DNA of 64,000 bases from an uncultured Eubacteriales bacterium (GTDB lineage: Bacteria > Bacillota > Clostridia > Oscillospirales > Oscillospiraceae): positions 150,263-214,262 of the forward strand of contig CAJKDY010000001.1 in assembly GCA_905198835.1 (NCBI GenBank), in the 5' to 3' direction. The translations under genes and the position numbers were made by a program. How positions within the stretch are numbered: the first letter of the stretch is position 1; every line of letters begins with the position of its first letter. Shown here piece after piece: positions 1 through 64,000 of the stretch. The notes beneath the pieces were generated by a model, which saw only the letters and a program-made list of their open reading frames with translations, was not told the origin of the DNA and did not search any database.

Positions 1-5
1 CCACT

Positions 6-3000
6 GTGACCTCTTTGAACGGCGGCGTCCCGGTCAGCGTCAGCGTACCCTTCAGCGCCCTGAGCAACCTGACCCGGAATGCCGACGGCACCGTGGCTAC
101 CGTGGACGTCAACGACACGGTGGGCGGCGTGAACCTGAGCCTCACCGACGCTACCGACGGGCCCATCACCGTGACGTTCAACAACGCCATTCGGACCCGC
201 TACGAGCTGCGCGACGTCATCGCCCAGCCCGGCGTGACCCGTATGACCATCAAGGTCACATCCGAAGACCGCACCGTCAGCCGGGAGTACACCGTCACCA
301 TCATCCGCAAGACCGATCCCGACGCGGCCAAGCTCCGGGACATCCAGATGTTCCAGGGCGTGGAGACCATCCCCGACGGCGAGACTGTGGAGACCCAGGG
401 CCTGACTTTGATGAAGTACCTGACGCCCGGTGACTACTACGACTTCTCGCCCGTGTTCGATCCGGACAACATCCGCTACTTCTTCGCGGTGCCCGAGCTG
501 ATGACCGGGGACATCTACCTGAATCCCGTCACCTTCTCCGACGCCTCCTATGACATCGTCGCGAGTACCTACCGCAACGGACAGGTCCAGATCCCCAACC
601 GCAACGTGACCGATAACGTCATCATCGTGCCCGCGCTGAATCCGGGCGAGACCTTCCGGGTCGAGCTGAACATCACCCGCAAGGGTAACGGCGCCAGCGT
701 CGGTGGCTCTACCAACTATACGCTGTACTTCTACAAGAACGACGCCACCGAGCAGCTGATCACCGCCACCAACGACCTCCGCGAGCGGGTGGATTACAGT
801 CCCTTCAGCGACCTGAAGCTGGACAGTGTGCCGCTGACCCGGAACGCCTCTAGCACCGCCAACGCCAGCGACCACAACTTCTATTACAACACCACCAACG
901 CCACGGTGGACCTGACCCTGAATCTCTTCGCGCTGGCGGCCAACAACGGCGGCTATAAGGTCTACTGGGCCGATATGAGCACCTACGATCCCATGACCGG
1001 CGAGCCGGTGTGGAACGAGATCACCGACCTCCAGGGCGTTACCACGCTGGGTATGGCCGACAAGAACAGCAAGTGGTTCGTGCTCAAGGCCACCGACCAG
1101 GTCAACAAGTTCTACTCCTCCATCGCGGTCTACCGCGATCCGGGCGGACTCCACGATACCAAGTTGGAGAACCTGGCCGTGTCCAAGCCCACCGTGCCGC
1201 TGTTCCGCGACGACCGCTATGAGTACTTCGCGGCCGTGGATGTGGAGACCGGCACCGCCAAGATCATCGCCCAGGCCAAGACCGGCGGCAGCTACCTCAC
1301 CGAGCTGCGGGTGCGTAGCGTGGGCGGCGAGTACCTGGCCGGCGACATCCTCAGCAACGGCGCCCGGGTAGAGACCGGCGACATCAAGCTCCACCAGGGC
1401 AGCAACCGGGTCACTGTCACCGTCAAGCACGTGGTAACTGACGCCGCTGCCGTAGCTACCACAACCACCGGCGGCCAGGTCACAAAGCCCTCTGTGGAGG
1501 AGCGGACCTACAAGCGGGCCTACGAGATCGAGCTCTACCTGGCAGGCGAGACCGCCTACGTGGTGGACAAGGATGCCGAGGGCAACTATCAGCAGACCTA
1601 CACCACCGACCGCAACGGCTTCAAGCAGGAGACCTATGTGCCCGTCCACGGCGCTGGCACAGAGGCTGACAACCGCATGGACCGCGAGGAGCGGCTGGAC
1701 ACCGCCGACATCATCTGGATGGATTACACCTCCGGCGGCTACCTGACGCCCATCTGGAACAGCGATCTGGTGGACTACTTCCTGAGCTACCCGTACTTCT
1801 CCAACGAGTATGAGTATGAGTACGAGTACGATGAGCACGGCGCCCTCAAGCTCGACGCCGCCGGCAAGCCGGTACCCAAGTACAACGAGTACGGTCTGCC
1901 CGTGCCCAAGCGCTATACCTCCGGCCCGAAGAAGGGCGAGGTGGTGTACCTTGTCAACGATCATCTGAACCTGAAGGCGACCCTCCGGCCCGAAGAGGTG
2001 GACCGCGCCACGGTCAAGGTGGACCTGGTCACGGTGGATCCCGTCACCGGCGACAAGACCTACTACGCTACCGAGACCCTCAACCGCGATCCGGGCACCG
2101 GCGAGTTTATCTACGCCATTCCGAACCTCCATGAGGGCGAGAGCCAGATCACCTTCACCGTTCAGGTCAAGGGCAAGGACTATGTCACCGGCACTACCAA
2201 CTTCACCGACGCGCTGATCACTGAAAAGCACTATATGATCACCGTCTACCGGGCCCTCACCGACCAGTACGAGCAGCCCAATGTGGCCGACAACACCGCC
2301 ATTCGCGTCAATGGCACGGGCAACTTCGCCGGTCAGGTCTTTGGCACCATTCCCGACTTTGACCCGGAGATCAACTTCTACTACCTGAACCTGCCCAACG
2401 AGGCTCGGGATGTGGAGCTGTGCGCTCAGCCCGGCGTGTTTGAGAAGGTCCTCGGTACCACCAAGACCCGGACCACCTACACCCTCATCGTCAACGGTAA
2501 GACCGTAGCCGCCAGCGACTTCTCCGCGGGTATCCTCAACAAGCTGCCCATCCACGACCTGATGGTGGGCGACAACACCGTGGAGATCGACATCACCGTG
2601 CCCGGCCAGGCCACCAAGTACTACACCTTCATTCTCAACGTGGGCGACGCCGAGCAAAAGAAGCTGGACGCCACCGTGGACGCCAACTGGCCGCTGCCCT
2701 CCATGACCAATATCCGCATCAACACCACCCTGGGCGGCGCGCTGGGCACCGACGAGACCCTGATCCCCGGCTTCCACAGCAACATCCACTACTACAACGT
2801 GGTGGTGCCCTACAACGTCGATCAGGTCTATGCCTACGGCGCGGCCACCGAGGCCGGCGAGCTCCGCATTGCCAGCATCAACGTGGACGACGTCCGTTGG
2901 GACGCCACCGCTGCCGACAAGCTGACCGCCGAGCTGGAGGGCTGGCGGAACCTGCCCATCCCGCTGAAGGTGGGCAACGAGAACAACATCGAGTTCGTGG

Positions 3001-6000
3001 CCTACGGCCGGGATGCTGAGGGCAATGTGACCAACACCATGGTCCGCTACATCGTCAACGTGGTCCGTCTGCCCGAGGGCTATGTGGCGCCCGAGCTGGA
3101 GTTCCTGGGCATTAGCGAAGGCACCATGACGCCCACCTTCCATGGCCGCACCAACAATTACTATGCCACCGTGCCCTACGACATGGAGAGCGTCAACGTG
3201 GAGTCCTTCGGCACTACCTACGGCGCCATGGGCATTGTCACCAAGCCCGCCGACACCCCTGCCAGCATCGTCAAGATGGTGGGCGGCGACTCCGTCAGCG
3301 TGGGCCAGGCCCTCTATGTGGCCGACTCGCTGAAGCTCAACGTGGGCGACAACCTCATCCGCGTCTACCTCTACGACGTGCGCGATGTGCCCGACGGCGG
3401 CTACCCGTACTACATCGGCGTGTACTCCCTGACCATCCACCGCGAGGCCAAGGACGGCGTCGTGATGGAGCTGGGCGAGGGCGAACGCCAGAAGACAGAC
3501 GTCAACGGTGACCCGCTCTATGAAGCCGACGGTGTTACCCCTGTGACCGAGACGGTTCCCGCCATCTCCGTCCAGCGGGTGGACAAAAACGGCATCAGCG
3601 TGGCCGGCGCCCACAAGCTGAACCTGAGCTACGAGTTCAACGAGTATACCAATTACCTCTATGTGGAGCGCGAGGACACGGCGGTGATCTTCCACGCCAA
3701 CGCCATTCACGACCGGAACCTTGTCACCGTCAACGGCGTGGCCATGCCTGCCGACGACAGCGGCGTCCGGGTCACCATCCCGGCCGACAACACCAGCGTG
3801 GTGGTCATTGCCGTCACCGATCCTGTCACCGGCACCATGAAGCGCTACACCGTCACCGTGGTCCGGGGCCGCACCGAGGCGCAGGCCGCCACCACGCCCG
3901 AGCTGGGCTACAACTTCCCGGGCATCATCCGTAACATCCAGGTCTCCGGTCTGGACGCCAGCAAGGCGCCTGCTACCGTCGCGGCCAGCACCCTGGCAGT
4001 CAGCGGCGAGGTGAAGATCAGTCCCTACGAGGGCACCATCACGCTGGCCAACGGCCATACCTACACCGGTAAGCTGGTGGACATCACCGTGGAAGCTCTG
4101 TACGATATGGGCCGGCTGACCACCCGGGCCACCGCCGCCACGCGGGTGCGCATCAATGGCCACACCGCCAAGATGTCCCCGGGCAGCAGCGACCAGACCC
4201 GCCGGTACACCGTGACCCTGCCCATGAACACCTACACCGACCGCTTCGACATCCGGGTGGACTTCCCGCGGGTCACTGGCACCGGCGCCACTGCCCAGGT
4301 GGAGCGCATCGACAACATCTCCTATGTGTTGATGATCACCGACGAGGCCAACGCCCCGCATGAGGTGGACACCACCGTGGAAGAGAGCATCTATGGCGAC
4401 ATCGTTAAGCCGCTGCGCTGGACCCAGGAAGACTACGAAGCGTGGGTAGCCGACGAGACCGCCAAGGGCACTACGGCCCTGAGCCTCAGCGACTGGACCA
4501 TCGCTACGGGCCATACCATCGGCGAATTCAAGTACACCGATAAGGTCATCACCGGCCCGCAGCTGGCGGAGATCCAGCTGGACGAGAACGACGGCACCGT
4601 CCACTCCGGCACCTTCACCACCAAGTTCCACGGCGATGTGTTCAGCTACCGGGCCACTGCCCAGGGCGACACCTTCTCCGTCTACGCCACGGTGGAGAGC
4701 GATAACGGTCGCGCCATGTACGCCGACACCCACTACCGCCGCGCCGTGCGCAGCTATGTGGACCACTACGGCCAGCAGGTCAACATCGGCGATTACATCG
4801 ACGCCGCGGGCAACCGGATCCTCGGCCAGTATCAGGGCCACTACGACACCTCTGTCATTCCCAACGTCTTCCAGACCAGCTATACCGACGCCAACAGCCA
4901 TGTGGTCCAGGTGGCCACCAGCACCGACGGCAAGGGCAACCTGGTCATCGGCGCGGGCGATTGGGTGGACGCCAACGGCAACTTCGTGGCTGGCACCGAG
5001 GCCGCGGCTCTGGCCGCCCTCACCCCCGCCCAGCTGGAGGCCATCACCGCCGACCGCACCACCTACATCGAGGTCTACGATGAGCAGGACAACCGCTTCA
5101 CCGTCTCCAAGTCCGGCGACTACGTCCACTTCAAGTTCCCGACCGACGACGCGGGCAAGCGGAAGGTGATGAACCTGACCTTCCGGGTCATCCAGTACGC
5201 CGACTCCGGCTACGAGCTCGTCAGCGAGTACAAGCTGCGGGTCTATCCCACCAGTGAGCCCATCATCGACGACCTGCGGCTGTATCAGTCCCGCATGAAC
5301 GGGCCCAAGCCCTTCGACCCGCTGGAGCGGGAGTACTACGGCGAGGTGTATAAGCGCCAGGACGGCTACGGCGTCTACGCTCACGCGGAGTACTTCGACC
5401 TGGGCGACACCGCCTGGCGTGACGGTAAGCTGACCATGGTGGCCCGCTATCCCGAGCTGGCGCCTTACGACACCGGCGTGCTCGATCCCAAGACGGGTAT
5501 GCCGCTCATCCTCCAGCCCGGCCAGAAGTACCTGGTGGAGGACGCGCCGCTGACCGTGGAGGGCAGGACCTATCAGCCCGGCGACGAGGTGGAGTACAAG
5601 GAGATGTGGTACCTCAATGACGGCACCGCCTGGGTGGCCAACGACAAGGCCCGGAAGGACGACTACCGTTACTACGAGTACCAGATGACCGGCCACACTG
5701 CCATCGCCGACGTCAACGGCAAGAATCCCGGCGACGCCGACTATATCCCGACCTATCAGCCTGACACCAGCGTCACCTGGGGCCATGAGGACTTCTCCGG
5801 CTACTTCCCGCAGGAGACCCTGCCCGACATCAGCGGCAACAACACCCAGTGGACCGACCTCTACGCCGCCAACCCGGGCTACGCCTACGCCGACAAGCCT
5901 TACCTGCCCTGGGATCTGTCCAAGTTCGACGTGATCGTCAGCCTGACTTATCCGTACAAGCAGAACACGGCCAACACCAGCTATGTGGACAGCAAGGGCC

Positions 6001-9000
6001 AGAGCGTGGCGCCTGGCGACTATGTGGCTAAGGAGACCGTGACCATCGGCGGCGTCACCTACCAGGCTGGTGACCTGATCCTGGCGGCCTCCACGACCTC
6101 CGCGGCGACGTTGGAGAGCTGGAAGCAGAGCGGCGACGAGCGCTACGACGCGGTGACCATCTTCCGGGTGGGCAGCTACACCGTCCACATGACCCGGATC
6201 AACGTGCCCATCCTGCCCATCACCCTGGACGACATGGAGGCCTTCCAGCTGGAGAACCTCCACCGCGATCTGGTCCAGATCGGCGCCATCATGACCGGCC
6301 CGGACTACAACGACGTGTTGCTCGACGAGAACAACGAGCTGCTGCCGCCCGCGGTGAAGGACAAGACCACCGACCCCGTGACCTATTGCGCGCCCAACTT
6401 CGATCCGGAGCATCCCTACTACCTGCTGACGCTGGATCACCGTATGAACGTCATGTGGCTGGAGATGGACTTCCCGACCACCGGGCCGGACGCGAAGACC
6501 GTTACCATCACTTCCGCCGACGTCCGCAGCCAGTTCCCCGAGTCTTACTATTACCCGCAGCTCAACGAGACGGTAACTCCGGGCCAGAAGGTCGGCATCA
6601 AGTTCGGCGATCAGTACTACGCCGACGAGAACTTCAAGACCCTGCTCCAGGTCACCGTCAAGGGCGACAACCCGGTGGGCAACATCGCCAGATACATGAT
6701 CTGGGTGGTCCGGGGCGAGCGCAGCGACAGCGAAAGCGAGCTGGACGTGAACGTGTACTACGGTCTCAACCAGACCGAGGCCCACGACGCGGCCACCAAG
6801 GGTGACGTGACCTACGAGGCCATTCTGACCCAGGCCACGGAGCGCTACACCAATGATCCCACCCACGCCGCCGAGCTTGGCGCGGGCACCGCGGCTGACC
6901 TCACCGAGGAAGAGCTGTGGGGCACCCTCTACTGGTTCGACGCCGACCAGGACGGCACCGCTGAGATCCACGTCTGGCCCGGCGTGCTGGAGAGCGCACA
7001 GGCCCTCTATGTGGACACCACCGACAGCAACACCATCAAGGTGGCCAAGACCGAGGAGGCCGTCCCCGACGATCCCACCAACCCGGGCAGTAAGATGCCC
7101 ATCCTGGCAAAGGTGAACGGCTTCAGCACCACGCGCTACCTCTACACCGCCACCCTGCCCATGTCCGCCAAGAACCTGACTTTGGACCTGAAGGAGTTTG
7201 GCGCCAGCGGCATGGACCACGTCAGCGTGGTGTATAACAACCAGTACTACCACGCCGACACTGCCAACGCCATCGGCTCCATCGCCGACGACGAGCCCAG
7301 ACCCGACTTCCAGCTGGATACCCTGGTGGACGTGGCCCTGAAGCGGGGCGAGCAGCTGAGCTACATCTTTGTCACTGTCCATCCCGATCTGGCCACCGCG
7401 CCTGACGGCATCACCAAGGATGACAAGTACTACATCGACAACGCCACCACCTATGTCATCCGGGTGACTCGCTTGAACAACCAGGCCTTCGAGAACATCT
7501 GGGTCACAGACACCGAGTACACCCACCGCAAGGACGTGGTCTCTGACGACAACCGGCCCGAGTACTTCGAGCAGATGTGGCTCATGGAGGACTCCGGTGC
7601 GCCCAAGACCGAGTACCAGCTGGCGCAGAAGCTGCTGGATCCCAGCACCAACCTGGGCGAGACCTACACCGACACTCAGGGCAATGTCAAGCTGAAGTAC
7701 GACGTCAACGACGACGGCGTGGTGGACACCGCGGACATCGCCTACCTGGTGGATCTGACCTGGCTGCCCGACGAGGATGGCACCGTGGTCAACAAGTGGG
7801 GCAATACCTACACTGCCACCAAGCATGAGCAGCTGCACAACATCTACGACCGGGACGTGAACCGTATGCACGCTGACTACGGCGTCTATGTGGACACCCT
7901 GGACACCTATATCCTGCTCAACGCTTTGGCTCCCGGCAACACCGCCGACGGCCCCGGCGCCAACCCCGATTACTACATTATCATCGAGGAATACGGCGTC
8001 AGCGAGCCGCAGATGGTGGACTCCCGCACCTTCGGACAGGGCCCGGGCAAGATCATCGATGCCCAGTTCCGTCTGGACGCCAGCAAGGAAGAGCAGATCT
8101 TCCAGTTCACCATCGTCAACACCACCGACGGTACCGAGGGCGTCTACTTCCTCCACGTCTACCGCTACATCCCCGACGACGCGGTATACAAGGTCCAGAC
8201 CCACATCGTGGGCAACCTGGAGACCGCCGCCAAGCGCGTGCCCGACACCGCCAAGCACCGGGATTACTCCTTCACCTGGACGGTGTACCGCAAGACCGAC
8301 CTGCTGCGGTACTACCAGGGCCTGGACGCCGACCTGACCACGGATCCCTCCGGCTTCACCCTGGAGGCGGAGACCACGCTCAACCCGGCCATCCCGCACC
8401 CGTACACCACCAAGGCCGTTGGTTGGTACACGGTGGATCAGGCGGTGGAGAAGTACCTGCCCAGCCTGATGACCCTGTCCTACACCGAGCGGTTCGCCGC
8501 GTTGCTGGATCCCGCCAACCTGGCGGCCTTCGGCGGCACCGCGCCGCTGATCGAGGTGGCCACGGGCACCCAGATCGACGACCAGAAGGGCGATTACCAT
8601 ATCGACCTGACCGACCAGGCCCCCGGCGCCTACATGATCGTCTTCCAGCGCAAGGGCAGTTTGGACCTGCTGTACGACAACGTGCTGGTCTACAACACCT
8701 ACGCGCCTGCCAAGTACGACTTCGGCACCGACTTCCTGGTGGCCGGCGATCTGAACCACGATGGCGAGATCGACAAGCTGGACCTGGGTATGTTCGACCA
8801 GTACAAGGCCGCTGTGGACGGTGTATACCGTGACCTGCTGGCTCGCACGGTGGTCACCAAGCTGAGTGTCACCACCAACTCCGGCTGGACTGGCTCCTTC
8901 GTGACCGGCGATACGCTCACCGGCGCTATGGCCAAGGCCGGCATCACCGTGGCGTATGAGGGCATCGATGTCACCTCGCCCGCCGCCACCGTGGGTCCGG

Positions 9001-10031
9001 ATAAGTTCGCCGTGGACGGCAGCTTGAAGTTCTACCTCAGCACCCGCGCCGACCTCCAGACCATGGCGGACCTCACCGCCGCCGGCGCCACCTTGCTGGA
9101 CGCTACCGGCTACACCTTCACCACCGCCGACGAGGGCCAGCCGCTCTACCTCTACGCCGCCTTTAAGTTCTTTGACAGCGGCATGGACGATGACGACTCT
9201 GTGGACGTGGCCTTCCAGGTCCAGAGCATCACCGTCACCGATCCCGCCGCCACGACCTCCGCCACCACGGCCTCCGCAATGACTGCCGAGCGGTACATCG
9301 CGCCGGTGGAGCGCACGGACGCGGAGCATGACGAGACCGAAGAACTGCCCGTGGACGAGGATGTTGTGGAGGTCCTGGACCTGGTCACCGGCGAGCGGCT
9401 ATCCATGGAAGTCGCCGTGCTCCAGAGCATGGACGACGTGGCTGAACTGCCCATGGACCTGACCGGCGAGGACGAGACCGAGACCGTAGCCGAGCTGCCC
9501 GTCCTGACCGACGACGTAGCCGAGCTACCTGTCCTCACTGACGACGTAGCCGAGTTGCCCGCCGACGAGACGTCCGGATCCGACGACCACGAAGACGCCG
9601 CTAGCATCGAGCACACCGGCAGCGCCGACCACCGGCTGGAGGAGACGTCCGACTACGACGAGCGCGAGGAGATCCCCGTCTTTGACGAGGAGGACTGGAA
9701 CACCGCAGTGGAGCTGCCCGCTGAGGACGGCTACGAGAGCTTGGTCACAGACCCCGTCACCAGCAGCGCCCAGAAGCTGGCCGAGTACCTGTTCACCAAC
9801 GGCATCAGTTTGGACAGCGCCGAGGGCCAGGCCCTGCTCATGGAGATGATCATCTTGGGCAACGCCAACTTCGACGCCAACATCCTGGACCTGGACGGCA
9901 GCAAGATCCTGACCGACGCCGACGCTGCCTTCATCCACGATAACTGGGGCTTCACCGCTTACGGCTCCTGCCGCCTGGACAATATGTACCATCGCTACCA
10001 GGCCATTTTGGAGCCCTGGTCCACCATCTGA
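6..10031 (+). CDS. Giant secreted surface protein 1 (5'-truncated at window edge; at least 3341 aa). It is built of Ig-like beta-sandwich repeats and has an acidic repetitive linker. Dockerin-like Ca-binding loops lie at roughly nt 7696-7760, 8743-8812 and 9883-9940.
   Basis: An uninterrupted ORF runs from the window edge in frame. Composition is Thr/Asp/Gly/Tyr/Val-rich, acidic and low in Lys. Repeated ...YT(V/L)x(V/I) strand-ending motifs are present. Dockerin-type loops are KYDVNDDGVVDTADIAYLVDL, GDLNHDGEIDKLDLGMF and LDLDGSKILTDADAAFI. A terminator hairpin follows the stop. Confidence 0.85.
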   Translation: MTSLNGGVPVSVSVPFSALSNLTRNADGTVATVDVNDTVGGVNLSLTDATDGPITVTFNNAIRTRYELRDVIAQPGVTRMTIKVTSEDRTVSREYTVTIIRKTDPDAAKLRDIQMFQGVETIPDGETVETQGLTLMKYLTPGDYYDFSPVFDPDNIRYFFAVPELMTGDIYLNPVTFSDASYDIVASTYRNGQVQIPNRNVTDNVIIVPALNPGETFRVELNITRKGNGASVGGSTNYTLYFYKNDATEQLITATNDLRERVDYSPFSDLKLDSVPLTRNASSTANASDHNFYYNTTNATVDLTLNLFALAANNGGYKVYWADMSTYDPMTGEPVWNEITDLQGVTTLGMADKNSKWFVLKATDQVNKFYSSIAVYRDPGGLHDTKLENLAVSKPTVPLFRDDRYEYFAAVDVETGTAKIIAQAKTGGSYLTELRVRSVGGEYLAGDILSNGARVETGDIKLHQGSNRVTVTVKHVVTDAAAVATTTTGGQVTKPSVEERTYKRAYEIELYLAGETAYVVDKDAEGNYQQTYTTDRNGFKQETYVPVHGAGTEADNRMDREERLDTADIIWMDYTSGGYLTPIWNSDLVDYFLSYPYFSNEYEYEYEYDEHGALKLDAAGKPVPKYNEYGLPVPKRYTSGPKKGEVVYLVNDHLNLKATLRPEEVDRATVKVDLVTVDPVTGDKTYYATETLNRDPGTGEFIYAIPNLHEGESQITFTVQVKGKDYVTGTTNFTDALITEKHYMITVYRALTDQYEQPNVADNTAIRVNGTGNFAGQVFGTIPDFDPEINFYYLNLPNEARDVELCAQPGVFEKVLGTTKTRTTYTLIVNGKTVAASDFSAGILNKLPIHDLMVGDNTVEIDITVPGQATKYYTFILNVGDAEQKKLDATVDANWPLPSMTNIRINTTLGGALGTDETLIPGFHSNIHYYNVVVPYNVDQVYAYGAATEAGELRIASINVDDVRWDATAADKLTAELEGWRNLPIPLKVGNENNIEFVAYGRDAEGNVTNTMVRYIVNVVRLPEGYVAPELEFLGISEGTMTPTFHGRTNNYYATVPYDMESVNVESFGTTYGAMGIVTKPADTPASIVKMVGGDSVSVGQALYVADSLKLNVGDNLIRVYLYDVRDVPDGGYPYYIGVYSLTIHREAKDGVVMELGEGERQKTDVNGDPLYEADGVTPVTETVPAISVQRVDKNGISVAGAHKLNLSYEFNEYTNYLYVEREDTAVIFHANAIHDRNLVTVNGVAMPADDSGVRVTIPADNTSVVVIAVTDPVTGTMKRYTVTVVRGRTEAQAATTPELGYNFPGIIRNIQVSGLDASKAPATVAASTLAVSGEVKISPYEGTITLANGHTYTGKLVDITVEALYDMGRLTTRATAATRVRINGHTAKMSPGSSDQTRRYTVTLPMNTYTDRFDIRVDFPRVTGTGATAQVERIDNISYVLMITDEANAPHEVDTTVEESIYGDIVKPLRWTQEDYEAWVADETAKGTTALSLSDWTIATGHTIGEFKYTDKVITGPQLAEIQLDENDGTVHSGTFTTKFHGDVFSYRATAQGDTFSVYATVESDNGRAMYADTHYRRAVRSYVDHYGQQVNIGDYIDAAGNRILGQYQGHYDTSVIPNVFQTSYTDANSHVVQVATSTDGKGNLVIGAGDWVDANGNFVAGTEAAALAALTPAQLEAITADRTTYIEVYDEQDNRFTVSKSGDYVHFKFPTDDAGKRKVMNLTFRVIQYADSGYELVSEYKLRVYPTSEPIIDDLRLYQSRMNGPKPFDPLEREYYGEVYKRQDGYGVYAHAEYFDLGDTAWRDGKLTMVARYPELAPYDTGVLDPKTGMPLILQPGQKYLVEDAPLTVEGRTYQPGDEVEYKEMWYLNDGTAWVANDKARKDDYRYYEYQMTGHTAIADVNGKNPGDADYIPTYQPDTSVTWGHEDFSGYFPQETLPDISGNNTQWTDLYAANPGYAYADKPYLPWDLSKFDVIVSLTYPYKQNTANTSYVDSKGQSVAPGDYVAKETVTIGGVTYQAGDLILAASTTSAATLESWKQSGDERYDAVTIFRVGSYTVHMTRINVPILPITLDDMEAFQLENLHRDLVQIGAIMTGPDYNDVLLDENNELLPPAVKDKTTDPVTYCAPNFDPEHPYYLLTLDHRMNVMWLEMDFPTTGPDAKTVTITSADVRSQFPESYYYPQLNETVTPGQKVGIKFGDQYYADENFKTLLQVTVKGDNPVGNIARYMIWVVRGERSDSESELDVNVYYGLNQTEAHDAATKGDVTYEAILTQATERYTNDPTHAAELGAGTAADLTEEELWGTLYWFDADQDGTAEIHVWPGVLESAQALYVDTTDSNTIKVAKTEEAVPDDPTNPGSKMPILAKVNGFSTTRYLYTATLPMSAKNLTLDLKEFGASGMDHVSVVYNNQYYHADTANAIGSIADDEPRPDFQLDTLVDVALKRGEQLSYIFVTVHPDLATAPDGITKDDKYYIDNATTYVIRVTRLNNQAFENIWVTDTEYTHRKDVVSDDNRPEYFEQMWLMEDSGAPKTEYQLAQKLLDPSTNLGETYTDTQGNVKLKYDVNDDGVVDTADIAYLVDLTWLPDEDGTVVNKWGNTYTATKHEQLHNIYDRDVNRMHADYGVYVDTLDTYILLNALAPGNTADGPGANPDYYIIIEEYGVSEPQMVDSRTFGQGPGKIIDAQFRLDASKEEQIFQFTIVNTTDGTEGVYFLHVYRYIPDDAVYKVQTHIVGNLETAAKRVPDTAKHRDYSFTWTVYRKTDLLRYYQGLDADLTTDPSGFTLEAETTLNPAIPHPYTTKAVGWYTVDQAVEKYLPSLMTLSYTERFAALLDPANLAAFGGTAPLIEVATGTQIDDQKGDYHIDLTDQAPGAYMIVFQRKGSLDLLYDNVLVYNTYAPAKYDFGTDFLVAGDLNHDGEIDKLDLGMFDQYKAAVDGVYRDLLARTVVTKLSVTTNSGWTGSFVTGDTLTGAMAKAGITVAYEGIDVTSPAATVGPDKFAVDGSLKFYLSTRADLQTMADLTAAGATLLDATGYTFTTADEGQPLYLYAAFKFFDSGMDDDDSVDVAFQVQSITVTDPAATTSATTASAMTAERYIAPVERTDAEHDETEELPVDEDVVEVLDLVTGERLSMEVAVLQSMDDVAELPMDLTGEDETETVAELPVLTDDVAELPVLTDDVAELPADETSGSDDHEDAASIEHTGSADHRLEETSDYDEREEIPVFDEEDWNTAVELPAEDGYESLVTDPVTSSAQKLAEYLFTNGISLDSAEGQALLMEMIILGNANFDANILDLDGSKILTDADAAFIHDNWGFTAYGSCRLDNMYHRYQAILEPWSTI
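9486..9563 (+). repeat. Tandem 30-nt in-frame repeats (2.6 copies) encoding VAELPVLTDD in the acidic C-terminal linker of giant protein 1.
   Basis: The copies gtagccgagctgcccgtcctgaccgacgac, gtagccgagctacctgtcctcactgacgac and gtagccgagttgcccgcc encode the same peptide but differ at synonymous positions. Confidence 0.8.
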
Positions 10032-10060
10032 TCCAAGGCCCGAGTTTCGCACAGACCCTT

Positions 10061-10097
10061 AGCACCCACCGTTTACACGGTGGGTGCTTTCTTTTTG
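10061..10097 (+). terminator. Rho-independent terminator after giant gene 1.
   Basis: Hairpin agcacccaccg-tttaca-cggtgggtgct is followed by ttctttttg. Confidence 0.75.
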
Positions 10098-10180
10098 TCG
10101 CCGGGGCAGGGGAGGGGGCAGGTTTCATTGTCCCTTCAAGACCTTAGCCAGAAAAACTTCGTGGAAATTCGCCCTTTTAG

Positions 10181-10209
10181 TTGACAATAATCGGTAAATG
10201 AAGTATGAT
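10181..10209 (+). promoter_or_regulatory. Sigma-A type promoter upstream of giant gene 2 (probable promoter of the gene 2-3-4 operon).
   Basis: TTGACA (10181-10186), a 17-nt spacer and TATGAT (10204-10209) sit in a locally AT-rich intergenic stretch, with a ~115 nt 5'UTR before the ATG at 10325. Confidence 0.65.
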
Positions 10210-10324
10210 ATACCTGTATGAGTATCACTATGCCCAAATGGACCCAAAAGCAGGTAAATCTAACCATATATTCCAATATCTGGAATATGTTGAGACGAAA
10301 ACTCCCGATGGGAGGGGTTGCTTT

Positions 10325-13300
10325 ATGAAGAAGAAATATGGGCTCAAAGCTGTGCTGGCCAGCGCCATGGTATCCCTGGCGTTGGCGGCGCCTGCCATTG
10401 TGTTCAGCGCGCCCCCCGCGGAGGTGGTGGGCCAGATCCACTTCAGCGGCGCGGAGCTTCGTAGCGTGGAGCTGCCAAGTGGCGAGATGAGCGTCCAGGC
10501 CATCTTTGACGTATCTATCGACCATGTGATCAACGCCACCGGCGCGTCTTTCCATCTGGAGTATAACCCCGACTATCTTCTGCCCTCGGACATGACCACC
10601 AACGAGGTGGTCAAGGCCCCCGACCCCGAGGCCTTCTGTGACGACTTCTTTGCCAGCGACCCCGAGCTCTACTATACGGAAAAAGACGGAAAACGCACCG
10701 TGGTCAACCCCTTTGAACGGGGGGACAAGGACATCAGCCAGTTGGACACCGGCCGGTGCATCATCCATATGAACCTCTGGCTGGACCAAGACAGCGACAA
10801 AGAGGGCAACGGCTTTATCACCGCCACCGGCGGCCCGTCGGGCACCACCCTGGCCGACGGCACCGTGATCGGCGGTAAGGTGGAGCTGCTGGAGGGCGTG
10901 AACTACGGCAGTACCCAGGCCGATGACAACGCCTATGTGGTCAACTGCCGCCAGGACCAGGACGAGGCCGACGACCGAAGCGATGAGGACCAATTCGTCA
11001 CCCTGGGCCAGCTCAGCTTCCAGGTGAACCCGGAGCACCTGCCTGAGATGCTCTACTACTTCAACGCTTTGAAGGCCCAGCGCCACCATCCCGACGACCT
11101 GTCCAGCACCACCCCGTGGGTCACTACCACTTCTATGAACGGCCCTGGGACGGATACCTTCCTGCTGGATATTACTTCTCAGATCGCGGAGACCAAGGAC
11201 CCGTGGATCATTCGGCACTTCCGCTTTGTGGGTAACCGCGGGCGCAAGGAGCTGGTGCCCCTGTCCCCCAAGGACACCCCCGAGGCGGGCGTGACTACGA
11301 TGATCGACAGCTACGCCTTTGACTTTGACCCCAAGCTGATCGTCAACGTAGAGGCCACCGAACCCGAGGTCACGGTCAACGCCTATCAGAACTACACCCA
11401 TGGCGACCCGGACGATCTTCCCTTGACCATGGGCCGTTACTCGCCTACCGTTACCGTTACATACGCCGACGGCTCTAAGGAGAACATTCCCTTCCCCTGG
11501 GGCCAGAAGGACACGGCGGGAGCGTACAAAGACGGCTACGCCGTCAAGCAAGTGACCGGCTACTATACCCAGGCCGATGTGGACGTCTGGACGCCGCCCG
11601 CCACCGACCCCACCGCCACCTGCCCCTTCCGGGTGGGGGACGAGAAGGACTACGCCCCTGTGACCGGCGCCAACTATGACCCCACCCATGGGGTATACCG
11701 CTTCTCCCAGCTCTATAAGTGGACCGACAGCAAGGGCAAGAGCCACACCTTCCCCAAGCCTGTTACCGCCAAGCTCACCGTCACTCCCATCACCGTCATC
11801 GCCGTCACCGCGGAGGACAAAGAGCGCAGTTACAAGGTCACTGACGTGGTGGACCAGGTCCCGGACGCGGCCTCGCTGCGGCTTCCTGAGGAGGCCCGGA
11901 TCCAGACCGACATCGTGCCCAGCGGCGTCTCCCTCACTGTGCCCATCAAGGGCTGGAAGCCCGTACAGCCCCAGTCGGCCAAGGTGGACCCCGACGGCGT
12001 GCCCGATAGCGGGGATGAGTACTACCAGACCGTCAGCACCTGGCCCGGGACGGTGGACAACACCCCGGGCAAGCGGATGAACTCCTTGAAGGCCGACGAC
12101 TATGTGCTCCCCGGTACCTATCCCGCCGGCGATCCCGACGAGGCCAAAAACGGTTATCCCTACTGGCCCGACTCCGCTGACCGCTCCGACACCACCACCC
12201 ATCCCGAGCGGTTCCTGGGCCGGTACAGCTTTGAGACCGCGCAGGGCGACCACGCTACGAAGGAAAACATCCTCAGCGCCGATATCAAGGCTCTCTATCC
12301 CTGGCTCACCATTCCCTTTAAGCCCGGCTCCACCACCGACCGGGTAGAGGACTGGGACGTGGGTCAGGCCTATCGCAGTATATTGGACCAAGCGGACTTT
12401 GACAAAGTGGACCCCCAGCAGTATGAGGTCGTCTGGGTCAGCACCGTCACCGAAAAGACGGGCAACGGAGAATACGCGCCCAACGACCATCATCCCAACG
12501 GCGTGGACCAGCCCACGCTGACGTTGTCGGTGTATAAAAAGACAGGCGCCAGCTTCAGCGACTACGGCTCTTTGGCCGCTGGCTCTGTTTTCCGAGTCTG
12601 GCTGCCCAACGGCCAGGAGCTGGGCACAGGCCAGACATCCGGCGGCGTAACGGTGGAGAACTGGTTCAACGACTCCACCGACACCGATCCCATCACCGGC
12701 CCAAGCCACGTCAACGGCTACTACTATACCACCAGCGACAAGCGCGCCGACGCCAGCGGCGACGGCTTGTTCTTCCGCCTCATTACCAATCCTGACCAGC
12801 CCGAGGTCAACGAGCACGGGACCCAGCGCGAGACCCTGCGGCGGTATATCAATCTGGGCGGCTGGTATCAAGTGGCGGTGTGCGAAGACCCCGGCGCGGG
12901 AAACCACTGGTCCGAGCCGATCCCGGTCTACGTGCCGCCCCGCCGCAACGAGTATATCGAGAGCAAGGTCTATAACTTCCTGGGCCAGAACGCCGGACTC
13001 TATAACTGGCCCGGTGGCGTGGGTGATACGCTCTATCTGCCCCGGGGCGATTACGCCGTGGTAGGACCGGGCGGCGACGTCAACACCGCCGGCGCGGGCT
13101 TGCCCCTCTACGATGTGAAGGACGCCGCCACCGGCAATGTTCTCGTTACCACCGACGGCACCTCCGTTTCCGCCGATGGCGCTATGGTCTTTGCCCCGGG
13201 CAGTATCCACCGTCTGCAGCCCAACGTGGAGCCCCATATCGAGTCCTATGGCGTCAAGACCATCTACGACGGCCAGACCGGCGCTCAGCCCGGCGAGATC

Positions 13301-16300
13301 TATACCGTCCGGGTAGACAAGACCGACACCACCCACACCGATCCTTGGTATGCGACCAGCACCCTGCCCGCGGGCCACACCCATGGGCATGTGGGCGGTA
13401 AGCCCTACTATCAATACGGTCCTACGCCGCTCTACGAGGGCATCGACGCCGATGCTGACGGCGTGCTGGACGGCTTTGCCGTGGCGGGCTTTGGCCGGGT
13501 CTTCCAGCCTGAGACCGACCCGGACAAGTATACCGCCACCCTCCGCCGGGAGGCCGACGAGAAGAGCGCCCAGAGCGTGCGCATCAAGCTGCTGAGCTGG
13601 GAAGTGGACGGCATTACCCGTAACCCGGTCAACAGTACCGACTTTGACAACGACAACGTGGCCCTGGTGACCTACGACACCAAGCAGGAGAACTACACCT
13701 CCCGCCAGGACTTTGTCCTCACCATCAAAAACGTGGGCACCACCGACATCTACGGCCTGGACATCGACACTGTCACCGATGGCTACGACCTGAAAGACGA
13801 CGGCACCGGCACAAGGAGAATGGGCGGACACTTTGAAATGCTGGTGCCTCCGGCTTCCTTCCTGCCTGTGGGCGGCACCACCACCTTCACCCTGACCTAC
13901 GTCTACGATCTGCCCGCCAACGAAGCGCCCAATACGCTTTTGTACCGGGACACGCTTTACATCACCGCCAACGGTCATAATGACCCAGGCAAGGGCCATC
14001 AGCACGACACGGGCCGGATGGACGACCAGTACCTGCTGGACTTTGACGCGGAGTTCGTGGTCTCCAAAGACCCGCTCCACAAGGTCACAGTTATCTACCG
14101 CCCGACCAACGGCAACATGGGCACGGCAAACCTGATCGTAGGCGAACAGGGCACCTCCGCCGCCGACGTTGAGATGATCTACACCCCCACCACCCGGACC
14201 TACGCCAAGGATGGGCTTGTCTATGTGGTGGTCAACAAGGTAGACGAGTATGCGGTCAAGGCCATTACCGCCCAGATCGATGGCGTCACAGTAGACCTTT
14301 TGAACAACAACCGATATGGTTCTGTCATGCTGCCGGGGCTCATTGGCAGCGCCACCATCGACGACGACATGAAGGAGGTTTACGTCTTCCAGATGCCCGA
14401 CCACGACGTCACCGTCTATGTGGACTTCTACGAGCCCTTCCTCTCCAAGCTGCGCCTGGAAGACCTGATCGATTTCTCCTCGCCGCAAAATACCGCGGAA
14501 AACCCCAACATCAACGACCTGAAGACCTCGGAAACCTCTCCCCATCCGCTGGACCCCGAGCACACCTATCGGGTATGGCGCAAGACCTTCACCGACGCCG
14601 AGCGTGACGCCGCCACGGCCTGGAAGAACGCCACCTCCGCGGCGGACGAGGACCTCTACCTGATGACCCAGGGCACCGCCCGGCCCCACAACAGCGACCC
14701 CAAGCTGGAGGGGCAGCAGTTCCTTTCCTCGGAGAATCAATATCTCGTAGTCATCGACGCCGAGGACGATCTCTCCCAGGTGGAGGCTAAGATCCGCCGG
14801 GTGGTCTACCATGAGGACTACCAGGGCACCAACCCGGCCAACTACCCCAACGGCTACAACTACGAGATCGAGCTGGACGTCTCCATGGAGGTCTATCCCT
14901 ACAACGTGGAAAAGCAAACAGGCGGCAGCTACAACTGGGGCACCAGCGCCTATGCCTCTGAGCAGGTTTACGCGCCCAACGGCACCAGCCCCGGCTATGG
15001 GCCCAGGCCCGCCTTTACCGGGACGCCCAGGACCACGGTCACAGGGACCACCGGCTACCCGCCTGTGGACCCCTCCGACCCCACCGCCACCTCGGATTCC
15101 AGCGTCCATACCAGCAGCCAGTTTATCTCTCCGGCCAAGGGGGAGAGCAAATATGTGGTCATCACCCTGTCGGGCATCGACCCGGCGGATCCCGGGGGCG
15201 GGACCCAGTACCGCTACTTCTACCTGGAGATCCACCGCAAGACCGGCGAGCCCAACGTTCAGCTCCACTATGGAAACTCGCCCTACGGCATGATCATGAA
15301 CGAGGACCGCTTTGACACCAAGCTCAAGCAGGACGCGGCCAAGGACGCCTTCCGGGCGGGGTACACCTTTGAGGGCCTGAGCCGGACGGTGGTGCCGGAC
15401 GCGGTGTGGGATCACAGTGATATGCACCATGTGATCTACAACCGGGAAGCCTGGGTCCGCAACCGGGCCGTCTTTGAGCCCGAGAGCCTGACCGGCTTCC
15501 GCGCGGTCCGCCGCGACGACGGCAGTCAGGTGTTCCTGGACGAGGATCCCAGCGACCCTGATAATCCCAATAATCCCCTGAACATCAAGACCAAGCCCAA
15601 GTACGAGCCAAATAAGACGGTCTATGATGAGAAGGAGAACCTGGACCTGAACGAATATGCCTACTTTGCCATCCTGGGCGAGACGCTGCGGGAGCCCGGC
15701 GTCGTCAAGGCTTGGGATTCCTCGGGCCGCCAGGTGCCCCTGGACCGGATCACGGCCAAAGCTATGGATATCGACTGGGCGACAAACAGCAGGGGCCTGA
15801 CCCTGCTGGATACGGCGCAGCAAAAGCAGGTGGCCCGGTTCAAGGGCAATACCACCGACTTCCCCGTTCTGGACCTGGGGGTCCAGGGCCGGACGCTCAC
15901 CTTCCTGGCTGAACATCAACCTGCTGCTCCGGCCACCCCCTTGACCGTCACCAAGGACCACTGGCCCGCCAGCTCCCAGGAGGTGACTACCACGCCCGCC
16001 ACCGGCGGCGAGCCGGTCACTACGACGGAATATACGCTGATCGAGGACATTCGACCTGGCCGATATACCATTGTTTACAGCTTTAAGGACTTTGACGGCA
16101 CCACCGAGCTGCAAGTGGAGCGGCCCTTTGTGATCCTTCGGGGCGTAGGCGATGTGAACACCGACGGCAAGCGCGACAGCGTCAAGACCGCGGGCGCTAC
16201 AGCCTCCGACAGCGATGAGTACCACATTGAAGACCGAGTGGGCGTCGATCCCCTGGGCTACGAGGCGGGCGGGGCAGTGGACGCCAGCAATCTCTACGGC

Positions 16301-16459
16301 AAGGATTACCCCTTCGCTAACATTTTCAAGTTCCGGGTGTGCGACGTAAACAATGACCGCAACATCAACAACATTGACGCCAATCAGCTGGACAAAAACG
16401 CCCGTGCCGGTACCGGCTGGCTTCGGTTCTACCACCCCTGGGAATATGGCCTGAGTTGA
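10325..16459 (+). CDS. Giant secreted protein 2 (2045 aa). It has a Sec signal peptide, an N-terminal cohesin-like module, beta-repeat domains, and a C-terminal divergent dockerin-like pair of Ca-binding loops.
   Basis: RBS GGGAGGGG lies 7 nt before the ATG at 10325. The N-terminus MKKKYGLKAVLASAMVSLALAAPAIVFSA is a signal peptide. The cohesin-like signature is VQAIFDVSIDHVINATGASFHLEYNPDYLLP. One copy of the FxMPxxDVxVxV repeat (VFQMPDHDVTVYVDF) is present. C-terminal loops are GDVNTDGKRDSV and CDVNNDRNINNIDANQL. The ORF-track start at 10205 is rejected because it lies inside the promoter -10 element and lacks an RBS. Confidence 0.85.
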   Translation: MKKKYGLKAVLASAMVSLALAAPAIVFSAPPAEVVGQIHFSGAELRSVELPSGEMSVQAIFDVSIDHVINATGASFHLEYNPDYLLPSDMTTNEVVKAPDPEAFCDDFFASDPELYYTEKDGKRTVVNPFERGDKDISQLDTGRCIIHMNLWLDQDSDKEGNGFITATGGPSGTTLADGTVIGGKVELLEGVNYGSTQADDNAYVVNCRQDQDEADDRSDEDQFVTLGQLSFQVNPEHLPEMLYYFNALKAQRHHPDDLSSTTPWVTTTSMNGPGTDTFLLDITSQIAETKDPWIIRHFRFVGNRGRKELVPLSPKDTPEAGVTTMIDSYAFDFDPKLIVNVEATEPEVTVNAYQNYTHGDPDDLPLTMGRYSPTVTVTYADGSKENIPFPWGQKDTAGAYKDGYAVKQVTGYYTQADVDVWTPPATDPTATCPFRVGDEKDYAPVTGANYDPTHGVYRFSQLYKWTDSKGKSHTFPKPVTAKLTVTPITVIAVTAEDKERSYKVTDVVDQVPDAASLRLPEEARIQTDIVPSGVSLTVPIKGWKPVQPQSAKVDPDGVPDSGDEYYQTVSTWPGTVDNTPGKRMNSLKADDYVLPGTYPAGDPDEAKNGYPYWPDSADRSDTTTHPERFLGRYSFETAQGDHATKENILSADIKALYPWLTIPFKPGSTTDRVEDWDVGQAYRSILDQADFDKVDPQQYEVVWVSTVTEKTGNGEYAPNDHHPNGVDQPTLTLSVYKKTGASFSDYGSLAAGSVFRVWLPNGQELGTGQTSGGVTVENWFNDSTDTDPITGPSHVNGYYYTTSDKRADASGDGLFFRLITNPDQPEVNEHGTQRETLRRYINLGGWYQVAVCEDPGAGNHWSEPIPVYVPPRRNEYIESKVYNFLGQNAGLYNWPGGVGDTLYLPRGDYAVVGPGGDVNTAGAGLPLYDVKDAATGNVLVTTDGTSVSADGAMVFAPGSIHRLQPNVEPHIESYGVKTIYDGQTGAQPGEIYTVRVDKTDTTHTDPWYATSTLPAGHTHGHVGGKPYYQYGPTPLYEGIDADADGVLDGFAVAGFGRVFQPETDPDKYTATLRREADEKSAQSVRIKLLSWEVDGITRNPVNSTDFDNDNVALVTYDTKQENYTSRQDFVLTIKNVGTTDIYGLDIDTVTDGYDLKDDGTGTRRMGGHFEMLVPPASFLPVGGTTTFTLTYVYDLPANEAPNTLLYRDTLYITANGHNDPGKGHQHDTGRMDDQYLLDFDAEFVVSKDPLHKVTVIYRPTNGNMGTANLIVGEQGTSAADVEMIYTPTTRTYAKDGLVYVVVNKVDEYAVKAITAQIDGVTVDLLNNNRYGSVMLPGLIGSATIDDDMKEVYVFQMPDHDVTVYVDFYEPFLSKLRLEDLIDFSSPQNTAENPNINDLKTSETSPHPLDPEHTYRVWRKTFTDAERDAATAWKNATSAADEDLYLMTQGTARPHNSDPKLEGQQFLSSENQYLVVIDAEDDLSQVEAKIRRVVYHEDYQGTNPANYPNGYNYEIELDVSMEVYPYNVEKQTGGSYNWGTSAYASEQVYAPNGTSPGYGPRPAFTGTPRTTVTGTTGYPPVDPSDPTATSDSSVHTSSQFISPAKGESKYVVITLSGIDPADPGGGTQYRYFYLEIHRKTGEPNVQLHYGNSPYGMIMNEDRFDTKLKQDAAKDAFRAGYTFEGLSRTVVPDAVWDHSDMHHVIYNREAWVRNRAVFEPESLTGFRAVRRDDGSQVFLDEDPSDPDNPNNPLNIKTKPKYEPNKTVYDEKENLDLNEYAYFAILGETLREPGVVKAWDSSGRQVPLDRITAKAMDIDWATNSRGLTLLDTAQQKQVARFKGNTTDFPVLDLGVQGRTLTFLAEHQPAAPATPLTVTKDHWPASSQEVTTTPATGGEPVTTTEYTLIEDIRPGRYTIVYSFKDFDGTTELQVERPFVILRGVGDVNTDGKRDSVKTAGATASDSDEYHIEDRVGVDPLGYEAGGAVDASNLYGKDYPFANIFKFRVCDVNNDRNINNIDANQLDKNARAGTGWLRFYHPWEYGLS
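10412..10930 (+). other. Cohesin-like module of giant protein 2 (approximate bounds).
   Basis: The motif ...FDVSIDHVINATGASFHLEYNPDYLLP resembles the cohesin strand signature (GIANCDFVFRYDPNVLEI of CipA cohesins). It sits just after the signal peptide. Confidence 0.45.
16148..16400 (+). other. Dockerin-like region of giant protein 2: two DxNxDG-type Ca-binding loops about 60 aa apart.
   Basis: GDVNTDGKRDSVKT and CDVNNDRNINNIDANQL fit the dockerin/EF-hand loop consensus (D1, N3, D5, D/N9, D12, then a hydrophobic helix). They are at the extreme C-terminus. Confidence 0.5.
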
Positions 16460-16551
16460 CGAACCCCCGCTCTTACCCCAGTTCCCGGCTCCAATGCCCT
16501 GACCCCGCATAGCGGGGCCGGGGCCTTGGGACACCAAGGAGGCAGAGGCTT

Positions 16552-19500
16552 ATGGATAACAAGTGGACAAAACGGCTGGTAAGCCTGACAGTGGCGCTGG
16601 AGATGCTCTGCTCTCCCCTCGCTACGGCCAGGGCGGAGGAGGTCGTCACCGAGCGGCCGGAGATCCCCGCTGTGGTCTCTGAAGAGCGCAGGGAGACCCC
16701 CGTTGTCAGCTCCGGCGGTACTGCCGCCGACAGTTCTGCCGACCTTCTGGCCCTGCCCGTGGACGAAAACAGCCTGGGCGTGGACCTGTCCTTTGGGATC
16801 CCGCTGACCACCGGCGTGGGCGGCAGGCCCTATCCCACCCGTTACGACGGTTATTTTACCTATGAGAGCGCCTCCAACCGGGACTGGGGCTACCGGATCT
16901 TTGCCAACGGTCGAGAGAAATATTTTGTCAAGTCCGGCGATAACTTCTACACCGCGCTGACGGACCCGGGCCGCCTGCCCGATCTGGAGCTGGATGGCTT
17001 TTATGTGCTAGGCGAGCCCACGGCGTCTACCTGGCTGCTGGATGAAGACGCCCGGGCCAGTATGGTGCGGGGCTGGACCTACGACGAGGACTGGGGGGCT
17101 TCCGCCGTCCGGCTGCAGGAGACCAATGACGATGTGACCTTTACCGGCGAAGACGATGTGGACTATGCGGAGAGCAACTACCTCTCTTTGGGGTATCTGA
17201 CCGGGGAGGAGATGGATCGGCTCTTTGGCGACAATATTGCCCGCAGCGACGGCACGATGGGCTTTGTGCCCATCGTGGCCCGCTGGCAAAGCAGTTCCAA
17301 CAGCGATCTCACCAGCCTCAGCGCTACCACCTATACGCAGGACACCGGCGCGGCCAACACAGTGGAGCGGTTCTTTGTAGAGGACCCCACCGGCCTTGCC
17401 AGCCCCGCGGACGTGGAGCTCTCCGCCATCGACGCGGACTATTTCTCCAATCACGGCAAGGAATTCTGGCTCCGAGTGCCCGAGGATCAGGAATCGCTGA
17501 CGCTGCAATTCGCGGCCTACGAGCCTTATTACGACTATAACGTGACCCACAACGGAGCAGGGGAGAGCCCTGTCTCCGTTTCCGTGCTGTTCAACGGCGC
17601 GAGCGTCACCGTGGACGGTGAGGACATTCAGGTCCAACGGGGCTGGAGCTGGGACGCATCGGGAGAACCCACCGACGCCGTGGTCCCCCAGCCCACCGAG
17701 ACCGGCGGCTGGCTGACTCCCCGGAATACCACGGGGAACCCGGCCCGGTCCCACTGGAGCGTGACCAACATTCCTCTGGCCAAGGTGAACCAGGCCGAGG
17801 ATATGAACGACGCCAGCACCACCGTCACCATTACCGTGCTGGCCCCCGACGGCCAGAGCAGCAGCCGCTATACCATTCATGTAGAGCGGCTCATGACCCC
17901 CACCTATGAGCTGGGCCTTGGCAACACGCCCCTGGCCATGATCGAAAAGGACCAGCATGGTAACTGGGGTAACAACCCCTCTGACATTCGCGCCAACAAG
18001 GATGCGGCCAAGGCGGATTTTAAGGCGTATTATCGCTTGGGTAACAGCGGCATCGTGGGCCCGGGGGACTATACCTATTATAAGAGCCAGTTTGACCCTT
18101 CGGCCTGGAGAGGCCTTTCCTGGGAGGGGAGCGCGGCGGGGTACAATATCGACCTGGACGAGACCGCCGTGGTGGCCTATCAGGACACCGCTTTCGCCGA
18201 TCCCGGGGTCTCCTTTGTGGGCAGCAACGGCAAGACCGTGGAGTTTGGCGCCAACGCCCCGGCGGAATATCAGGACTGCGTTACGCGCACCATCGAGCTG
18301 CGCAGGGCGGACGTCCTCACCGCCGACTGCTACGGCGCCTCTGGGGAGGCGTGCTGGTATACCAGCGAGGGCGGCAAGGGCGTCTTGAAGGGCGTCCAGA
18401 CCGCCCAGATCCTCCAAAATGCCGACGGCAGCGACGGGGTGGATCTGCGGGGGATGCGGATCCTCCCCGGCGTATACACCATGACCTATACCTTTACCGA
18501 TCCCTTGGACCCCACTGCTCCTGTGGTGGCCAAGCGGCCCTTGGTGGTGCTGCCCATTCCCGGCGATGTGGACATGGACGGCGCGGTCACCGTGGCCGAC
18601 GCGCTGACCCTGGGCACGCACCAAGACGGTTGGGAGAGCTCCTCCGCGCAAGACGTGCAGCTCCTGCGCTACCGGGTGCTGCTGGGTGACGATACCCAGG
18701 GCAAGATCCTGAACGGCTTCCAGCCCGTGCTGGCCGATCTGGGCCGGAGCGATTATTTCTATCCGCCGATGCCCACCCCCAGCGATGCTTCAGGCACCTA
18801 CCAACGCAAGACCTGGGACCAGGTGACCATGGACGGCTCCGCTCAGCTGGAGCTTCGCTTCCTGGGTGTGGAGCAGGGCATCTTGATGGGGGAGGACAGC
18901 CATACCTACCCCGCCACCGATGGCGTTTTGGACGCCGACCACGGCAAGATCGGCCCCTGGCTGGCCGATGAAAACGCGCAGGTCACTGTCCGGGAAAAGG
19001 ATGCGATCACCGGGAAGGATCAATACGGCGTCGCCGGTCAAAACGACGTGTTTTGGGTGGGCGTCTACCTCACCGCCGGAGAACTGGCGGGCAGTACAGT
19101 GGAGGATCTGGCTCTCACCCTGACCTACGACAGCGACTTTGTGGAGCCCATGGTGGTATACAAGGCCAACCAATTCCCTGACGCCAGCCAGCGCGACTAC
19201 TGGTATCGCGCCCTTTATTACTATAACTTTGGCGAGGGCTCCAAGCTGGACCAGAGCCATACCATGACCCTCTTCAGCGGCTACAACCGTACCGATTACG
19301 ACTATGAGAGCGGCTCCGCGCCCAGCCGGGCCTATGCCACCCACTACTCCAAGGTCATCGGGGAGCTTGAGCAGCTCCAGAGCACCGCCACGCTGCGGGA
19401 GATGGTGGTCAGCGTCCAGGGCAGCGACGCTGTGGGCAGCCGCCGGGCCACGCTGCCCAGTGGTGAGATCTGTGTGCTGGCTGTGCCCTTCCGGCTCCTT

Positions 19501-22500
19501 AAGCACCCCACCGGCGGCCGGCTGAACGATGGTCAGGCCCGGCTGGTGGAGTTGGGCGCGGGAATGCGGGACTTCACCCTGGTGACCAAGGCCGCCTCCG
19601 GCGCCAGCCGGGGCGTCAGCGCCTCGTCGGTCTTTGCCACGCTTCTCTCCGCCGCCGACGGTCGGGCCATGGAGGCGGGGGATGTGACCTACGCCTTCTC
19701 CGCCCAGGATGCCATTTACGGCGGCGCCACCCAGAACCTGCGGGAGCGGGTGTGCTATCAGAAAAACGCGGGCATGATCCCCATTGGCGAGAATAAGACC
19801 AGCGCCATCGAGCTGCGTTCGGCCAAGTACGCCGAGGATTACGGCAGAACGATCATCAACGGCGGCGGGACGATGACGGCGGGCAGCCTGCCTGCCGGTC
19901 TGAACTATCAAAACCAGGCCAGCGGCGAGGGTATCATCACTGGCACGCCCACCGAGGCGGGGGAGTTCCACTTCACTATTACCCACAACGGCGTGGAGAG
20001 CTACTATACCCTGGTGGTGGAAAAGCGGACCCTGCGCTTCAAGCCCAACGGCTGCGGCGCCTACTACGGGCAAGAGCAGTACCGCGGGACCTCCAACCCA
20101 CAATTTACGTTTACATACGAAGTGGATGACCTGGCCCAGCGGGACCGGCCCGCGGGCGTGGAGCTGAAGGGCAACGGCGCGGAGCTGGCGAGCATTTTGG
20201 GAGAGGACGGCAGCTATACCCCGCCCACCTTTACCGCCAAGCTCAGCCGCGACACCGCCGACGCGGAAAACGCGGTCAAAGCGAATACCCCGGTGGGGGC
20301 CTATCCCATTATTCTGGATGACGGCACCGCGGTAGATGACAAGTATGAGCTGGTGCTGGAGGAGGCCTCGTCCATCGGTTCGGTGCTCAATATCGACCGG
20401 CGGCCGGTATGGATCGACCACATTACCGCCACCGTGGACCAGACTGGGGCCCAGATCTATAGCGACGGCAGCCGGCTGGACTGCCGGATCACCCTGACTG
20501 AGACCGATCCCGACCAGCCTATGATCCACTTGGCTCTGCGTGAGGAGTCGGTACTGGGCGGGATATACGGTGGCCGGCCCCTGTCGGGGGACGCCCGGGT
20601 GCCGGGGGACACGCTGACGCTTACTTTCAGCGGCGAATTCCAGCGCAACGATGACGATATTGCCCATTATCCCGACAACAATGATATGTTCTACATGAGG
20701 GCTGAGGCAGAGGACCGCGCCATCAGCCCCGTGGCCGTTGACGCCCGCAAATTCAACGAGGAAAACCGCAATTACAGCCTGCAGTCTGTTTCGGGCGCCG
20801 TCGTTTTGCACAGCGACGATAACGAGGTTCAGGGCAAGGTGCTGCGCCGGGAGATCACCGAGCTGGAGTTCTCCGACTATCCCTACGCCCTGAGCGGCGA
20901 GGGCTCTGTGACCTACGGCGAGAACATCAGCCTTTCCGATCTGCGTATCCGGGTCTTCCGGGACGATCAGCAACTCGGCTCCAATCCCTACGACTTTACC
21001 TATGACTACGACGGCTCCATGGCCCAGACCCTGGATATCCACTATAACTGGGTCACCAAGGAGGAGATGGAAGCGGGTCTGAAAAGCCCCAACACCGTCC
21101 TGGGCTCGGGCTGGGACCCCACTCTGCCCAAGGACCAGCAGGACTCTAACCCGTACCGGGAGACCAACAGCTCGCTCAGCGTGGGCCTGGACGGCTACTA
21201 CCTGTGCGCCGCTGCCCGCAAGTACGCCGTAGACGACCCCAATGCCCCCCAGGGGGACGACGCCTACATCAAGGTGTATAGCGACCATCCCATCCGTGTG
21301 CTGCCCCGGGAGGTCACCTTGACAGTCACCGATATGAACCGCTTCTACGGCGAGGAGGGCGCCCAGCCCCGGTATACCTACTCGGTCAACCAGCTGGCCA
21401 GCGTCGATCTGCAAAAGCTCCATGAGCGCTACGATACCCTCACCGGCGCCGCCTCTGAGCTGGAGTGGGTGCTGGGCGAGGACTACACCAAGCCGGCCAT
21501 CCAGTTTATGCGCGTGCCCCGGCTGCCCGCGTCCTCCATGGATGCGGACCTGGTCACTGTGGATACCGACGCCACCAATACCTACTACTACCAGGTCATC
21601 TCCGGCGCCAAGTCCAGCAACTATATCTTCCGATACAACCGTGTGGACGGCGACCGACGGCCCAGCGCCAACTTCGGCACCGCCTATCTCAGCATTATGA
21701 AGCGCCCCATCGTGGTCGCCGATATCGGCAGTATGTATACCACCGATCCAGACGGTCATGCCGTGCCTACGACTTTGGCTGACGGCAAGGATACCTTTGC
21801 CGTAGTGTACGCCGACTCCAAGCGGCTTTTGCTCAGCGACCAGGTGGATAACGGCGCCCGCACCGCCTTTACCGCCTCCGCCGATCCCGCCTCCGCCAAC
21901 CGGGTCACCTTTATCGCCCCCGACTATGACGAGGCTACCCAGACCGTGTCCTATTATAACGGCGGCGCCAGCGACAATGTGGCCCGGCAGACCGGTATGG
22001 CCTATACCGGAGATCCCGTCCGCGCCGACGATCTGGCCAACCTGCGGGTCACCTACAAGGTCCAGTTCCTGCCCGACGCGGGCCATTACAGCTGGAACTC
22101 CTTCTCGGACAACTATTACAGCGTAGAGGACCTGACCGCCGCAGGCGGCCAGGCCCAGCGGCCTGTGGAGCTGCGGGAGCTGGAGCTGACCAGCGAAGAC
22201 GGCACGGCCAACAACTATATGCTGGTCTACAAGGACTCCTTCCAGGCCGTCCGGCGCGCTCCGGCGAACTCTGAGCTGGTCAACGCCCCCAACCCCACCG
22301 GCACCGCCGATATCGGCGACGCCGCCTTCCAGCAATACGGTACCGGCCTTGTGATCCTGCGGCCCATCAAGACCATGGACATCAAGTCCGTGGGCTGTAT
22401 GCAGTATACCTACGGCGAATTCTTCGCGCCCAATAACCCCGGCGTCAGCGGCAGCCAGCTCACCCTCTCGGTGAACTACGACACCCGCTATGATAACTAT

Positions 22501-25500
22501 ACCGAGCCCTATGTGGGCAACGTCAGCAGTGAAACGGTGGCCTACACCTACGAAGCGGACACCAGCTCTTTTGAAAAGCGCGGCTTTATCATTCACTACA
22601 TCGACGTAGATACCCAGGATAAAAACGACGTGGCCGAGACCGAGCAGATCCTTATGGGCGGCGACGCGCTCTATCCCGCCGTCCACAATGACAAGCACCT
22701 CTTTGTCTCCGGCAAGCGGGGCGAAAACGACCCGCTGGTCTACTCCTCCGTCACCGACGACGCCCTGGTCATCGCCCGGACGCCGCTGACACTGACGGCC
22801 CGGAACATTCACCGCTTCTACGGCGAGAGCAACAGCGACGGCTATGTGATACCCCTGAACCAGGAGAGCGAGGACGACGCCGTCAGCGGCGCGCTTACCT
22901 TTACCTACGTCTTCCCGGCCTCTCAGCTGGCCCGGTGGGATCGGGAAATGCTGTCTCAGCTGCTGGGGGTGACCATCCGGGAGGTGGACACCCTGACCCA
23001 GGGCCAGCTGGAGCAGGCGCTGGCCCTGGCCGCCTCCGGCTCTGACGAGCAGAAGGAGTGGTGCGCCAATTTTGGCTATCAAAAGCCGACGATCACCACC
23101 ACGGCTACCCAGACGAGCCCCATCAACACCAGCCACGGGAACTGGGGCGAATATGTCATCACCAACACCGCCAAGCCCTTTGCCAACTATTTGGTAACGG
23201 GCGTGGGGGCGACGCTGTATGTCTACCCCCGGCCCGTCCGGGTCACGGGGATCGCCAGTAGCGAGGACGACCCGGTGTATACCATTTACAACCAGACTGC
23301 CGGTAAGATCTTCAATACCGCCTTTGACCAAGACAGGATCACCGTAGAGCGCAGTAACGGCGATCTGACCGCCACCTGGACCCAGGACCTGGCTGACGGA
23401 GTCCACCGGGGGGTGGGCCTCAAGCTCTCCGGCCCCGCTCTGGTGGGCGAGGATAAGCTGCGCTACAAGGCCGTGATCGACTATACCAACGCTGACACCA
23501 CGCTGGCTGACGGCGTCACCGAGGCCTATATGGAGGTGGTGGCCACCATCACCGAGTTTGCCGCCAGCGAGGGTGAGGCCCAGCGCAACTATACCCTGAG
23601 CGTCTCCCGTAACGGCGCCTACACCAACGACCACGCCACCGGCGCGATCAAGCTGCGTACCATTGGCTATATCATCATCCGCCAGCTGCCGGAGGACGAG
23701 TACGATTATGGCGAGACCCTGAGCCTGGACGGGCTGCGGGTGACGGTCAACTATATGCTGCTCAGCGACGAGGGCCTGGCCGAGTATGACCCGGTGAATG
23801 TGGACTACATCGACGCCAACCAATTCCAAAGCTACGGTCTGTTCGTCAACTACTGGGACCCCGACTATGACGTGGTCCCGGCCGAGGGACGCTGGAAGAC
23901 CATTCCCAACGCCTACCGCAAGGCGGGCAACGGCGACCACCTGACCATCGCCCCCACCCACGATACCCAGCAGTTCCTGGGCAACGACAGATCCCGGCCC
24001 CTGGAGCGGCCCTTTGCCGCCAACGGCATGGGTCTGATCATCTCCGCCTTCCAAGAGGGCGAGAACCAGACCGCCGCCCAGCCCAAGGTCCTGGCCGCCC
24101 AGTCCACGCCCATTGAAGGGACCGGCCTGAATAGCTTCGAGGTCACAGACGCCAACCAGACTCCCTTTACCTTTACCGTCCACCCCCGCCGGCTGCAATA
24201 CACCCTGTCGGCTACCGACAAGACCTACAACGGCGATGAAAAGACGGCGGGCACCCTTCGGCTGACCAACGTCTTTGACCAAAGGGACGTTCAGGTCAGG
24301 ATCACCGCCGCCAGCACAGCGGCCGTTCATATGCCGGTGTATGAGGACGTCACCGACGTGGTCTACGTCCCCGTGGGCGCTGCCTACGAGACTCTGGGCG
24401 ACAACTATACGCGCTACGCCGGCAGCGCCTACCGGGTGACCGGAGGCGGCATCTCCTTTACCACCGGCGCCTATACCGATGGTCGCGGCAGCCTTTTGGA
24501 TCCAAACCCCACCGTAGAGTGGTCCGGCGGCTACCAGTGGGGCAAGGGTCTGTTGGAATTTACCTTCCCCAACGCCAACGTCCACTATGTGGACGATACC
24601 TTCCTTTCCGGCAACCTGCCCGGCGTGGGCACCGAGGAGCTGGCCCGGTACTGGCGTGCCAGCCAGGACCTCAACGACGTGGATACCCGTTGGGACAGCT
24701 TCCCCGATGTCTCCCAGATGCCGGTAGAGGTCCGCAACATGACCTTTATGGGCCCCGACGCGGCCAACTATACCTGGGGCCCCAGTACCGAGGCCCAGAC
24801 CTATGAGACCCAGGTCACCCTGGATACCGATCCCGCCACCCTGGGTGTGGACCAGGCCAACCTGCCCTATGCCACCGTCCAGAAGGCCAACCGCCAGAGC
24901 ATCCAGGACCTGCTTAGCGCCAAGGGCTTTGTACTGCCCACGTTGCAGGTGGACGAGCGCACCAACGTCATCCGCGTGACCTATGGCGAGGAGCTCAGTA
25001 AGATCGACGACCGCACCGGCGCCGCCGTGTCGGAGGGTGTTCTCAACGCGGAGGGCAAAGACGATTTCCGAGACGAGCTGCACTTTGAGTACGCCCTGGC
25101 CTATGAGGCGGACGGCCTGCTGCGCCAGTGGGCGGGCAGGGAAGGGGAGGCCGGATACCAGGATACCCTCTTCTTTGGCGGCGAGGCGGTGGCGCCGGAG
25201 ATCGACCCGGCCTATATTCCCGCGCTGGAACGGCTGGATAAGATCGAAAACGCCAGCGAGCGCACCATCTATAAGGGCCAGCCCTACCGCTGGGCGGAAG
25301 AGGACACGGGCCTGTCCGACCGGGGCTACCGGGTGGATCAGGGCTTCTGCATCGACCCCTCCGCCTACCCCGGATACGCCACCTACGGCGCGCAGGTGCG
25401 GGACGCCTATTGGTGCTACGCCCTCTACGCCACGGACCGGACCGCCCTGCCTCGGGATACGGTCTTCTATCCGCTGGTCCGGCTGGCCGAGACCCACAAC

Positions 25501-27072
25501 TATAACCCCTCCGGAGACCTCACCGCCGACGGCGACGGCGACGGTCAGCCCGACGCATCTGCCTGGGAGCTTTACCAAGCTCGCCAGGCTGTAGCCGCGT
25601 ATCGGCAAAATGGGGACGAGACCCAGGACCAGAGCCTGCTGGCTGAGGCCCAGGAGAAGTCCGGCGCCGTCTTGAGCGCCTGCCAGGGCATGAAGGAGCT
25701 GGCCCAAAAGCAGGCGGCGGACCGGGTGGCGGAGGACGCCGCCAGGGTAGAGGAGGGCTTCTCCGACGACAAGCCCCAGCAGCCCGGCCCCATCGCCGCG
25801 GTAAAGAGCTATCAGCAGCGCTTTGATCTGCTTTCGGCCAGCTGGGAGCGCCAGGAGGACCAGACGTATCTGGTAAAGCTCCTGGAGGACGTTCGCTTTA
25901 CCGACACACTGGTCTATACCGATCAAAAGCTGATGGACAGCGTAGTCTATAACGATCCTACCCGCTATTACGGCTACTTCTGGGACCCGGATCTGTCCGC
26001 CTCTATTCGGTTTAACGATCCGGAAAATCCCATTGATTTTGACACCGTTATGGAAGCGGAGATCCGCCAGCGGCAGAGCAATGGCGAAACGGTGGCGACC
26101 ATATTCACCTACGACCCTGCCGCGACCAACCACACCGCTGAGCTCTATATCCAAAACAGCAGCGGCGGTGGGCGCACCGTGCGCTCCATTCGCATCGTCC
26201 CCTCCATTCTCTTTGTCCGTGTGGGCGACGCGCCGGTGCAGCTGAGCGTGGTCACAGATCCGAAAAGGCCCATCAACCGTCGCTACACCTGGACCTCCTC
26301 CGACCCCAGTGTGGTCTCTGTGGACGAAAAGGGCCTTGTCACCATCCGGGGCGAGGGAACGGCGGTCATCACCGTGACCACCACCAACCGCCGTACGGAC
26401 TCCATCACGGTGGTGGTCTCGCCGCTGTTGCCCATTACCCCGGGAAACGACCCCATTTTCAACTTCAATTACACCGGGGCCTGGGCCGAGTTGGACGAGG
26501 ACTACGCCTTCCGGCCCCATGAGACCATGACCCGGGGCCAGGTGGTCCAGTTGCTGGACCTGTTTTTGAACCCTGAGCATGACCTCTCCGGCGGCAAGGA
26601 GATCGCGTATGTGGACGTGACGGGCCGGGAGAAATACTACGGCGCGCTGTGCCGGCTCACAAAGGTAGGCGCTGTGGTGGGCGTTCCCGGCACCGCCTTT
26701 GCCGGCGAGCGGCTGGCCACCCGGGCGGAGTTTGTCACCATCCTGGCCCGGATGCTGGAGTTGAACGTCTCTGACACCGTGGGTATGGCCCACGCCTTTG
26801 CCGACTCCGGCGAGGACGCCACCTGGGCCTACGCCTATATCGATGCCATGGCCAAGGCCGGTATTATCCGGGGCACCGGCGGCGACTGCTTTGCTCCCAA
26901 CCGACCCATTACCCGGGAGGAGGCCGCGGCCATCATGGCCCGGCTGGTGGTGAGCCGAATGGACGCCGCCGACCAGACCAAGCTCCGCACTCCCAGCGAC
27001 ATGACTCCGGAAAACTGGTCCTATCCCTCCGTGCTGCGGGCTGTGAACTCCGTGGTGGCCCCCGGCTTCTAA
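16552..27072 (+). CDS. Giant S-layer-homology (SLH) anchored surface protein 3 (3506 aa). It has a signal peptide, a cohesin-like module, He_PIG-type putative Ig domain, YG-containing MBG-like repeats, a Big_2 domain and three C-terminal SLH repeats.
   Basis: RBS AAGGAGG precedes the ATG at 16552. The signal peptide is MDNKWTKRLVSLTVALEMLCSPLATARA. The He_PIG motif is SLPAGLNYQNQASGEGIITGTPTEAGEFHFTIT. Big_2 is VGDAPVQLSVVTDPKRPINRRYTWTSSDPSVVSVDEKGLVTIRGEGTAVITVTT. The SLH repeats are FNYTGAW...RGQVVQLL, YVDVTGREKYYGAL...ATRAEFVTILARML and FADSGEDATWAYAYIDAM...ITREEAAAIMARLV. Confidence 0.9.
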   Translation: MDNKWTKRLVSLTVALEMLCSPLATARAEEVVTERPEIPAVVSEERRETPVVSSGGTAADSSADLLALPVDENSLGVDLSFGIPLTTGVGGRPYPTRYDGYFTYESASNRDWGYRIFANGREKYFVKSGDNFYTALTDPGRLPDLELDGFYVLGEPTASTWLLDEDARASMVRGWTYDEDWGASAVRLQETNDDVTFTGEDDVDYAESNYLSLGYLTGEEMDRLFGDNIARSDGTMGFVPIVARWQSSSNSDLTSLSATTYTQDTGAANTVERFFVEDPTGLASPADVELSAIDADYFSNHGKEFWLRVPEDQESLTLQFAAYEPYYDYNVTHNGAGESPVSVSVLFNGASVTVDGEDIQVQRGWSWDASGEPTDAVVPQPTETGGWLTPRNTTGNPARSHWSVTNIPLAKVNQAEDMNDASTTVTITVLAPDGQSSSRYTIHVERLMTPTYELGLGNTPLAMIEKDQHGNWGNNPSDIRANKDAAKADFKAYYRLGNSGIVGPGDYTYYKSQFDPSAWRGLSWEGSAAGYNIDLDETAVVAYQDTAFADPGVSFVGSNGKTVEFGANAPAEYQDCVTRTIELRRADVLTADCYGASGEACWYTSEGGKGVLKGVQTAQILQNADGSDGVDLRGMRILPGVYTMTYTFTDPLDPTAPVVAKRPLVVLPIPGDVDMDGAVTVADALTLGTHQDGWESSSAQDVQLLRYRVLLGDDTQGKILNGFQPVLADLGRSDYFYPPMPTPSDASGTYQRKTWDQVTMDGSAQLELRFLGVEQGILMGEDSHTYPATDGVLDADHGKIGPWLADENAQVTVREKDAITGKDQYGVAGQNDVFWVGVYLTAGELAGSTVEDLALTLTYDSDFVEPMVVYKANQFPDASQRDYWYRALYYYNFGEGSKLDQSHTMTLFSGYNRTDYDYESGSAPSRAYATHYSKVIGELEQLQSTATLREMVVSVQGSDAVGSRRATLPSGEICVLAVPFRLLKHPTGGRLNDGQARLVELGAGMRDFTLVTKAASGASRGVSASSVFATLLSAADGRAMEAGDVTYAFSAQDAIYGGATQNLRERVCYQKNAGMIPIGENKTSAIELRSAKYAEDYGRTIINGGGTMTAGSLPAGLNYQNQASGEGIITGTPTEAGEFHFTITHNGVESYYTLVVEKRTLRFKPNGCGAYYGQEQYRGTSNPQFTFTYEVDDLAQRDRPAGVELKGNGAELASILGEDGSYTPPTFTAKLSRDTADAENAVKANTPVGAYPIILDDGTAVDDKYELVLEEASSIGSVLNIDRRPVWIDHITATVDQTGAQIYSDGSRLDCRITLTETDPDQPMIHLALREESVLGGIYGGRPLSGDARVPGDTLTLTFSGEFQRNDDDIAHYPDNNDMFYMRAEAEDRAISPVAVDARKFNEENRNYSLQSVSGAVVLHSDDNEVQGKVLRREITELEFSDYPYALSGEGSVTYGENISLSDLRIRVFRDDQQLGSNPYDFTYDYDGSMAQTLDIHYNWVTKEEMEAGLKSPNTVLGSGWDPTLPKDQQDSNPYRETNSSLSVGLDGYYLCAAARKYAVDDPNAPQGDDAYIKVYSDHPIRVLPREVTLTVTDMNRFYGEEGAQPRYTYSVNQLASVDLQKLHERYDTLTGAASELEWVLGEDYTKPAIQFMRVPRLPASSMDADLVTVDTDATNTYYYQVISGAKSSNYIFRYNRVDGDRRPSANFGTAYLSIMKRPIVVADIGSMYTTDPDGHAVPTTLADGKDTFAVVYADSKRLLLSDQVDNGARTAFTASADPASANRVTFIAPDYDEATQTVSYYNGGASDNVARQTGMAYTGDPVRADDLANLRVTYKVQFLPDAGHYSWNSFSDNYYSVEDLTAAGGQAQRPVELRELELTSEDGTANNYMLVYKDSFQAVRRAPANSELVNAPNPTGTADIGDAAFQQYGTGLVILRPIKTMDIKSVGCMQYTYGEFFAPNNPGVSGSQLTLSVNYDTRYDNYTEPYVGNVSSETVAYTYEADTSSFEKRGFIIHYIDVDTQDKNDVAETEQILMGGDALYPAVHNDKHLFVSGKRGENDPLVYSSVTDDALVIARTPLTLTARNIHRFYGESNSDGYVIPLNQESEDDAVSGALTFTYVFPASQLARWDREMLSQLLGVTIREVDTLTQGQLEQALALAASGSDEQKEWCANFGYQKPTITTTATQTSPINTSHGNWGEYVITNTAKPFANYLVTGVGATLYVYPRPVRVTGIASSEDDPVYTIYNQTAGKIFNTAFDQDRITVERSNGDLTATWTQDLADGVHRGVGLKLSGPALVGEDKLRYKAVIDYTNADTTLADGVTEAYMEVVATITEFAASEGEAQRNYTLSVSRNGAYTNDHATGAIKLRTIGYIIIRQLPEDEYDYGETLSLDGLRVTVNYMLLSDEGLAEYDPVNVDYIDANQFQSYGLFVNYWDPDYDVVPAEGRWKTIPNAYRKAGNGDHLTIAPTHDTQQFLGNDRSRPLERPFAANGMGLIISAFQEGENQTAAQPKVLAAQSTPIEGTGLNSFEVTDANQTPFTFTVHPRRLQYTLSATDKTYNGDEKTAGTLRLTNVFDQRDVQVRITAASTAAVHMPVYEDVTDVVYVPVGAAYETLGDNYTRYAGSAYRVTGGGISFTTGAYTDGRGSLLDPNPTVEWSGGYQWGKGLLEFTFPNANVHYVDDTFLSGNLPGVGTEELARYWRASQDLNDVDTRWDSFPDVSQMPVEVRNMTFMGPDAANYTWGPSTEAQTYETQVTLDTDPATLGVDQANLPYATVQKANRQSIQDLLSAKGFVLPTLQVDERTNVIRVTYGEELSKIDDRTGAAVSEGVLNAEGKDDFRDELHFEYALAYEADGLLRQWAGREGEAGYQDTLFFGGEAVAPEIDPAYIPALERLDKIENASERTIYKGQPYRWAEEDTGLSDRGYRVDQGFCIDPSAYPGYATYGAQVRDAYWCYALYATDRTALPRDTVFYPLVRLAETHNYNPSGDLTADGDGDGQPDASAWELYQARQAVAAYRQNGDETQDQSLLAEAQEKSGAVLSACQGMKELAQKQAADRVAEDAARVEEGFSDDKPQQPGPIAAVKSYQQRFDLLSASWERQEDQTYLVKLLEDVRFTDTLVYTDQKLMDSVVYNDPTRYYGYFWDPDLSASIRFNDPENPIDFDTVMEAEIRQRQSNGETVATIFTYDPAATNHTAELYIQNSSGGGRTVRSIRIVPSILFVRVGDAPVQLSVVTDPKRPINRRYTWTSSDPSVVSVDEKGLVTIRGEGTAVITVTTTNRRTDSITVVVSPLLPITPGNDPIFNFNYTGAWAELDEDYAFRPHETMTRGQVVQLLDLFLNPEHDLSGGKEIAYVDVTGREKYYGALCRLTKVGAVVGVPGTAFAGERLATRAEFVTILARMLELNVSDTVGMAHAFADSGEDATWAYAYIDAMAKAGIIRGTGGDCFAPNRPITREEAAAIMARLVVSRMDAADQTKLRTPSDMTPENWSYPSVLRAVNSVVAPGF
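18562..18615 (+). other. Single dockerin/EF-hand-like Ca-binding loop in giant protein 3.
   Basis: GDVDMDGAVTVADALTLG fits DxDxDGxxxxxD followed by a hydrophobic helix. Confidence 0.4.
18900..19430 (+). other. Cohesin-like module of giant protein 3 (approximate bounds).
   Basis: DVFWVGVYLTAGELAGSTVEDLALTLTYDSDFVEPMVVY shares the VFWVG[VI]...YD..EP signature with giant protein 4 and resembles the cohesin core strands. Confidence 0.45.
19861..20020 (+). other. He_PIG / putative Ig (dystroglycan-type cadherin-like) domain motif in giant protein 3.
   Basis: The pattern LPAGLNY...GxIxGTPTxxGxFxFTIT is characteristic of the 'putative Ig' domain family. Confidence 0.55.
26221..26420 (+). other. 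Big_2 (bacterial Ig-like group 2) domain of giant protein 3.
   Basis: VQLSVVTDP...YTWTSSDPSVVSVDEKGLVTIRGEGTAVITVTT is a classic Big_2 signature. Confidence 0.7.
26455..26960 (+). other. Three tandem SLH (S-layer homology) repeats forming the cell-wall anchor at the C-terminus of giant protein 3.
   Basis: Three ~55-aa repeats are present, with the conserved SLH pattern (aromatic-x-D..hydrophobic...TRAE/TREE..hydrophobic helix). Confidence 0.85.
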
Positions 27073-27139
27073 GACCTCGGCATCCATCGACAAAACGACC
27101 TGTACGTTCCCCGTCGGGACAAAAAAGGAAGTGTCTGCC

Positions 27140-30100
27140 ATGAAACAAAAATGGAATCGACTGTTGGCGTCGCTGCTGTGCGCGCTGATGCTCTGCTCTG
27201 ACCTGTCAGGGCTGATGCCGCGCGCCGCGGCAGCCCCGGCGGCGAGTACGCCGACTACGGTGACTAACACTGGCGTGCAGGATGAATTCCGCGATGAGGC
27301 AAACGGCAGGCCCAACCTTTTTGTCAGCTTCCTGGGGGACAACAATAACTATGTCTACAGCGCCACCAACGCCGCCTTGACCCGGCTCAACGACGCCAGC
27401 CTGAACACCATCTCCGTCCCCGCGCCCTACGATCAGTCGGGCTACGACAACCCCACCGGACCGGGCAATGACAGCTCAGGCGCCTGGTTCCAGTACAAAA
27501 ACTATCCCGACTGCGCCCCGGCCAACCTGAACAAGACCGTGTTCTGGGTGGGCATTGGCGTGGACCGCACCCAACTGCTGGAGTTGGTGAAGGACGGCAA
27601 GGGCCTTTCTAGCCTGGAGGCCGGCTTCTACTACGACAATACTATCATCGAGCCCTACATCGACCCCACTAAGTTGCCGGTTGGGGTCACCATGGCCACC
27701 GCCACCGACGAGCAAAAGCAGGAGGCCTATCGCCAGACCATTGCCCAGGCCAATATCGCCAACGGCAAATACCCAGCCAACACCCAGTGGTCCTCGGATT
27801 ATACCATCCTCCGCGCCCTGTCCGGCGTGGAGCCGCCGGAAACCGACCCGGTGACCCGGGAGGAGCTGGAACAGGCCACTATGGATGATATCATGAACAA
27901 CACCCTCTATACCTCCGCCGGCCAGAGCCAGTGGAAGATGACCTACGTCTCTTTGGAGCTGTCGGACATTGCCAGTGAGACGGCGAACCGTCGCCTGGCC
28001 GGGGCCTATCAGGGCGTGGACAAGCTGCCCCAGGGCGTGGACGATGAGGGCAACCCGGTGCCTATCGTTCCCGATTCCGCCCAGGGCGACCAGTATATCG
28101 TAGACGGAGACCCTACCTCCGGCTACGACTATAACTATCTGCTCCTGATCCCCTTCCGGCTGAAGAACTACGGCTCCACTGACTGGACGCCCCTGCGTCT
28201 GGTCCGGGACGCCACGCACTTCTCCATCGGCGGCAGCACCTGGGGCGTGGATGACTATGGCGCCTGGGAGCGTACCACCACAAGAAACGGCGCCGTCACC
28301 GGCTCCGCCGGGGACGCCAATACCCTGAGCGTAGAGTCGCACCCGGACCGGGACCTGAAACTGCTGACCCGCTTTGCCGGAGACCTGAACCTCTTCTCCC
28401 CGGGCAGAACGGCGGAATATGAATACGACGCGCTGTTGCGCATCATCGGAGACGGCGGCAGTTTGAACCACGCCAAGCTCACCGTAAAGGGCGACCCGGC
28501 GGTGTGGCCGGTGTGGGCCGACACCAACGGCGATATCATCGGCGGGCTCCAAAGCGGCCAGGGAATGCACCTGGACGTTCACACCCAGGATAACTATGTC
28601 GCCACCGTCACTGTCACCTATTACCAGGATGACGGCGCGGGCGGAGAGGAATTGGTCTACCACCAATATACGCAGACGTTGAGCGGAGCCCATGACAACT
28701 CCTATGAGTTTGTCATGCCCGCTTTTACGCGTGTAGGCACCCGGCGTGTCACCGTCACCGTGGCCTTTACCTACCAAGCGGGCGACAACGCCCTGGTCTA
28801 CCTGACCGAGATCCCCCAGCCCGGCGACGCCGACCACGCCGTGGGCAACGAGACTACCATCCGTACCAGCCTCACCGCCGCCTACGCCCCCACCGGCAAT
28901 ACCGAGACCATCAACAGCTATAGTCCCACCTCCGCCCACCCCAACTACTCCCATCCCGGCCTGACCCACCCCAACACCCCAGTGGCCAACGCCAAGAAGG
29001 ACCAGTATGTGGAGATCCAGGTGGAGACCCATGCCGACTATGCCGCCGTGGTGCAGATCTACGACTTTAAGGCCCAGTGCTTTGTCACCGGCGGGCTGAA
29101 TATCAACGCCACCGGCGTCTCCGGCGTGACCCCCGATCAGACGGAGATCGACAACCCGGCCCATCTGGCCGATCCCACCGACCCCTCCATCCCGGCCAAG
29201 ATCAAAAGCGGCAGGATCACCCTGCCCCAGGGCGGCACCATCGGCCTTCGTATGGGCAGCCAGGACCTGGACGTGATCATCACCTATGAAAAGGGCCAGC
29301 GGCGTCAGGCCACCCTGGAGGTCTATAACACCAACGCCGACGCGGTGAACTTCAATCTGAACACCGCCCAGCTGGTCTATGACCGCTATGACGCGCTGAA
29401 CCAGCCCAGCAAGGCGTACAGCAGCGTGACCTACCATGACTACGACAAGGACGCGCTTGGCACGGTGACTACCGACGACCACCGGGCCATCAAGGGCACA
29501 AACAAGCTGCCCTGGATCTCGGCAAGCCAAGCAAGCCTCTCAGGCAGCCTGGGCGGCGACACTGGCCGCACCGGTAAGAGCTGGGAGCCCACGGCCCTGC
29601 CCACCGCCCAGCAGGAGGTCCTGGGCGGCATGACCGTCATGGCGCTGCTGGCCAGCGCCACCCAGAAATCGGACTTCCAGGCCACCATCAACGGTATGGA
29701 CCTGGCCTGCGCCGTGGTGGACGATGGCTCCGCCTCCGGGCTGACCGGGCTTCGTAAGAACGCCCAAGGTGAGCTATATGGCGACCCCGACGTCTCCGCC
29801 GCTTTGGATGCGGATATCGATAAGCCCACCATCGTGGACGCGCTTTGGGAGCTTCGCCAGGCCATCGACGCCGACACGTCTACCGGCGGCTTGAAGGACA
29901 CCTATCTCAAGACCGTCACCAAGGCTGCCGACGGCTCTGTGGCCTACACCTATTACGACCTGACCCCCGCTCAGGTCCAGGCCTATTTGCTGGAGATCTT
30001 TGAGGCGGCGCAGATCAAGGCGGAAAACGACCTGGCCTACCGCATCGCCTATCGGCGGTATCTGACCATTCTGAACGACTATAACGCTGTGAAGGATATC

Positions 30101-33100
30101 CCTGCCTACTCCGGTATGGCCGCACTGGCGGCGCCGGCGGTCAACCTCTCCACCACCGTCGCAAACGGGAAGCGGGAGTATCAATACAGCGACTATAAGA
30201 GCGTTTATCTGGCCCAATACGACCAGTATCTGGATGATTACGAGCAGTACCTGGCCGACCTGGACGCCAACGCCGGTACCGGCGGCGCCGGCGCGCCCAC
30301 CGCGCCCACCACATATCCCGGCGCCACCGCGCCGGGGAAGAAGACCATTTCCCTGAAGACGCCCTCTGCCGCGGTGAGCGCCGTTGGCGCCCATACCTGG
30401 ACTGCCGCCGCCGTGCCCACCGAGGTCCCCGCGGGCCAGAACGGCAACACCATTGAGACCCGCAGCGGCCGGACGGTCTATATCGTTTTGGAAGCCGACA
30501 GCGCCTACGAGTTGGACACCGCCAATACCGACATCTTCCAGCGCGGTCCCGCGCCGGGCTATGCCACCGGCACCCGCATCGCCTCGGCCAATCCTGTGGC
30601 CGTGCCCGGCTATCAAAACGTCTACGCCTTCACCATGCCCGACCAGGACTGCGTGGTGCGGGTGGCCTATAAGCTCCGGGGCACCCGGAAACTGAACATC
30701 ACCTATAAAAACGCCGCGGGACTGGACGACAACGAGGCCATTGTAGAGGTCTACTCCGTGGCCACGCCTCCTGCCGTCACCCCCAAGCTCAACACCATTA
30801 CCAACAAGGGCTACACCACCGGCACCCTGCCCTCCGGCGGCTCCTATGACGCCTATACCGATACCTACGTTACCGACCCCGTGGAGGACGCCTTCAAGGG
30901 CAGCACCGTCACCATCCGGGCCAAGGCCGCTGATGGGTATGAGGTTAAGAGCGTAGAGGCCAAAAACTCCGACAACACTGTCATTACCGTCACCAAGCGG
31001 CCCGCCGATGACCCCGCCGACGGCGATGTGTATACCTTTGTGATCGCCCAGGGACGGGATGACGACATCAACTTGGTCATCACCTACGGCCCGGAGGTGG
31101 ACGAGGTCTTCACCGCCACCATCGACTCTACCACCGAGGGCAGCATCGACGGCGGCAACAAGGCCACCTGGTATGTGAAAAACGGCTCTGTGGTCTCCAC
31201 CCCCAGAGTCCTTTCCGACGTTCGGCCCAGCACCCACCTGGTGGGTCACGTCACCGTGGCCCCGGGATACTACATCAAGTCGGTCACAGCGTGGGGCGCT
31301 TCGGGCAATTACCCCTATACCATCACCGGCAACGGCTACAATAACGGCTTTGGCACCGCGCTGACGGGCACCAATATCCCCATTGAGATCTACGTGGATA
31401 TGCCCCATGAGGACCTGGTCGTGGACGTGGTCTTTGCCAAGGGCCCGCCGGATCCGGCGCCGGACAACGCCCTGACGCTGATCGTCAAGGACGATGACAA
31501 CACCGAGGCCGATCCCGCCAAGGCCGCGGCCAACTGGGCCAGCGCCCGGGTCTTTGACCAGCGGCCCACCGGCCTGGCCACCGCCATCCCGGAGCAGACC
31601 CTGCCCTCTGCCGGCGCGCTGCCCGGCGACCAGCTGGGCAAAAACGCCGGCCACGGCAACGGCACCCTCACCGACCGCAAGTATGTGGAGACGGGCAAGT
31701 GGGTGCTGGTGGACTTCTCCGCGGCTGTGGTGCTAAAGCCGGACACCAGCGAGGGAGCCCCCGCCGGCGCCATGGTGGTAGACACGGAGAAGAGCTACTA
31801 TGTTTCCAGCGTCACCGTGGGTCCGGATCACCTGGGCGTGGCGCTGGTGTGGGAGGGTCCCACATCGGTGAGCTTCTATATGCCCGCCGGCTCCACCGCC
31901 GTCACCGTGGAGTTCTCCAAATACCCCGCCAACGGTCGCCTGCCCGACTATGTCCTCACCGTTCGGGAGACCTATACCGACCTGAACGCCGGCGCGCCCA
32001 CACCGCCCAACACCGACCAGTATAGCTACATCACCTCTGCCCGGTCTGCCACCATCGGCCGCTGGAGCACGCTTCCCGAGGGCGGCGTCAACGTCCCTGG
32101 CCGCGCGCTGGACTGGAACACCAACCCCGAGCTGGTGCCGCCCAAGGACGAGAAAAACGGCACCGGCGCCGCCACCGCAGGCGAAGAGGTCACGATGACC
32201 TTTGATGTGGATGAGGGCGACGGCACCGCCGCCAACCCCGGCTGGTACTACCAGTCGGTGGTGCTCATCTCCAATGGCGCGGCCACCCGTCTGAGCGACA
32301 ACGTCACTGAAAAATCCCGGACCACCAAGGTGATCGCGGGCAAGACCACCACCGTGGTGACCTACCAGGTGAAGTTCTATATGCCCGCCAGCGGCGCGGA
32401 ATTCGTAGTCAACTACCGCAAGGGGCCCAAGCCCACCATTCCTGACTACGCCTTTACCCTCATTCTCGACGACCCCCACAACGTACTGAATACCGCTACA
32501 AACATGTGGGACGAGAATAGCGTCCAGGCCTCCTTCCAGGATCCCACGGGAGCTGCCGGAAGCCACGACCCGCTGGAGGTGGGCCATAACAAGACCGCTA
32601 TGGCCGCCGTGCAGCACATCCATGCCGGGGACATCATTACCCTGAAGACCACCATTGCCGCCGGCTATTATCTGGAGTATATGATCGTCAACCCCGCGGG
32701 GCTGAAGATCTATCCGGTGTGGAGCGACGCCAACACCGCCTCCTTTACCATGCCCACAGAGGGTGTGGCCGTGGTGGCCCGGGTGGTCAAGGGCACGCCC
32801 CAGGAGTATACCGCCAACCTCATCCTCCGCTATGAAGACGAAAACGGCAACCAGATCCTGCCTGCGGGCAAGACCATTCACGACATCGGCCGGGGCACCT
32901 TTGTGATCCCCAATCCTGCCAACCCCGGCAGTACGCTGGGTAGTCTGGATGACTATGCCAGAAAGGCCGTCTATTCCACCGTTCAGCTCCCCGGGACCGA
33001 TATTCCTTACGACCTCTACGCTTTTGACGGCTATTACATCGACCGCATTACCGTAGAGCCGGTCGTTCTGGGCGTCACCGGCAGCCTCTCGGGCTCTTGC

Positions 33101-36100
33101 GGCTATCAAGACGGCGATGTGACCATGCCTCACGCCAGCATCAATGTCAACGTCTGGTTCAAGGCCGGCTGGCCCGACGAGATCCCCTATGATCTGACCA
33201 TCCGGGTCCACGACTCCTCTCTGGATCCGGGCAGAACGCCCTCGATGACCCAAAATAACTACGCCGCTTTGAGGACGGTTGCCGGACGGGCGCCCGCCCC
33301 CGTTGTGGCGTCCGGGGATAAGGACGCGGTCTACGGCGGCCAGACCAAGCGCATTGACGGCTCGGATTATATCCTGGACCGGGATACGGTCATTCTGGAC
33401 ATCCACACCATGCCCGGCTTCCATGTGGACGCCGACACCATCAAGCTCACCGACACCCGGGGGGACCCCGTCGCCTGGTGGTACGTTCCCGGCGGCATCG
33501 CCTATACCCAGCCGCCCCGGTCTGTCATTGCCGACATCACCTTTAAGCAAGGCGACCCCGCTGACAAGTATACCGCTACGCTGCACCTTTCCGGCTACAC
33601 CGCCGGCGATACCAGTTCCGAGCGGGACATCCTCAACGACTACGTTTTACTCTCCGCCCAGACAGGCAATACCCATGCCATGACCACGTCTCAGGCCGCC
33701 GGGACCACCGCGCCGCCCGCGGCGGTAAACACCGATACCGCCGTCATCACCGACCTCTACCACGGCGACGCGCTGGACCTTGCCATCCGGCCCGGCGCCG
33801 GACGGCACATCAGTTCGGTCTACGCCATCAACCGAACCACGGGAGACGTGATCCCCATCTACGGCTATGACACCACCGGGACCCTGACGGCCACGGCGGT
33901 GCAGTATGTGCCCGGTCGGGCCGGAACGCCCACCGACAACAGCACCACCCCGCCCACTCCCGCCATTCCCGGCACCCTGACCAAGGGCGCCTTCGCCATG
34001 CCCCAGAGCGATGTGGACGTGTACGTCAACTACGCCACCGGCACCATCTCCGCCACGGATATGGTGGTCAAGCTGATCGTCTCCGGCCTCACTGGTTCGG
34101 GCAGCGCCACCGCGGACATCACCGAGCCCGCCCCCAGCGCGGGCCAGAGTATGACCGTGGCCGCCGCGGGGGTGGACACCCGCTTTACCGCCCAGGGTAA
34201 TGAGGCGGTAGTCACCTTCGATCCCGCCGCCGGCTACGGTATTGCCAAGCTGGAGGTCACCAACAACGCCACCGGCGCCAGCGTGCCCTACCAGTGGATC
34301 TCCATGCTCCAGGACCCGGCCATCGTGGACAATACCGATGGCAGCGGCAATCCCCAGGATAACACCGACCTTTGGTCTGGCGTGGCCCCTGCCCCGGGCA
34401 TTACCCATCCTACCTATAAGCCCAATCCGAAAAAGCAGATCCAGCTCACCGTACCCTCCGGCGGCGTCACCATCCATGTGACCTACGCCAAGGAGTCCAC
34501 CCAGCCTTTCCGGGCCCAGGTGGTGGTCAACGATCCTCTCTCCGGCGATCCCAATAGCCGCAACAACGCCTGGCTGTCCCAGAAGGCGGGAGCGGATACG
34601 GACGACCCGGTCCAGAAAAAGCTCCAGACCGCCCTGCCCGGGGAGTGGGTGGATCTGGACATCACCGTCCATCCCGGCTACCGCATCGAGTATGTCAAGG
34701 TGGTCCCCCAGTCCTTCGGCATTGTTCCGGGCCTGCCCATAGGCACCGATATGGGCAGCGGCGTCACCTACTATCTCCACGACCAGTCCACCGGCTTCAC
34801 CATGCCCAGCGGCGATGTGACAGTCTATGTGAAGTTCGTGGCCGACGGCGTGGGCACCAAGAACGTCACCCTGGCTGTGAAGGGCGCGCCCACAGGCAAC
34901 AACGCCAACCACGCCACCATCACAAGTCCGCCCAGCGGCACCAAGGGCCCGGTGTATGTCCAGGGCAGTCCCCAGTCGGTCTCCGCCCGGCCCAAGGTGG
35001 ACTGGGTCACGGTGGACTACGAGTGGGACGTGGCTACCAGCGCGGTGGCCTCCATCACCGTCCAGACCACCTCCGACAGCGCCAATGTGCCCTTTACCCA
35101 AGTGCTTGACCCGGCCACCGGCAAGGGCAAGCTCACCTTCCCCATGATCGACGACGACGTGATCGTCACCATCACCTACAAAGACGATCCCACTCCCGTG
35201 GGCCAGCAGGTGGTGCTCCACGTCATCGACAAGGACCGTAACGCCGCCCAGGCCATCTTGCTGGACAACGATAACTACGGCCGCTTGCAGTACGCCGGCA
35301 ACGCCGCCATCGGCGCGGTTGCCGCCGACACGGGCAAGGTGGGTCTCACCCAGGCGTTGGAGGATGCGGGGACCTTTGCCGTCACCGAGACCATTTTGGT
35401 TCCCGCCGGACAGAGCGTGGACGTCACCGCCTGTTCCAACCCGACCGACCCCAATGGCCCGGTCTACATCGAATCGGCCTACGTCCTCTTTGAGCAAAAC
35501 GGCCAGATGATCCACTTCAACCTGACTCCGGACAGCCTCTTGGGCGGTACGGGGCCGGGTTACAGCGGTTTACATGACCCTGTCACCGATCCTCAGTCCT
35601 TTGTGGTCCATCCCGGCCGCAACGACGTGTATGTTACCCTGACCCGCAAAGCGCCCAGGGCCGACGAGCACGCCGCCGTGCTGATGATCCGCTCCCCCAG
35701 CACCGACACCCAGTCGGAAGCGGGCATCCACGCCGACCAGACCGTGGCCGCCTGGAACGACGCCGATCCCGCTCGTCGGGATAAGGTCCGGGCCAACGAC
35801 CCGGACGACTCCCACGCCTATGTGACCGCCACCGACGGTGAGAAGATCACCATCAGCGTAGAGCCCGCTAGCGGCTACGTGATCGACTATGTCCAGATCA
35901 CGCCGCTGGGCTTCCCGCTGGATACCGACCCGGTCTACCATTTTGACCGCACGGGCAACACCATCACTTTTGATATGCCCCATGTCAATGTGGCCGTCAC
36001 CGTCTACCTCAAGCGAGGCAGTGATACCAACTTCAAAGCCACGCTGCACTACATCCAGGATCCTGTCTGCGTGGCCCATGGCAAGCCGCCTCAGGAGGAG

Positions 36101-39100
36101 GACTACGCCAAACTGACCTGGACGCCCACAGGCGAGCCCTCTGAGAGCATCTGGGCCGACGCCAAACCGGTCGGCAATCCCGGCGCGTCCAACCGTCCCT
36201 GGGATGACGTATCCAGTATGATCGTCAAAGAGGGCAGCACCGTCACCTTGGATGTGACCTTGGACAGTAACCCCGTCAGTGGGGAGTCGGACGTGATCCT
36301 GGCCGCCTTTGTGGTGTGGAAGGACCGGGGCACCATCGTTACGCTGACGCCCAGCTATCCCGCCGGCCGGACCGTGCTGACCGGGCTGGAGGGCGTGACG
36401 GAAAGCGCTTCGGGCGCGCCGGACTTTGATAACGCTCTGGCCGACGCCACCGCCTCGTTCAAGATGCCCATGGGCGATGTGGAGGTCTATGTGGTGACCA
36501 CTACCGAGCCGCCCACCGACCCTTGGCACACCGTGGCCCTGGTGGCTACCGACCACAGCCCCACCGGCAACAACTCCGGCAACAACGAGGGCGACCTCTG
36601 GAACCACAAGGACACCACGGATAAACGCGTGGCCAAGTCTGACAATGTGCCCACCATCGCCTGGGTCACTGTCACCGAGACCGAGACCATTTCCGTCCTG
36701 CCCCGAGCCGCCGCGGGCTACCGCTTCAACGACCCGGCGGTGATGACCGGCAACGACGGCGTCACCCAGAATCTCACCACCCCCAACGGCAATTTCCTCT
36801 ACGACGTCTCCTCCATCCTCTGCAACCAGGTCATCCACATCGACTTTGAAAGCGGAGACGATCTGGAGCTCACCGTGGAGATCGAAGACCCGGATAACCC
36901 AGGCGACGGCACTGTGGAGCAGGTGGTCACCGCCGACCCGGCCGGCGCCGCGCCGCCCACCCTCCGCTTGACCTCCACCTCTGTGGCCGGGTCCTATCAG
37001 ATCATGAAGGGGGTCACCGCCGGCGGTGCTGTCCAGCTGACGGCCAAGCCCTACAAGGATGCCCAGCGGCAGTATTCCGCCTACGCCACCCTCTACTATA
37101 TCGACGGCACCAGCGACAACGTCCCCTTGACCGACGCGGATGGTGACGGCGTGTGGGAGGGCTCCTTCCCCATGCCCGCCAACAACGCCCGGGTGGTGGT
37201 CACCTTCTACGACGGCTACACCGGCACTCTCACCCTGGTCAATCGCATTACCGGCGACGCCACCGGCCAGGCCGCTATGACCGAGGACAAGCGGGGGCTG
37301 ATGCCGCTCGCCGTCCACTCCATGCGCACCACCGACTCCTTCCAGAGCCTGCCCAATGGCACCGGCCTGGACGCCTACATCACAAGCTCCATGACCGGCC
37401 GCACGGTAAAGGGGCTTTTGAAGCGCAACGGCGTCACCACCATCCTGCCCGGTACCAACACCGGCATCGTGGGCGACCCCACCCACTTCTACCACACCAT
37501 CGACCGCGCCGACGCGGAGATCATCCTGATCCTGGATAGCCCCACCGAGCACCCCGACAGCTATCTGGCTGCCGTGAACTGGGTGGGTCTGCCCGCGGGC
37601 ACCGACCATCCTGAGATCGAGGACAAGACCACCGCCGGACAGCTCCGGGGCGGGGACAACGCCTGGACCACCGCCGTCAAGGACGACACCGTGGAGGTCA
37701 CTTTGAACGTGCCCTTTGGCTACAAGGCCACCGTCCGTGCCGACGGCGCCGACGTGACCCTCAGCGCCACCGGGCCCTTTGACGGTCCTGCCAACCCCGG
37801 CGCGCCCACCACGCAGACCGTCACCTTCTCCATGCCCGCCCGGGATACGCAGATCACCGTGACCTACACCAAGACCATCTTCGACCTGACGCTCCGGGTC
37901 ATCGACACCAGCAACTCCGGCGCGAACGCCACCGCCGTCACCCCCGCCTCCGGTATCGTCTCCGGCGGGCCCAGCCTGACCGCCAATGGCCAGAGCATGA
38001 CGGTAAGAGCCGGCGGCAATGTGGACGTCTCCGCCACGCCGGCCACCGGCGCTGTGGCTCCGGCCAAGGATCCCCACGTGGTGGCCGTCTACTACCACAC
38101 CGCGTCTGGCGCCACCACCTGGCTGGAGCCCAGCGCTCTGGCTCCGGGCGCGGCGTCGGCGAAGGCCTTTACCATGCCTGAGGACGATGTGACCGTCACC
38201 GTCATCTACGACAATGACCACACCGACAAGCCTGAGGACAAATACTATATCGCCTCTGTAGAGGTGGTGGACCCGGACCACGACCCGGGCAACCGGGCCG
38301 TCAGCATCGTCAACCTCCCCGCCGCCGGCCTGCCCACGGGCAGTCCCAGCTGGGCCGCGGGCTACGGGGGCAGCGAGATGAAGGTCTCCTATGAGGCGGC
38401 AAACGGTTATTACGTCACTGTCACCGCCCGCCGGGCGGACAACGGGGCGGACATTCCCGTGCTGCAGATGGGCTCTACCGCCAACGGCACCGGCTCTGTG
38501 ACCATGCCCTGGGCCAACATCATCATTACTCTGACCTACTCCAAGGATAAGCCCGACCAGCAAAACGACGTGGCCCTCCAGCTCCTGGGCCATGAGGCCC
38601 TGGCCGCCAACGAGGCCGCCACCAGCAACTTTACCGATTCCACCCAGCTTGTGGGCCTTGCCACCAACGGCACGACCGCCAACCACGCTCCCCATGTGCC
38701 CGCCTACACCCAAAACACCGACCCCGTGGAGACGGTGCGCTCCGCCGCCAAGCTGGGCGACGATCTGCGGACTCTGGCCGGCAGTGCCGCGGGCAGCCAG
38801 GTGGTGCGTATGACGGTGGCAGTGCGCAAGGTGACAAGGGACGGCGTCACCGGCGAGGTCACAGCGGTCTCTGAGACGCCGGAGGTAGATCTGCTGGTGA
38901 GCAAGTATAACGGCTCTGCCACCTCCCGGGCCCCCGCGCCCATTACCCACAGCCCCGATGAGGAGATCGTCATCCGGGTCTACTACGGCAATATCTACAC
39001 CGCCACCTTCCACCTGGTGGGCGAGGATCCCACCGATACCCATACCGCCACCGATACCGTGGCCTACACCCATGCCTACGATTCCTCCGATGCCGCGCTG

Positions 39101-42100
39101 ACCAAGCCCATCCAGAACGACCTGGACCGCTTTGAGGGCTATCAGGGCGACGGCGCTGAGGACATCCAGACCACCGCCACCGCCGGGCCTGGCCGCAGAG
39201 TGGTAGACGTGGTGTGGGAGAGCGATCTCACCGGCGCGGCCTCCGCCACCCCGATAACGGGCACGGACCGCTATGACTTTACCATGCCCGCTGACGATGT
39301 GGACTTCTACGCCTTCTTTGAAACCGAGCCCACCGACCCCGACGAGCGCTCTTACATTGCTAAGGTGGCCTTTGACCCCGCCAGCCAGCACCGAGACAAC
39401 AGTCAAAACGCCGTCACCATTGCCAACACCACCGACACCGCCGCACCCAAGGGCAAATATTGGGTGCGGGCCAAGGACGGCGACGGCATCGAGGTCACAG
39501 TCAAGGTGGCCCAGGGCTACCAGGCCCAGATCGTCACCACCAAGATCGACGATGCCACCAAGCTGGGCGATCTGCCGGATATCAACGATGCCGGCACCCT
39601 CCGCAAGCCGCTGGCTACCGACGACTATCAGTATTACATCTCCCGCACCCAGTTTGTCTATAACCTGCCCGCGGGCAAGGAGGCCACCTTCACCATGCCC
39701 AAGGACACCGACGCCACGGTGACGGTGAAGTTCACCAAGGGCTACGACCTGTCCCTACGGGTCTCCGACGCCAGCTTGCTGGACGCCGTGGGCTTTACCA
39801 CCGAGGAGAACACGGTGGATCTGACCCACGACGCCACGGACCACCTGAAATGGAAGAACGACGTCACCACCGCTGATGCCGCCATCGCCACCGACGGCGC
39901 CTATGACCCCGATCCCTCCACCCTCCAGGACCGGCCCGGCGGCAAGCGGGTCACCACCGATGTGGGCGTCTACGACCCGGACATGAAGGTCCGCGTCACC
40001 CGTACCACGCCCTTCACCGGCACAGCCACCTTGCTCAACATCCCGCCGGACACCAACTATCCCTTTGCTATGCCCTATGAGGACACCCTGGTCAGCGTCC
40101 TGCTGCAAGACAAGGACGCCACGGACGATCTGCTGGCCAAGGTGGAGCTGAGAGGGGATAGCGACGTCACCGGCAACACAGCCACCCCGGTGGTGGACCA
40201 CGACGATCCCGCCCCGGCCACTACCACCGGCACGGTCTGGACCACCACCTCTGAGGGGAACGTCATCGACCTGACCCTCACCGTGGCCCAGGGCTATGTG
40301 GCCAAGATCAAGGTCCGCCGGGACGACAGCATCGACCCCAATGACCCCACCGACGAGAGCAAGTGGGTCTACCTGGACGCCCAGGACTACGTCTTCCAGC
40401 GGGTGTGGACCGAGGCGGACACCTCCACCGGCGCGCTGCCGGGGGCCACGGTGGAAAAGTCGGAGAATATGGTCATCGCCCACGGCGTCACCGAGGTCCA
40501 GGTGGGCTACGACCCCGCCGCCCTGCCCCAGCAGCTGTTCCCCGACTCCATTGGCGGTCAGCAGCACTTCCGCTTCGTCATGCCCAAGGACCAGACCACT
40601 CCCACCGCCGACAGCAAGACCGACGTGACCATCCTGGTGGAGTTCGTCCGGGTCAGCACCATGCCCAAGCCCTTTGACCCCCGCAATGTCAACGCAACCG
40701 TCCGGGGCGTGACCTATGACCACCAGCCCAGTTTCCTGGAGGAGGGCTTCATCTACGGGGAAAACCGGGGCGATTACGCCGTGGTGGAGATCCCCACCCT
40801 GGCCATGGACGAGGATGGCGTAGGCAAGCACCTCTATGACACCGATAACTATGACGAGCCCGCCTCCGGCGATCCCAAGGACAAAAAGCCCGTCATGGAC
40901 ATCAAGCGTTTTACCTTCGCCCTGCGCACCGTCTCTTCCGGCGGCGCGGTGAGCTACCAGCGTCTGGATCTGGACACCGATGTGATCCTGGTGCCCTGGA
41001 GGGAAGACGAGCTACTAGATCCGGCCGATCCCTACAACTACTATGTGGGCGAGGACCAGGGCATGTGGTCCAGCGACGACTCCCGCTACTGGCAGACCAA
41101 CGCTGCGGATAAGGGCACGGATCACGACTTTGTGGGCTCCAAGTTCAAGCTCTATCCCGCCGAGCCCAACCCCAAGACCGGCCTGCGTACCGCCGGGGCC
41201 CAGGCCCTCTACGATATGCTCAATAACAATGGCTCCTTGGAGACCTACACCGCTCCCGACCCCGCCGACGCAACCAAGACCGTTACCAAGTACCGCACCC
41301 AACTGATGGTCCGGGCCGAGGACGCCGCCAACCAAAGCGAATATACCGAGGTCTGGATCCGCCCGTGGTTTGCCCTGGGCGTGAAGGTCAACTCCTACGG
41401 CCCCACCCATCCCGTGGAGGGCAAGCTCTACCGGCTGATGACCGAGCATGAGTTGAACGTGGCCAACGGCTACTGGGATGAGGACGAGAATGTCCTGCCT
41501 ACCACCACCCTCACCGCCCCGGAGACGCCGGACGCGGACAACTTCCAGCACTATAAGTGGGACGACGACGCCGAGCCCACCTTGGAGGACTCGGTGGTGC
41601 TGGAGGGCGAGGGCCAGGGCAAGTGGCTGCAGATCCTGCGCATGCGCTCTTCCGAGCTGCTGGGCGGCTTCACCAGCGCCTATGATCCCAGAGAGCAGGT
41701 CTCCGACCCGGCCAAGGCTGACGACCGCACGCTGCTGGATAACGTCAGCGCCGGGCAGGACCTGATGTACGCCCTGGAGATCGGCAAGACCTCCAACCTG
41801 ACCTACACCCGTATCAAGCTGGACCTGGATCCCCACAGCGCCGCCTACGCCGCGCCCAATGCGCCGCTGACGGACTACTACGAGGAGATAAACGGCAAGA
41901 GCGACTACACCACCCGTACCTTCATGCTTCAGGATACCGTTCAGCTCATCGCCGGCGACGTGGACCAAAACGGCGCTACCAAGGTCCAGGACTATGACGC
42001 GGTCTACGACTTTGTCTACCGCTCCAAGAAGTGGACCGACGTGAAGACCGAGCCCGTGGAGCCTGCCACCGGACCTGACGCGGCCTACGCCGCGGCCATG

Positions 42101-42679
42101 GAGCAGTGGGCCATCTCGGTCTACAATCCCGAAAGCGCCGCCTACCGCTGCGACCTGGACGGCGATCGCCGGCTCACGGTGGTGGACCTGAACATCGTCA
42201 ATACCCGCTTCAACTATAACCGCACCGAGGAGGACTACCACTGGTACTACCAGGACAGCTCCAAGGTCTGGCAGCACATTCTGCCCTTCGGCATGGGGCC
42301 CCGGGACGAGACCAACTACGACGCCCTGTTTGCCCTGCGGAGCATCGGCGAGGGAGAGATCTTCACCGATCCCTACTGGGACGAGACCGTGGATCCCGCC
42401 CAGCTGAGCGCGGCGCCTATGGAGACCTTCTTCATCGGAGCGGACGGCGTCTTCCGCCTGGACACCGAGATCCCCGAGACCCCCAGCCTGCCCGCTCCCG
42501 ACGATGAGACCGCCAACCCCCACAACGAGCGGGTGGAGACCCCCATGGGCGAGGAGGCGTTTGGTCACGGCCAGGCCGCCTTCTTCCCTGAGGACGCGAC
42601 CCCGGCTTTGCCCGAGGAGCCCCAGGAGCCGGCGGCGGGCGACGACCCGCCCGCCTGGGAGGAACCCGGCCAGGACTGA
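27140..42679 (+). CDS. Giant secreted protein 4 (5179 aa). It has a signal peptide and an N-terminal cohesin-like module. At least 18 copies of a ~110-290 aa beta-rich repeat end in F-x-M-P-x-x-D-V-x-V. A C-terminal dockerin-like loop pair and a Pro/Glu-rich acidic tail follow.
   Basis: RBS AGGAAG lies 8 nt before the ATG at 27140 (the ORF track begins at an in-frame GTG at 27131). The signal peptide is MKQKWNRLLASLLCALMLCSDLSGLMPRAAAA. The cohesin-like signature is TVFWVGIGVDRTQLLELVKDGKGLSSLEAGFYYDNTIIEPY. Repeat ends include YAFTMPDQDCVVRVAY, GFTMPSGDVTVYVKF, AFTMPEDDVTVTVIY and TFTMPKDTDATVTVKF. C-terminal loops are GDVDQNGATKVQDYDAVYDF and CDLDGDRRLTVVDLNIV. Confidence 0.9.
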   Translation: MKQKWNRLLASLLCALMLCSDLSGLMPRAAAAPAASTPTTVTNTGVQDEFRDEANGRPNLFVSFLGDNNNYVYSATNAALTRLNDASLNTISVPAPYDQSGYDNPTGPGNDSSGAWFQYKNYPDCAPANLNKTVFWVGIGVDRTQLLELVKDGKGLSSLEAGFYYDNTIIEPYIDPTKLPVGVTMATATDEQKQEAYRQTIAQANIANGKYPANTQWSSDYTILRALSGVEPPETDPVTREELEQATMDDIMNNTLYTSAGQSQWKMTYVSLELSDIASETANRRLAGAYQGVDKLPQGVDDEGNPVPIVPDSAQGDQYIVDGDPTSGYDYNYLLLIPFRLKNYGSTDWTPLRLVRDATHFSIGGSTWGVDDYGAWERTTTRNGAVTGSAGDANTLSVESHPDRDLKLLTRFAGDLNLFSPGRTAEYEYDALLRIIGDGGSLNHAKLTVKGDPAVWPVWADTNGDIIGGLQSGQGMHLDVHTQDNYVATVTVTYYQDDGAGGEELVYHQYTQTLSGAHDNSYEFVMPAFTRVGTRRVTVTVAFTYQAGDNALVYLTEIPQPGDADHAVGNETTIRTSLTAAYAPTGNTETINSYSPTSAHPNYSHPGLTHPNTPVANAKKDQYVEIQVETHADYAAVVQIYDFKAQCFVTGGLNINATGVSGVTPDQTEIDNPAHLADPTDPSIPAKIKSGRITLPQGGTIGLRMGSQDLDVIITYEKGQRRQATLEVYNTNADAVNFNLNTAQLVYDRYDALNQPSKAYSSVTYHDYDKDALGTVTTDDHRAIKGTNKLPWISASQASLSGSLGGDTGRTGKSWEPTALPTAQQEVLGGMTVMALLASATQKSDFQATINGMDLACAVVDDGSASGLTGLRKNAQGELYGDPDVSAALDADIDKPTIVDALWELRQAIDADTSTGGLKDTYLKTVTKAADGSVAYTYYDLTPAQVQAYLLEIFEAAQIKAENDLAYRIAYRRYLTILNDYNAVKDIPAYSGMAALAAPAVNLSTTVANGKREYQYSDYKSVYLAQYDQYLDDYEQYLADLDANAGTGGAGAPTAPTTYPGATAPGKKTISLKTPSAAVSAVGAHTWTAAAVPTEVPAGQNGNTIETRSGRTVYIVLEADSAYELDTANTDIFQRGPAPGYATGTRIASANPVAVPGYQNVYAFTMPDQDCVVRVAYKLRGTRKLNITYKNAAGLDDNEAIVEVYSVATPPAVTPKLNTITNKGYTTGTLPSGGSYDAYTDTYVTDPVEDAFKGSTVTIRAKAADGYEVKSVEAKNSDNTVITVTKRPADDPADGDVYTFVIAQGRDDDINLVITYGPEVDEVFTATIDSTTEGSIDGGNKATWYVKNGSVVSTPRVLSDVRPSTHLVGHVTVAPGYYIKSVTAWGASGNYPYTITGNGYNNGFGTALTGTNIPIEIYVDMPHEDLVVDVVFAKGPPDPAPDNALTLIVKDDDNTEADPAKAAANWASARVFDQRPTGLATAIPEQTLPSAGALPGDQLGKNAGHGNGTLTDRKYVETGKWVLVDFSAAVVLKPDTSEGAPAGAMVVDTEKSYYVSSVTVGPDHLGVALVWEGPTSVSFYMPAGSTAVTVEFSKYPANGRLPDYVLTVRETYTDLNAGAPTPPNTDQYSYITSARSATIGRWSTLPEGGVNVPGRALDWNTNPELVPPKDEKNGTGAATAGEEVTMTFDVDEGDGTAANPGWYYQSVVLISNGAATRLSDNVTEKSRTTKVIAGKTTTVVTYQVKFYMPASGAEFVVNYRKGPKPTIPDYAFTLILDDPHNVLNTATNMWDENSVQASFQDPTGAAGSHDPLEVGHNKTAMAAVQHIHAGDIITLKTTIAAGYYLEYMIVNPAGLKIYPVWSDANTASFTMPTEGVAVVARVVKGTPQEYTANLILRYEDENGNQILPAGKTIHDIGRGTFVIPNPANPGSTLGSLDDYARKAVYSTVQLPGTDIPYDLYAFDGYYIDRITVEPVVLGVTGSLSGSCGYQDGDVTMPHASINVNVWFKAGWPDEIPYDLTIRVHDSSLDPGRTPSMTQNNYAALRTVAGRAPAPVVASGDKDAVYGGQTKRIDGSDYILDRDTVILDIHTMPGFHVDADTIKLTDTRGDPVAWWYVPGGIAYTQPPRSVIADITFKQGDPADKYTATLHLSGYTAGDTSSERDILNDYVLLSAQTGNTHAMTTSQAAGTTAPPAAVNTDTAVITDLYHGDALDLAIRPGAGRHISSVYAINRTTGDVIPIYGYDTTGTLTATAVQYVPGRAGTPTDNSTTPPTPAIPGTLTKGAFAMPQSDVDVYVNYATGTISATDMVVKLIVSGLTGSGSATADITEPAPSAGQSMTVAAAGVDTRFTAQGNEAVVTFDPAAGYGIAKLEVTNNATGASVPYQWISMLQDPAIVDNTDGSGNPQDNTDLWSGVAPAPGITHPTYKPNPKKQIQLTVPSGGVTIHVTYAKESTQPFRAQVVVNDPLSGDPNSRNNAWLSQKAGADTDDPVQKKLQTALPGEWVDLDITVHPGYRIEYVKVVPQSFGIVPGLPIGTDMGSGVTYYLHDQSTGFTMPSGDVTVYVKFVADGVGTKNVTLAVKGAPTGNNANHATITSPPSGTKGPVYVQGSPQSVSARPKVDWVTVDYEWDVATSAVASITVQTTSDSANVPFTQVLDPATGKGKLTFPMIDDDVIVTITYKDDPTPVGQQVVLHVIDKDRNAAQAILLDNDNYGRLQYAGNAAIGAVAADTGKVGLTQALEDAGTFAVTETILVPAGQSVDVTACSNPTDPNGPVYIESAYVLFEQNGQMIHFNLTPDSLLGGTGPGYSGLHDPVTDPQSFVVHPGRNDVYVTLTRKAPRADEHAAVLMIRSPSTDTQSEAGIHADQTVAAWNDADPARRDKVRANDPDDSHAYVTATDGEKITISVEPASGYVIDYVQITPLGFPLDTDPVYHFDRTGNTITFDMPHVNVAVTVYLKRGSDTNFKATLHYIQDPVCVAHGKPPQEEDYAKLTWTPTGEPSESIWADAKPVGNPGASNRPWDDVSSMIVKEGSTVTLDVTLDSNPVSGESDVILAAFVVWKDRGTIVTLTPSYPAGRTVLTGLEGVTESASGAPDFDNALADATASFKMPMGDVEVYVVTTTEPPTDPWHTVALVATDHSPTGNNSGNNEGDLWNHKDTTDKRVAKSDNVPTIAWVTVTETETISVLPRAAAGYRFNDPAVMTGNDGVTQNLTTPNGNFLYDVSSILCNQVIHIDFESGDDLELTVEIEDPDNPGDGTVEQVVTADPAGAAPPTLRLTSTSVAGSYQIMKGVTAGGAVQLTAKPYKDAQRQYSAYATLYYIDGTSDNVPLTDADGDGVWEGSFPMPANNARVVVTFYDGYTGTLTLVNRITGDATGQAAMTEDKRGLMPLAVHSMRTTDSFQSLPNGTGLDAYITSSMTGRTVKGLLKRNGVTTILPGTNTGIVGDPTHFYHTIDRADAEIILILDSPTEHPDSYLAAVNWVGLPAGTDHPEIEDKTTAGQLRGGDNAWTTAVKDDTVEVTLNVPFGYKATVRADGADVTLSATGPFDGPANPGAPTTQTVTFSMPARDTQITVTYTKTIFDLTLRVIDTSNSGANATAVTPASGIVSGGPSLTANGQSMTVRAGGNVDVSATPATGAVAPAKDPHVVAVYYHTASGATTWLEPSALAPGAASAKAFTMPEDDVTVTVIYDNDHTDKPEDKYYIASVEVVDPDHDPGNRAVSIVNLPAAGLPTGSPSWAAGYGGSEMKVSYEAANGYYVTVTARRADNGADIPVLQMGSTANGTGSVTMPWANIIITLTYSKDKPDQQNDVALQLLGHEALAANEAATSNFTDSTQLVGLATNGTTANHAPHVPAYTQNTDPVETVRSAAKLGDDLRTLAGSAAGSQVVRMTVAVRKVTRDGVTGEVTAVSETPEVDLLVSKYNGSATSRAPAPITHSPDEEIVIRVYYGNIYTATFHLVGEDPTDTHTATDTVAYTHAYDSSDAALTKPIQNDLDRFEGYQGDGAEDIQTTATAGPGRRVVDVVWESDLTGAASATPITGTDRYDFTMPADDVDFYAFFETEPTDPDERSYIAKVAFDPASQHRDNSQNAVTIANTTDTAAPKGKYWVRAKDGDGIEVTVKVAQGYQAQIVTTKIDDATKLGDLPDINDAGTLRKPLATDDYQYYISRTQFVYNLPAGKEATFTMPKDTDATVTVKFTKGYDLSLRVSDASLLDAVGFTTEENTVDLTHDATDHLKWKNDVTTADAAIATDGAYDPDPSTLQDRPGGKRVTTDVGVYDPDMKVRVTRTTPFTGTATLLNIPPDTNYPFAMPYEDTLVSVLLQDKDATDDLLAKVELRGDSDVTGNTATPVVDHDDPAPATTTGTVWTTTSEGNVIDLTLTVAQGYVAKIKVRRDDSIDPNDPTDESKWVYLDAQDYVFQRVWTEADTSTGALPGATVEKSENMVIAHGVTEVQVGYDPAALPQQLFPDSIGGQQHFRFVMPKDQTTPTADSKTDVTILVEFVRVSTMPKPFDPRNVNATVRGVTYDHQPSFLEEGFIYGENRGDYAVVEIPTLAMDEDGVGKHLYDTDNYDEPASGDPKDKKPVMDIKRFTFALRTVSSGGAVSYQRLDLDTDVILVPWREDELLDPADPYNYYVGEDQGMWSSDDSRYWQTNAADKGTDHDFVGSKFKLYPAEPNPKTGLRTAGAQALYDMLNNNGSLETYTAPDPADATKTVTKYRTQLMVRAEDAANQSEYTEVWIRPWFALGVKVNSYGPTHPVEGKLYRLMTEHELNVANGYWDEDENVLPTTTLTAPETPDADNFQHYKWDDDAEPTLEDSVVLEGEGQGKWLQILRMRSSELLGGFTSAYDPREQVSDPAKADDRTLLDNVSAGQDLMYALEIGKTSNLTYTRIKLDLDPHSAAYAAPNAPLTDYYEEINGKSDYTTRTFMLQDTVQLIAGDVDQNGATKVQDYDAVYDFVYRSKKWTDVKTEPVEPATGPDAAYAAAMEQWAISVYNPESAAYRCDLDGDRRLTVVDLNIVNTRFNYNRTEEDYHWYYQDSSKVWQHILPFGMGPRDETNYDALFALRSIGEGEIFTDPYWDETVDPAQLSAAPMETFFIGADGVFRLDTEIPETPSLPAPDDETANPHNERVETPMGEEAFGHGQAAFFPEDATPALPEEPQEPAAGDDPPAWEEPGQD
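27290..27960 (+). other. Cohesin-like module of giant protein 4 (approximate bounds).
   Basis: VFWVGIGV...LEAGFYYDNTIIEPY shares its signature with protein 3 and resembles the cohesin core strands. Confidence 0.45.
30480..40660 (+). repeat. Array of at least 18 protein-level repeats inside giant gene 4. Each ends with the motif [FY]-x-M-P-x-x-[DN]-[VT]-x-[VI]-x-[VI], and many begin with (P)DYxxTLxL.
   Basis: Repeat ends were read at about 30.63, 31.87, 32.38, 32.74, 33.12, 33.99, 34.80, 35.14, 35.97, 36.46, 37.17, 37.83, 38.17, 38.50, 39.28, 39.69, 40.06 and 40.58 kb. One further copy is in giant gene 2 (~14.38 kb). Confidence 0.7.
41953..42210 (+). other. Dockerin-like region of giant protein 4: two Ca-binding loops about 55 aa apart.
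   Basis: GDVDQNGATKVQDYDAVYDF and CDLDGDRRLTVVDLNIVNTRF both fit the D1/D3/[DN]5/D12 plus hydrophobic-helix pattern. Confidence 0.5.
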
Positions 42680-42769
42680 GCCTCGCGGACCAGCCCGGCG
42701 CAAGCCAGACCCGCACGAACCAGATTTGAACCCACCCATCCAAACCAAGATTGGTCTTAGCAAAAATTT

Positions 42770-42794
42770 CCCCGGGGGACTTGCGCCCCCGGGG
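42770..42794. terminator. GC-rich hairpin (CCCCGGGGG-acttgcg-CCCCCGGGG) ~90 nt after giant gene 4. It is a possible weak or bidirectional terminator.
   Basis: Each arm is self-palindromic. A T-tract (tttttg) follows on the minus strand, and aaaacttgtt follows on the plus strand. Confidence 0.35.
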
Positions 42795-42849
42795 AAAACT
42801 TGTTATACTAGATGCTAATCGCAAAGCACCAAAGAGGAGGAGAAGTTTC

Positions 42850-43911
42850 ATGGACATCCGTGTAGAAAAAGCCGCTACCCTGAAGGACCTGCCCGATCCC
42901 AATACCCTGGTCTTCGGCAAGACATTTACCGACCACATGTTCCTGATGAACTATGACGCGGGCAAGGGCTGGCACGATGGGCGCATCGTTCCCTACGGTC
43001 CCATTCCCCTGGAGCCCTGCGCCATGGTGTTCCACTACGCCCAGGAGGTCTTTGAGGGTATGAAGGCCTACCGAGCCCCCGACGGCGGCGTGCGTCTGTT
43101 CCGCCCCACGGAGAACGCCGAGCGCTTCCAGCGCTCCTGCGAGCGCCTTTGTATCCCCCAGATCCCGGTGGACGACTTTGTGGAGGCGGTGCGGGCCATC
43201 GTCAAGACCGAGGAGCGCTGGGTGCCCGGCCAGCCGGGGACGTCCCTTTATATCCGCCCCTTTGTCATTGCCACCGACCCGTCTCTGGGCGTCCACGCCT
43301 CCCACAGCTACCTCTTTGCCATCATCTGCTGCCCGGTGGGCGCGTACTACAAAGAGGGACTGAACCCGGTGAAGATCTATGTGGAGGACGAGGATGTCCG
43401 GGCCGTCCGGGGGGGCACCGGCTTTACCAAGTGCGGCGGCAACTACGCCGCCTCCATCCGTGCCGGCGAGCGAGCCGAGGAGAAGGGCTTCTCCCAGGTG
43501 CTGTGGCTGGACGGTGTGGAGCGCAAGTATATTGAGGAAGTGGGCGCCATGAACGTCCTCTTTAAGATCGACGGCAAGATCGTCACCCCCAAGCTCACCG
43601 GCTCCATCCTCCCCGGCGTTACCCGCAAGTCCTGCCTGGACCTGCTGCGGGACTGGGGCTATGTGGTGGAGGAGAGGCTGGTCACCGCCCAGGAGCTCTT
43701 CGACGCCGCCCAGGCGGGCAAGCTGGAGGAGGCCTGGGGCAGCGGCACCGCCGCCGTCATCTCCCCCATCGGCACCCTGGCCTGGGGCGAGCAGAGCGTG
43801 GAGATCAACGGCGGCAAGATCGGCGACCTCAGCCAGAAGCTCTATGACACCCTCACCGGCATCCAGTGGGGCACCGAGCCCGACCCTTACGGCTGGAGCG
43901 TTAAAGTATAA
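42850..43911 (+). CDS. ilvE: Branched-chain amino acid aminotransferase.
   Basis: RBS AAGAGGAGGAG precedes the ATG at 42850. Class-IV aminotransferase motifs are present: FEGMKAYR, LYIRPFVIAT, PVGAYYK and TGFTKCGGNYAAS... The ORF-track start at 42751 has no RBS. Confidence 0.9.
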   Translation: MDIRVEKAATLKDLPDPNTLVFGKTFTDHMFLMNYDAGKGWHDGRIVPYGPIPLEPCAMVFHYAQEVFEGMKAYRAPDGGVRLFRPTENAERFQRSCERLCIPQIPVDDFVEAVRAIVKTEERWVPGQPGTSLYIRPFVIATDPSLGVHASHSYLFAIICCPVGAYYKEGLNPVKIYVEDEDVRAVRGGTGFTKCGGNYAASIRAGERAEEKGFSQVLWLDGVERKYIEEVGAMNVLFKIDGKIVTPKLTGSILPGVTRKSCLDLLRDWGYVVEERLVTAQELFDAAQAGKLEEAWGSGTAAVISPIGTLAWGEQSVEINGGKIGDLSQKLYDTLTGIQWGTEPDPYGWSVKV

Positions 43912-43952
43912 AAAGATAGTCGGCAGAGGTTCCTCTGCCGACTATCTTTTTA
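43912..43952. terminator. Bidirectional rho-independent terminator after ilvE.
   Basis: aaaa-gatagtcggcagagg-ttc-cctctgccgactatc-ttttt is a perfect hairpin flanked by an A-tract and a T-tract. Confidence 0.8.
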
Positions 43953-44118
43953 TAGTGAGGTTGCAGGCCGACTGCGCGCACTCGCTACGCTCGCACACTT
44001 GCGGCCTGAGATGTATTTTTTGCCAGGCGCATGTCCTGGCAAAAAATGATTATGCTGTTTCGCCGTCTGCGGACGGCGAACTCTGCGAGGCTTTGTCAAA
44101 CGGAATTATGCTCGGAGA

Positions 44119-44149
44119 CCTTGCCCGAGGGCGAGAAATATGCTATGAT
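44119..44149 (+). promoter_or_regulatory. Putative sigma-A promoter for pyrB with an extended -10 element.
   Basis: TTGCCC (44121-44126), a 17-nt spacer and tgcTATGAT (44141-44149) lie 38 nt before the pyrB ATG. Confidence 0.4.
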
Positions 44150-44186
44150 ATCAAATTAGAAAACAAAAGTGAGAGGAGGGGACACG

Positions 44187-45248
44187 ATGCGTCATCTCAT
44201 TGACTTTGGCGATATGTCCCGGGCAGAGTGGGACGCGCTGTATAAGCGCACCCAGGACATCATGGACCATCCGGCGGACTATCTGGACGCCTGCCGGGGC
44301 AAGGTGTGCGCCAACCTCTTCTATGAGCCCTCCACCCGCACCAACTTCTCCTTCCAGACCGCCATGCTCCGTCTGGGCGGCACCGTCTTTGGCTTTGCCG
44401 ACCCCAAGAACTCCTCCGCGGCAAAGGGGGAGAATTTAAAGGATACCATCAAGATGGTCTCGGGCTACGCCGACGTGATCGTCATGCGCACTCCCTGGGA
44501 GGGGGCGGCCAAGGCCGCCTCGCTCTACTCCAACGTTCCCGTCATCAACGCCGGAGACGGCGGGCATATGCACCCCACCCAGACCATTGCCGATCTGACC
44601 ACCATCCAGCGCCTGCGGGGCAGCGTGGACGGCCTGACCGTGGGGCTGTGCGGCGATCTGAAAAACGGCCGTACCGTCCACTCCCTGATCAAGGCCCTGG
44701 CCAAGTTTGAAAAGGTCCGGCTCTACCTCATCTCTCCCCGGGAGCTTGCCCTGCCGGAGTATATGCGGGCCTTTTTGCGCCAGAAGAATATCCCCCATCT
44801 GGACGTCACCGGGCTGGAGGCCGTCATCCCTCAGCTGGATGTTTTGTATATGACTCGTATCCAGCGCGAGCGGTTTGTGGACCCCGCGGCATATGAGCGG
44901 TGCAAGGGCATTTATGTTTTGACCAGAAGCAAGCTCCAGCGGGCCAAGCGAGAGCTTTTGGTCATGCACCCGCTGCCCAGGGTGGACGAGATCCATGTGG
45001 ATGTGGACGACGACCCAAGGGCCGTCTATTTCCAGCAGGCCCGCTACGGGATGTTTGCCCGGATGGCGCTGCTGTTTGACTTAGCCAACCAGCCCCGGTG
45101 GGACAGCTTGCCCGCCGTGGACATCGGCGCTGGCCAGCGTTGCCGGAACCCCGCCTGTATCACCCGGACCGAGTGGTATCTGCCCAGGTTGGACCGGGAG
45201 CTGGAGGGGCAGAGCTGCTGCGGCTTTTGCGATAAGGCGCTGCCGTGA
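44187..45248 (+). CDS. pyrB: Aspartate carbamoyltransferase catalytic chain with a fused C-terminal PyrI-type zinc-ribbon domain.
   Basis: RBS GAGGAGGGG precedes the ATG at 44187. ATCase motifs are FYEPSTRTNFSFQTAMLRLGG, HPTQ, GDLKNGRTVHSLIKAL and HPLPRVDEI. An extra ~45-aa tail, CRNPACITRTE...CCGFCDKALP, resembles the Cys4 zinc domain of regulatory chain PyrI (CPNSNCIS...CKYCEK). Confidence 0.85.
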   Translation: MRHLIDFGDMSRAEWDALYKRTQDIMDHPADYLDACRGKVCANLFYEPSTRTNFSFQTAMLRLGGTVFGFADPKNSSAAKGENLKDTIKMVSGYADVIVMRTPWEGAAKAASLYSNVPVINAGDGGHMHPTQTIADLTTIQRLRGSVDGLTVGLCGDLKNGRTVHSLIKALAKFEKVRLYLISPRELALPEYMRAFLRQKNIPHLDVTGLEAVIPQLDVLYMTRIQRERFVDPAAYERCKGIYVLTRSKLQRAKRELLVMHPLPRVDEIHVDVDDDPRAVYFQQARYGMFARMALLFDLANQPRWDSLPAVDIGAGQRCRNPACITRTEWYLPRLDRELEGQSCCGFCDKALP

Positions 45249-47509
45249 GCGTTTCGCGCCGGGGGCTGTGGCTCTTTTCCGCCTTTTCCGGAGCCACCTT
45301 TTTGGCTGTTTACCTGCTGCCCGCGGCGTGGTGGGCGCCCCTGGGCCTGGGGCTGCTGGTCCCGGCGGGACTTTTTCTATGGAAGAGGCTCCGTGTCGGC
45401 GTTCTTTTCTGCCTGGGAGCGGCCGCGGCGCTATTGTGGTGCGGGGCCTTCCGGGCGGTATTTTTTGCTCCGGCAGAGGCCCTGGATGGACGTCGCTGCG
45501 CCGTCACCGCCGTGGTCAGCGAGAGCGCCCGGGCCACCGACTACGGCGCCTACATCCCCTGCTGGGTGACCGGGGAGGGGATGCCGGTCAAGGCCACCCT
45601 CTATGGCGACAAGGAACTGCTGGAGCTGAAGCCGGGAGACCGGGTCACCGCCGTTTGTGACTGCGCGCAGACCGCCTTGCAAGAGGAGAGCCGCTTTACC
45701 CCCGCCGCCTCCCGGGGCGTCTTTTTGACTCTGAGGCCACGGAGCGCTCTGGAGATCCAGCGGGTGGACGCCGTGCCCTGGTGGTGCGCGCCGACCTACT
45801 GGGGCCAGAAGCTCTCCGAGACCATACAGCGGGTTTTTCCGGACGACGTCTCCGGCTTGCTGGCGGCGCTGGTCACTGGGGACAAGACGGCTCTGGATCC
45901 GGGAGACCGCACCGACCTGGCCCGAGCGGGCATCGCCCATCTGGTGGCGGTCAGCGGGATGCATGTTTGCTTTCTGGTGAGCCTTTTGACGCTGTTTACC
46001 GGCCTGGACCCCCGCAGGAGGTTCTGGATCTGTATGCCGGTGGTGGTCTTCTTTGCCCTGGCCGTGGGGGCTACGCCCTCGGTGATGCGCGCTTGCATCT
46101 TCCAGCTGGCCTTTTTGCTGGCGGAGCTGACGGGTAGGGAGGAGGACAGCTGGACCACCATCACCGGAGCGCTGGCTCTTTTGCTGCTGCTGGACCCCTT
46201 CTCGGCGGGCAACGTGGGACTGCAGATGTCCTTTGCCGCGGTGATGGGCATTACGGTGGTGACGCCCCGGGCCTATGCCCGGCTCCGTGGCCTGCGGCTG
46301 CCGGGGGATGGGCAATGGGCCAGGCGGTGCAACTGGGCGCTGGCACGGCTGTGGCAGCTGTTTGCCGCGTCTTTGGGGGCCATGATCTTTACCGTGCCCC
46401 TGTCGGCTTGGTACTTCGGGACCATCTCCCTCTTCGCGCCGCTGACCAACCTTCTGGTTTTGCCGGTGGCCTCGGTACTCTTTGCCGGGGCGCTGCTGGT
46501 GGGCCTTTTGGGAATGCTCTGGAGCGGAGCGGCGGTATGGATCGGAGCCTTGCTGGCCTGGCTTGGGCGGTACGCGCTGGGGGTGGCTCGGGGCTTTTCC
46601 GGCTTTCCCTACTGCGCGGTCTCCTGCCAGGGGTATTACCCCGTCGCCCTGGCCGGGGGATACGCTCTGGCGCTTGTGGCCCTTTGCTGGCGAAGTCAGC
46701 GCCGCCGGGGCTGGGTTTTTCTGCTCTGCGGCCTTGCTATGGTCCTCTCCGCCGTAGGGGCCACCCGGTGGAGCTTTACAGCGCCACGTCTTACCCTGGC
46801 GGTGCTGGACGTGGGACAGGGCCAGAGCGTGGTGCTGCGTTCCCGGGGTGAGACTGCCCTGATCGACTGCGGCGGCAGCGGACAAAATGACGCCGGCGAC
46901 GTCTGCGCCAACTATCTGGCCGACCGGGGCGTGACCACGCTGGACACCCTGATCCTGACCCACTACCACACCGACCATACAAACGGTCTGGACGCCCTCT
47001 TTCGCCGCCTGAATGTCCGACAGCTGGTCCTGCCCCGCATGGATCGGGACCAGGAGACCCAGGCACACATCCTGGACCTGGCCCGGCGAGAGGAGGCGGA
47101 GATCACGTGGCTTTCAGAGGATACGGACCTTGCGCTGGGCGAAGCCGAATTGACGCTCTTCGCGCCCTTAGGCGACGGCGGGGCCAACGAAGAGGGGCTC
47201 AGTATCCGGGCCCGCTTGGGTGGATACGCCGCCCTTGTCACCGGTGATATGAACACCGCGGTGGAGCGGGCATTGGTGGACCATGCGGAGCTTGGCCAGT
47301 GCCAGGTGCTGGTGGCCGGGCACCACGGCTCCAACTACGCCTCCGGCGACGATCTTTTGAACGCCATCCAGCCCGAGACCGTCCTCATCTCCGTAGGGGA
47401 GAACTCTTACGGTCATCCGGGCGGCCAGACCCTGGCCCGTCTGGCCCAGCGCGGCGCGGACGTCCGCCGTACCGACCAGGAGGGCGTCCTCACCGTCCAG
47501 TTTCGCTGA
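45245..47509 (+). CDS. comEC: DNA internalization-related competence protein ComEC/Rec2 (polytopic membrane domain plus C-terminal metallo-beta-lactamase domain).
   Basis: The N-terminal two-thirds is hydrophobic with multiple TM segments. The C-terminus has LDVGQGQSVVLR...LIDCGGSG...LILTHYHTDHTNGL (MBL fold HxHxDH). The GTG start overlaps the pyrB stop, so the exact start is uncertain. Confidence 0.85.
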   Translation: MSVSRRGLWLFSAFSGATFLAVYLLPAAWWAPLGLGLLVPAGLFLWKRLRVGVLFCLGAAAALLWCGAFRAVFFAPAEALDGRRCAVTAVVSESARATDYGAYIPCWVTGEGMPVKATLYGDKELLELKPGDRVTAVCDCAQTALQEESRFTPAASRGVFLTLRPRSALEIQRVDAVPWWCAPTYWGQKLSETIQRVFPDDVSGLLAALVTGDKTALDPGDRTDLARAGIAHLVAVSGMHVCFLVSLLTLFTGLDPRRRFWICMPVVVFFALAVGATPSVMRACIFQLAFLLAELTGREEDSWTTITGALALLLLLDPFSAGNVGLQMSFAAVMGITVVTPRAYARLRGLRLPGDGQWARRCNWALARLWQLFAASLGAMIFTVPLSAWYFGTISLFAPLTNLLVLPVASVLFAGALLVGLLGMLWSGAAVWIGALLAWLGRYALGVARGFSGFPYCAVSCQGYYPVALAGGYALALVALCWRSQRRRGWVFLLCGLAMVLSAVGATRWSFTAPRLTLAVLDVGQGQSVVLRSRGETALIDCGGSGQNDAGDVCANYLADRGVTTLDTLILTHYHTDHTNGLDALFRRLNVRQLVLPRMDRDQETQAHILDLARREEAEITWLSEDTDLALGEAELTLFAPLGDGGANEEGLSIRARLGGYAALVTGDMNTAVERALVDHAELGQCQVLVAGHHGSNYASGDDLLNAIQPETVLISVGENSYGHPGGQTLARLAQRGADVRRTDQEGVLTVQFR

Positions 47510-47546
47510 CGCCTTACCACCCACCCCACGAAAGGAGGCCGCTTCC

Positions 47547-48578
47547 ATGCCGCCTAAAAAGCCCGATCAATCGGCCCTGAAGACGCTGAAGGCCCAGCTG
47601 AAGGAAAAAAACCTGGGCCAGCTCTACGTATTCCACGGCGAGGAGGCCTATCTTCGGGACTACTATTTGGATCGCATCCAGGAGCAGCTGCTGGCGCCGG
47701 GGACGGAGATCTTCAACTGTAAGCGCCTGGAGGGTAAGGACGTCACCGTGCGGGACGTGACCGCCGCCTGCGATTGCCTTCCCATGATGGCCCAGCGCAC
47801 GCTGGTGCTGGTGACGGATCTGGACCTTTTCAAGCTGGGGGAGGCTGACCGGGACGCGCTGATGGCTTACTTTGACGACCTCCCCGAGTACCTCTGCCTG
47901 GTTTTTGTCTACGATGTGATCCCCTATAAGCCCGACGCCCGCACAAAGCTGGCGGCCAGCTTGAAGGGTCACGGCCTGGTGGTGGAGTTCCCCCGCCAGG
48001 AGCAGGGGGACCTGGTGGACTGGATCGTCCGCCGTTTCAAGGCCACCGGCCATGACATCGACTCCGAGCAGTCCAAATACCTGATCTTCCTCTGCGGCGA
48101 TCTGATGCACAACCTGGCCAGCGAGATCGGTAAGATCGGAGCCTACGCCAAGCAACGGCGTATCACCCGCGCCGACATCGACGCCGTGGCCACCCGTCAG
48201 CTGGACGCGGTGGTCTTCCAGCTTACCGATCACCTGAGCGCGAAAAATTACGACAAGGCCATGGCCACCTTGTCAGACCTTCTCCATATGCAGGAGGTGC
48301 CCTACGTGATCCTGGCCGCCCTAGGTAAGTACCTGCGTCAGCTCTATGCCGCCCGGGTGGCTCTGGACAGCCGACACAACGCCGACGATCTGGCTGCTTT
48401 GTGGAAAATGCACCCCTATCCCGCCTCCAAGCTCATGTCCGCTGCCCAGCGGGTGAGCCTGAGCTGGTGCCGTCAGGCCCTGGAGGCCGCGGCCGCGGCG
48501 GATCTGGAGCTGAAGTCCACCGGCAACCGCCCTCAGGACGTGCTGACCGAGCTGGTGCTCACCCTGGCCCATGGATAA
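47547..48578 (+). CDS. holA: DNA polymerase III delta subunit.
   Basis: RBS AAAGGAGG is present. The N-terminal LYVFHGEEAYLRDYYLDRI delta-subunit signature is present. The position directly after comEC matches the conserved Firmicutes order. Confidence 0.75.
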   Translation: MPPKKPDQSALKTLKAQLKEKNLGQLYVFHGEEAYLRDYYLDRIQEQLLAPGTEIFNCKRLEGKDVTVRDVTAACDCLPMMAQRTLVLVTDLDLFKLGEADRDALMAYFDDLPEYLCLVFVYDVIPYKPDARTKLAASLKGHGLVVEFPRQEQGDLVDWIVRRFKATGHDIDSEQSKYLIFLCGDLMHNLASEIGKIGAYAKQRRITRADIDAVATRQLDAVVFQLTDHLSAKNYDKAMATLSDLLHMQEVPYVILAALGKYLRQLYAARVALDSRHNADDLAALWKMHPYPASKLMSAAQRVSLSWCRQALEAAAAADLELKSTGNRPQDVLTELVLTLAHG

Positions 48579-49182
48579 AAGAGCCATTCGCGAGGTCCTT
48601 TTGGTGGAGGGCAAGTACGATAAGAACACCCTGGCCCAGGTGGTGGACGCTTTCATTTTGACCACCGATGGCTTTGGCATTTTTAAAGATGCGGAAAAGA
48701 CCGAACTGCTCCGCCGCCTGGCCGCCCAGCGGGGCCTTGTGGTGCTTACCGATCCTGACGGCGCGGGTCTTGTCATCCGAAACTATCTGAAAAGCATCCT
48801 GCCCGCCGCACAGGTGAAGATGGCCTACGTCCCCGACATCCCCGGCAAGGAGCGCCGCAAGCGCGTTCCGGGCAAGGAGGGTAAGCTGGGGGTGGAGGGC
48901 ATGGATCCTGAGACGCTGCTCCGGGCCTTGGATAACGCTGGAGTCACCTGGGAGGACGGGGGAGAGCGCGTAAAGGCAAAAAACTTTACAAAAGCTCTTT
49001 TGTACGATCTGGGCCTGACCGGTACGCCCCAGGCTAAGGAGCGCCGCAGGCGGCTCCAGCGGGCGCTGGGCCTGCCGGAAAACCTATCGGCCAACGCGCT
49101 GATGGAAGTTTTGGACCTGACCACCACGCCGGATGAGGTGGAAAAAATTCTGGATTGCGAAGAGCGGGAGACTGTACTATAA
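48571..49182 (+). CDS. Toprim domain protein (ribonuclease M5 / DUF4093-like).
   Basis: LLVEGKYDKNTL...VVLTDPDGAGLVIRNYL matches the Toprim motifs (conserved Glu, DxD). It overlaps the holA stop by 8 nt. Confidence 0.55.
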   Translation: MDKRAIREVLLVEGKYDKNTLAQVVDAFILTTDGFGIFKDAEKTELLRRLAAQRGLVVLTDPDGAGLVIRNYLKSILPAAQVKMAYVPDIPGKERRKRVPGKEGKLGVEGMDPETLLRALDNAGVTWEDGGERVKAKNFTKALLYDLGLTGTPQAKERRRRLQRALGLPENLSANALMEVLDLTTTPDEVEKILDCEERETVL

Positions 49183-50411
49183 TTGGGACAGTCTATGGAT
49201 CGATTTGTGAGGTGGGGAACTTGGCAGACAAGCTGGGCGTCTATATACACATCCCCTTTTGTAAAAGCAAGTGCGCCTATTGCGACTTCTACTCTCTGGC
49301 GGGTCATGAGGAATGGCGGGAACGCTACGCCCAGGCGTTGCGGACCCATATGGATGAGACCGCGCCCCAGGCCCGGGACTACCGGGTAGACACGCTCTAC
49401 TTTGGCGGCGGCACGCCTCTTTTGCTGGGAGACAAGACTCTTTGCGAGACCTTGGCCTATGTGAAAAAGCGCTTTCGGGTAGACAAGGACGCGGAGATCA
49501 CCGTGGAGGCTAATCCCGACTCGGTGGACCTCAAGGCCCTCAAGCGTCTGCGCCGGGCCGGCTTTGATCGACTGAGTGTGGGGATGCAGTCGGCCAATGA
49601 CGCCGAGCTTGCCGCGGTGGGCCGGCCCCACGACTTTGCCCAGACCCGCCAGGCTGTGGCCTGGGCCCGTCAGGCCAAGTTCAAGAATCTCAGCCTGGAC
49701 TTGATCTACGGCCTGCCCGGTCAGACCATGGAAAGCTGGAAGGCCACCCTGGACCAGGCCGTGGCCCTGGAGCCGGAGCACATCTCCGGCTATGGGCTGA
49801 AGGTGGAGGAGGGCACGCCCCTTTTCCGGCGCGTGGCGGCGGGGGAGACCTTGCCTGACGACGACTTTCAGGCCGACGCCTACCTCTACATGGTGGAGTT
49901 TTTGGAGAAACAGGGCTACGAGCAGTATGAGATCTCCACCTTTGCCAAGCCCGGCTTTTGCTCCCGCCATAACCTGAAATACTGGCTCATGAAGCCCTAT
50001 CTGGGCTTTGGCCCCGGGGCCCACAGCGACTTTGGCCAGCGCCGCTTTTCCTTTGTCCGGGACCTGGAGGGCTATATCCAGGGGGTGGAGCAGGGGGGAC
50101 GGCTGCTGGACGAGGACCAGAGCATTCCTCACAGCGAGCGGGCCTCGGAATACCTGATGCTCCGGCTGCGCACCACGTTGGGTATTGAGGAGTGGGAGTA
50201 CAGAAGGGAATACTACATGGATTTTGAAGCGCTGACGCCGCTGCTGGCGGAATATGAGCGCCAGGGCTGGCTCTGCCGGCAGGACGCCCGCTGGCGGCTG
50301 ACGCCCGAGGGCTTTTTGCGCTCCAACCAGCTCATTGGACAGCTCCTGGAGCGGCAAGAGCGCTCCACGTTGCCCGCCACGCTGCGTTACCTGGACCGCG
50401 CCAAACGATAG
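49155..50411 (+). CDS. hemW: Radical SAM heme chaperone HemW (oxygen-independent coproporphyrinogen III oxidase-like).
   Basis: LGVYIHIPFCKSKCAYCDF (CxxxCxxC radical-SAM motif) and YFGGGTP are present. The start is uncertain: ATG 49155 overlaps the upstream gene, and an in-frame GTG at 49212 is an alternative. Confidence 0.8.
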   Translation: MRRAGDCTIIGTVYGSICEVGNLADKLGVYIHIPFCKSKCAYCDFYSLAGHEEWRERYAQALRTHMDETAPQARDYRVDTLYFGGGTPLLLGDKTLCETLAYVKKRFRVDKDAEITVEANPDSVDLKALKRLRRAGFDRLSVGMQSANDAELAAVGRPHDFAQTRQAVAWARQAKFKNLSLDLIYGLPGQTMESWKATLDQAVALEPEHISGYGLKVEEGTPLFRRVAAGETLPDDDFQADAYLYMVEFLEKQGYEQYEISTFAKPGFCSRHNLKYWLMKPYLGFGPGAHSDFGQRRFSFVRDLEGYIQGVEQGGRLLDEDQSIPHSERASEYLMLRLRTTLGIEEWEYRREYYMDFEALTPLLAEYERQGWLCRQDARWRLTPEGFLRSNQLIGQLLERQERSTLPATLRYLDRAKR

Positions 50412-50420
50412 GAGGAAGCT

Positions 50421-53400
50421 ATGACCCACCGCGCTGTTTCGCTTTTACTGATCTTTGCTCTGCTTTTTGCGCCCGCCGCCCTGGCCTCTCAGGCCCTGGG
50501 CTGGGAGCTTTACCAAACCGATACCGTGCTGGGCCCCGGCCTTAGCGTGTCCTCCCAGATCCTCTGGGGGGACAGCAAAAGCGACTACCGCCGGGAGCAG
50601 TACGCCACCTATACCCCTGGTCAGGGCACCCAGCCTGTGGTATGCTATGGCGCTACGGTGCCCTCCACCGCCACGCTGACCTCCATGGCCCACGGCCTGG
50701 AGGAGTATGGCTGCAGGGTGCTGGCCGGGGCCAACGGCGACTATTTCGTCATGGCCACCGGCGTGCCTCTGGGCATGGTGGTGAGCTACGGCATTCTGCG
50801 CTCCAGCTCTTCCTATCACTACGCCGTGGGCTTTGACGCCGACGGCAAGTGCTTTGTGGGCAAACCCCAGTTGAACATTACCGCCGCCTTTCACGGCTAT
50901 CAGCTGGCCGTCAACGGAGGCTACAACAAAAGCCGCACGGCTCAGGACGGCTACTTTTTGTATAGCGCCGACTTCGGCGCCTCCACCAAAGCCAGCGGCA
51001 GCGGGGTCAACGTGATCCTGCGGCCGGTGAGCATCCCGGAGGATTATGTAGAGCCCCAAAAGCCCGGTCCGGCCCCGGTGGAACCGGTACTGCCCGAGGG
51101 GCTGGACCCGGAGGCCATCCGGGCAGCCCTGGAGGGGCGGCCGGGCCCGGACGGTACGGTGGCGGAGGTCACCCAGGAGCAGCAGGACGCGCTGAACGCC
51201 TGGGAGGCCGCCCAGGCCCAGTATGCCCAGGAAAAGGCTGCCTGGGAACAGGCCATGGCCGATTGGAAGGCGGCGCTTGCCCAGTCGGCGGCGGGCCTTT
51301 CTGACGCGGAAGCGGCGCTTCGCATCGGCGGTAGCCTGGAGTGCGTCGTGGAGTCCGTTGTGGAGCAAAGCGGCGGGGTGAGCATCCCCCAGGGCCGCTT
51401 GGTGCTGTCCATCTCCAACAGTGGCGACAGCTTCCTGCGCGGCGAGGTACGAGATCTGATCCCCGGCGAGCGGCTGACGGTGTCGGTGTCCTCCCCGGAC
51501 GGACGCTGGAACAGCGCCTACACCGCCATGGGCGCTTATGAATACATCCTTCAAAACGGTCAGGTCCCCAGCGGGCTGGACCAGACTGCCGCCCCCCGGA
51601 CTGCCCTGGGCGTCAAGGCAGACGGCACCGTTTTGCTCTATACTCTGGATGGCCGCCGCGCCGGGCACAGCGTGGGGGGCAGCGTGAACCAGATTGCCAA
51701 GCGGCTCCAGGAGCTGGGCTGCGTGGAGGCCGTGCTGTTTGACGGCGGCGGGTCCACCACCTTCGGAACGACAGGGGCTTTGGATCAGAGCTTTGCCCTG
51801 AGCAACAAGCCCTCCGATGGCAGCCAGCGCTCAGTGAGCGACGCGCTGTTCTTTGTCTCTTCGCTGCAGCCAACCGGGGTGCTGGGCAGCGTCCATCTCC
51901 AGCCCCAGAGCGCTCTGATGCTTGCCGGGGCACGGCAGAGCCTGAGCGGCCTTGGCATTGACACCGGCTACTATCCCATGGCCGCCGAGCCGCTGAGCGG
52001 TCTTACCTATACCGTCTCCGGTCCCGGCAGTATGGAAGGGGACGTGTTCATCGCCGGATCGGAGAAGGGGATCGCCACCGTCACCGCCACGGCGGAAAAC
52101 GGCGCCGCCGGTACGGCCAGGATGACGGTGGTGGCGACTCCCGACGTGATCAACGTCACAGACGCCGCGGGAGGAAAAGTCACCTCTCTCGCCCTGGACC
52201 CGGGCCAGACCGCGGCCCTGAACGCCTCGGCCACATGGTATAAGCTGCCCCTCCTGGCCGACGACAGCTGCTTTACCTGGTCCCTGCCCGCTGAGCTTGG
52301 CACTGTGGACGCCTACGGCAACCTCACCGCCGGAGCCAAGGCGGGAGCGGGGACCCTCACCGTCACGGCGGGGGAGCGGAGCGTGTCCATCCCCATCACC
52401 GTCGGCGGGCATGTGAACACCCTGGAGAGTTGGGAGGACGCGGGCCATGTGCCCGCGCTAGAGAGCGGCAGCGCGGTGACGGCGGAGCTGTCCCGGGAGC
52501 AGGTACGCTATGGACTGTCTGCGTTAAAGGTGTCTCTGCCCGCCTGGGAGGACGGCCATCTGCCGCTGGACCTGCCAATAGAATTGGGAGAGAGCAACTT
52601 GAGCCTTTGGCTCTACGCTGATGTTGCTCCCCTGGCGGTGGAGGCGGAGCTGGAATTGACCGACGGCAGCGCGGCTACCGCGTCCTTTGCCATGCCGGAG
52701 AACGCGCAGGGCAGATGGAGCCGGCTTTGGGCAGCCTTGCCGGAAAACACCGCACGGCTCACCGGGCTCTCCTTCACCCCGGCGGAGGGCGCAAACCCGG
52801 GCACGGTCTACCTGGACCACTTTACCACCGCCAACGGCCCCATTACGGATAGCACCCCGCCCACGGTGAAGCTCAGCGCCCAAAACGGCCAGGTGACGGC
52901 CACCTTGTCCGACAACGTGGACAAGACCTTCTCACCGGAGAATCTCTCTCTGACCCTGGACGGCTGGAGCGTGGACTTCGCTCTCTCGGGCAGTACCCTC
53001 ACCGCCACCATTCCCACCGACAGTCTGCTCCACCGGGTCAGCCTCACCGTATCAGACGCCTCGGGCAACCAAAGGCGTGCCAGCGTGGAGCTGCGCCCCA
53101 CCGGGGACCGGGCCCTGCCCTTTGCCGATGTGGAGGGGCACTGGGCCAAGGACCATATCGTCTACCTCTACGACCAAGGCGTGACCAATGGCCGCCAGGC
53201 CGGAGATGGCAGCTTGGTCTTTGATCCCAACACCAACATTACAAGGGCGGAGTTTGCCACCATGCTGGCGAGGTGGCTGCGCGCTGACCTCACCGGCGGG
53301 GCGGGGGTGACGCTGCCCTTTGTGGACGACGGCGACATTCCCAGCTGGGCCCGCGGTGCGGTGGGCTATCTCTACCAGGCCGGGGTCATGACCGGTAGCT

Positions 53401-53663
53401 TAGAGGGAGATGGGCTTTACGCCAAACCCAATGATCCCATTACTCGCTGCCAGGCTATGACCATGCTGGGCCGCATCCAGCCCAAAGGCTTTGCCGTCCA
53501 GGAGACCGTCTTCGCCGACGACGGCGACATTCCCGCCTGGGCCAGAGACCATGTCTACACCCTGGCGGGACAGGGCGTGGTCAGCGGCTACGAGGGCCTG
53601 GTCCGGCCCCTGGACCCCATCACACGGGGCGAGGTGGCCAAGCTGCTGACCACCATGTGGTAA
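50421..53663 (+). CDS. Secreted SLH-domain protein with an N-terminal phosphodiester glycosidase (NAGPA-like) domain, Ig-like (Big_2-type) domains and three C-terminal SLH repeats.
   Basis: RBS GGAGGAAG is present. The signal peptide is MTHRAVSLLLIFALLFAPAALA. NAGPA-like motifs are AGANGDYF and AVLFDGGGSTTF. The SLH repeats are FADVEGHWAKDHIVYLYDQGV..., LPFVDDGDIPSWARGAVGYLYQAGV... and FADDGDIPAWARDHVYTLAGQGV... Confidence 0.8.
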   Translation: MTHRAVSLLLIFALLFAPAALASQALGWELYQTDTVLGPGLSVSSQILWGDSKSDYRREQYATYTPGQGTQPVVCYGATVPSTATLTSMAHGLEEYGCRVLAGANGDYFVMATGVPLGMVVSYGILRSSSSYHYAVGFDADGKCFVGKPQLNITAAFHGYQLAVNGGYNKSRTAQDGYFLYSADFGASTKASGSGVNVILRPVSIPEDYVEPQKPGPAPVEPVLPEGLDPEAIRAALEGRPGPDGTVAEVTQEQQDALNAWEAAQAQYAQEKAAWEQAMADWKAALAQSAAGLSDAEAALRIGGSLECVVESVVEQSGGVSIPQGRLVLSISNSGDSFLRGEVRDLIPGERLTVSVSSPDGRWNSAYTAMGAYEYILQNGQVPSGLDQTAAPRTALGVKADGTVLLYTLDGRRAGHSVGGSVNQIAKRLQELGCVEAVLFDGGGSTTFGTTGALDQSFALSNKPSDGSQRSVSDALFFVSSLQPTGVLGSVHLQPQSALMLAGARQSLSGLGIDTGYYPMAAEPLSGLTYTVSGPGSMEGDVFIAGSEKGIATVTATAENGAAGTARMTVVATPDVINVTDAAGGKVTSLALDPGQTAALNASATWYKLPLLADDSCFTWSLPAELGTVDAYGNLTAGAKAGAGTLTVTAGERSVSIPITVGGHVNTLESWEDAGHVPALESGSAVTAELSREQVRYGLSALKVSLPAWEDGHLPLDLPIELGESNLSLWLYADVAPLAVEAELELTDGSAATASFAMPENAQGRWSRLWAALPENTARLTGLSFTPAEGANPGTVYLDHFTTANGPITDSTPPTVKLSAQNGQVTATLSDNVDKTFSPENLSLTLDGWSVDFALSGSTLTATIPTDSLLHRVSLTVSDASGNQRRASVELRPTGDRALPFADVEGHWAKDHIVYLYDQGVTNGRQAGDGSLVFDPNTNITRAEFATMLARWLRADLTGGAGVTLPFVDDGDIPSWARGAVGYLYQAGVMTGSLEGDGLYAKPNDPITRCQAMTMLGRIQPKGFAVQETVFADDGDIPAWARDHVYTLAGQGVVSGYEGLVRPLDPITRGEVAKLLTTMW
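53121..53660 (+). other. Three SLH repeats (cell-wall anchor) of the NAGPA-like protein.
   Basis: Three ~55-aa repeats carry the SLH consensus and the conserved TRAEFA / TRCQAM / TRGEVA helices. Confidence 0.8.
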
Positions 53664-53691
53664 AGAGCGTACAGAGAGAGGAGGCTCCTCC

Positions 53692-54672
53692 ATGGCCAGG
53701 CAGAGCAATCAAAAAGGCAAGGTACTGTTGCTACTGGACTATCTCCAGCGGGAGACCGACGAGGACCATCCGGCCTCCACCGCCGACCTCCTGGCCTTTT
53801 TGTCCCAGCAGGGCGTCCGGGCCGAGCGCAAGAGCATCTACGCCGATCTGGACACCCTGGCCGCCTGGGGCTACGACGTCCAGCGCGTTCGGGGCCCCAA
53901 GGGCGGGGTCTATCTGGCCAGCCGGGACTTTGAGCTGGCCGAGCTGAAGCTGCTGGTGGACGCGGTGCAAGCAAGCCGCTTTATCACCGGCAAAAAGTCC
54001 GACGCCCTTATCGGCAAGCTCTCCCGGCTCACCTCCCGCCACCAGGCCAAGTCCCTCCAGCGGCAGGTCTTTGTAGGCGACCGGGTCAAGAGCATGAACG
54101 AGAGCGTCTATTATAGCGTAGACGCCATCCACACCGCCATCTCCGACGGTGTGATGGTGGCCTTTCGGTACTTTGACTACAATAGCCGCAAGGAAAAGGT
54201 CTTCCGCCATGAGGGGCGTGTCTACCGTGTAGCCCCCTATTGCCTTATCTGGGACAACGCCAACTACTATCTGGTGGGCCAGGTCCCCGGCGAGAGCGAG
54301 ACCCGACACTACCGGGTGGACAAGATGGCCCAGGTCACACCGACCCAGGATAAGGCCCAGACGCCTCAGAGCTTTGACTCGGCGGCCTATACGGCCCGGT
54401 ATTTCTCCATGTTCTCCGGCCGCTCCGCCAAAGTCAGGCTCCGCTGCCGGGAGAGCCTGGCCGGGGTCATCCTGGACCGCTTTGGCCGGGACGTGATGCT
54501 GGTCCCGGAGGGAGACGGCTTTACCGTTACCCTGGACGTGGTGGTCTCCCCACAATTCTGGGGCTGGCTGGCCGGCCTGGGTCCCGGCGCAAAGCTGCTG
54601 GAGCCGGAGTGGGCCGCCAAGGAGTACCGCCAGCACCTTCAAAGTCTGCTGGAGACAGGTGAAAAAGCATAA
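53692..54672 (+). CDS. WYL-domain transcriptional regulator (N-terminal HTH plus WYL ligand-binding domain).
   Basis: RBS GAGGAGG is present. There is an N-terminal wHTH (LLDYLQRETDEDHPASTADLLAFL) and a WYL core (YRVAPYCLIWDNANYYLVGQ). Confidence 0.75.
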   Translation: MARQSNQKGKVLLLLDYLQRETDEDHPASTADLLAFLSQQGVRAERKSIYADLDTLAAWGYDVQRVRGPKGGVYLASRDFELAELKLLVDAVQASRFITGKKSDALIGKLSRLTSRHQAKSLQRQVFVGDRVKSMNESVYYSVDAIHTAISDGVMVAFRYFDYNSRKEKVFRHEGRVYRVAPYCLIWDNANYYLVGQVPGESETRHYRVDKMAQVTPTQDKAQTPQSFDSAAYTARYFSMFSGRSAKVRLRCRESLAGVILDRFGRDVMLVPEGDGFTVTLDVVVSPQFWGWLAGLGPGAKLLEPEWAAKEYRQHLQSLLETGEKA

Positions 54673-54677
54673 GAAAA

Positions 54678-54714
54678 GTCCCCGCCCTCAAGGGCGGGGA
54701 CTTTTGCTATTTTG
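54678..54714. terminator. Bidirectional rho-independent terminator between the convergent WYL gene and the rubrerythrin/BFD operon.
   Basis: gtccccgccc-tcaa-gggcggggac has T-rich tracts on both strands (ttttgctattttg on plus, ttttcttatgcttttt on minus). Confidence 0.8.
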
Positions 54715-54722
54715 AAAGTGGT

Positions 54723-54899
54723 TTACTTCTTGAACTGCTCGATCAGCTCAGCCACCCGGTCCACGCAGCCGCCGCAGTGGGTGCCCGCGCCGGTGGCCTC
54801 CTGAACGGCCTCCAGGGTGGTCTTGCCAGATTCCACAGCGGCCTTGATATCGCCGATGGTGACGCCGCCGCAGAAGCACACAGTCTCGCTCAGATCCAT
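54723..54899 (-). CDS. Small BFD-like [2Fe-2S]-binding domain protein (58 aa). It is not in the supplied ORF track.
   Basis: The translation is MDLSETVCFCGGVTIGDIKAAVESGKTTLEAVQEATGAGTHCGGCVDRVAELIEQFKK. The Cx​C...CxxC spacing is typical of bacterioferritin-associated ferredoxin-like domains. RBS GGAGGAG lies 6 nt upstream, and the gene starts 13 nt after the rubrerythrin stop. Confidence 0.6.
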   Translation of the reverse strand: MDLSETVCFCGGVTIGDIKAAVESGKTTLEAVQEATGAGTHCGGCVDRVAELIEQFKK

Positions 54900-54912
54900 C
54901 TGATGCTCCTCC

Positions 54913-55455
54913 TTAGCCGAAGTAGCGCTCCAGCAGGCCCTTCAGGGCCTTGCCGTGGCGGGCCTCGTCGCGAGCCATCTCATGGACGGTGTCGTGAATG
55001 GCGTCCAGATTCAGCTCCTTGGCCTTCTTAGCAAGGTCGGTCTTGCCCTGGGTAGCGCCGTGTTCGGCGTCCACACGCATCTCCAGATTCTTCTTGGTGG
55101 AGTCGGTGACCACCTCGCCCAAGAGCTCGGCGAACTTGGCGGCATGCTCGGCCTCCTCGTAGGCAGCCTTCTCCCAGTAGAGTCCGATCTCGGGATAGCC
55201 CTCCCGGTGGGCCACACGGGCCATAGCCAGGTACATACCCACCTCGGTGCACTCGCCCTGGAAGTTCATGCGAAGACCCTCCAGGATCTCCTCGGGCGCG
55301 CCCTGGGCCACGCCCACCACGTGCTCGGCAGCCCAGGCCATATCGCCGCCCTGCTTGACGAACTTCTCAGCGCCGGCGCCGCACAGCGGGCACTTCTCCG
55401 GAGCCTTGTCTCCCTCATAAACATAACCGCAGACACTGCAAACAAACTTTGCCAT
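54913..55455 (-). CDS. Reverse rubrerythrin (N-terminal rubredoxin-like CxxC...CxxC domain plus C-terminal diiron ferritin-like domain).
   Basis: RBS AAGGAGGAG precedes the ATG (complement 55453-55455). The sequence [27 protein letters not shown] is followed by the diiron-site motifs [10 protein letters not shown]...EEAEHAAKF...[10 protein letters not shown]. The longer ORF-track start at 55524 lacks an RBS. Confidence 0.85.
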
Positions 55456-55487
55456 TGTTGTCTCCTCCTTAAGTAGGTAAGATTTGA

Positions 55488-55512
55488 GAATCGTTCTTAA
55501 TAGGAACGATTC
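55488..55512. promoter_or_regulatory. Perfect 9-bp inverted repeat GAATCGTTC-N7-GAACGATTC. It is a candidate operator in the rubrerythrin 5' region.
   Basis: The palindrome lies between the predicted rubrerythrin promoter (-10 at 55527-55532) and its RBS. This position fits a roadblock-type repressor site. Confidence 0.5.
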
Positions 55513-55526
55513 CTGATTACACATTT

Positions 55527-55555
55527 ATCATACGGCATTTTCCCGCCGCTGTCAA
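55527..55555 (-). promoter_or_regulatory. Sigma-A promoter for the rubrerythrin-BFD operon.
   Basis: On the minus strand: TTGACA (complement 55550-55555), a 17-nt spacer, TATGAT (complement 55527-55532). Confidence 0.6.
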
Positions 55556-55582
55556 GAGGGTTTTCGCAAAAAATCGGTCAAT

Positions 55583-55610
55583 TGACTTTTTTACAGCCTT
55601 GGGGTACAAT
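55583..55610 (+). promoter_or_regulatory. Putative sigma-A promoter for the TIGR04255-like gene, divergent from the rubrerythrin promoter.
   Basis: TTGACT (55583-55588), a 16-nt spacer, TACAAT (55605-55610). Confidence 0.5.
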
Positions 55611-55646
55611 AACAAAAAAGAAACTGCTTGGAAAGGGGTTTTTGCC

Positions 55647-56435
55647 GTGTTCGCCTCCAGCGACCGTTACCGCTATATGGCACCTACCGTCATAGAGACC
55701 ATCTGCCAGCTGCGGTTTCCCGCCATTTTGTCCATCGGCGCCCAGGAGCCCGCGGCCTTTCAAGAGCGCATCCGGGGCGACTATCCCCGCTACCAGCTCC
55801 AGCACGACCAGCCCGCGCCCCGGGTGGTGAACGCCAACACGCCAAACCCCACCGTAGAGGCCCAAAAGCCCATCAACAATTATGTGTTTCTCTCTGAGGA
55901 CAACCGCTGGAAGGTAAATCTGACCTCCGGCTTTATCGCTTTGAGCACGGTGGGCTATACCCAGTGGGAGGAGTTTGCCGGGCGGCTGGACAAGGTGCTG
56001 GCGGAATTTATCCCCATCTACCAGCCCGCCTTTTTTGAGCGCATTGGCCTTCGCTATGTCAACGCCGTATCGAGAAAGCGGCTCCATCTGGAGGAGAGCG
56101 ACTGGTCCGACCTGATCCAGCCCGCCTGGTTGGGGGTCATGGCCGAACCCGATGTAGAGGAAAAGTCCCTGAGTAAGTGCGCGGTGGACGTGGAGATGGC
56201 CCTGGAGGACAACTGCCGGGCCAAGATCCATGCCGGGCTGGGCCTGCTGGGCGACGGCAAGCGGGACCCGGAGGTCAAGTTCATTTTGGATAACGACCTG
56301 TCGGTGACGGGCAGCGTGAAGATGCCCGGCCTCCCCGACACCCTCCAGACTTTGCACACCTATGCCGACCGCATTTTCCGCGGCGCTATTACCTCCGAAC
56401 TCCACACCGCCATGGGCCCCGAGCCCATTGACTAA
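55647..56435 (+). CDS. Hypothetical protein, TIGR04255-like family (N-terminal ...APxVExxxxLRF signature).
   Basis: A GTG start at 55647 with RBS GGAAAGGGG 8 nt upstream is chosen because the ORF-track ATG at 55599 would lie inside the predicted promoter. The sequence contains MAPTVIETICQLRF and RIGLRYVN. The family assignment is from memory only. Confidence 0.4.
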   Translation: MFASSDRYRYMAPTVIETICQLRFPAILSIGAQEPAAFQERIRGDYPRYQLQHDQPAPRVVNANTPNPTVEAQKPINNYVFLSEDNRWKVNLTSGFIALSTVGYTQWEEFAGRLDKVLAEFIPIYQPAFFERIGLRYVNAVSRKRLHLEESDWSDLIQPAWLGVMAEPDVEEKSLSKCAVDVEMALEDNCRAKIHAGLGLLGDGKRDPEVKFILDNDLSVTGSVKMPGLPDTLQTLHTYADRIFRGAITSELHTAMGPEPID

Positions 56436-56442
56436 AAAAGTC

Positions 56443-56471
56443 TTGACAAGTTCAGGCGGGGCTGGTATAAT
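56443..56471 (+). promoter_or_regulatory. Strong sigma-A promoter of the infC-rpmI-rplT operon.
   Basis: TTGACA (56443-56448), a 17-nt spacer, TATAAT (56466-56471). Confidence 0.7.
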
Positions 56472-56580
56472 ACCCCGGTACAAGGAAGTAGGAAGGGTAC
56501 CCCCTCCTCACCCCAGGCTTCGGCCAAAGGGTCAACATGGACGGCTTCGCTGACTGGTTCAGCGTGGCTTTGCGTGGCAT

Positions 56581-56611
56581 CGGGTACCTTTTCAGGTATC
56601 CGTCTTTTTTA
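56581..56611 (+). terminator. Leader attenuator (intrinsic terminator) upstream of infC. This is probably the L20-responsive transcription attenuation element.
   Basis: Hairpin cgggtacc-ttttcag-gtatccg is followed by tcttttttat, ~110 nt downstream of the promoter and 20 nt before the infC start. An upstream GGGTACC copy (56494-56503) could form an alternative antiterminator. Confidence 0.5.
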
Positions 56612-56630
56612 TGTTTGGAGGTGTTTTTCC

Positions 56631-57245
56631 ATCGCTAACACGGCCCATCAGATCAATGAGGAGATCCGGGACAAGGAAGTCCGCTTAGTCGGCGAGACCG
56701 GTGAGCAGTTGGGCATCATGTCCGCCCAGGAGGCCCTGGCCAAGGCCGAGGAGGCTGAGCTGGATCTGGTGAAGATCTCGCCCAACGCCGTGCCCCCGGT
56801 GTGCAAGCTCATGGACTACGGTAAATACCGCTTTGAGCAGGCCAAGCGGGACAAGGAAGCCCGGAAGAACCAGCACGTTGTGGAGATCAAAGAGATCCGC
56901 ATGTCCCCCGGCATCGACGTGGGCGACTTCAACGTCAAGCTCCGCAACGCCCAAAAGTTCCTGGCTGAGGGGAACCGGGTCAAGGTCACAGTCCGCTTCC
57001 GCGGCCGTGAGATGGCCCACACCGAGATCGGCCGGGACCTGCTCCTCAAGTTCGCCGAGCAGTGTGCCGACACCGCCAACATGGAAAAGGACCCCAAACT
57101 GGACGGCCGCCACATGAGCATCTTCCTGGCCCCCAAGGCCAAGGAGGACGGCAAAAAGGCCAAGAAGTCCGAGCCTAAGGCTGAAGTCCCCGCCCAGCCC
57201 CAGGCAGAAGAAACTAAAAATGAAGGAGAAAGCGAAAATGGCTAA
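56631..57245 (+). CDS. infC: Translation initiation factor IF-3 (probable non-AUG start codon).
   Basis: It contains [28 protein letters not shown] plus the IF3 N- and C-domains. RBS GGAGGTG at 56617-56623 precedes the ATC at 56631. The ORF-track frame is open from 56574 but has no ATG with an RBS. IF3 genes classically use AUU/AUC-type starts. Confidence 0.8.
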
Positions 57246-57447
57246 GATCAAGCTGAAGACCCACTCCGCTTCCAAGAAGCGCTTCAAGCTCACCAAGACC
57301 GGCAAGGTCAAGCGTGCCCACGCCTACAAGAGCCACCTCTTGAACGGCCACGGCAAGACCACCAAGCGCAAGAGAGGCCTCCGCGCCGGCGCCTATGCCG
57401 ACGTTACCAACGCCGCCACCATCAAGCGCATGATTCCCTACAAATAA
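57238..57447 (+). CDS. rpmI: 50S ribosomal protein L35.
   Basis: RBS GAAGGAGAAAG precedes the ATG at 57238. The sequence [29 protein letters not shown] is the L35 signature. The start is coupled to the infC stop. Confidence 0.85.
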
Positions 57448-57483
57448 GTAAGACCCTTTACCAAGATAAGGAGGCTTTTCAAA

Positions 57484-57837
57484 ATGGCTAGAGTGAAAGG
57501 CGCGATGATGACGCGCAAGAGACGTAATAAGACGCTCAAGATGGCCAAGGGCTATTGGGGCGCCAAATCCAAGCACTTTAAGATGGCCAAGGAGCAGGTG
57601 ATGAAGTCCCTGCAGTACGCCTATACCGGCCGTCGGCTGAAGAAGCGTGACTTCCGTCAGCTGTGGATCACCCGTATTTCCGCCGCCTGCAAGCCCCAGG
57701 GCGTGAACTACTCCACTTTTATGCACGGTCTGAAGCTGGCTAACGTCCAGATCGACCGCAAGATGCTGGCCGAGCTTGCCGTCAACGACAAGGCGGCCTT
57801 TGCCCAGCTGGTGGAGCTGGCCAAGACCCAGAAGTGA
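57484..57837 (+). CDS. rplT: 50S ribosomal protein L20.
   Basis: RBS AAGGAGG is present. [29 protein letters not shown]... is canonical L20. Confidence 0.9.
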
Positions 57838-57846
57838 TCGTTTAAA

Positions 57847-57883
57847 AACCGGTGTCGCCTGTTAGGGCGGCGCCGGTTTTTTG
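57847..57883 (+). terminator. Rho-independent terminator after rplT.
   Basis: Hairpin ccggtgtcgcc-tgttag-ggcggcgccgg (with two G-U pairs) is followed by tttttt. Confidence 0.7.
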
Positions 57884-58029
57884 CGGCAGCTTTTTGCACA
57901 AAAAGCTGGTAAAAATGGCGGGAAAAATCCTGAGAATAACGCTTTACTTTTTGACGGCGGTATCGTATAATATCACCCGATGAACAAAACCGGCAAGACT
58001 TTAGAAAGGTATAGAAGGAGGAAACACGG

Positions 58030-58722
58030 ATGATCTATTCTACTGAAGTGCAGCATATGTGTCCCGTGGCCAAGGGCGCCTATCACGGCCCCGCCCCCAT
58101 CCCCGAGGAGGGCAAGTGGGTCCAGGCCAAGCAGATCGAGGACATCAGCGGCTTTACCCACGGTGTGGGCTGGTGCGCACCCCAGCAGGGCGCGTGCAAG
58201 CTGACGCTGAACGTGAAAAACGGTATCATTGAGGAGGCTCTGGTGGAGACCCTGGGCTGCTCGGGCATGACCCACTCCGCCGCCATGGCCAGCGAGATCC
58301 TCATCGGCAAGACCCTGCTGGAGGCGCTGAATACCGACCTGGTGTGCGACGCCATCAACACCGCCATGCGGGAGTTGTTCCTCCAGATCGTCTATGGCCG
58401 CACCCAGAGCGCCTTCTCCGAAGATGGCCTGGCCGTGGGCGCCAGCCTGGAGGATCTGGGCAAGGGCCTTCGGTCCCAGGTGGGCACCATGTTCGCCACC
58501 AAGGAGAAGGGCCCGCGCTACCTGGAGATGGCCGAGGGCTATTGCACCCGCATCGCCCTCAACAAGGACAAGGAGATCATCGGTTACGAATTCGTCAACC
58601 TGGGCAAGATGATGGACTTCATCAAGAGCGGCATGGACGCCAATGAGGCCGTGGAGAAGGCCAAGGGCCATTACGGCCAGTTCGACAACGCCGCTGAGTA
58701 CATCGACCCCCGCAAGCAGTAA
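58030..58722 (+). CDS. NifU/IscU-like Fe-S cluster scaffold domain protein (partner of the GGGtGRT protein).
   Basis: RBS GAAGGAGGAAAC is present. GWCAPQQGACKLTLNVKNGIIEEALVETLGCSGMTHSAAMASEILIGKTLLEAL aligns with the IscU core (GAPACGDVMKLQIKV..GIIEDARFKTYGCGSAIASSS...GKSLDEA), including the three Cys positions. Confidence 0.55.
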   Translation: MIYSTEVQHMCPVAKGAYHGPAPIPEEGKWVQAKQIEDISGFTHGVGWCAPQQGACKLTLNVKNGIIEEALVETLGCSGMTHSAAMASEILIGKTLLEALNTDLVCDAINTAMRELFLQIVYGRTQSAFSEDGLAVGASLEDLGKGLRSQVGTMFATKEKGPRYLEMAEGYCTRIALNKDKEIIGYEFVNLGKMMDFIKSGMDANEAVEKAKGHYGQFDNAAEYIDPRKQ

Positions 58723-58742
58723 AGAAAAGGAGGAATTGAGAA

Positions 58743-59741
58743 ATGGCTTTGTTTGAAAGTTACGAGCGTCGTATTGAGAAGATCAATTCCGTCCTCAGTC
58801 AGTACGGCATCAAGAGCGTGGAGGAGACCCGTGAGATCTGCAAGGCCGCGGGCTTCGACCCCTATGAGATCGTCAAGGGCATTCAGCCCATCTGCTTTGA
58901 GAACGCCTGCTGGGCCTACTGTGTGGGCGCCGCCATCGCTCTGAAGAAGGGCGTCAAGACCGCCGCTGAGGCCGCCAAGGCCATTGGCGAGGGCCTGCAG
59001 TCCTTCTGCATCGACGGCTCTGTGGCCGACGACCGCAAGGTGGGCCTGGGCCACGGTAACCTGGGCGCTATGCTGCTGAGCGAAGACGCCAAGTGCTTTG
59101 CCTTCCTGGCCGGCCATGAGTCCTTCGCCGCCGCCGAGGGCGCCATCGGCATCGTCCGCAACGCCAACAAGGCCCGCAAGGAGCCCCTGCGGGTCATCCT
59201 CAACGGCCTGGGCAAGGACGCCGCTCAGATCATCTCCCGCATCAACGGCTTCACCTATGTCCAGACCCAGTTCGACTACCACACCGGCGAGCTGAAGATC
59301 GTCCGGGAGATCCCTTACTCCGACGGCGAGCGGGCCAACGTGCGCTGCTTCGGCGCTGACGACGTCCGGGAGGGCGTTGCCATCATGTGGCATGAGGGCG
59401 TGGATGTTTCCATCACCGGTAACTCCACCAACCCCACCCGCTTCCAGCACCCCGTGGCCGGCACCTATAAGAAGGAGTGCATCGAGAAGGGCAAGAAGTA
59501 CTTCTCCGTGGCCTCCGGCGGCGGCACGGGCCGCACCCTCCATCCCGACAATATGGCTGCCGGTCCCGCCAGCTATGGCATGACCGACACCATGGGTCGT
59601 ATGCATTCCGACGCTCAGTTCGCCGGGTCTTCCTCCGTCCCCGCGCACGTGGAGATGATGGGCTTCCTGGGTATGGGCAACAACCCCATGGTGGGCGCCA
59701 CTGTCGCCGTGGCCGTGGCTGTGGCCGAGAGCTTGAAGTGA
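58743..59741 (+). CDS. GGGtGRT family protein (uncharacterised conserved protein).
   Basis: RBS AAAGGAGGAA is present. The eponymous motif VASGGGTGRTLHP is present in a protein of the typical ~330 aa. Confidence 0.8.
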   Translation: MALFESYERRIEKINSVLSQYGIKSVEETREICKAAGFDPYEIVKGIQPICFENACWAYCVGAAIALKKGVKTAAEAAKAIGEGLQSFCIDGSVADDRKVGLGHGNLGAMLLSEDAKCFAFLAGHESFAAAEGAIGIVRNANKARKEPLRVILNGLGKDAAQIISRINGFTYVQTQFDYHTGELKIVREIPYSDGERANVRCFGADDVREGVAIMWHEGVDVSITGNSTNPTRFQHPVAGTYKKECIEKGKKYFSVASGGGTGRTLHPDNMAAGPASYGMTDTMGRMHSDAQFAGSSSVPAHVEMMGFLGMGNNPMVGATVAVAVAVAESLK

Positions 59742-59748
59742 TAAATAA

Positions 59749-59785
59749 AGCGTCGCTGGTCTTTCCAGCGGCGCTTTTTTTATGA
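59749..59785 (+). terminator. Rho-independent terminator after the GGGtGRT gene.
   Basis: Hairpin gcgtcgctgg-tctttc-cagcggcgc is followed by tttttttat. Confidence 0.7.
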
Positions 59786-59809
59786 GAAGAGAAAGGAGTA
59801 TATACAAAA

Positions 59810-61210
59810 ATGAGCGAGAAAACAAAGAACGTGGGCGCGGAGCCCATCCGGGACGCCCGGCAGCTGGGCATCCCCAAGATGCTGATTTTAGGCTTGCAGC
59901 ATATGTTCGCCATGTTCGGCGCTACTATCCTGGTGCCCATTTTGGTGAACAGCCAGCAGAATGCCGCCGGTGAGGCCATCGGCATGCCCCTGTCCATCCA
60001 GACCACCCTGTTCTTCGCCGGTTTCGGCACGCTGCTGTTCCATGTCTGCTCCAAGCTGAAGGTCCCCGCCTTCCTGGGCTCCTCCTTTGCCTTCCTGGGC
60101 GGCTTTGCCGCTATGGGCGGCATGAGCGAGGGCATTTATGCCAATATGTCCCAGGCGGAAAAGCTCCAGTATACTTGTGGCGGCATCGTGGTGGCCGGCC
60201 TTCTCTACCTGGTGCTGGCCCTGGTGGTCAAGCTGGTGGGCGTTCATAAGGTCATGCGCTTCTTGCCCCCGGTGGTCACTGGGCCTATCATCATCTGCAT
60301 CGGCTTGAACCTGGCTCCCTCGGCGGTCAACAACGCCTCCTCTTGCTGGTGGCTGGCTCTGGTGGCCATGGCCATCATCATTGTGGCTAACATTTGGGGT
60401 AAGGGCATGGTGAAGATCATCCCCATCTTGCTGGGCATTGTGGGCAGCTATGTGGTCGCTCTGATCGTCACCCTGGCCGGCGGTCCCCAGCTCATCGACT
60501 TTGCCAGCCTGAAAAGCGCTGACGTTGTGGGCCTTCAGCCCTTCTTTACCGACTTTGGCGGCTCTATCGCCAAGTTCGATGTCTCCGCCATCCTGGTCAT
60601 GGCCCCCATTGCCATCGCCTCTATGATGGAGCACATCGGCGATATGTCCGCCATCTCCGCCACTGTGGGCGAGAACTTTATCGAAGACCCGGGTCTCCAC
60701 CGCACCCTCATCGGCGACGGCTTGGCCACCTCCCTGGCCGGTCTCTTCGGCGGCCCGGCCAACACCACTTATGGCGAAAACACCGGTGTTCTGGTGCTGT
60801 CCAAGGTCTATGACCCCAAGGTCATCCGCTTGGCCGCCCTCTACGCACTGGTGCTGTCCTTCTCCCCCATGTTCGCCGCTTTTATTGGCTCTATCCCCTC
60901 CGCCATCATTGGCGGCGTCAGCTTCATCCTCTACGGCATGATCTCTGCCATCGGCGTGCGCAACCTGGTGGAAAACCGGGTGGACTTCACCAATTCCCGG
61001 AACCTGATCATCGCCGCCACCGTCCTGGTCTGCGGCCTGGGCTTCTCCTCCGGCCTTTCCTTCCAGGTGGGCAGCGCCACCGTCACCCTCACCGGCCTGG
61101 CCATCGCCGCCATTGCCGGTATCGTGCTCAACGCCATCCTCCCCGGCAAGGACTACCAGTTTGGCGCCAATGAAGGCGGCGCCGGCTCGGGCAACCTGGG
61201 CAAGTATTGA
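59810..61210 (+). CDS. Nucleobase:cation symporter-2 (NCS2) family permease, most likely uracil/xanthine permease.
   Basis: RBS AAAGGAG is present. There are ~12-14 TM segments. NCS2 motifs include ...LGLQHMFAMFGATILVPIL... and ...ENTGVLVLSKVYD... Confidence 0.8.
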   Translation: MSEKTKNVGAEPIRDARQLGIPKMLILGLQHMFAMFGATILVPILVNSQQNAAGEAIGMPLSIQTTLFFAGFGTLLFHVCSKLKVPAFLGSSFAFLGGFAAMGGMSEGIYANMSQAEKLQYTCGGIVVAGLLYLVLALVVKLVGVHKVMRFLPPVVTGPIIICIGLNLAPSAVNNASSCWWLALVAMAIIIVANIWGKGMVKIIPILLGIVGSYVVALIVTLAGGPQLIDFASLKSADVVGLQPFFTDFGGSIAKFDVSAILVMAPIAIASMMEHIGDMSAISATVGENFIEDPGLHRTLIGDGLATSLAGLFGGPANTTYGENTGVLVLSKVYDPKVIRLAALYALVLSFSPMFAAFIGSIPSAIIGGVSFILYGMISAIGVRNLVENRVDFTNSRNLIIAATVLVCGLGFSSGLSFQVGSATVTLTGLAIAAIAGIVLNAILPGKDYQFGANEGGAGSGNLGKY

Positions 61211-61228
61211 TCCCAAACCCCGCAAACA

Positions 61229-61266
61229 AGAAGAGCGTCTGCCATATGGCAGACGCTCTTTTTTGC
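61229..61266. terminator. Rho-independent terminator after the permease gene.
   Basis: Perfect hairpin aagagcgtctgcc-atat-ggcagacgctctt is followed by ttttttg. Confidence 0.75.
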
Positions 61267-61404
61267 TGTCATGCTCCCATTGGGCACGCTTTTCGCCGGT
61301 TCTTTCACCGCCCTGCCGAAAATGCCGCTTACGCCTTCGGCGCTCGCCTGTTTTTCGGGCGCGGGCGGTTCCAAGCCCGGCGGCGTGCCTATGGATCGCG
61401 CTTC

Positions 61405-62514
61405 TTACACGTTGAAGCGGAACAGGGTCACATCCCCGTCCTGCATAACGTACTCCTTGCCCTCGCTGCGGACCAGGCCCTTTTCCCTTGCCGCCGCCAT
61501 GGAGCCGTTGGTCTTCAGGTCGTCAAAGGCCACGATCTCAGCCCGGATGAAGCCCCGCTCAAAGTCGGTGTGGATCTTGCCCGCGGCCTGGGGAGCCTTG
61601 GTGCCCCGGGTGATGGTCCAGGCCCGGCACTCGTCCTCGCCGGAGGTCAGGAAGGAGATGAGACCCAGTAGGGTGTAGCTGGCCTTGATCAGCCGGTCCA
61701 GGCCGGACTCGCTCATGCCCATGTCGTCCAGGAACATCTGCTTCTCCTCGCCGTCCAGCTCGGCGATCTCCGCTTCCATCTTGGCGCACACGGGCAGCAC
61801 CTGGGCGTTTTCCTTGGCGGCGATGGCGGATACAGTCTGGAAGTAGGGGTTGCTTTCGTAGTCGGCCACGCCGGTCTCGTCCATATTGGCGGCGTAGATA
61901 ATGGGTTTCAGGCTCAAAAGCTCGGCGGTGGCCAGCAGCTTTTCCTCGTCCTCGTCCACCTCGAAGCTCCGAGCGGAGTTGCCGTCGTTGAGCCAGTCGG
62001 CCAGGCGCTTGAAGAGCTCTACCTCCTTGAGGTACTTCTTGTCTCCCTTGGCCAGGTTCTCCGCCTTCTTGATCCGCCGCTCCACCATCTCCAGGTCGGC
62101 CATAATGAGCTCCAGATCGATGGTGGCGATGTCCCCGGCGGGGTCCACCGGCACATTCACGCTGGCGTTCTCCACCACGTGCATGATGTTCTCGTCGTCA
62201 AAGCAGCGCACCACATGGACGATAGCGTCGGTGGCCCGGATGTTGCCCAGAAACTGATTGCCCAGCCCCGCGCCCTTGCTGGCCCCCTTCACAAGGCCCG
62301 CGATGTCCACAAACTCGATGACGGCGGGGGTGGTCTTCTTGGGGTGATAGAGCTCGCTGAGCCAGTCCAGGCGAGCGTCGGGCACCGTGACCATGCCCAC
62401 GTTGGGGTCGATGGTGCAGAAAGGATAGTTGGCGCTCTCCGCCCCGGCGTTGGTAATGGCGTTAAAAAGGGTAGACTTTCCAACATTTGGAAGTCCCACG
62501 ATGCCCAGCTTCAT
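61405..62514 (-). CDS. ychF: Ribosome-binding ATPase YchF (Obg-family GTPase/ATPase with a TGS domain).
   Basis: MKLGIVGLPNVGKSTLFNAIT (P-loop), DIAGLVKGAS and the C-terminal TGS domain are present. RBS AGGAGAGGAA is present. Confidence 0.9.
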   Translation of the reverse strand: MKLGIVGLPNVGKSTLFNAITNAGAESANYPFCTIDPNVGMVTVPDARLDWLSELYHPKKTTPAVIEFVDIAGLVKGASKGAGLGNQFLGNIRATDAIVHVVRCFDDENIMHVVENASVNVPVDPAGDIATIDLELIMADLEMVERRIKKAENLAKGDKKYLKEVELFKRLADWLNDGNSARSFEVDEDEEKLLATAELLSLKPIIYAANMDETGVADYESNPYFQTVSAIAAKENAQVLPVCAKMEAEIAELDGEEKQMFLDDMGMSESGLDRLIKASYTLLGLISFLTSGEDECRAWTITRGTKAPQAAGKIHTDFERGFIRAEIVAFDDLKTNGSMAAAREKGLVRSEGKEYVMQDGDVTLFRFNV

Positions 62515-62562
62515 GTATGGTTCCTCTCCTTTGATTTCAGCGATTTCAGAAAAGTCTACTCT

Positions 62563-62591
62563 ATTTTACACGCTTAATGGGATATTTTCAA
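62563..62591 (-). promoter_or_regulatory. Sigma-A promoter for ychF.
   Basis: On the minus strand: TTGAAA (complement 62586-62591), a 17-nt spacer, TAAAAT (complement 62563-62568). Confidence 0.55.
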
Positions 62592-62629
62592 GAGGAAACC
62601 GACAAAAGGCTGAAAACTGCCCAGCCGAC

Positions 62630-62917
62630 CTAAAGAGTCATCCTTTTGTCGTCTTTCGGTTCCGCTCGCGCGCTATCGATCAAGGCGGCCCGGTAGCCCT
62701 CTTGAAAGAAATGCATGACTTCCAGCTCTGTTACCTCATATGCACTGTCCAGAAGCTCATTTGCAATAGCGGCGGCAGAGGGGCCAAAGTCCTGCTCGAT
62801 TTGCTCCAGACAGTCCAGTAGTTTGCGCATAGCATGGTGGTAATCTGAGCTAAGAGCCAGATCGCTTTCGTCAAACGGCGTTGCTGTGTTATAGCGTGCC
62901 TTTATTCGGCTGTCCAT
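62630..62917 (-). CDS. Small hypothetical protein (95 aa), divergent from the XRE regulator.
   Basis: The ATG (complement 62915-62917) has RBS GGAGGAA 7 nt upstream. The protein MDSRIKARYNTATPFDESDL...EPKDDKRMTL shows no recognisable motif. The ORF-track N-terminal extension lacks an RBS. Confidence 0.45.
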   Translation of the reverse strand: MDSRIKARYNTATPFDESDLALSSDYHHAMRKLLDCLEQIEQDFGPSAAAIANELLDSAYEVTELEVMHFFQEGYRAALIDSARAEPKDDKRMTL

Positions 62918-63020
62918 AAAATATTTCCTCCTCTGACATTTACTCCGTGTCAACACAACAGGAATATAGCATATACTCCTTGCCGAAGACACGCACAACG
63001 TGTCGAAGCGGGAGGGAAAT

Positions 63021-63272
63021 ATGTTTAAAAACAAGGGTCCTGGCGAAGCTTTGAATATTTCCGGCCCTCAGATCGCGCGTCTGCGCCAGGCACTGCCGGG
63101 ACGGGTGTCCCAGCGGGCGTTGGCGGAGCGGCTGCAGTTGAAGGGTGTGGATCTGGGGAAGAACGCCGTCCAACAAATCGAGGCGGGGAAGCGGTTTGTG
63201 ACCGACATTGAGCTGCGGGCGTTCGCTGAGGTATTGGGGGTCGACCCCAGAGTCCTTCTGTACGGAGAGTAA
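63021..63272 (+). CDS. XRE-family helix-turn-helix transcriptional regulator (83 aa).
   Basis: RBS GGGAGGGAAAT precedes the ATG at 63021. The HTH_3 core is ISGPQIARLRQALPGRVSQRALAERLQLKGVDLGKNAVQQIEAGKR. Confidence 0.75.
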   Translation: MFKNKGPGEALNISGPQIARLRQALPGRVSQRALAERLQLKGVDLGKNAVQQIEAGKRFVTDIELRAFAEVLGVDPRVLLYGE

Positions 63273-63308
63273 AAAACCGGGAGCCAAAAGGCTCCCGGTT
63301 TCGCTATT
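63273..63308. terminator. Bidirectional terminator between the XRE gene and the convergent yloV-like gene.
   Basis: Hairpin accgggagcc-aaaa-ggctcccggt has A/T tracts on both sides. Confidence 0.75.
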
Positions 63309-63328
63309 TCTAGTATGGAATGGGCGTG

Positions 63329-64000
63329 TTACTCCGCGGAGATCATATAGTAGTATACCGGCTGACCGCCGCTGAGGAGGCTGATCTCGGCGTTGGGGCA
63401 CTCCGTTTCAAAGATGGCCTGGGCTTTTTGGGCGTCTTCTTCGGTGACGTCGGAGCCGTAAATGACGGTGATGAACTCCGCCTCCTGCTGGGGCTTATCC
63501 TGGGCCAGCTTGGTGAGCAGGGCGTAGAGGTCGGTGTCGGTGCCAAAGAGCTTGTGCTCGGAGAGGGCCATGTAGTCCCCTTCATGGATGTCAAAGCCGT
63601 CAAAGTCGCTGTCCCGGGCGGCGTAGGTGACCTCGCTGGTGTGGACGTGACCGATGGCCTCCAGCATGGCGGCGGTGTTGTCCTCCTCCGTGCCGTCGGG
63701 CAGAGCGGCCAGCAGGGCGGAGATGCCCTGGGGCACGGTCTTGGTGGGGATGACCACCACCTTTTTGTCCTCGCACAGAGGGACGCATTGCTGAGCGGCC
63801 ATGATAATGTTGCCGTTGTTGGGCAGGACGTAGACCACCCTGGCAGGGGTCCTGCGGATCTGCTTCATGATGTCCTCGGTGGAGGGGTTCATGGTCTGGC
63901 CCCCGGAGATGACGCCGTCGGCGCCCAGGTCCTTGAAGGTGGCCGCCAGACCGTCTCCGGCGCAGACCGCCACAAAGCCGATCTCCTTTTCGGGCTCAGC
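63329..64000 (-). CDS. C-terminal part of a DAK2-domain fusion protein YloV / fatty-acid kinase FakA-like gene (3'-partial; the N-terminus lies beyond the window end).
   Basis: The reading frame stays open to the window edge (...EKEIGFVAVCAGDGLAATF...). Motifs VVYVLPNNGNIIMAAQQ and VVVIPTKTVPQGISALLA are typical of the FakA/YloV C-terminal region. The assignment is from memory. Confidence 0.55.
   Translation of the reverse strand, partial: AEPEKEIGFVAVCAGDGLAATFKDLGADGVISGGQTMNPSTEDIMKQIRRTPARVVYVLPNNGNIIMAAQQCVPLCEDKKVVVIPTKTVPQGISALLAALPDGTEEDNTAAMLEAIGHVHTSEVTYAARDSDFDGFDIHEGDYMALSEHKLFGTDTDLYALLTKLAQDKPQQEAEFITVIYGSDVTEEDAQKAQAIFETECPNAEISLLSGGQPVYYYMISAE

Follow-up and report, generated by a model that had tools for sequence, protein, structure and literature searches.

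A conserved block of four genes, ~160 kb long, in an uncultured lineage of human-gut Oscillospiraceae may encode a giant, enzyme-free surface fibre or adhesin that is assembled non-covalently, a reading to which we give an even chance. The four secreted proteins (P1–P4) would be joined end to end through Ca-dependent cohesin–dockerin contacts, in the manner of cellulosome scaffoldins, and P3 would keep the assembly on the cell wall. The evidence was drawn from a window of 64,000 nucleotides, which is the whole stretch of DNA analysed and to which all nucleotide positions below refer; unless marked (−), every feature lies on the + strand.

As claimed in the first-pass annotation of this DNA, four giant open reading frames follow one another on the + strand: the tail of P1 (6–10031, 3341 aa), P2 (10325–16459, a 2044-aa adaptor protein), P3 (16552–27072, 3506 aa, carrying an SLH wall anchor) and P4 (27140–42679, 5179 aa from its ATG, or 5182 aa from a GTG at 27131). 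P1 is truncated before its N-terminus, as its frame remains open to the window edge. For P2, the open frame itself covers 10205–16459, and the start was placed at the MKKKYG encoded at nt 10325, which is common to all homologues. Independent contigs from this organism likewise yield gene calls of 2044, 3506 and 5179 aa. P1 is set apart from P2–P4 by an intrinsic terminator 3' of P1 (10061–10098; a 12-bp stem, then a T run) and a sigma-70-like promoter upstream of P2 (10181–10209; TTGACA, 17 nt, TATGAT, with 11/12 consensus positions). With net charges of −128 to −315, all four proteins are acidic, and they are abundant in T, D, G and Y; signal-peptide-like segments were found at the N-termini of P2, P3 and P4, the N-terminus of P1 lying outside the window; in both respects the earlier description was accurate, as it was for sortase motifs. 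P1–P4 are without membrane anchors or sortase signals: a C-terminal LPXTG is absent from all four, and the only hydrophobic segments or membrane helices found are the signal peptides.

P2 carries the clearest evidence for both halves of a cohesin–dockerin system. Its layout consists of a signal peptide, a cohesin, ~1500 aa of unique beta-rich sequence, and a beta-sandwich followed by a dockerin, with no internal repeats by profile–profile comparison. The N-terminal module (10406–11359, aa 28–345), which contains large insertions, is confidently predicted to fold as the nine-stranded jelly-roll beta-sandwich of a cohesin, and both its sequence and its modelled fold are nearest to type II cohesins (1tyj, 2y3n, 3l8q, 5k39). 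It is on this structural model that we consider the P2 N-terminus to have a cohesin fold. At the sequence level, neither P2 nor any of 25 family members has a Pfam Cohesin match at E <= 0.1, and the sole link is between the family profile and PDB 1tyj and 2y3n (E 0.0025, 39 positions). None of the 29 full-length P2 homologues (0/29) has a precomputed Pfam domain.

At the opposite end of P2 (15962–16456, aa ~1880–2044), a beta-sandwich precedes two F-hands, at aa 1943 (GDVNTDG) and aa 2007 (CDVNNDRNINNIDANQL). Their duplicated Ca loops (D-x-[DN]-x-[DN]-G) are invariant across 20–25 homologues. The F-hands are 63–64 residues apart and enclose a conserved insert (DPLGYEAG...YPxANIFKFRV); canonical dockerins are compact, at ~60–70 aa, with F-hands spaced by ~30–35 residues, compared with 63–65 in P2 and P4. 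Dockerin_1 scores 19.7 bits in this region (cut-off 22.9), covering model positions 36–54 only. The two Ca loops can be aligned, in the same order, with those of the dockerin 4dh2_B, although without significance (E 2.7). A profile of the C-terminal family was more informative. Searched against 1.8 billion proteins, it matches P0105 at aa 441–515 (E 9e-6), the same place at which Pfam assigns Dockerin_1 (aa 450–513, E 6e-10, model positions 1–54/57), and P0102 and P0100 likewise combine a profile match with a Pfam Dockerin_1 call (E 3e-9 for P0100). The family comprises 101 cluster representatives at 50% identity, with the match nearly always at the extreme C-terminus. These matches indicate that the P2 C-terminus is a divergent dockerin, homologous to certified dockerins. 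Structure prediction, which had been proposed as a check, gave a split outcome, as the P2 cohesin fold was seen but the AlphaFold2 model of the dockerin region has pLDDT <50 and no structural match was found for it. Both modules are kept in every P2 orthologue, whereas the 1500-aa middle diverges; one P2 cluster alone occurs on >200 metagenome contigs.

P3 is the one protein of the four with an SLH wall anchor, in agreement with the first-pass annotation, which had placed a Big_2 domain and a triple SLH on this protein alone. The three SLH repeats (26497–27033, aa 3316–3494) were delimited by self hhalign and are matched by Pfam SLH PF00395 (E 3.2e-16), and aa 3366–3489 match the Sap SLH domain (3pyw/6bt4, E 2e-7). 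SLH repeats in Firmicutes bind the pyruvylated secondary cell-wall polymer. Upstream of them lies a Big_2 or intimin-like Ig domain (26179–26388, aa 3210–3279; Pfam E 2e-8) with PDB matches to intimin and BglH. Another SLH protein, which has a NAGPA domain, is encoded 8 kb downstream, suggesting that SLH display is general in the source organism. Three ancient super-repeats of ~430–480 aa each occupy aa 1150–2560 of P3 (19999–24231); they have MBG-like motifs (RFYGE, NYxL) and were detected by self hhalign of the family profile (E 7e-41 and 3e-21), and MBG_2 is recorded as faint in P3 orthologues.

Two further modules of P3 bear on docking. An internal beta-sandwich with a dockerin-like module (18409–18771, aa ~620–740) matches the P2 C-terminal profile (hmmsearch E 4e-8; hhalign E 4.4e-4 over 80 columns). 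Its first F-hand, PIPGDVDMDGAVTVADAL, is the longest invariant run in the alignment of seven orthologues, while the second, degenerate in the source organism, is intact in the most distant of the orthologues (YRVCDVNGDG). Two P3 orthologues have a weak Dockerin_1 annotation. Next comes a candidate cohesin-like module (18859–19551, aa ~770–1000) with the motifs VFWVGVYL, LALTLTYDSDFVEP and VLAVPFRLLKHP. It has no PDB or Pfam match, and its similarity to the P2 cohesin profile is weak (E 0.025, a score reached by 1/100 column shuffles).

P4 has no match in Pfam, NCBIfam or PDB, and its internal repeats are weak only. Its N-terminus holds a candidate cohesin-like module (27308–28165, aa ~60–345; motifs VFWVGIGVD, LEAGFYYDNTIIEPY and YLLLIPFRL) that lacks PDB and Pfam matches and, alone, shows no significant similarity to the P2 cohesin profile. 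The module recurs in L011, within a distant P4-like gene (31% identity, E 1.5e-21), and is homologous to P3 aa 770–1000 (hhalign E 2.3e-5, probability 76%). We consider these two regions of P3 and P4 to be one homologous module, which its cohesin-like motifs make a candidate cohesin. A dockerin-like module near the C-terminus of P4 (41918–42250, aa ~4930–5040), identified by regular expression and shuffle test, has F-hands at aa 4943 (GDVDQNGATKVQD) and aa 5008 (YRCDLDGDRRLTVVDLNIV). These are 65 residues apart in the same layout as in P2, and the signature 'R.CD.[ND].DR' is common to both proteins. The module has no Pfam match, and comparison with the P2 profile gives only E 0.2; the P4-like gene of L011 has a weak Dockerin_1 annotation. 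An acidic, proline-rich tail, seen in the translation, follows (42377–42676).

On three independent contigs from the source organism, each carrying the identical P3, the complete P1 gene is called at 42,508 aa, so the window part is the last 8% of the protein. P1 exceeds titin in size. Its orthologues have 42,271, 40,653 and 32,360 aa. Within the tail, Pfam detects nothing above threshold beyond Cadherin-like beta sandwiches (PF12733), the best of three matched stretches being aa 388–475 (1167–1430, E 2.4e-17). A single dockerin-type F-hand (8745–8813, aa 2914–2936, GDLNHDGEIDKLDLGMFDQYK; regular expression and shuffle test) is preceded by a beta-sandwich and gives a sub-threshold Dockerin_1 match to model positions 1–21. 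Eight of its residues (G2914, D2915, N2917, D2919, G2920, I2922, D2923 and D2926) are invariant across seven orthologues. Being single, this F-hand may bind Ca for structural purposes only. An acidic linker (9476–9561) contains a 30-nt tandem repeat encoding the motif (D)DVAELPVLT, as identified using Tandem Repeats Finder and translation. The C-terminal dockerin-like module of P1 (9789–9995, aa ~3262–3330), delimited in the alignment of seven orthologues, has a degenerate F-hand 1 (NGISLDSAEGQALLMEMI) and an intact F-hand 2 (LDLDGSKILTDADAAFI), and is followed by a conserved GSCRLDNMY tail. L3294, D3295, G3298, L3302 and D3306 are invariant in the same orthologues. Pfam has no match over this module, and its support is at the motif level.

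Taken across the cassette, dockerin-type Ca loops number 1–2 per protein, compared with an expectation of <=0.01 from shuffles. All four proteins share one subtype, in which a beta-sandwich is followed by 'GDV[DN].DG' and then '[FY]R.CD.[ND].D[RG]'. P1, P3 and P4 are likely to carry dockerin-type Ca-binding modules of the unusual subtype found in P2, with the C-terminal modules of P1 and P4 supported by motif and conservation only. The earlier claim of dockerin loops at the C-termini of P1, P2 and P4 holds at these different levels, by homology to certified dockerins for P2 and by motif and conservation for the other two, but it had omitted the module at aa 620–740 of P3. Similarly, the cohesin-like modules claimed for P2, P3 and P4 comprise one with structural backing (P2) and a real module shared by P3 and P4 that is a candidate cohesin. 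Pfam Cohesin PF00963 has no match in any of P1–P4. Dockerin_1 falls below cut-off in all four and aligns over half of its model only. Among the Pfam families named in advance, SLH and Big_2 on P3 were recovered above threshold, the cohesin and dockerin models were not.

Most of the sequence falls in no catalogued family: ~95% of it has no Pfam, NCBIfam or PDB match, and internal repeats are almost absent. The statement that the proteins are built from Ig-like repeats was not borne out in that form, as BLASTP at E<1e-5 detects no internal repeats or similarity among P1–P4 and beta-sandwich Pfam matches are few (Cadherin-like in P1, Big_2 in P3). Ancient repeats emerge only by profile–profile comparison, with three units in P3, weak signals in P1 and P4 and none in P2. 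On the other hand, the absence of glycoside-hydrolase-like regions was confirmed within the window, since Pfam, NCBIfam and PDB sequence searches found no catalytic family, GH or other, in its 14,100 aa. No GH, CE, PL or CBM family was found in the P1 tail (3341 aa), P2, P3 or P4, and no catalytic family in a further 7,600 aa (L012) and 6,700 aa (L018) of P1-like sequence from two relatives. For the source organism's P1, "enzyme-free" refers to the last 3341 of 42,508 residues; because the searches covered this C-terminal part, enzymes or many more cohesins may be present in the remaining ~39,000 residues.

Parts of the cassette occur on many independent metagenome contigs. The order giant gene, P2, SLH-bearing P3 is kept in every related locus examined, down to 26% P2 identity, and the fourth gene is visible only on contigs of the source organism itself and in the relative most distant from it (26% identity). 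Retention of the cassette as a block among related Oscillospiraceae speaks for a joint function of its genes. In the assembly that we favour, P2, and probably P4 as well, would serve as extension or adaptor pieces, as P4 apparently shares the layout of P2, being cohesin-like at its N-terminus and dockerin-like at its C-terminus. The giant P1 would form the distal part and dock by its C-terminal dockerin. The bulk of each protein would be a chain of very divergent beta-sandwich domains, acting as both stalk and binding surface, and the likely purpose would be adhesion to particles, mucus or other cells rather than catalysis. We infer from the sequences that P1–P4 may dock onto one another; binding partners may also be encoded elsewhere in the genome. 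A stronger form, a single super-fibre built by serial docking from the SLH-anchored P3 through P2 and P4 adaptors to the 42,508-aa P1, seems to us doubtful. If true, it would be a non-covalent appendage of >53,000 residues, potentially of micrometre length, and a third Gram-positive route to a long surface structure besides sortase pili and S-layers. In one version of this super-fibre, P2 self-polymerises.

The same modules can be read differently. P1–P4 may be giant adhesins that act independently and without mutual docking, their modules either serving a genome-wide cohesin–dockerin network, with partners elsewhere that are possibly enzymes, as in Ruminococcus cellulosomes or the R. bromii amylosome, or containing F-hands that are simply structural Ca sites. 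The module count fits this explanation, as there is one structurally supported cohesin (P2), none on the anchor P3, and at least five dockerin-like modules; P3 itself has a dockerin-like module and a cohesin candidate only. It is also consistent with Dockerin_1 being sub-threshold throughout, with the single P1 F-hand (aa 2915) sitting directly at the end of a beta-sandwich, with SLH display being general in the organism, and with non-carbohydrate dockerin proteins being common in rumen bacteria (PMC6487960). Against it, the strict co-conservation of gene order points to a functional unit, all four proteins have one idiosyncratic dockerin subtype in common, and both ends of P2 are retained in every orthologue despite the divergent middle. 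We regard independent adhesins as unlikely, though a serious contender.

An improbable alternative is a head-to-tail polymer of P2, in which the C-terminal dockerin of one copy inserts into the N-terminal cohesin of the next to give a pilus-like non-covalent filament. The dockerins of P1, of P4 or, at the wall end, of P3 would prime or cap it. Structural support for a cohesin is indeed confined to P2, whose dockerin lies at the opposite end, these two ends are the conserved parts of a broad family, and a strong promoter of its own precedes the gene. However, we know of no natural scaffoldin that binds its own cohesin; adaptor scaffoldins with both modules (CipA, ScaB) use different specificities. 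Moreover, were the P3 and P4 modules cohesins, simple serial docking would suffice without self-polymerisation. Finally, the frames could be pseudogenes, artefacts of assembly or non-coding stretches left open by a GC-rich composition. Long stop-free antisense frames (10136–16537 (−), 2133 aa; 18790–27345 (−), 2851 aa), which imply that composition alone can open frames, and a stop that splits the giant gene in two relatives would fit this view. It is effectively refuted by eight independent contigs on which the 3506-aa P3 is identical and the gene lengths agree, by orthologues with conserved domains at 26–99% identity, and by the + strand location of the signal peptides, of SLH and Big_2, and of a cohesin that folds with confidence.

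The favoured cohesin–dockerin assembly has its closest parallel in cellulosome scaffoldins (Clostridium thermocellum CipA X-Doc II with SdbA, OlpB and Orf2p; Acetivibrio cellulolyticus ScaA/ScaB; Pseudobacteroides cellulosolvens). As in those systems, a C-terminal SLH triplet provides the anchor (P3), an adaptor combines a cohesin with a beta-sandwich-preceded dockerin resembling an X-module–dockerin pair (P2), and the P2 cohesin is nearest to type II cohesins. The cellulosome-type module grammar described earlier is present in the P2 cohesin and dockerin, the dockerin-type modules of P1, P3 and P4, the P3 SLH anchor and the lack of a detectable enzyme domain in the window, but the cohesin of P3 is a candidate only. 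Unlike in cellulosomes, dockerin-bearing enzymes, CBMs and tandem or multi-cohesin scaffoldin arrays were not detected within the four window proteins, which have at most one cohesin each rather than 2 to 11. In addition, the cassette proteins are 2,000–42,500 aa long with unique beta-rich sequence, the dockerin has a ~30-residue insert between its F-hands and scores below the Pfam cut-off, and it is the SLH protein that bears a dockerin-like module.

The earlier view that no such arrangement had been described stands only in part. Cohesin and dockerin modules reportedly occur outside cellulosomes (Peer et al, 2009; FEMS Microbiol Lett 291:1, listed in PMC6487960). In Clostridium perfringens they join glycoside-hydrolase toxins into NagH/NagJ complexes, and the Archaeoglobus fulgidus cohesin 2xdh is non-cellulosomal. 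Like the cassette, these systems use the modules outside plant-fibre degradation; in contrast, the NagH/NagJ toxins are themselves glycoside hydrolases, while no attached enzyme was found in the window, and neither system combines giant proteins and an SLH anchor in one conserved cassette. Giant proteins have precedents as well. Gut Oscillospiraceae have predicted extracellular proteins of >30,000 aa, and Clostridia proteins of 10,000–30,000 aa with dockerin repeats have been suggested to act in adhesion (West-Roberts et al, 2023; bioRxiv 10.1101/2023.11.21.568195). The Oscillospiraceae giant class in that study has RCC1 repeats throughout, and a companion cohesin adaptor or SLH anchor gene is not described there. 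In comparison, RCC1 (PF00415) was absent from the 3341-aa P1 tail and from the L012 and L018 P1-like sequence, which are essentially non-repetitive with Cadherin-like sandwiches only. Apilactobacillus kunkeei Giant1–5 are likewise tandem genes in a Firmicute for giant extracellular proteins, here of 3,000–8,000 aa with elongated predicted structures and taking up several percent of the genome (PMC12863079). Unlike the cassette proteins, they have N-terminal beta-solenoid binding domains and none approaches 40,000 aa; cohesin, dockerin and SLH are not mentioned for them (PMC12863079). Considering the non-cellulosomal modules and the dockerin-repeat giants, the arrangement is not without precedent, although it differs from each of these.

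A human-gut commensal lineage devotes ~160 kb to four secreted proteins that are essentially unannotated. Since both types of module escape Pfam in this lineage, cohesin and dockerin censuses of gut Oscillospiraceae are probably underestimates. If the modules do join the proteins, cohesin–dockerin chemistry would be a general kit for building giant surface structures, beyond enzyme display. The assembly would then offer a testable model for how proteins too large for conventional Gram-positive anchoring are retained at the wall, and a candidate determinant of gut adhesion and niche occupation.

All four consecutive giant ORFs that the first-pass annotation had placed on one strand were recovered on the forward strand; their products are called P1 to P4 from 5' to 3'. 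P1 (6-10031, 3341 aa) runs open to the window edge. The P2 ORF spans 10205-16459, but every homologue starts at MKKKYG (nt 10325 here), giving 2044 aa; the mechanical ORF thus begins 40 codons early, and these extra codons (10205-10324) overlap the predicted promoter. P3 occupies 16552-27072 (3506 aa), and P4 runs from 27131 (GTG, 5182 aa) or 27140 (ATG, 5179 aa) to 42679. Other properties claimed from the sequence also held: all four proteins are acidic, with net charges from -128 to -315, and enriched in Thr, Asp, Gly and Tyr, signal-peptide-like N-terminal segments are seen in P2, P3 and P4, and none of the four has a C-terminal LPXTG motif. As the only hydrophobic segments are the signal peptides, an LPXTG adhesin was ruled out. 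P1 is followed by a strong intrinsic terminator (10061-10098) and P2 is preceded by a promoter close to consensus (10181-10209); the spacers that follow are short (92 nt for P2-P3, 58-67 nt for P3-P4), so P2-P4 look like a single operon apart from the giant P1 gene. On the reverse strand, stop-free ORFs of 2133, 2851 and 1278 aa (10136-16537, 18790-27345 and 35570-39406) mirror the giant genes. These are most likely composition shadows of the sense-strand codon bias, since all domain matches and homologues fall on the forward strand. A coding artefact was rejected as a reading of the locus. The GC content of the window is about 0.63, and such frames would stay free of stops because TTA, CTA and TCA are rare at 63% GC. 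Past 42.7 kb lie ordinary chromosomal genes, including a class IV aminotransferase, pyrB, comEC, holA, infC and a second SLH protein with a NAGPA phosphodiester-glycosidase domain (50421-53663, forward strand, 1080 aa), so SLH display in this organism is wider than P3. A WYL/WCX-domain regulator gene (53692-54672, forward strand) also stands among these housekeeping genes.

The exact P3 sequence is present on eight contigs of 0.2-1 Mb, one of them a human gut metagenome assembly, and the gene calls on contigs carrying it are 42,508, 2044, 3506 and 5179 aa. P1 as seen in the window is the C-terminal 8% of the protein called at 42,508 aa in the same organism, which is among the largest predicted in bacteria; on at least one of the eight contigs, the giant gene sits far from the contig ends. 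Sources of the full-length P1 include ENA ERZ28617604 scaffold_29 and ERZ920756 k127_141073. The cassette (giant P1, adaptor P2, SLH anchor P3, then P4) therefore comes to 53,237 residues, about 160 kb, in this organism. In relatives, labelled Oscillospiraceae MAGs, the upstream giant genes in the same order reach 42,271, 40,653 and 32,360 aa, and those cut by the end of their contig still measure at least 12,000-23,000 aa. The order giant, P2, P3 (SLH) is maintained in every locus examined. The most distant relative, in which P2 is 26% identical, has a P4-like gene after P3; the DNA obtained for the other related loci ends within P3. P1-like sequence from two relatives (7,600 and 6,700 residues) showed Cadherin-like sandwiches and nothing else, neither enzyme nor RCC1, and as RCC1 is also absent from the window tail, an RCC1-type giant was rejected for P1. 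There were some special cases among the homologues. First, the giant gene is broken by an in-frame stop in two related loci, L012 (1-22774; 10,175 and 4,257 aa) and L018 (1-20368). The L018 ORF was rejected as a P1-like N-terminus: it lacks a signal peptide and begins directly behind the stop, which places a split in the gene at this point. Each of the two interruptions may be an assembly error, a pseudogene or a real split. Second, five fragments (P0024, P0025, P0030, P0032 and P0033) carry the NCBI label 'Muribaculaceae bacterium' (Bacteroidota). They probably come from mis-binned contigs in a mouse-gut MAG, as those homologues that have long contigs belong to Oscillospiraceae and are accompanied by SLH proteins.

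Pfam and NCBIfam searches of the four proteins, and of their C-terminal parts in tiles, yielded very little: P1 matched Cadherin-like beta sandwiches and P3 matched Big_2 and SLH, the Dockerin_1 matches were below threshold and half-length, P4 had no Pfam match at all, and NCBIfam gave no extra match. Single-sequence searches of the PDB matched the SLH and Big_2 parts of P3 only, and neither these nor family-profile searches found a cohesin or dockerin for P1, P3 or P4. The proposed lack of a glycoside-hydrolase-like catalytic region was borne out for the parts read, as these searches found no enzyme domain in P2-P4 or in the C-terminal 3341 of the 42,508 residues of P1. The proteins had also been described as built from Ig-like repeats, which applies loosely, to a chain of much-diverged beta-rich domains. 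An all-against-all BLASTP comparison (E<1e-5) detected neither internal repeats nor similarity among P1-P4, so a simple tandem-repeat adhesin was ruled out. Profile self-comparison identified three ancient units of about 450 aa (aa 1150-2560) and three SLH repeats in P3, weak repeats in P1 and P4, and none in P2. The sole notable DNA-level repeat in the 42 kb (9476-9561; 30 nt, 2.9 copies) encodes an acidic DDVAELPVLT linker immediately before the dockerin-like tail of P1. No homologues were found with the C-terminal 1500 aa of P4, nor in a JGI metagenome scan with its C-terminal 1000 aa.

P2 was the most informative protein. None of its 29 full-length homologues has a recorded Pfam domain, and its family profile matched just two PDB entries, the type II cohesins 1tyj and 2y3n; the match runs through the strand motif GAxFxLxYNPxYL, at E 0.013 with the whole protein and 0.0025 with the N-terminal module. 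For aa 28-345, AlphaFold2 gave a confident model from 20 sequences (pLDDT 84.5, pTM 0.86), and type II cohesins filled the top 18 ranks when it was searched with Foldseek. Judging by this predicted fold, the P2 N-terminus is a real cohesin, type II-like; insertions make it about twice the normal size, which explains why the TM-scores are modest and why the Pfam model fails. The C-terminal end has a beta-sandwich, modelled with four confident strands, and after it two F-hand calcium-binding motifs, GDVNTDG and CDVNNDRNINNIDANQL; both motifs are invariant in the family, and 63-64 residues separate them. Dockerin_1 scored 19.7 bits here against a cut-off of 22.9, and the AlphaFold2 model of this region was unusable. 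When 1.84 billion proteins were searched with a profile built from the final 114 residues, 101 representatives were recovered, in proteins of 1250-2070 aa and nearly always at the extreme C-terminus. The weaker matches of this profile coincide with Pfam-significant Dockerin_1 domains in P0105 (aa 441-515, Pfam 450-513, E 6e-10), P0100 (E 3e-9) and P0102, and for this reason the module is read as a putative divergent dockerin carrying about 30 inserted residues. P2-like proteins of a second size class (P0093-P0126, 1250-1350 aa) have the same C-terminal dockerin type, and some of them carry Flg_new_2 (InlB B-repeat) domains. Every P2 orthologue in the 18 related loci retains both the cohesin and the dockerin end, and HMMs of the two modules found no extra copies in P1, P4 or the flanking ORFs of these loci.

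The only wall anchor of the cassette, Big_2 plus three SLH repeats, is on P3, as had been proposed. P3 also contains, at aa 620-740, a beta-sandwich and dockerin-like module homologous to that of P2 (hmmsearch E 4e-8, hhalign E 4.4e-4). The first F-hand of this module, PIPGDVDMDGAVTxADA, does not vary among seven orthologues. The second is degenerate in this organism, while the most distant orthologue has an intact one; two P3 orthologues have a 'weak' Dockerin_1 record. P4 ends in two F-hands, 65 residues apart, that have the signature 'R.CD.[ND].DR' in common with P2. In P1, a lone F-hand at aa 2915 is conserved, and so is a C-terminal module in which the first F-hand is degenerate and the second intact. 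We observed 1-2 such motifs per protein where at most 0.01 is expected in shuffles, for a pattern defined after inspection of the sequence. Of the dockerin loops first noticed at the C-termini of P1, P2 and P4, those of P2 thus have profile support and the loops exceed the shuffle expectation, whereas the P4 module is backed by neither Pfam nor the P2 dockerin profile. Taken from sequence, dockerin-type modules appear to be present on all four proteins, those of P1 and P4 as candidates.

Cohesin-like modules had been claimed for P2, P3 and P4. Beyond the modelled P2 fold, comparison with the most distant relative's P4-like gene (BLAST E 1.5e-21 and 0.017) revealed one homologous module in P4 (aa 60-345) and P3 (aa 770-1000; hhalign E 2.3e-5, probability 76%). 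Its motifs VFWVGV, L.L.LTYDS..V.P. and LLV.PF.L., presumably what had been seen as cohesins, correspond to core strands in the model of the P2 cohesin. The sharing is real, but statistically the module is tied only weakly to cohesins: the P3 module matches the P2 cohesin profile at E 0.025, a score attained by 1 in 100 column shuffles, the P4 module on its own does not reach significance, and PDB and Pfam searches with the module gave no match. We judge it about as likely as not that these candidates have cohesin folds. In that case, P2 and P4 would share a layout of cohesin followed by dockerin, and P3 would be dockerin-cohesin...SLH, as an anchoring scaffoldin requires.

Cellulosomes are anchored by an SLH anchor, a type II cohesin and an X-dockerin adaptor (CipA, SdbA, ScaA/ScaB). 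The cassette has an SLH anchor, a type II-like cohesin and an X-dockerin-like adaptor, and the beta-sandwich and dockerin of P2, together with its cohesin, recall by analogy the pairing of X-module and dockerin in type II systems. It differs in having no enzymes, CBM or cohesin arrays in the parts read, and is therefore not a cellulosome. Earlier work (bioRxiv 10.1101/2023.11.21.568195) noted Oscillospiraceae giant genes of >30,000 aa as well as dockerin-repeat giants in Clostridia; the giant class described in that preprint is RCC1-repetitive, unlike the parts of P1 read here. In A. kunkeei, the Giant1-5 cluster (PMC12863079) forms a comparable tandem array, for which the paper mentions neither cohesin nor dockerin. 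No earlier description of this cassette was found in the literature searched.

Calcium-dependent cohesin-dockerin docking may link these proteins into a wall-anchored fibre or adhesin, a proposal to which we give roughly even odds. Less probably, the modules bind partners elsewhere in the genome, or the F-hands are merely structural calcium sites. That P2 polymerises head-to-tail, a sub-hypothesis, is improbable. Under docking within the cassette, the proteins that lack an anchor of their own would be held at the cell wall via the SLH repeats of P3.

What the first reader, a model, noticed from the sequence alone, without database searches (positions are those of the whole stretch)
7696..42210. 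Atypical dockerin-like Ca-binding loops: singletons and widely spaced pairs
Every loop fits the dockerin/EF-hand consensus (D1-x-[ND]3-x-[DN]5-G-x-x-[DNT]9-x-x-D12 plus an amphipathic helix). Examples are YDVNDDGVVDTADIAYL, GDLNHDGEIDKLDLGMF, LDLDGSKILTDADAAFI, GDVDMDGAVTVADALTL, GDVNTDGKRDSV...CDVNNDRNINNIDANQL and GDVDQNGATKVQDYDAVY...CDLDGDRRLTVVDLNIV. Canonical dockerins carry two loops 8-10 residues apart. Here the pairs are 55-60 residues apart (proteins 2 and 4), or the loops occur singly hundreds of residues apart (proteins 1 and 3). This may be a divergent dockerin with a large insert, or a distinct Ca-dependent module.
Basis: partly seen in the sequence, partly recalled or inferred. 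Interest (0 to 1): 0.6.

Follow-up and report, generated by a model that had tools for sequence, protein, structure and literature searches.

The report
Divergent dockerin modules on giant surface proteins
The calcium-loop motifs are real and are best read as stretched, single-repeat or partly decayed versions of dockerins (protein "plugs" known from cellulosomes), sitting on four huge secreted proteins of a human-gut Oscillospiraceae bacterium, one of which is the tail of a 42,508-residue protein; the socket they would plug into was not found.

Summary
The strict loop pattern occurs 4 times against 0.15 expected.

- **Protein 2:** its C-terminal pair belongs to a previously unnamed family of at least 322 protein clusters, built as an Ig-like domain plus dockerin. 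The family profile hits solved dockerins across both repeats, 36 of 42 members hit Pfam Dockerin_1, and one passes the curated cut-off. Loop-to-loop spacing is 39-71 residues in the family (64 here), against 33-36 in canonical dockerins.
- **Protein 3:** its "singleton" is the same module with a second loop that has decayed in this lineage. Distant orthologues keep it.
- **Protein 4:** the pair is a probable, more diverged member.
- **Protein 1:** two conserved single repeats. One follows a beta-sandwich whose only PDB relatives are X-modules of type II X-dockerin dyads. A third loop is a lineage-specific insertion.

Long-linker and single-repeat dockerins are already published for Ruminococcus flavefaciens, so this is a new variant of a known kind.

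No cohesin was detected, and structure prediction was inconclusive (pLDDT 62). The gene cluster (giant protein, dockerin proteins, SLH-anchored protein) is conserved.

The parts
6..10031 (+). p1: C-terminal 3,341 codons of a giant gene. The ORF is open at the left edge of the window, and the product is called as 42,508 aa on the source contigs.
   Evidence: Cadherin-like domains
7701..7736 (+). p1 loop A (DVNDDGVVDTAD, aa 2566-2577). Canonical 12-residue loop inside a lineage-specific insertion.
   Evidence: Present only in the window and in L001. Missing in L003, L004, L005 and L006, which keep the following helix. Sub-threshold Dockerin_1 hit, 16.4 bits.
8481..8741 (+). p1 beta-sandwich (aa 2826-2912) directly before loop B; X-module-like.
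   Evidence: Profile A5, which excludes the loop: the five best PDB hits are all X-modules of type II X-dockerin dyads (5g5d_B and 2b59_B E=0.006, then 3kcp_A, 4wi0_B, 4u3s_B).
8748..8855 (+). p1 loop B plus helices (DLNHDGEIDKLD..., aa 2915-2950). A conserved single dockerin-type repeat.
   Evidence: Conserved in all 6 orthologues with no second loop. Profile A3 hits dockerins (4fl4_A 9.3e-5) and X-Doc chains across X-module plus repeat. Also found at the tail of a 20,017-aa and a 3,573-aa protein in distant clusters.
9309..9743 (+). p1 acidic low-complexity linker (aa ~3102-3246, with DDVAELPVLT repeats) between loop B and the C-terminal module.
   Evidence: Read directly from the sequence. 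The equivalent acidic segments in L012 and L013 differ in length.
9747..10028 (+). p1 C-terminal module (aa 3248-3341) with loop C (DLDGSKILTDAD, nt 9888-9923). Single dockerin/EF-type repeat plus a conserved tail (WG.TA...CRLDN).
   Evidence: Conserved in orthologues. Broadened profile A9: the top three PDB hits are dockerins (2y3n_B 7.7e-4, 2jnk_A 8.3e-4, 6kg9_A 1.4e-3), followed by calmodulins.
10325..16459 (+). p2 (2,044 aa from the ATG at 10325; the longest ORF starts at 10205). Secreted large protein.
   Evidence: an exact match for the 10325 start is on record
16049..16456 (+). p2 C-terminal Ig-like plus long-linker dockerin module. Loop 1 with a 10-aa insertion at nt 16151-16216; loop 2 (DVNNDRNINNID) at nt 16343-16378.
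16552..27072 (+). p3 (3,506 aa), secreted, with C-terminal SLH cell-wall anchor (nt 26647-27018).
18448..18831 (+). p3 internal Ig-like plus dockerin module (aa 633-760). Loop 1 is invariant (nt 18565-18600); the second repeat has decayed (nt 18670-18720).
   Evidence: Family profile scores 42.8 bits over positions 5-84. L005, L006 and L011 orthologues keep an intact loop 2. Loop 1 residues are invariant across 7 orthologues.
27131..42679 (+). p4 (5,182 aa), secreted, with no recognised anchor and an acidic/proline-rich tail.
41885..42235 (+). p4 near-C-terminal dockerin-like module. Loop 1 at nt 41957-41992, loop 2 (DLDGDRRLTVVD) at nt 42152-42187, D1-D1 spacing 65 aa.
   Evidence: hhalign against the family: probability 69%, E=4.3e-5, collinear over both loops. 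The only PDB hits are the dockerin 4uyp_B/4uyq_B, E=0.04. Shares the 'YR.CD.[DN].DR' signature with the p2 family.

Best explanation
The eight loops are dockerin-type calcium-binding repeats (a 12-residue loop followed by a helix) in different evolutionary states. They sit on the products of a conserved Oscillospiraceae surface-protein gene cluster.

**What each site is**
- **p2 and, probably, p4:** complete two-repeat dockerins preceded by an Ig-like domain. The segment between the repeats is stretched, and in p2 there are also 10 extra residues inside loop 1.
- **p3 (the SLH-anchored protein):** the same module in an internal position, with the second loop decayed in this lineage.
- **p1 (tail of the 42,508-residue protein):** an X-module-like beta-sandwich plus one repeat, then a variable acidic linker, then a second single repeat at the very C-terminus.
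- **p1 loop at residue 2566:** a recent insertion.

**Inferred mechanism (not shown)**
On binding Ca2+ the repeats fold and present their helices to a receptor domain. That receptor would be cohesin-like or something not yet recognisable, located on a cell-wall-anchored partner. The adjacent SLH protein p3 is the obvious candidate. In this way the anchorless giant proteins p1, p2 and p4 would be tethered non-covalently into one large surface assembly.
For: **Motifs are real and non-random:**

**p2 module**
- Its family has 322 clusters at E<=1e-3 and 140 at E<=1e-10, mostly at the C-terminus of 1,200-2,000-aa proteins.
- The family profile's best PDB hits are all dockerins. The top alignment spans both repeats (4dh2_B, E=0.0021).
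- 36 of 42 members hit Pfam Dockerin_1 (best 4.8e-9), and 30 of 42 hit Bact_surface_Ig-like upstream.
- Member P0050 passes the Pfam cut-off, 26 against 22.9 bits.
- The family runs continuously from near-canonical (spacing 39-44, 12-residue loop 1 in 41 of 89) to stretched forms (up to 71; loop 1 extended by up to 19 residues).

**p3:** 42.8 bits to the family profile. The second loop is intact in L005, L006 and L011.

**p4:**

**p1:** X-module hits, dockerin hits, conserved in orthologues.

**Context**
- p1, p2 and p4 have no recognisable anchor. Signal peptides are visible at the N-termini of p2, p3 and p4; the N-terminus of p1 lies outside the window. Only p3 has SLH.
- p1-p2-p3 synteny holds in five to six genomes.
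- In distant clusters the same modules recur beside a 20,017-aa protein, YDG/SLH proteins and an S8 peptidase that carries its own C-terminal dockerin-like pair.

**Published precedents:** long inter-repeat segments and single-repeat dockerins that still bind a cohesin (PMC2930009; PMC12270676).

**AF2 secondary structure:** a helix follows each loop, outside the beta part.
Against: - No cohesin was found. There was no Pfam Cohesin hit in 55 overlapping tiles of p1-p4 or in neighbours of distant members. PDB searches with p2 and with a 7-orthologue profile of p3 gave none either.
- All window sequences score below Pfam's Dockerin_1 cut-off (14-20.6 bits against 22.9).
- The fold is not established: pLDDT 46 and 62 with the loops below 50, and no fold-search match.
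- The p4 evidence is only moderate, and no p4 orthologue could be retrieved.
- For the p1 C-terminal module, calmodulin-type EF-hands score nearly as well as dockerins.
- Neither Ca2+ binding nor partner binding has been tested.
Confidence: 0.6

Rival explanations
1. The loops are purely structural Ca2+ sites. They are dockerin-derived or convergent EF-hand-like loops that rigidify or stabilise very long extracellular proteins, as Ca2+ does in cadherins and RTX or Big adhesins. In this reading they have no docking partner.
For: - No cohesin is detectable anywhere in the cluster.
- Loops come and go as local insertions: p1 2566, and a 'DSDGDGILDADTNQDG' insertion only in L001.
- The p3 module is internal and has lost one loop.
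- The proteins carry Cadherin-like and Ig-like domains.
Against: - The p2-type module is nearly always at the extreme C-terminus, which is where dockerins sit.
- The second loop plus helix (CDVNNDRNINNIDAN) is invariant among homologues that are only about 40-65% identical elsewhere in the module. That is more constraint than Ca2+ ligation alone needs, because helix residues are conserved too.
- Several unrelated proteins in one cluster carry the module, including an S8 peptidase. That is the pattern of a shared docking tag.
- p1, p2 and p4 otherwise lack any anchor.
Confidence: 0.25
2. The motifs belong to another Ca2+-loop family with the same DxDxDG core, such as thrombospondin type 3 repeats or FG-GAP/VCBS beta-propeller loops. 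In that case the resemblance to dockerins would be superficial.
For: The DxDxDGxxD core is shared by these families (established knowledge). Giant bacterial proteins with mixed dockerin and TSP3 repeats have been described (bioRxiv 10.1101/2023.11.21.568195). The L001 insertion looks TSP3-like.
Against: - No TSP_3, FG-GAP or VCBS family is listed in the Pfam output; one search shows only the 25 most frequent of 42 families.
- The profile hits extend beyond the loop into the following helix, and for p2 across both repeats, and they are to dockerins.
- Each loop is followed by an amphipathic helix pattern rather than the beta-strand of FG-GAP.
- The loops are not in tandem arrays.
Confidence: 0.05
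3. The motifs are chance matches in aspartate-, asparagine- and glycine-rich proteins.
For: The proteins contain 9% Asp. A very loose pattern is not enriched (6 observed against 3.2 expected).
Against: - Strict patterns are 25- to 75-fold enriched.
- Seven of the eight sites are conserved in orthologues at 30-45% identity.
- The p2 module defines a family of at least 322 clusters.
Confidence: 0.02

Closest known systems
Ruminococcus flavefaciens group 1 (type III) dockerins
   Same: Two Ca2+ repeats separated by an unusually long segment (37-45 aa, PMC2930009). That is comparable to about 32 aa in p2 and about 42 aa in p4 after the first helix. Both have non-canonical loop lengths. Both come from Oscillospirales gut bacteria.
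   Different: - The group 1 signatures VxIMQxxxNP and ALxIQKxxL are absent.
- Here the atypical loop is loop 1, with an insertion of up to 19 residues. Loop 2 is 12 residues with an invariant Arg at position 6.
- The modules sit on giant non-enzymatic surface proteins of a bacterium with no sign of a cellulosome, and no cohesin was detected.
R. flavefaciens group 2 'naturally truncated' single-repeat dockerins (PDB 9GVB)
   Same: A single Ca2+-binding repeat of about 40 aa at a protein C-terminus that is still functional in cohesin binding (PMC12270676). This is the precedent for the p1 singletons and the half-decayed p3 module.
   Different: Sequence similarity is only marginal (9gvb_B E=0.76). 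p1 has two separated single repeats, and one of them follows an X-like module.
Type II X-module-dockerin dyad (C. thermocellum CipA XDocII, PDB 2B59, 5G5D, 3KCP; A. cellulolyticus 4WI0, 4U3S)
   Same: A beta-sandwich immediately N-terminal to the first dockerin repeat. The p1 sandwich alone retrieves only these X-modules from the PDB. In known systems the partner cohesins sit on SLH-anchored proteins, and an SLH protein is encoded two genes downstream here.
   Different: Only one repeat follows the X-like module. The next repeat is 380 residues away, beyond a beta-rich segment and an acidic linker. The E-values are marginal (0.006).
Dockerin-type giant proteins of Omnitrophota and giant genes of Oscillospiraceae (bioRxiv 10.1101/2023.11.21.568195)
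   Same: Dockerin or EF-hand repeats on giant extracellular proteins. The preprint predicts dockerin-like helices flanking an inserted beta-barrel, a precedent for split dockerins. It also reports a class of giant Oscillospiraceae genes from human, mouse and rabbit gut and from Pseudoflavonifractor, the same host range as loci L001-L006.
   Different: The preprint describes the Oscillospiraceae proteins as RCC1-repeat proteins without anchors. It does not describe their C-terminal modules or the neighbouring dockerin and SLH genes. I could not read upstream of the window to confirm that p1 belongs to that class.

Membership tests
Dockerin (Pfam PF00404 Dockerin_1) | Two tandem repeats, each a 12-residue EF-hand-like Ca2+ loop followed by a helix | tested here: met
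   Applies to p2 and p4 only. p4 has two 12-residue loops (K at position 9 of loop 1, R at position 6 of loop 2). p2 has a canonical loop 2, and loop 1 carries a 10-residue insertion before the aligned acidic residue. p3 keeps only loop 1 in this lineage. The p1 sites are single repeats.
Dockerin (Pfam PF00404 Dockerin_1) | Compact module of about 60-70 aa, with repeats separated by a short linker (D1-D1 about 33-36) | tested here: not met
   D1-D1 spacing is 64 in p2 and 65 in p4. The family range is 39-71 with median 48. Three solved dockerins give 33-36.
Dockerin (Pfam PF00404 Dockerin_1) | Score at or above the curated gathering cut-off (22.9 bits) | tested here: not met
   Window modules score 14.1-20.6 bits, each matching half of the model. 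Family member P0050 passes (26 bits over model positions 2-51), and 36 of 42 members hit at E<=0.1.
Dockerin (Pfam PF00404 Dockerin_1) | Profile-level sequence homology to experimentally solved dockerins over both repeats | tested here: met
   For the A2 family profile, the six best PDB hits are all dockerins. The best, 4dh2_B (E=0.0021), aligns profile positions 40-105 to chain positions 7-64. For p4 the evidence is hhalign probability 69% against A2 and phmmer hits to a dockerin only, E=0.04.
Dockerin (Pfam PF00404 Dockerin_1) | Three-helix fold with two Ca2+ sites | tested here: inconclusive
Dockerin (Pfam PF00404 Dockerin_1) | A cognate cohesin partner and Ca2+-dependent binding to it | not testable with these tools
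   No Pfam Cohesin hit in 55 tiles of p1-p4. None on record in neighbours of distant members. None in PDB searches with p2, p3 or the p3 orthologue profile. The rest of the genome and the first ~39,000 residues of the giant protein could not be searched, and binding needs an experiment.
Type II X-module-dockerin dyad | Ig-like X-module fused directly upstream of the dockerin | tested here: met
   For the p1 beta-sandwich profile A5 (loop excluded), the five best PDB hits are X-modules of X-Doc dyads, E=0.006-0.42. A3 aligns across the X-module plus the first repeat of 2b59_B, 3kcp_A and 5g5d_B. The E-values are marginal.
Type II X-module-dockerin dyad | Complete two-repeat dockerin immediately after the X-module | tested here: not met
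   All six orthologues have one loop followed by helices and no second loop within about 300 residues.
R. flavefaciens group 1 dockerins | Signature motifs VxIMQxxxNP (first helix) and ALxIQKxxL (second helix), per PMC2930009 | tested here: not met
   Read directly from the sequence. p2 has EYHIEDRVGVDP and NQLDKNAR; p4 has YDAVYDFVYR and LNIVNTRF. Only a weak I...[DN]P echo is present. The long inter-repeat segment itself is shared.
R. flavefaciens group 2 single-repeat dockerins | One Ca2+ repeat of about 40 aa at the C-terminus, homologous to the second half of group 4 dockerins | tested here: inconclusive
   The architecture matches for the p1 C-terminal module. Sequence similarity to 9gvb_B is only E=0.76 and was obtained with the other p1 repeat. 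Profile A9 hits other dockerins at 7.7e-4 to 1.4e-3.
Calmodulin-type EF-hand | Helix-loop-helix with an entering helix, usually paired, with Pfam EF-hand matches | tested here: inconclusive
   For the p1 C-terminal module, the A4 profile's best PDB hit is calmodulin, E=0.019. One of six orthologues hits EF-hand_6/1/7. With the broader A9 profile, dockerins outrank calmodulins.
Thrombospondin type 3 / FG-GAP / VCBS Ca2+ loops | Tandem DxDxDGxxD loops in TSP3 wires or beta-propeller blades, with matching Pfam models | tested here: not met
   No such family is listed in the Pfam output; one search shows only the 25 most frequent of 42 families. The loops are not tandem and are followed by helix-type periodicity.

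The most novel reading that the evidence does not exclude
The modules are the assembly system of a multi-megadalton, non-cellulosomal surface complex. A 42,508-residue protein and its large neighbours p2 and p4 would be plugged onto the SLH-anchored p3 through dockerin-derived modules. The receptor would not be a recognisable cohesin. In the giant protein, the two single repeats (after the X-like module, and at the extreme C-terminus) would be the two halves of one split dockerin that closes around a 170-560-residue, largely acidic, disordered insert.
Probability: 0.15. Interest if true: 0.8.

Novelty: new variant of a known kind. Interest (0 to 1): 0.5.

Why it matters
Dockerins are known mainly as the plugs that build cellulosomes.

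- **A new setting.** Here a distinct, unannotated dockerin lineage of at least 322 protein clusters, none of the ten looked up carrying a name, marks a conserved gene cluster in gut Oscillospiraceae. The cluster includes some of the largest bacterial genes on record (products called as 42,508 and 20,017 residues).
- **A testable answer.** The preprint that describes giant genes in this bacterial family notes that their products have no membrane anchor. The modules found here offer a concrete, testable explanation of how such proteins stay on the cell.
- **An evolutionary series.** The family shows canonical, stretched, half-decayed and single-repeat forms within one homologous module. That is useful for understanding how much of a dockerin is needed for function.
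- **An open gap.** No cohesin could be detected. Either the receptor is very divergent or it is of a new type.

Tried and rejected
1. **Structure prediction of the p2 module.** With 8 sequences pLDDT was 45.8; with 42 it was 61.8. Neither is confident enough.
3. **Homologues of the p4 C-terminus.** None turned up with a 162-aa query, a 1,300-aa query or a metagenome scan. Comparative analysis of p4 was therefore impossible.
4. **Metagenome scan with the p1 C-terminal profile.** The first attempt was rejected for lack of a conserved stretch. The second found one locus with the same C-terminal sequence as L003.
5. **Cohesin searches.** Whole proteins and tiles against Pfam, and single sequences and an orthologue profile against the PDB, gave nothing.
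6. **Similarity among the four proteins.** BLASTP found only the 41-residue Ig-plus-loop match between p2 and p3. The loops are therefore not part of a repeated domain array.
7. **Cluster look-up for names.** None of ten family members carries any annotation.
8. **Ideas considered and rejected.** Chance occurrence was rejected. TSP3 or FG-GAP identity was rejected because no such Pfam hits were reported and a helix follows each loop.
9. **hhalign of the p1 modules against the p2 family.** Only the loop itself aligned (probability 27% and 1%). The p1 repeats are therefore not members of the p2-type family, even though they are dockerin-like.
Full report
**1. What is in the window**

The window is 62.6% G+C. 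Its first 42.7 kb is filled by four + strand ORFs:

| Protein | Window coordinates | Length |
|---|---|---|
| p1 | 6-10031 (open at the left edge) | 3,341 aa |
| p2 | 10205-16459 | 2,084 aa |
| p3 | 16552-27072 | 3,506 aa |
| p4 | 27131-42679 | 5,182 aa |

- p2, p3 and p4 begin with signal-peptide-like sequences. All four are rich in Thr, Asp, Val, Ala and Gly.
- Pfam sees very little: Cadherin-like domains in p1, Big_2 and SLH at the end of p3, and nothing in p4.
- Downstream genes are housekeeping, including comEC, holA, an RNase M5-like Toprim gene and infC. There is also a second SLH protein.
- Related loci come from Oscillospiraceae MAGs of rabbit and mouse gut and from Pseudoflavonifractor phocaeensis.
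- The exact p2 sequence is on 0.2-1 Mb contigs, at least one of them from a human gut metagenome.

**2. Checking the observation**

- All eight quoted peptides are at the stated coordinates.
- The strict loop pattern occurs 4 times, against 0.15 expected from composition-preserving shuffles.
The strict pattern has no match elsewhere in the six frames of the window.
- The claim that every loop fits the consensus is overstated.
  - p2 loop 1 has Lys at position 12.
  - p4 loop 1 has Lys at position 9.
  - The p1 C-terminal loop has Ser5 and Lys6.
  - Both second loops have Arg at position 6.
- D1-to-D1 spacing is 64 residues in p2 and 65 in p4. Three solved dockerins printed by the PDB search give 33-36.

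**3. The p2 pair**

- The last 145 residues of p2 have homologues with an invariant R-[VT]-C-DVNNDRNINNIDAN second repeat. They also share GDVNxDG and DE..E.RV.DPLGY.
- A profile of these, scored against 1.84 billion cluster representatives, found 322 clusters at E<=1e-3 and 140 at E<=1e-10. Most hits lie at the extreme C-terminus of proteins of 1,200-2,000 residues.
- From a 42-sequence alignment of the module (A2):
  - The profile's six best PDB hits are all dockerins. The top one (4dh2_B, E=0.0021) aligns across both repeats.
  - 36 of 42 members hit Pfam Dockerin_1 (best 4.8e-9).
  - 30 of 42 hit Bact_surface_Ig-like for the beta part upstream.
  - One member, P0050, exceeds the Pfam cut-off over both repeats.
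- Within the family, spacing runs from 39 to 71 residues. Loop 1 is a canonical 12 residues in 41 of 89 sequences and carries insertions of up to 19 residues in the rest.
- p2 is therefore a stretched member of a genuine dockerin lineage that is always preceded by an Ig-like domain.

**4. The p3 'singleton'**

- The family profile matches p3 residues 633-709 at 42.8 bits. That covers the Ig part, loop 1 and the linker up to the 'YRV' that precedes loop 2.
- In the window, L001, L002, L003 and L004, the second loop is degenerate.
- In the more distant orthologues L005 and L006, and in the L011 homologue, it is intact. Examples are RVCDVDRNGTVDGGDVALL and YRVCDVDGNGTVNISD.
- Loop 1 (PIPGDVDMDGAVT.ADA) is invariant across seven orthologues that are only about 32% identical overall.
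- This is a two-repeat module that lost one loop in this lineage. It sits internally in the only SLH-anchored protein of the set.

**5. The p4 pair**

- No homologue of the p4 C-terminus could be retrieved.
- Against the family alignment, hhalign gives probability 69% and E=4.3e-5, with both loops collinear and the extra length in the linker.
- The only PDB sequences that p4's module hits at E<=10 are versions of one dockerin (4uyp_B/4uyq_B, E=0.04).
- p4 shares the 'YR.CD.[DN].DR' signature with Arg at position 6.
- I rate dockerin homology here as probable, not established.

**6. The three p1 loops**

Orthologue alignments from loci L001-L006 show three different situations.

- **Loop at 2566.** It lies in an insertion present only in the window and L001. 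The helix after it is older than the loop.
- **Loop at 2915.**
  - It is conserved in all six orthologues and is never followed by a second loop.
  - Its profile hits dockerins (4fl4_A, 9.3e-5) and X-Doc chains across the upstream sandwich plus the repeat.
  - The sandwich alone, with the loop removed, retrieves as its five best PDB hits only X-modules of type II X-dockerin dyads (E=0.006-0.42).
- **C-terminal loop at 3295.**
  - It is conserved and is canonical in the orthologues.
  - With six close sequences the best PDB hit was calmodulin.
  - After adding three distant homologues, the top three hits are dockerins (7.7e-4 to 1.4e-3), ahead of calmodulins. The alignment extends into a 'WG.T' motif that resembles the 'FG.T' after dockerin helices.

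The p1 repeats do not belong to the p2-type family.

**7. Context**

- The gene call upstream of p2 on the source contigs has a product of 42,508 residues. p1 is therefore the tail of a giant protein.
- A preprint reports a class of giant Oscillospiraceae genes from human, mouse and rabbit gut and from Pseudoflavonifractor. It says their products lack membrane anchors. My loci have the same host range, but I could not read upstream to confirm that p1 belongs to that class.
- p1-p2-p3 synteny holds in L001, L003, L004, L006 and partly L005.
- Neighbourhoods of distant family members repeat the theme.
  - **L011:** a p2-like protein is followed by a 3,152-aa YDG/SLH protein with an intact internal module.
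  - **L013:** the module protein follows a 20,017-aa product. The tail of that product carries the same X-like-plus-repeat element and a C-terminal repeat (FVCDFNKDGVIDVMD).
  - **L012:** a 3,573-aa protein has the same tail pair, separated only by acidic low-complexity sequence. It sits beside a Cadherin-like protein ending in the Ig-plus-dockerin module, an MBG/YDG/SLH protein and an S8 peptidase with its own C-terminal dockerin-like pair.
- Several unrelated proteins in one cluster thus share a C-terminal tag, next to one wall-anchored protein. That is the pattern expected of a docking system.

**8. Mechanism**

- **Shown:** the motifs are real, conserved and dockerin-related. They occupy the positions that dockerins occupy. 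p1, p2 and p4 have no other recognisable anchor, while p3 has SLH.
- **Inferred:** Ca2+ folds the repeats, and the helices bind a receptor on a wall-anchored partner. This would assemble a very large surface structure, probably adhesive given the Cadherin-like, Ig-like and InlB-B-repeat-like domains.
- **Missing:** the receptor. No cohesin was detected by Pfam in tiles of all four proteins, by PDB searches with p2, p3 and a p3 orthologue profile, or in the recorded annotations of neighbours.
- **Main rival:** the loops are purely structural Ca2+ sites. I give this 0.25.

**9. Comparison with what is known**

- R. flavefaciens group 1 dockerins already have 37-45 residues between the repeats and non-12-residue loops (PMC2930009).
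- Group 2 dockerins are natural single repeats that still bind the ScaE cohesin, two per cohesin (PMC12270676, PDB 9GVB).
- A review states that type III dockerins lack the second canonical loop (PMC12484212).
- Neither wide spacing nor singletons is therefore unprecedented.
- What appears new:
  - this particular lineage (Ig-like domain, insertion-prone loop 1, invariant Arg6 loop 2);
  - its non-cellulosomal setting on giant surface proteins;
  - the paired single repeats at the tail of the giant protein;
  - the absence of a detectable cohesin.

**10. Limits**

- All window sequences are below the Pfam dockerin cut-off.
- Several PDB E-values are marginal (1e-3 to 1e-2).
- p4 rests on one sequence.
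- Nothing about Ca2+ binding or partner binding has been measured.

**Verdict.** This is a real feature and a new variant of a known kind. Interest is moderate, and would be higher if the receptor proves novel or the giant protein's repeats form a split dockerin.

Noticed in passing
window 1-10031 (p1); L008-L010: p1 is only the 3' end of a giant gene. On the source contigs (0.2-1 Mb; one labelled human gut metagenome) the gene upstream of p2 has a called product of 42,508 residues. A homologous cluster (L013) has a 20,017-residue product in the same position. This may be the Oscillospiraceae giant-gene class described in bioRxiv 10.1101/2023.11.21.568195, but I could not read upstream of the window to check for RCC1 repeats.
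   Followed up: partly
window 38777-42676 (p4 C-terminal 1,300 aa): p1, p2 and p3 have clear orthologues. The last 1,300 residues of p4 have no homologue at E<=1e-3 among 5.8 billion protein clusters, and none in a metagenome scan. p4 may be hypervariable or lineage-restricted.
   Followed up: partly
window 6-42679: The four giant proteins show no BLASTP-detectable similarity to one another and no internal repeats, apart from the 41-residue Ig-plus-loop match between p2 and p3. That is unusual for proteins of 2,000-5,000 residues.
   Followed up: partly
window 10136-16537 (-), 18790-27345 (-), 35570-39406 (-) and others: Very long ORFs (up to 2,851 aa) lie antisense to the giant genes. They are most likely shadow ORFs caused by high G+C and codon bias, not genes.
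   Followed up: no
L001, within the p1 orthologue, upstream of the X-like module (aligned near window ~8300): The closest relative carries an extra insertion, 'LGLNTLDSDGDGILDADTNQDGVV', that is absent from the window. It is a thrombospondin-type-3-like double DxDxDG motif. Together with the p1 2566 loop, it suggests that Ca2+-loop motifs are gained and lost as small insertions in these proteins.
   Followed up: no
L012 8300-9979; L013 10001-16267: In distant homologous clusters, an S8 (subtilisin-like) peptidase ends in a dockerin-like pair (DLDGDG...ADYNNDGVINVKD). The p2-like protein P0127 has, besides its internal Ig-plus-dockerin module, a second dockerin of near-canonical spacing at its C-terminus.
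   Followed up: partly
window 9309-9743 (p1 aa ~3102-3246): A strongly acidic low-complexity stretch with short tandem units (DDVAELPVLT, DDVAELPA) lies between the two p1 single repeats. Equivalent acidic segments of very different length occur in L012 and L013.
   Followed up: no
window 50421-53663 and 53692-54672: A second SLH-anchored protein (1,080 aa, with a NAGPA phosphodiester glycosidase domain) lies about 8 kb downstream of the cluster. It is followed by a WYL/WCX-domain regulator.
   Followed up: no
whole window: The + strand, on which the four giant genes and most of the ORFs examined downstream lie, has a marked C excess over G (21,326 C against 18,764 G).
   Followed up: no

What the first reader, a model, noticed from the sequence alone, without database searches (positions are those of the whole stretch)
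10412..27960. Shared VFWVG[VI]...YD..EP module in proteins 3 and 4 (cohesin-like) and related module in protein 2
Protein 3 has DVFWVGVYLTAGELAGSTVEDLALTLTYDSDFVEPM, and protein 4 has TVFWVGIGVDRTQLLELVKDGKGLSSLEAGFYYDNTIIEPY. Both share an identical VFWVG core and the aromatic-YD-x-x-aliphatic-EP strand. Protein 2 has the analogous ASFHLEYNPDYLLP. This matches the hallmark cohesin strand (e.g. ...VYFRGV...GIANCDFVFRYDPNVLEI). It is the only module common to three of the four giants apart from the Ca loops. It is therefore the best candidate for the interaction (receptor) module of the system.
Basis: partly seen in the sequence, partly recalled or inferred. Interest (0 to 1): 0.7.

Follow-up and report, generated by a model that had tools for sequence, protein, structure and literature searches.

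The report
Hidden cohesin-fold module in giant proteins
Two neighbouring giant surface proteins of a human-gut Oscillospiraceae bacterium share a real, conserved 300-390-residue module that is predicted to fold like a cohesin (the "socket" of cellulosome-type plug-and-socket assemblies) but is invisible to sequence databases; the claimed third copy in protein 2 could not be confirmed.

Summary
One coordinate, 18900, is out of frame.

The shared VFWVG pentapeptide is not significant alone: 34 pentapeptides are shared against about 22 in shuffles. The P3 and P4 modules are nevertheless homologous over about 230 columns (hhalign 98.3%, E=1.4e-14). All orthologues keep the motifs.

An exhaustive HMMER search found 62 clusters. 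Most are 3,000-6,000-aa proteins, and all carry the module at the N-terminus.

Every family member tested (27 of 27) matches Pfam Dockerin_1 at its C-terminus, with a widened spacing between the two calcium loops. P3-type proteins carry a dockerin-like segment, then the cohesin-like module, then a C-terminal SLH anchor. They lie directly upstream of the P4-type gene in all 9 loci examined.

The best reading is a non-cellulosomal cohesin-dockerin assembly of giant cell-surface proteins. Binding is inferred, not shown.

P2 is unresolved. It has only weak cohesin hits (E=0.38), hhalign P=0.06, and an AlphaFold2 model with pLDDT 32.

Verdict: new variant of a known kind.

The parts
27305..28405 (+). 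P4 N-terminal cohesin-fold module (P4 ORF aa 59-425), directly after the signal peptide. The called start codon is at nt 27140.
27539..27655 (+). P4 motif VFWVGIGV...GFYYDNTIIEP, forming predicted strands beta2 and beta3 and the start of beta4.
   Evidence: F94, G114, E119, Y124 and P131 (module numbering) are invariant in 46 sequences. DSSP places strands at 92-100, 115-125 and 129-131.
28136..28174 (+). P4 second hallmark motif YLLLIPFRLKNYG (predicted strand 291-300 of the module).
   Evidence: Y292, P297 and F298 are invariant. The motif is conserved in orthologues.
18838..19746 (+). P3 internal cohesin-like module (aa 763-1065), homologous to the P4 module.
   Evidence: hhalign 98.3%, E=1.4e-14 over 230 columns; 91.8% with the smaller profile. 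Conserved in orthologues at 25-77% identity.
19048..19149 (+). P3 motif VFWVGVYL...LTLTYDSDFVEP.
19471..19509 (+). P3 second motif CVLAVPFRLLKHP.
   Evidence: It aligns to the P4-family PF(R/V)LK motif.
18541..18732 (+). P3 dockerin-like segment just upstream of its cohesin-like module. The first calcium loop GDVDMDGAVTVADA is intact. The second loop has degenerated in this lineage.
   Evidence: Divergent P3-type orthologues keep both loops (GDVDMDGAVT...RVCDVNxDG) and match the dockerin HMM at E about 1e-4.
26797..26928 (+). P3 C-terminal SLH domain (cell-wall anchor).
   Evidence: Pfam SLH, E=3.2e-16.
41921..42313 (+). P4 C-terminal dockerin-type module (aa 4931-5061). The two calcium loops start 65 residues apart.
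   Evidence: All 27 aligned family members hit Pfam Dockerin_1, best E=1.2e-11; P4 itself reaches only E=0.06. The family profile hits PDB dockerins at E from 8e-8 to 1e-3.
10418..11233 (+). P2 N-terminal candidate cohesin-like region (aa 72-343), with FHLEYNPDYLLP at nt 10550-10585. Unresolved.
   Evidence: The only two PDB sequences found at E<=10 are cohesins 2y3n_A and 1tyj_A (E=0.38 and 0.63), aligned on this motif. hhalign to the family gives P=0.06. The AlphaFold2 single-sequence model has pLDDT 32.
16127..16402 (+). P2 C-terminal dockerin-like loops (GDVNTDG...CDVNNDRNINNID).
   Evidence: Pfam Dockerin_1 E=0.088. P2 aa 1949-1988 resembles P3 aa 637-677, E=5e-4.
8736..9947 (+). P1 C-terminal region with isolated dockerin-like calcium loops (aa 2911-2933 and 3293-3314).
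   Evidence: Pfam Dockerin_1 E=0.0043.

Best explanation
P3 and P4 each carry one copy of a previously undescribed, strongly embellished cohesin-fold module. P3's copy is internal (aa 763-1065). P4's copy is at the mature N-terminus (aa 59-425). The cohesin core of about 140 residues is kept. Strands beta2 (FWVG), beta3-4 (F/L-x-Y-D/N-x-x-aliphatic-x-P) and beta6 (PFRL) carry the family hallmarks. About 160-250 residues of insertions have been added.

The module most likely acts as the socket for the dockerin-type calcium-loop modules of the same gene cluster. Those modules are at the C-termini of P4, P2 and P1, and in a dockerin-like segment inside P3.

P3 is fixed to the cell wall by its SLH domain and serves as the anchoring scaffold. 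P4-type giants carry a socket at one end and a plug at the other, so they can be tethered to P3 and can recruit a further partner or polymerise head to tail. The result would be a non-enzymatic assembly of giant surface fibres held together by cohesin-dockerin contacts.

Shown:
- homology of the two modules
- the cohesin fold, on a predicted structure
- dockerin-type C-termini across the family
- the SLH anchor
- conserved adjacency of the P3-type and P4-type genes

Inferred:
- that the module binds a dockerin at all
- which partner binds which
For: P3/P4 homology: hhalign 98.3%, E=1.4e-14.

Family: 62 clusters at 50% identity, with the module always at the N-terminus after a signal peptide.

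Plug: all 27 family C-termini tested match Pfam Dockerin_1. The family profile hits solved dockerins down to E=8e-8.

Anchor: P3 has an SLH domain at E=3e-16. SLH is on record or detected for the P3-type genes of L001, L009, L010 and L011.

Synteny: a P3-type gene lies immediately upstream of the P4-type gene in 9 of 9 loci with upstream sequence, at 25-84% protein identity.

Precedent: structure-only-detectable cohesins with embellishments near the binding face were reported in Ruminococcus (bioRxiv 10.64898/2026.02.05.704116).
Against: - No sequence method links the module to cohesins. hhalign against a verified cohesin sequence gives P=0.16-0.23.
- Foldseek finds nothing significant.
- The module is 2-3 times larger than any cohesin, and insertions could cover the 8-3-6-5 binding face. 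I had no coordinates to check this.
- P4's own dockerin scores below the Pfam threshold (E=0.06). Its loop spacing of 50-70 residues is non-canonical.
- No binding test was possible.
- No carbohydrate-active enzyme or other cargo domain was found in the four giants.
Confidence: 0.6

Rival explanations
1. The module has a cohesin-type fold but is not a dockerin receptor. At the distal N-terminal tip of a fibrillar giant it would be the adhesive head that binds a host, mucus, dietary or bacterial ligand. The C-terminal dockerin alone would mediate attachment, for example to some other, canonical cohesin elsewhere in the genome.
For: - The module sits at the extreme N-terminus in all 62 family clusters, which is where fibrillar adhesins usually carry their ligand-binding domain.
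- Large family-specific insertions could form a new binding site.
- The giants carry Big_2, cadherin-like and Rib adhesin-type domains.
Against: - P3 carries the same module internally, next to a dockerin-like segment and far from any tip.
- A socket-type fold, a plug-type module and an SLH anchor co-occur strictly in adjacent genes across 9 loci. This is what a cohesin-dockerin system looks like.
- The most conserved residues lie on core cohesin strands, not in the insertions.
Confidence: 0.25
2. The resemblance to cohesins is generic beta-sandwich convergence. The module would be an unrelated jelly-roll or Ig-like domain, and the YD..EP strand a coincidence.
For: - Foldseek, Pfam and the PDB profile search are negative.
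- The model is a prediction.
Against: - The 18 best of 48,164 PDB chains are all cohesins, with a gap to the next fold class.
- Nearly the full length of each cohesin is aligned.
- The hallmark strand aligns in the expected register with verified cohesin 1AOH (sequence verified).
- Dockerins are present in the same proteins.
Confidence: 0.1
3. P2's N-terminus (aa 72-343) is also a cohesin-like domain. It would be a separate, more canonical lineage, not a member of the P3/P4 family.
For: - The only two PDB sequences retrieved at E<=10 are Pseudobacteroides cellulosolvens cohesins. They align exactly on SVELPSGEMSVQAIFDVSIDHVINATGASFHLEYNPDYLLP.
- hhalign puts P2 in the proposed register against the family, P=0.06.
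- P2 is secreted, and the region follows the signal peptide, as in P4.
Against: - E=0.38 and P=0.06 are not significant.
- No Pfam hit.
- No homologues were found by two protein searches and a metagenome scan, so no profile could be built.
- The AlphaFold2 model is useless at pLDDT 32.
Confidence: 0.4

Closest known systems
Cohesin modules of cellulosomal scaffoldins (types I, II and III; e.g. PDB 3l8q, 4uyp, 5k39, 1ohz, 2zf9)
   Same: - Hallmark strand-3 motif aromatic-x-aromatic-D/N-x-x-aliphatic.
- Strand-6 motif ending in F-x-aliphatic-K.
- Occurs in secreted proteins together with dockerin-type modules and an SLH-anchored partner.
   Different: - 300-390 residues instead of 140-180, with helical and loop insertions.
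- No Pfam Cohesin match.
- One copy per protein, not tandem arrays.
- The carrier proteins are 3,000-6,000-aa giants without detectable enzymes.
- Binding is untested.
Structure-only-detectable group 4 and 5 cohesins of human Ruminococcus (bioRxiv 10.64898/2026.02.05.704116)
   Same: - Oscillospiraceae-related gut bacteria.
- Cohesin fold found only by AlphaFold2 plus structural comparison.
- Embellishments on the jelly roll.
   Different: - Those are compact modules with a hairpin of about 20 residues, in scaffoldins that recruit dockerin-bearing glycoside hydrolases.
- Here the insertions are ten times larger and the context is non-enzymatic giant surface proteins.
SLH-anchored scaffoldins of Clostridium thermocellum (SdbA, OlpB, Orf2p)
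   Same: P3 combines a cohesin-type module with a C-terminal SLH cell-wall anchor, and is encoded next to its presumed dockerin-bearing partner.
   Different: - P3 is 3,506 aa.
- It has a single divergent cohesin-like module, preceded by its own dockerin-like segment.
- It has one detectable SLH repeat.
Adaptor scaffoldins carrying both cohesin and dockerin (e.g. Ruminococcus flavefaciens ScaA, Acetivibrio cellulolyticus ScaB)
   Same: A P4-type protein has a socket at one end and a plug at the other.
   Different: - The two modules are separated by about 4,500 residues of unannotated beta-rich sequence.
- The dockerin's two calcium loops are 50-70 residues apart instead of about 33.
Non-cellulosomal cohesin/dockerin pairs (C. 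perfringens toxin complexes, PDB 2vo8, 2w1n, 2o4e; Archaeoglobus fulgidus cohesin 2xdh)
   Different: Those are compact canonical modules recognised by Pfam.

Membership tests
Cohesin (Pfam PF00963; cohesin jelly-roll fold) | Nine-stranded flattened beta-sandwich with cohesin topology | tested here: met
   [not shown]
Cohesin (Pfam PF00963; cohesin jelly-roll fold) | Significant match to the cohesin sequence profile | tested here: not met
   No Cohesin hit for P2, P3, P4 or any of 46 family members at E<=5-10. The family profile against PDB found no cohesin. hhalign against verified cohesin 1AOH gave P=0.16-0.23.
Cohesin (Pfam PF00963; cohesin jelly-roll fold) | Compact module of about 140-180 residues | tested here: not met
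   The P3 module is about 300 aa and the P4 module about 370-390 aa. The smallest family members are about 250-280 aa.
Cohesin (Pfam PF00963; cohesin jelly-roll fold) | Calcium-dependent, high-affinity binding of a dockerin on the 8-3-6-5 sheet | not testable with these tools
   No multimer prediction was available, and no model coordinates were available to map conservation.
Cohesin (Pfam PF00963; cohesin jelly-roll fold) | Co-occurrence with dockerin-bearing proteins in the same organism or locus | tested here: met
   All 27 family C-termini tested match Dockerin_1. Dockerin-like loops are present in P1, P2, P3 and P4.
Cohesin (Pfam PF00963; cohesin jelly-roll fold) | P2 N-terminal region belongs to the fold or family | tested here: inconclusive
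   PDB phmmer E=0.38 and 0.63, cohesins only. hhalign P=0.06. AlphaFold2 pLDDT 32. No homologues found.
Dockerin (Pfam PF00404) | Two duplicated F-hand calcium-binding segments matching the profile | tested here: met
   Family level: 27 of 27, best E=1.2e-11, and PDB dockerins down to E=8e-8. The window's own P4 copy alone is sub-threshold: E=0.06, 14 bits against a cut-off of 22.9.
Dockerin (Pfam PF00404) | Canonical spacing of about 30-35 residues between the two loops, in a module of about 60-70 aa | tested here: not met
   Loop starts are 50-71 residues apart in most members and 29 in one (P0050). P4's are 65 apart.
SLH-anchored scaffoldin | C-terminal SLH module plus at least one cohesin-type module in one secreted protein | tested here: met
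   P3 has SLH at E=3.2e-16, the cohesin-like module at aa 763-1065 and a signal peptide.
Cellulosome or amylosome | Dockerin-bearing carbohydrate-active enzymes as cargo | tested here: not met
   Pfam finds no enzyme domain in P1 (visible part), P2, P3 or P4. It finds only Big_2, Cadherin-like, Rib and SLH. The rest of the genome was not examined.

The most novel reading that the evidence does not exclude
The cluster encodes a self-assembling chain in which plug-and-socket contacts link giant proteins end to end. SLH-anchored P3 would hold P4 by its C-terminal dockerin. P4's N-terminal socket would hold the next dockerin, from P2, P1 or another P4. This would tether a 42,508-residue protein (P1) to the cell wall, or build micrometre-scale surface fibres. 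That would be a new use of the cohesin-dockerin principle, as a structural polymerisation device for giant non-enzymatic proteins in human-gut Oscillospiraceae.
Probability: 0.25. Interest if true: 0.8.

Novelty: new variant of a known kind. Interest (0 to 1): 0.62.

Why it matters
Cohesin-dockerin pairs are the textbook device for building extracellular multi-protein machines. They are usually counted by sequence profiles.

This is a whole family: at least 62 clusters at 50% identity, unnamed wherever names were looked up (the window's own P2, P3 and P4 clusters carry none) and without a significant Pfam match to the module. It comes from human and mouse gut Oscillospiraceae, and its socket is invisible to those profiles. 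It sits in proteins of 3,000-6,000 residues, next to a 42,508-residue protein.

If the module does bind the cluster's dockerins, three things follow.
- It explains how these abundant but uncultured gut bacteria mount giant surface structures on their wall.
- It extends the cohesin fold to a much larger, embellished form.
- It gives concrete, small, expressible domains with which to test the architecture.

It also warns that genome surveys based on Pfam undercount cohesin-type systems.

Tried and rejected
- BLASTP between the three segments: not significant.
- phmmer of the P3 and P4 segments against PDB: nothing.
- Pfam on the segments, the whole giants and 46 family members: no cohesin.
- The family profile against PDB sequences: only a spurious ribosomal protein, E=1.9.
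- Word-indexed homologue searches for the P3 and P2 segments: nothing, although P3 itself is in the collection.
- Metagenome scan for P2: no relatives.
- AlphaFold2 of P2 aa 69-360 as a single sequence: pLDDT 32, unusable.
- Foldseek against PDB with the good P4 model: best E=0.23, with cohesin 2zf9 only at rank 21.
- The afdb50 library was unavailable.
- Chance explanation for the P3/P4 motif: rejected.
- A link to the RCC1-type Oscillospiraceae giant genes of bioRxiv 10.1101/2023.11.21.568195: rejected, because the domains differ.
- P1 and P2 homologues in the related loci: none.
Full report
**Layout.** The finding spans three of four consecutive plus-strand giant ORFs.
- P1: nt 6-10031, cut by the window's 5' end.
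- P2: nt 10205-16459. The called start is M41 at nt 10325, giving 2,044 aa.
- P3: nt 16552-27072, 3,506 aa.
- P4: nt 27131-42679. The called start is at nt 27140, giving 5,179 aa.

P2, P3 and P4 begin with Sec-type signal peptides. Downstream genes are housekeeping: ilvE, pyrB, comEC, holA, rnmV and hemW. The first 26 kb from nt 325 is identical to two human-gut metagenome contigs. The closest genomes are uncultured Oscillospiraceae MAGs.

**Observation.** All quoted strings are present.

The identical VFWVG core is not evidence by itself. P3 and P4 share 34 pentapeptides, and shuffled P3 gives 21.6 on average with a maximum of 35. BLASTP between the segments gives E about 1. A first profile-profile comparison with shallow alignments aligned only the 40-residue motif (P=0.004).

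**Homology of the P3 and P4 modules.**
- Orthologues were recovered from one Logan contig and four Oscillospiraceae MAGs. At 40-84% identity they keep FWVG, the Y-D/N-x-x-aliphatic-x-P strand, and a second motif (V/I)PFRL 140-200 residues downstream.
- An exhaustive HMMER search with the P4 N-terminus found 62 cluster representatives. The 36 longer than 3,000 aa are proteins of about 3,000-6,000 aa, and the rest are shorter entries or fragments. All carry the module at the N-terminus.
- In the 46-sequence alignment A4, 14 positions are invariant: F94, G114, E119, Y124, P131, W176, Y180, W224, Y292, P297, F298, W335, K366 and G373.
- The P3-module HMM hits the homologous place in many of these proteins, best E=2e-8.
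- hhalign of the P3 profile against A4 gives 91.8%, E=7e-7 over 241 columns.
- After adding three divergent P3-type orthologues it gives 98.3%, E=1.4e-14 over 230 columns.

The two modules are therefore homologous along their whole length. P3's spans aa 763-1065 and P4's spans aa 59-425.

**Fold.**
- AlphaFold2 on P4 aa 45-440 with A4 gave pLDDT 84.7 and pTM 0.87. Low confidence is confined to the N-terminal tail and two loops.
- The hits cover types I, II and III, C. perfringens and Archaeoglobus cohesins, with 116-158 residues aligned, which is almost each whole target.
- The hallmark motifs fall on predicted strands 92-100, 115-125, 129-131 and 291-300. I checked that sequence against PDB 1aoh (E=1e-89).

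Against this, every sequence-based method fails to see a cohesin. Foldseek is also non-significant (best E=0.23), presumably because about 250 residues of insertions break local alignment. I therefore call it a cohesin-fold module. It is not a member of Pfam Cohesin.

**Context that bears on function.**
- The C-termini of the P4 family form a conserved module with two calcium-loop segments: GDV(D/N)GDG...K..D and then ...YNP.S.AY..DL(D/N)GDG...S..DL.
- All 27 aligned members match Pfam Dockerin_1, best E=1.2e-11. The window's own copy reaches only E=0.06.
- The family profile retrieves solved dockerins, E from 8e-8 to 1e-3.
- The loops are 50-71 residues apart, against the canonical spacing of about 33.
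- P3 has a C-terminal SLH domain, E=3e-16.
- Just upstream of its cohesin-like module, P3 has a dockerin-like segment. Divergent orthologues keep both calcium loops there. The window's lineage has lost the second loop.
- P1 and P2 end with weaker dockerin-like loops.
- P2 aa 1949-1988 resembles P3 aa 637-677, E=5e-4. This is the only BLASTP similarity among the four giants at E<0.01.
- A P3-type gene lies immediately upstream of the P4-type gene in all nine loci where upstream sequence was available, at 25-84% identity. SLH is on record or detected where the relevant part was present.
- No enzyme domain was detected in the giants.

**Mechanism.** The most economical reading is a non-cellulosomal cohesin-dockerin assembly.
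- P3 is the wall-anchored scaffold.
- P4-type giants have a socket at one end and a plug at the other.
- P1 and P2 are lineage-specific additions with plug-like ends.

Which plug fits which socket is inference. So is the choice between intramolecular contacts (P3's adjacent dockerin-like segment), head-to-tail contacts and hierarchical contacts.

The main rival is that the N-terminal copy is an adhesive tip domain that merely re-uses the cohesin fold. Position and insertions favour that reading. P3's internal copy and the strict co-occurrence with dockerins and SLH argue against it.

**P2.**
- The N-terminal region (aa 72-343) gives only two PDB hits at E<=10. Both are P. cellulosolvens cohesins, aligned exactly on the motif, but at E=0.38 and 0.63.
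- No homologues could be found to build a profile.
- The single-sequence AlphaFold2 model failed with pLDDT 32.

P2 may carry a separate, more canonical cohesin-like domain. Membership of the P3/P4 family is not supported.

**Comparison and novelty.**
- Non-cellulosomal cohesins and dockerins are known.
- A 2026 preprint shows that Ruminococcus hides cohesins detectable only by structure.
- What is new here is the degree of embellishment, the carrier architecture (an N-terminal socket and a C-terminal split dockerin about 4,500 residues apart), the tandem dockerin-like/cohesin-like arrangement in an SLH-anchored giant, and the absence of enzymes.
- No source gives a name for the window's own P2, P3 or P4, and none of the 46 aligned modules has a significant Pfam match.
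- I rate it a new variant of a known kind, with interest 0.62.

Noticed in passing
window 6-10031 (P1), and L013/L014 1-9707: The gene table of the identical human-gut contigs lists P1 as a product of 42,508 residues (a gene of about 127 kb). The window shows only its last 3,341 aa. That part has five Cadherin-like stretches. It is not the RCC1 type described for Oscillospiraceae giant genes.
   Followed up: partly
window 18541-18732 (P3 aa 664-727); L008, L010 and L011 P3-type genes: P3-type proteins carry a dockerin-like segment about 45-60 residues upstream of their own cohesin-like module. Divergent orthologues have both calcium loops. The window's lineage keeps only the first, and the second has decayed to LGDDTQGKILNGF. 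A plug next to a socket in one chain is unusual. It could mean self-capping or lattice formation.
   Followed up: partly
window 16049-16168 (P2 aa 1949-1988) vs 18460-18582 (P3 aa 637-677): This is the only BLASTP similarity among the four giants at E<0.01: 46% identity over 41 aa, E=5e-4. It covers the last strand of an Ig-like domain plus the first calcium loop (PG.YT..Y.F.D...RP.V.L...GDV..DG).
   Followed up: no
window 10205-10324: The longest P2 ORF starts at nt 10205. The product on record starts at M41 (nt 10325, MKKKYGLKAV..., 2,044 aa), which gives a normal signal peptide.
   Followed up: yes
window 10136-16537 (-), 18790-27345 (-), 35570-39406 (-): Very long antisense ORFs (2,133, 2,851 and 1,278 aa) mirror the giant genes. 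They are most likely a by-product of 62% G+C and codon bias. The plus-strand products have orthologues and are the ones on record.
   Followed up: no
L010, L011 and L012, downstream of the P4-type gene; L008 has one such gene visible: In more distant genomes the P3-P4 pair is followed by two further large genes: one of about 1,700-1,900 aa and one of 4,000-6,600 aa. SLH and Flg_new are on record for the larger one in L010. These genomes have no P1 or P2 homologues. The cluster's accessory giants are therefore lineage-specific.
   Followed up: partly
P0002 / L002 379-1086: This JGI metagenome protein matches the P4 module up to the PFRLK motif and then continues as unrelated sequence. It is probably a chimeric or frameshifted short contig.
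   Followed up: no
window 50421-53663: A 1,080-aa ORF has only a very weak match to a NEAT/leucine-rich-repeat surface protein model (E=2.5e-4, far below the cut-off). It may be another surface protein and was not examined.
   Followed up: no
window 9882-10028 and 16343-16456: P1 and P2 both end with a single calcium loop followed by a short aromatic tail containing PW (...YHRYQAILEPWSTI* and ...GWLRFYHPWEYGLS*). This may be a shared C-terminal signature.
   Followed up: no
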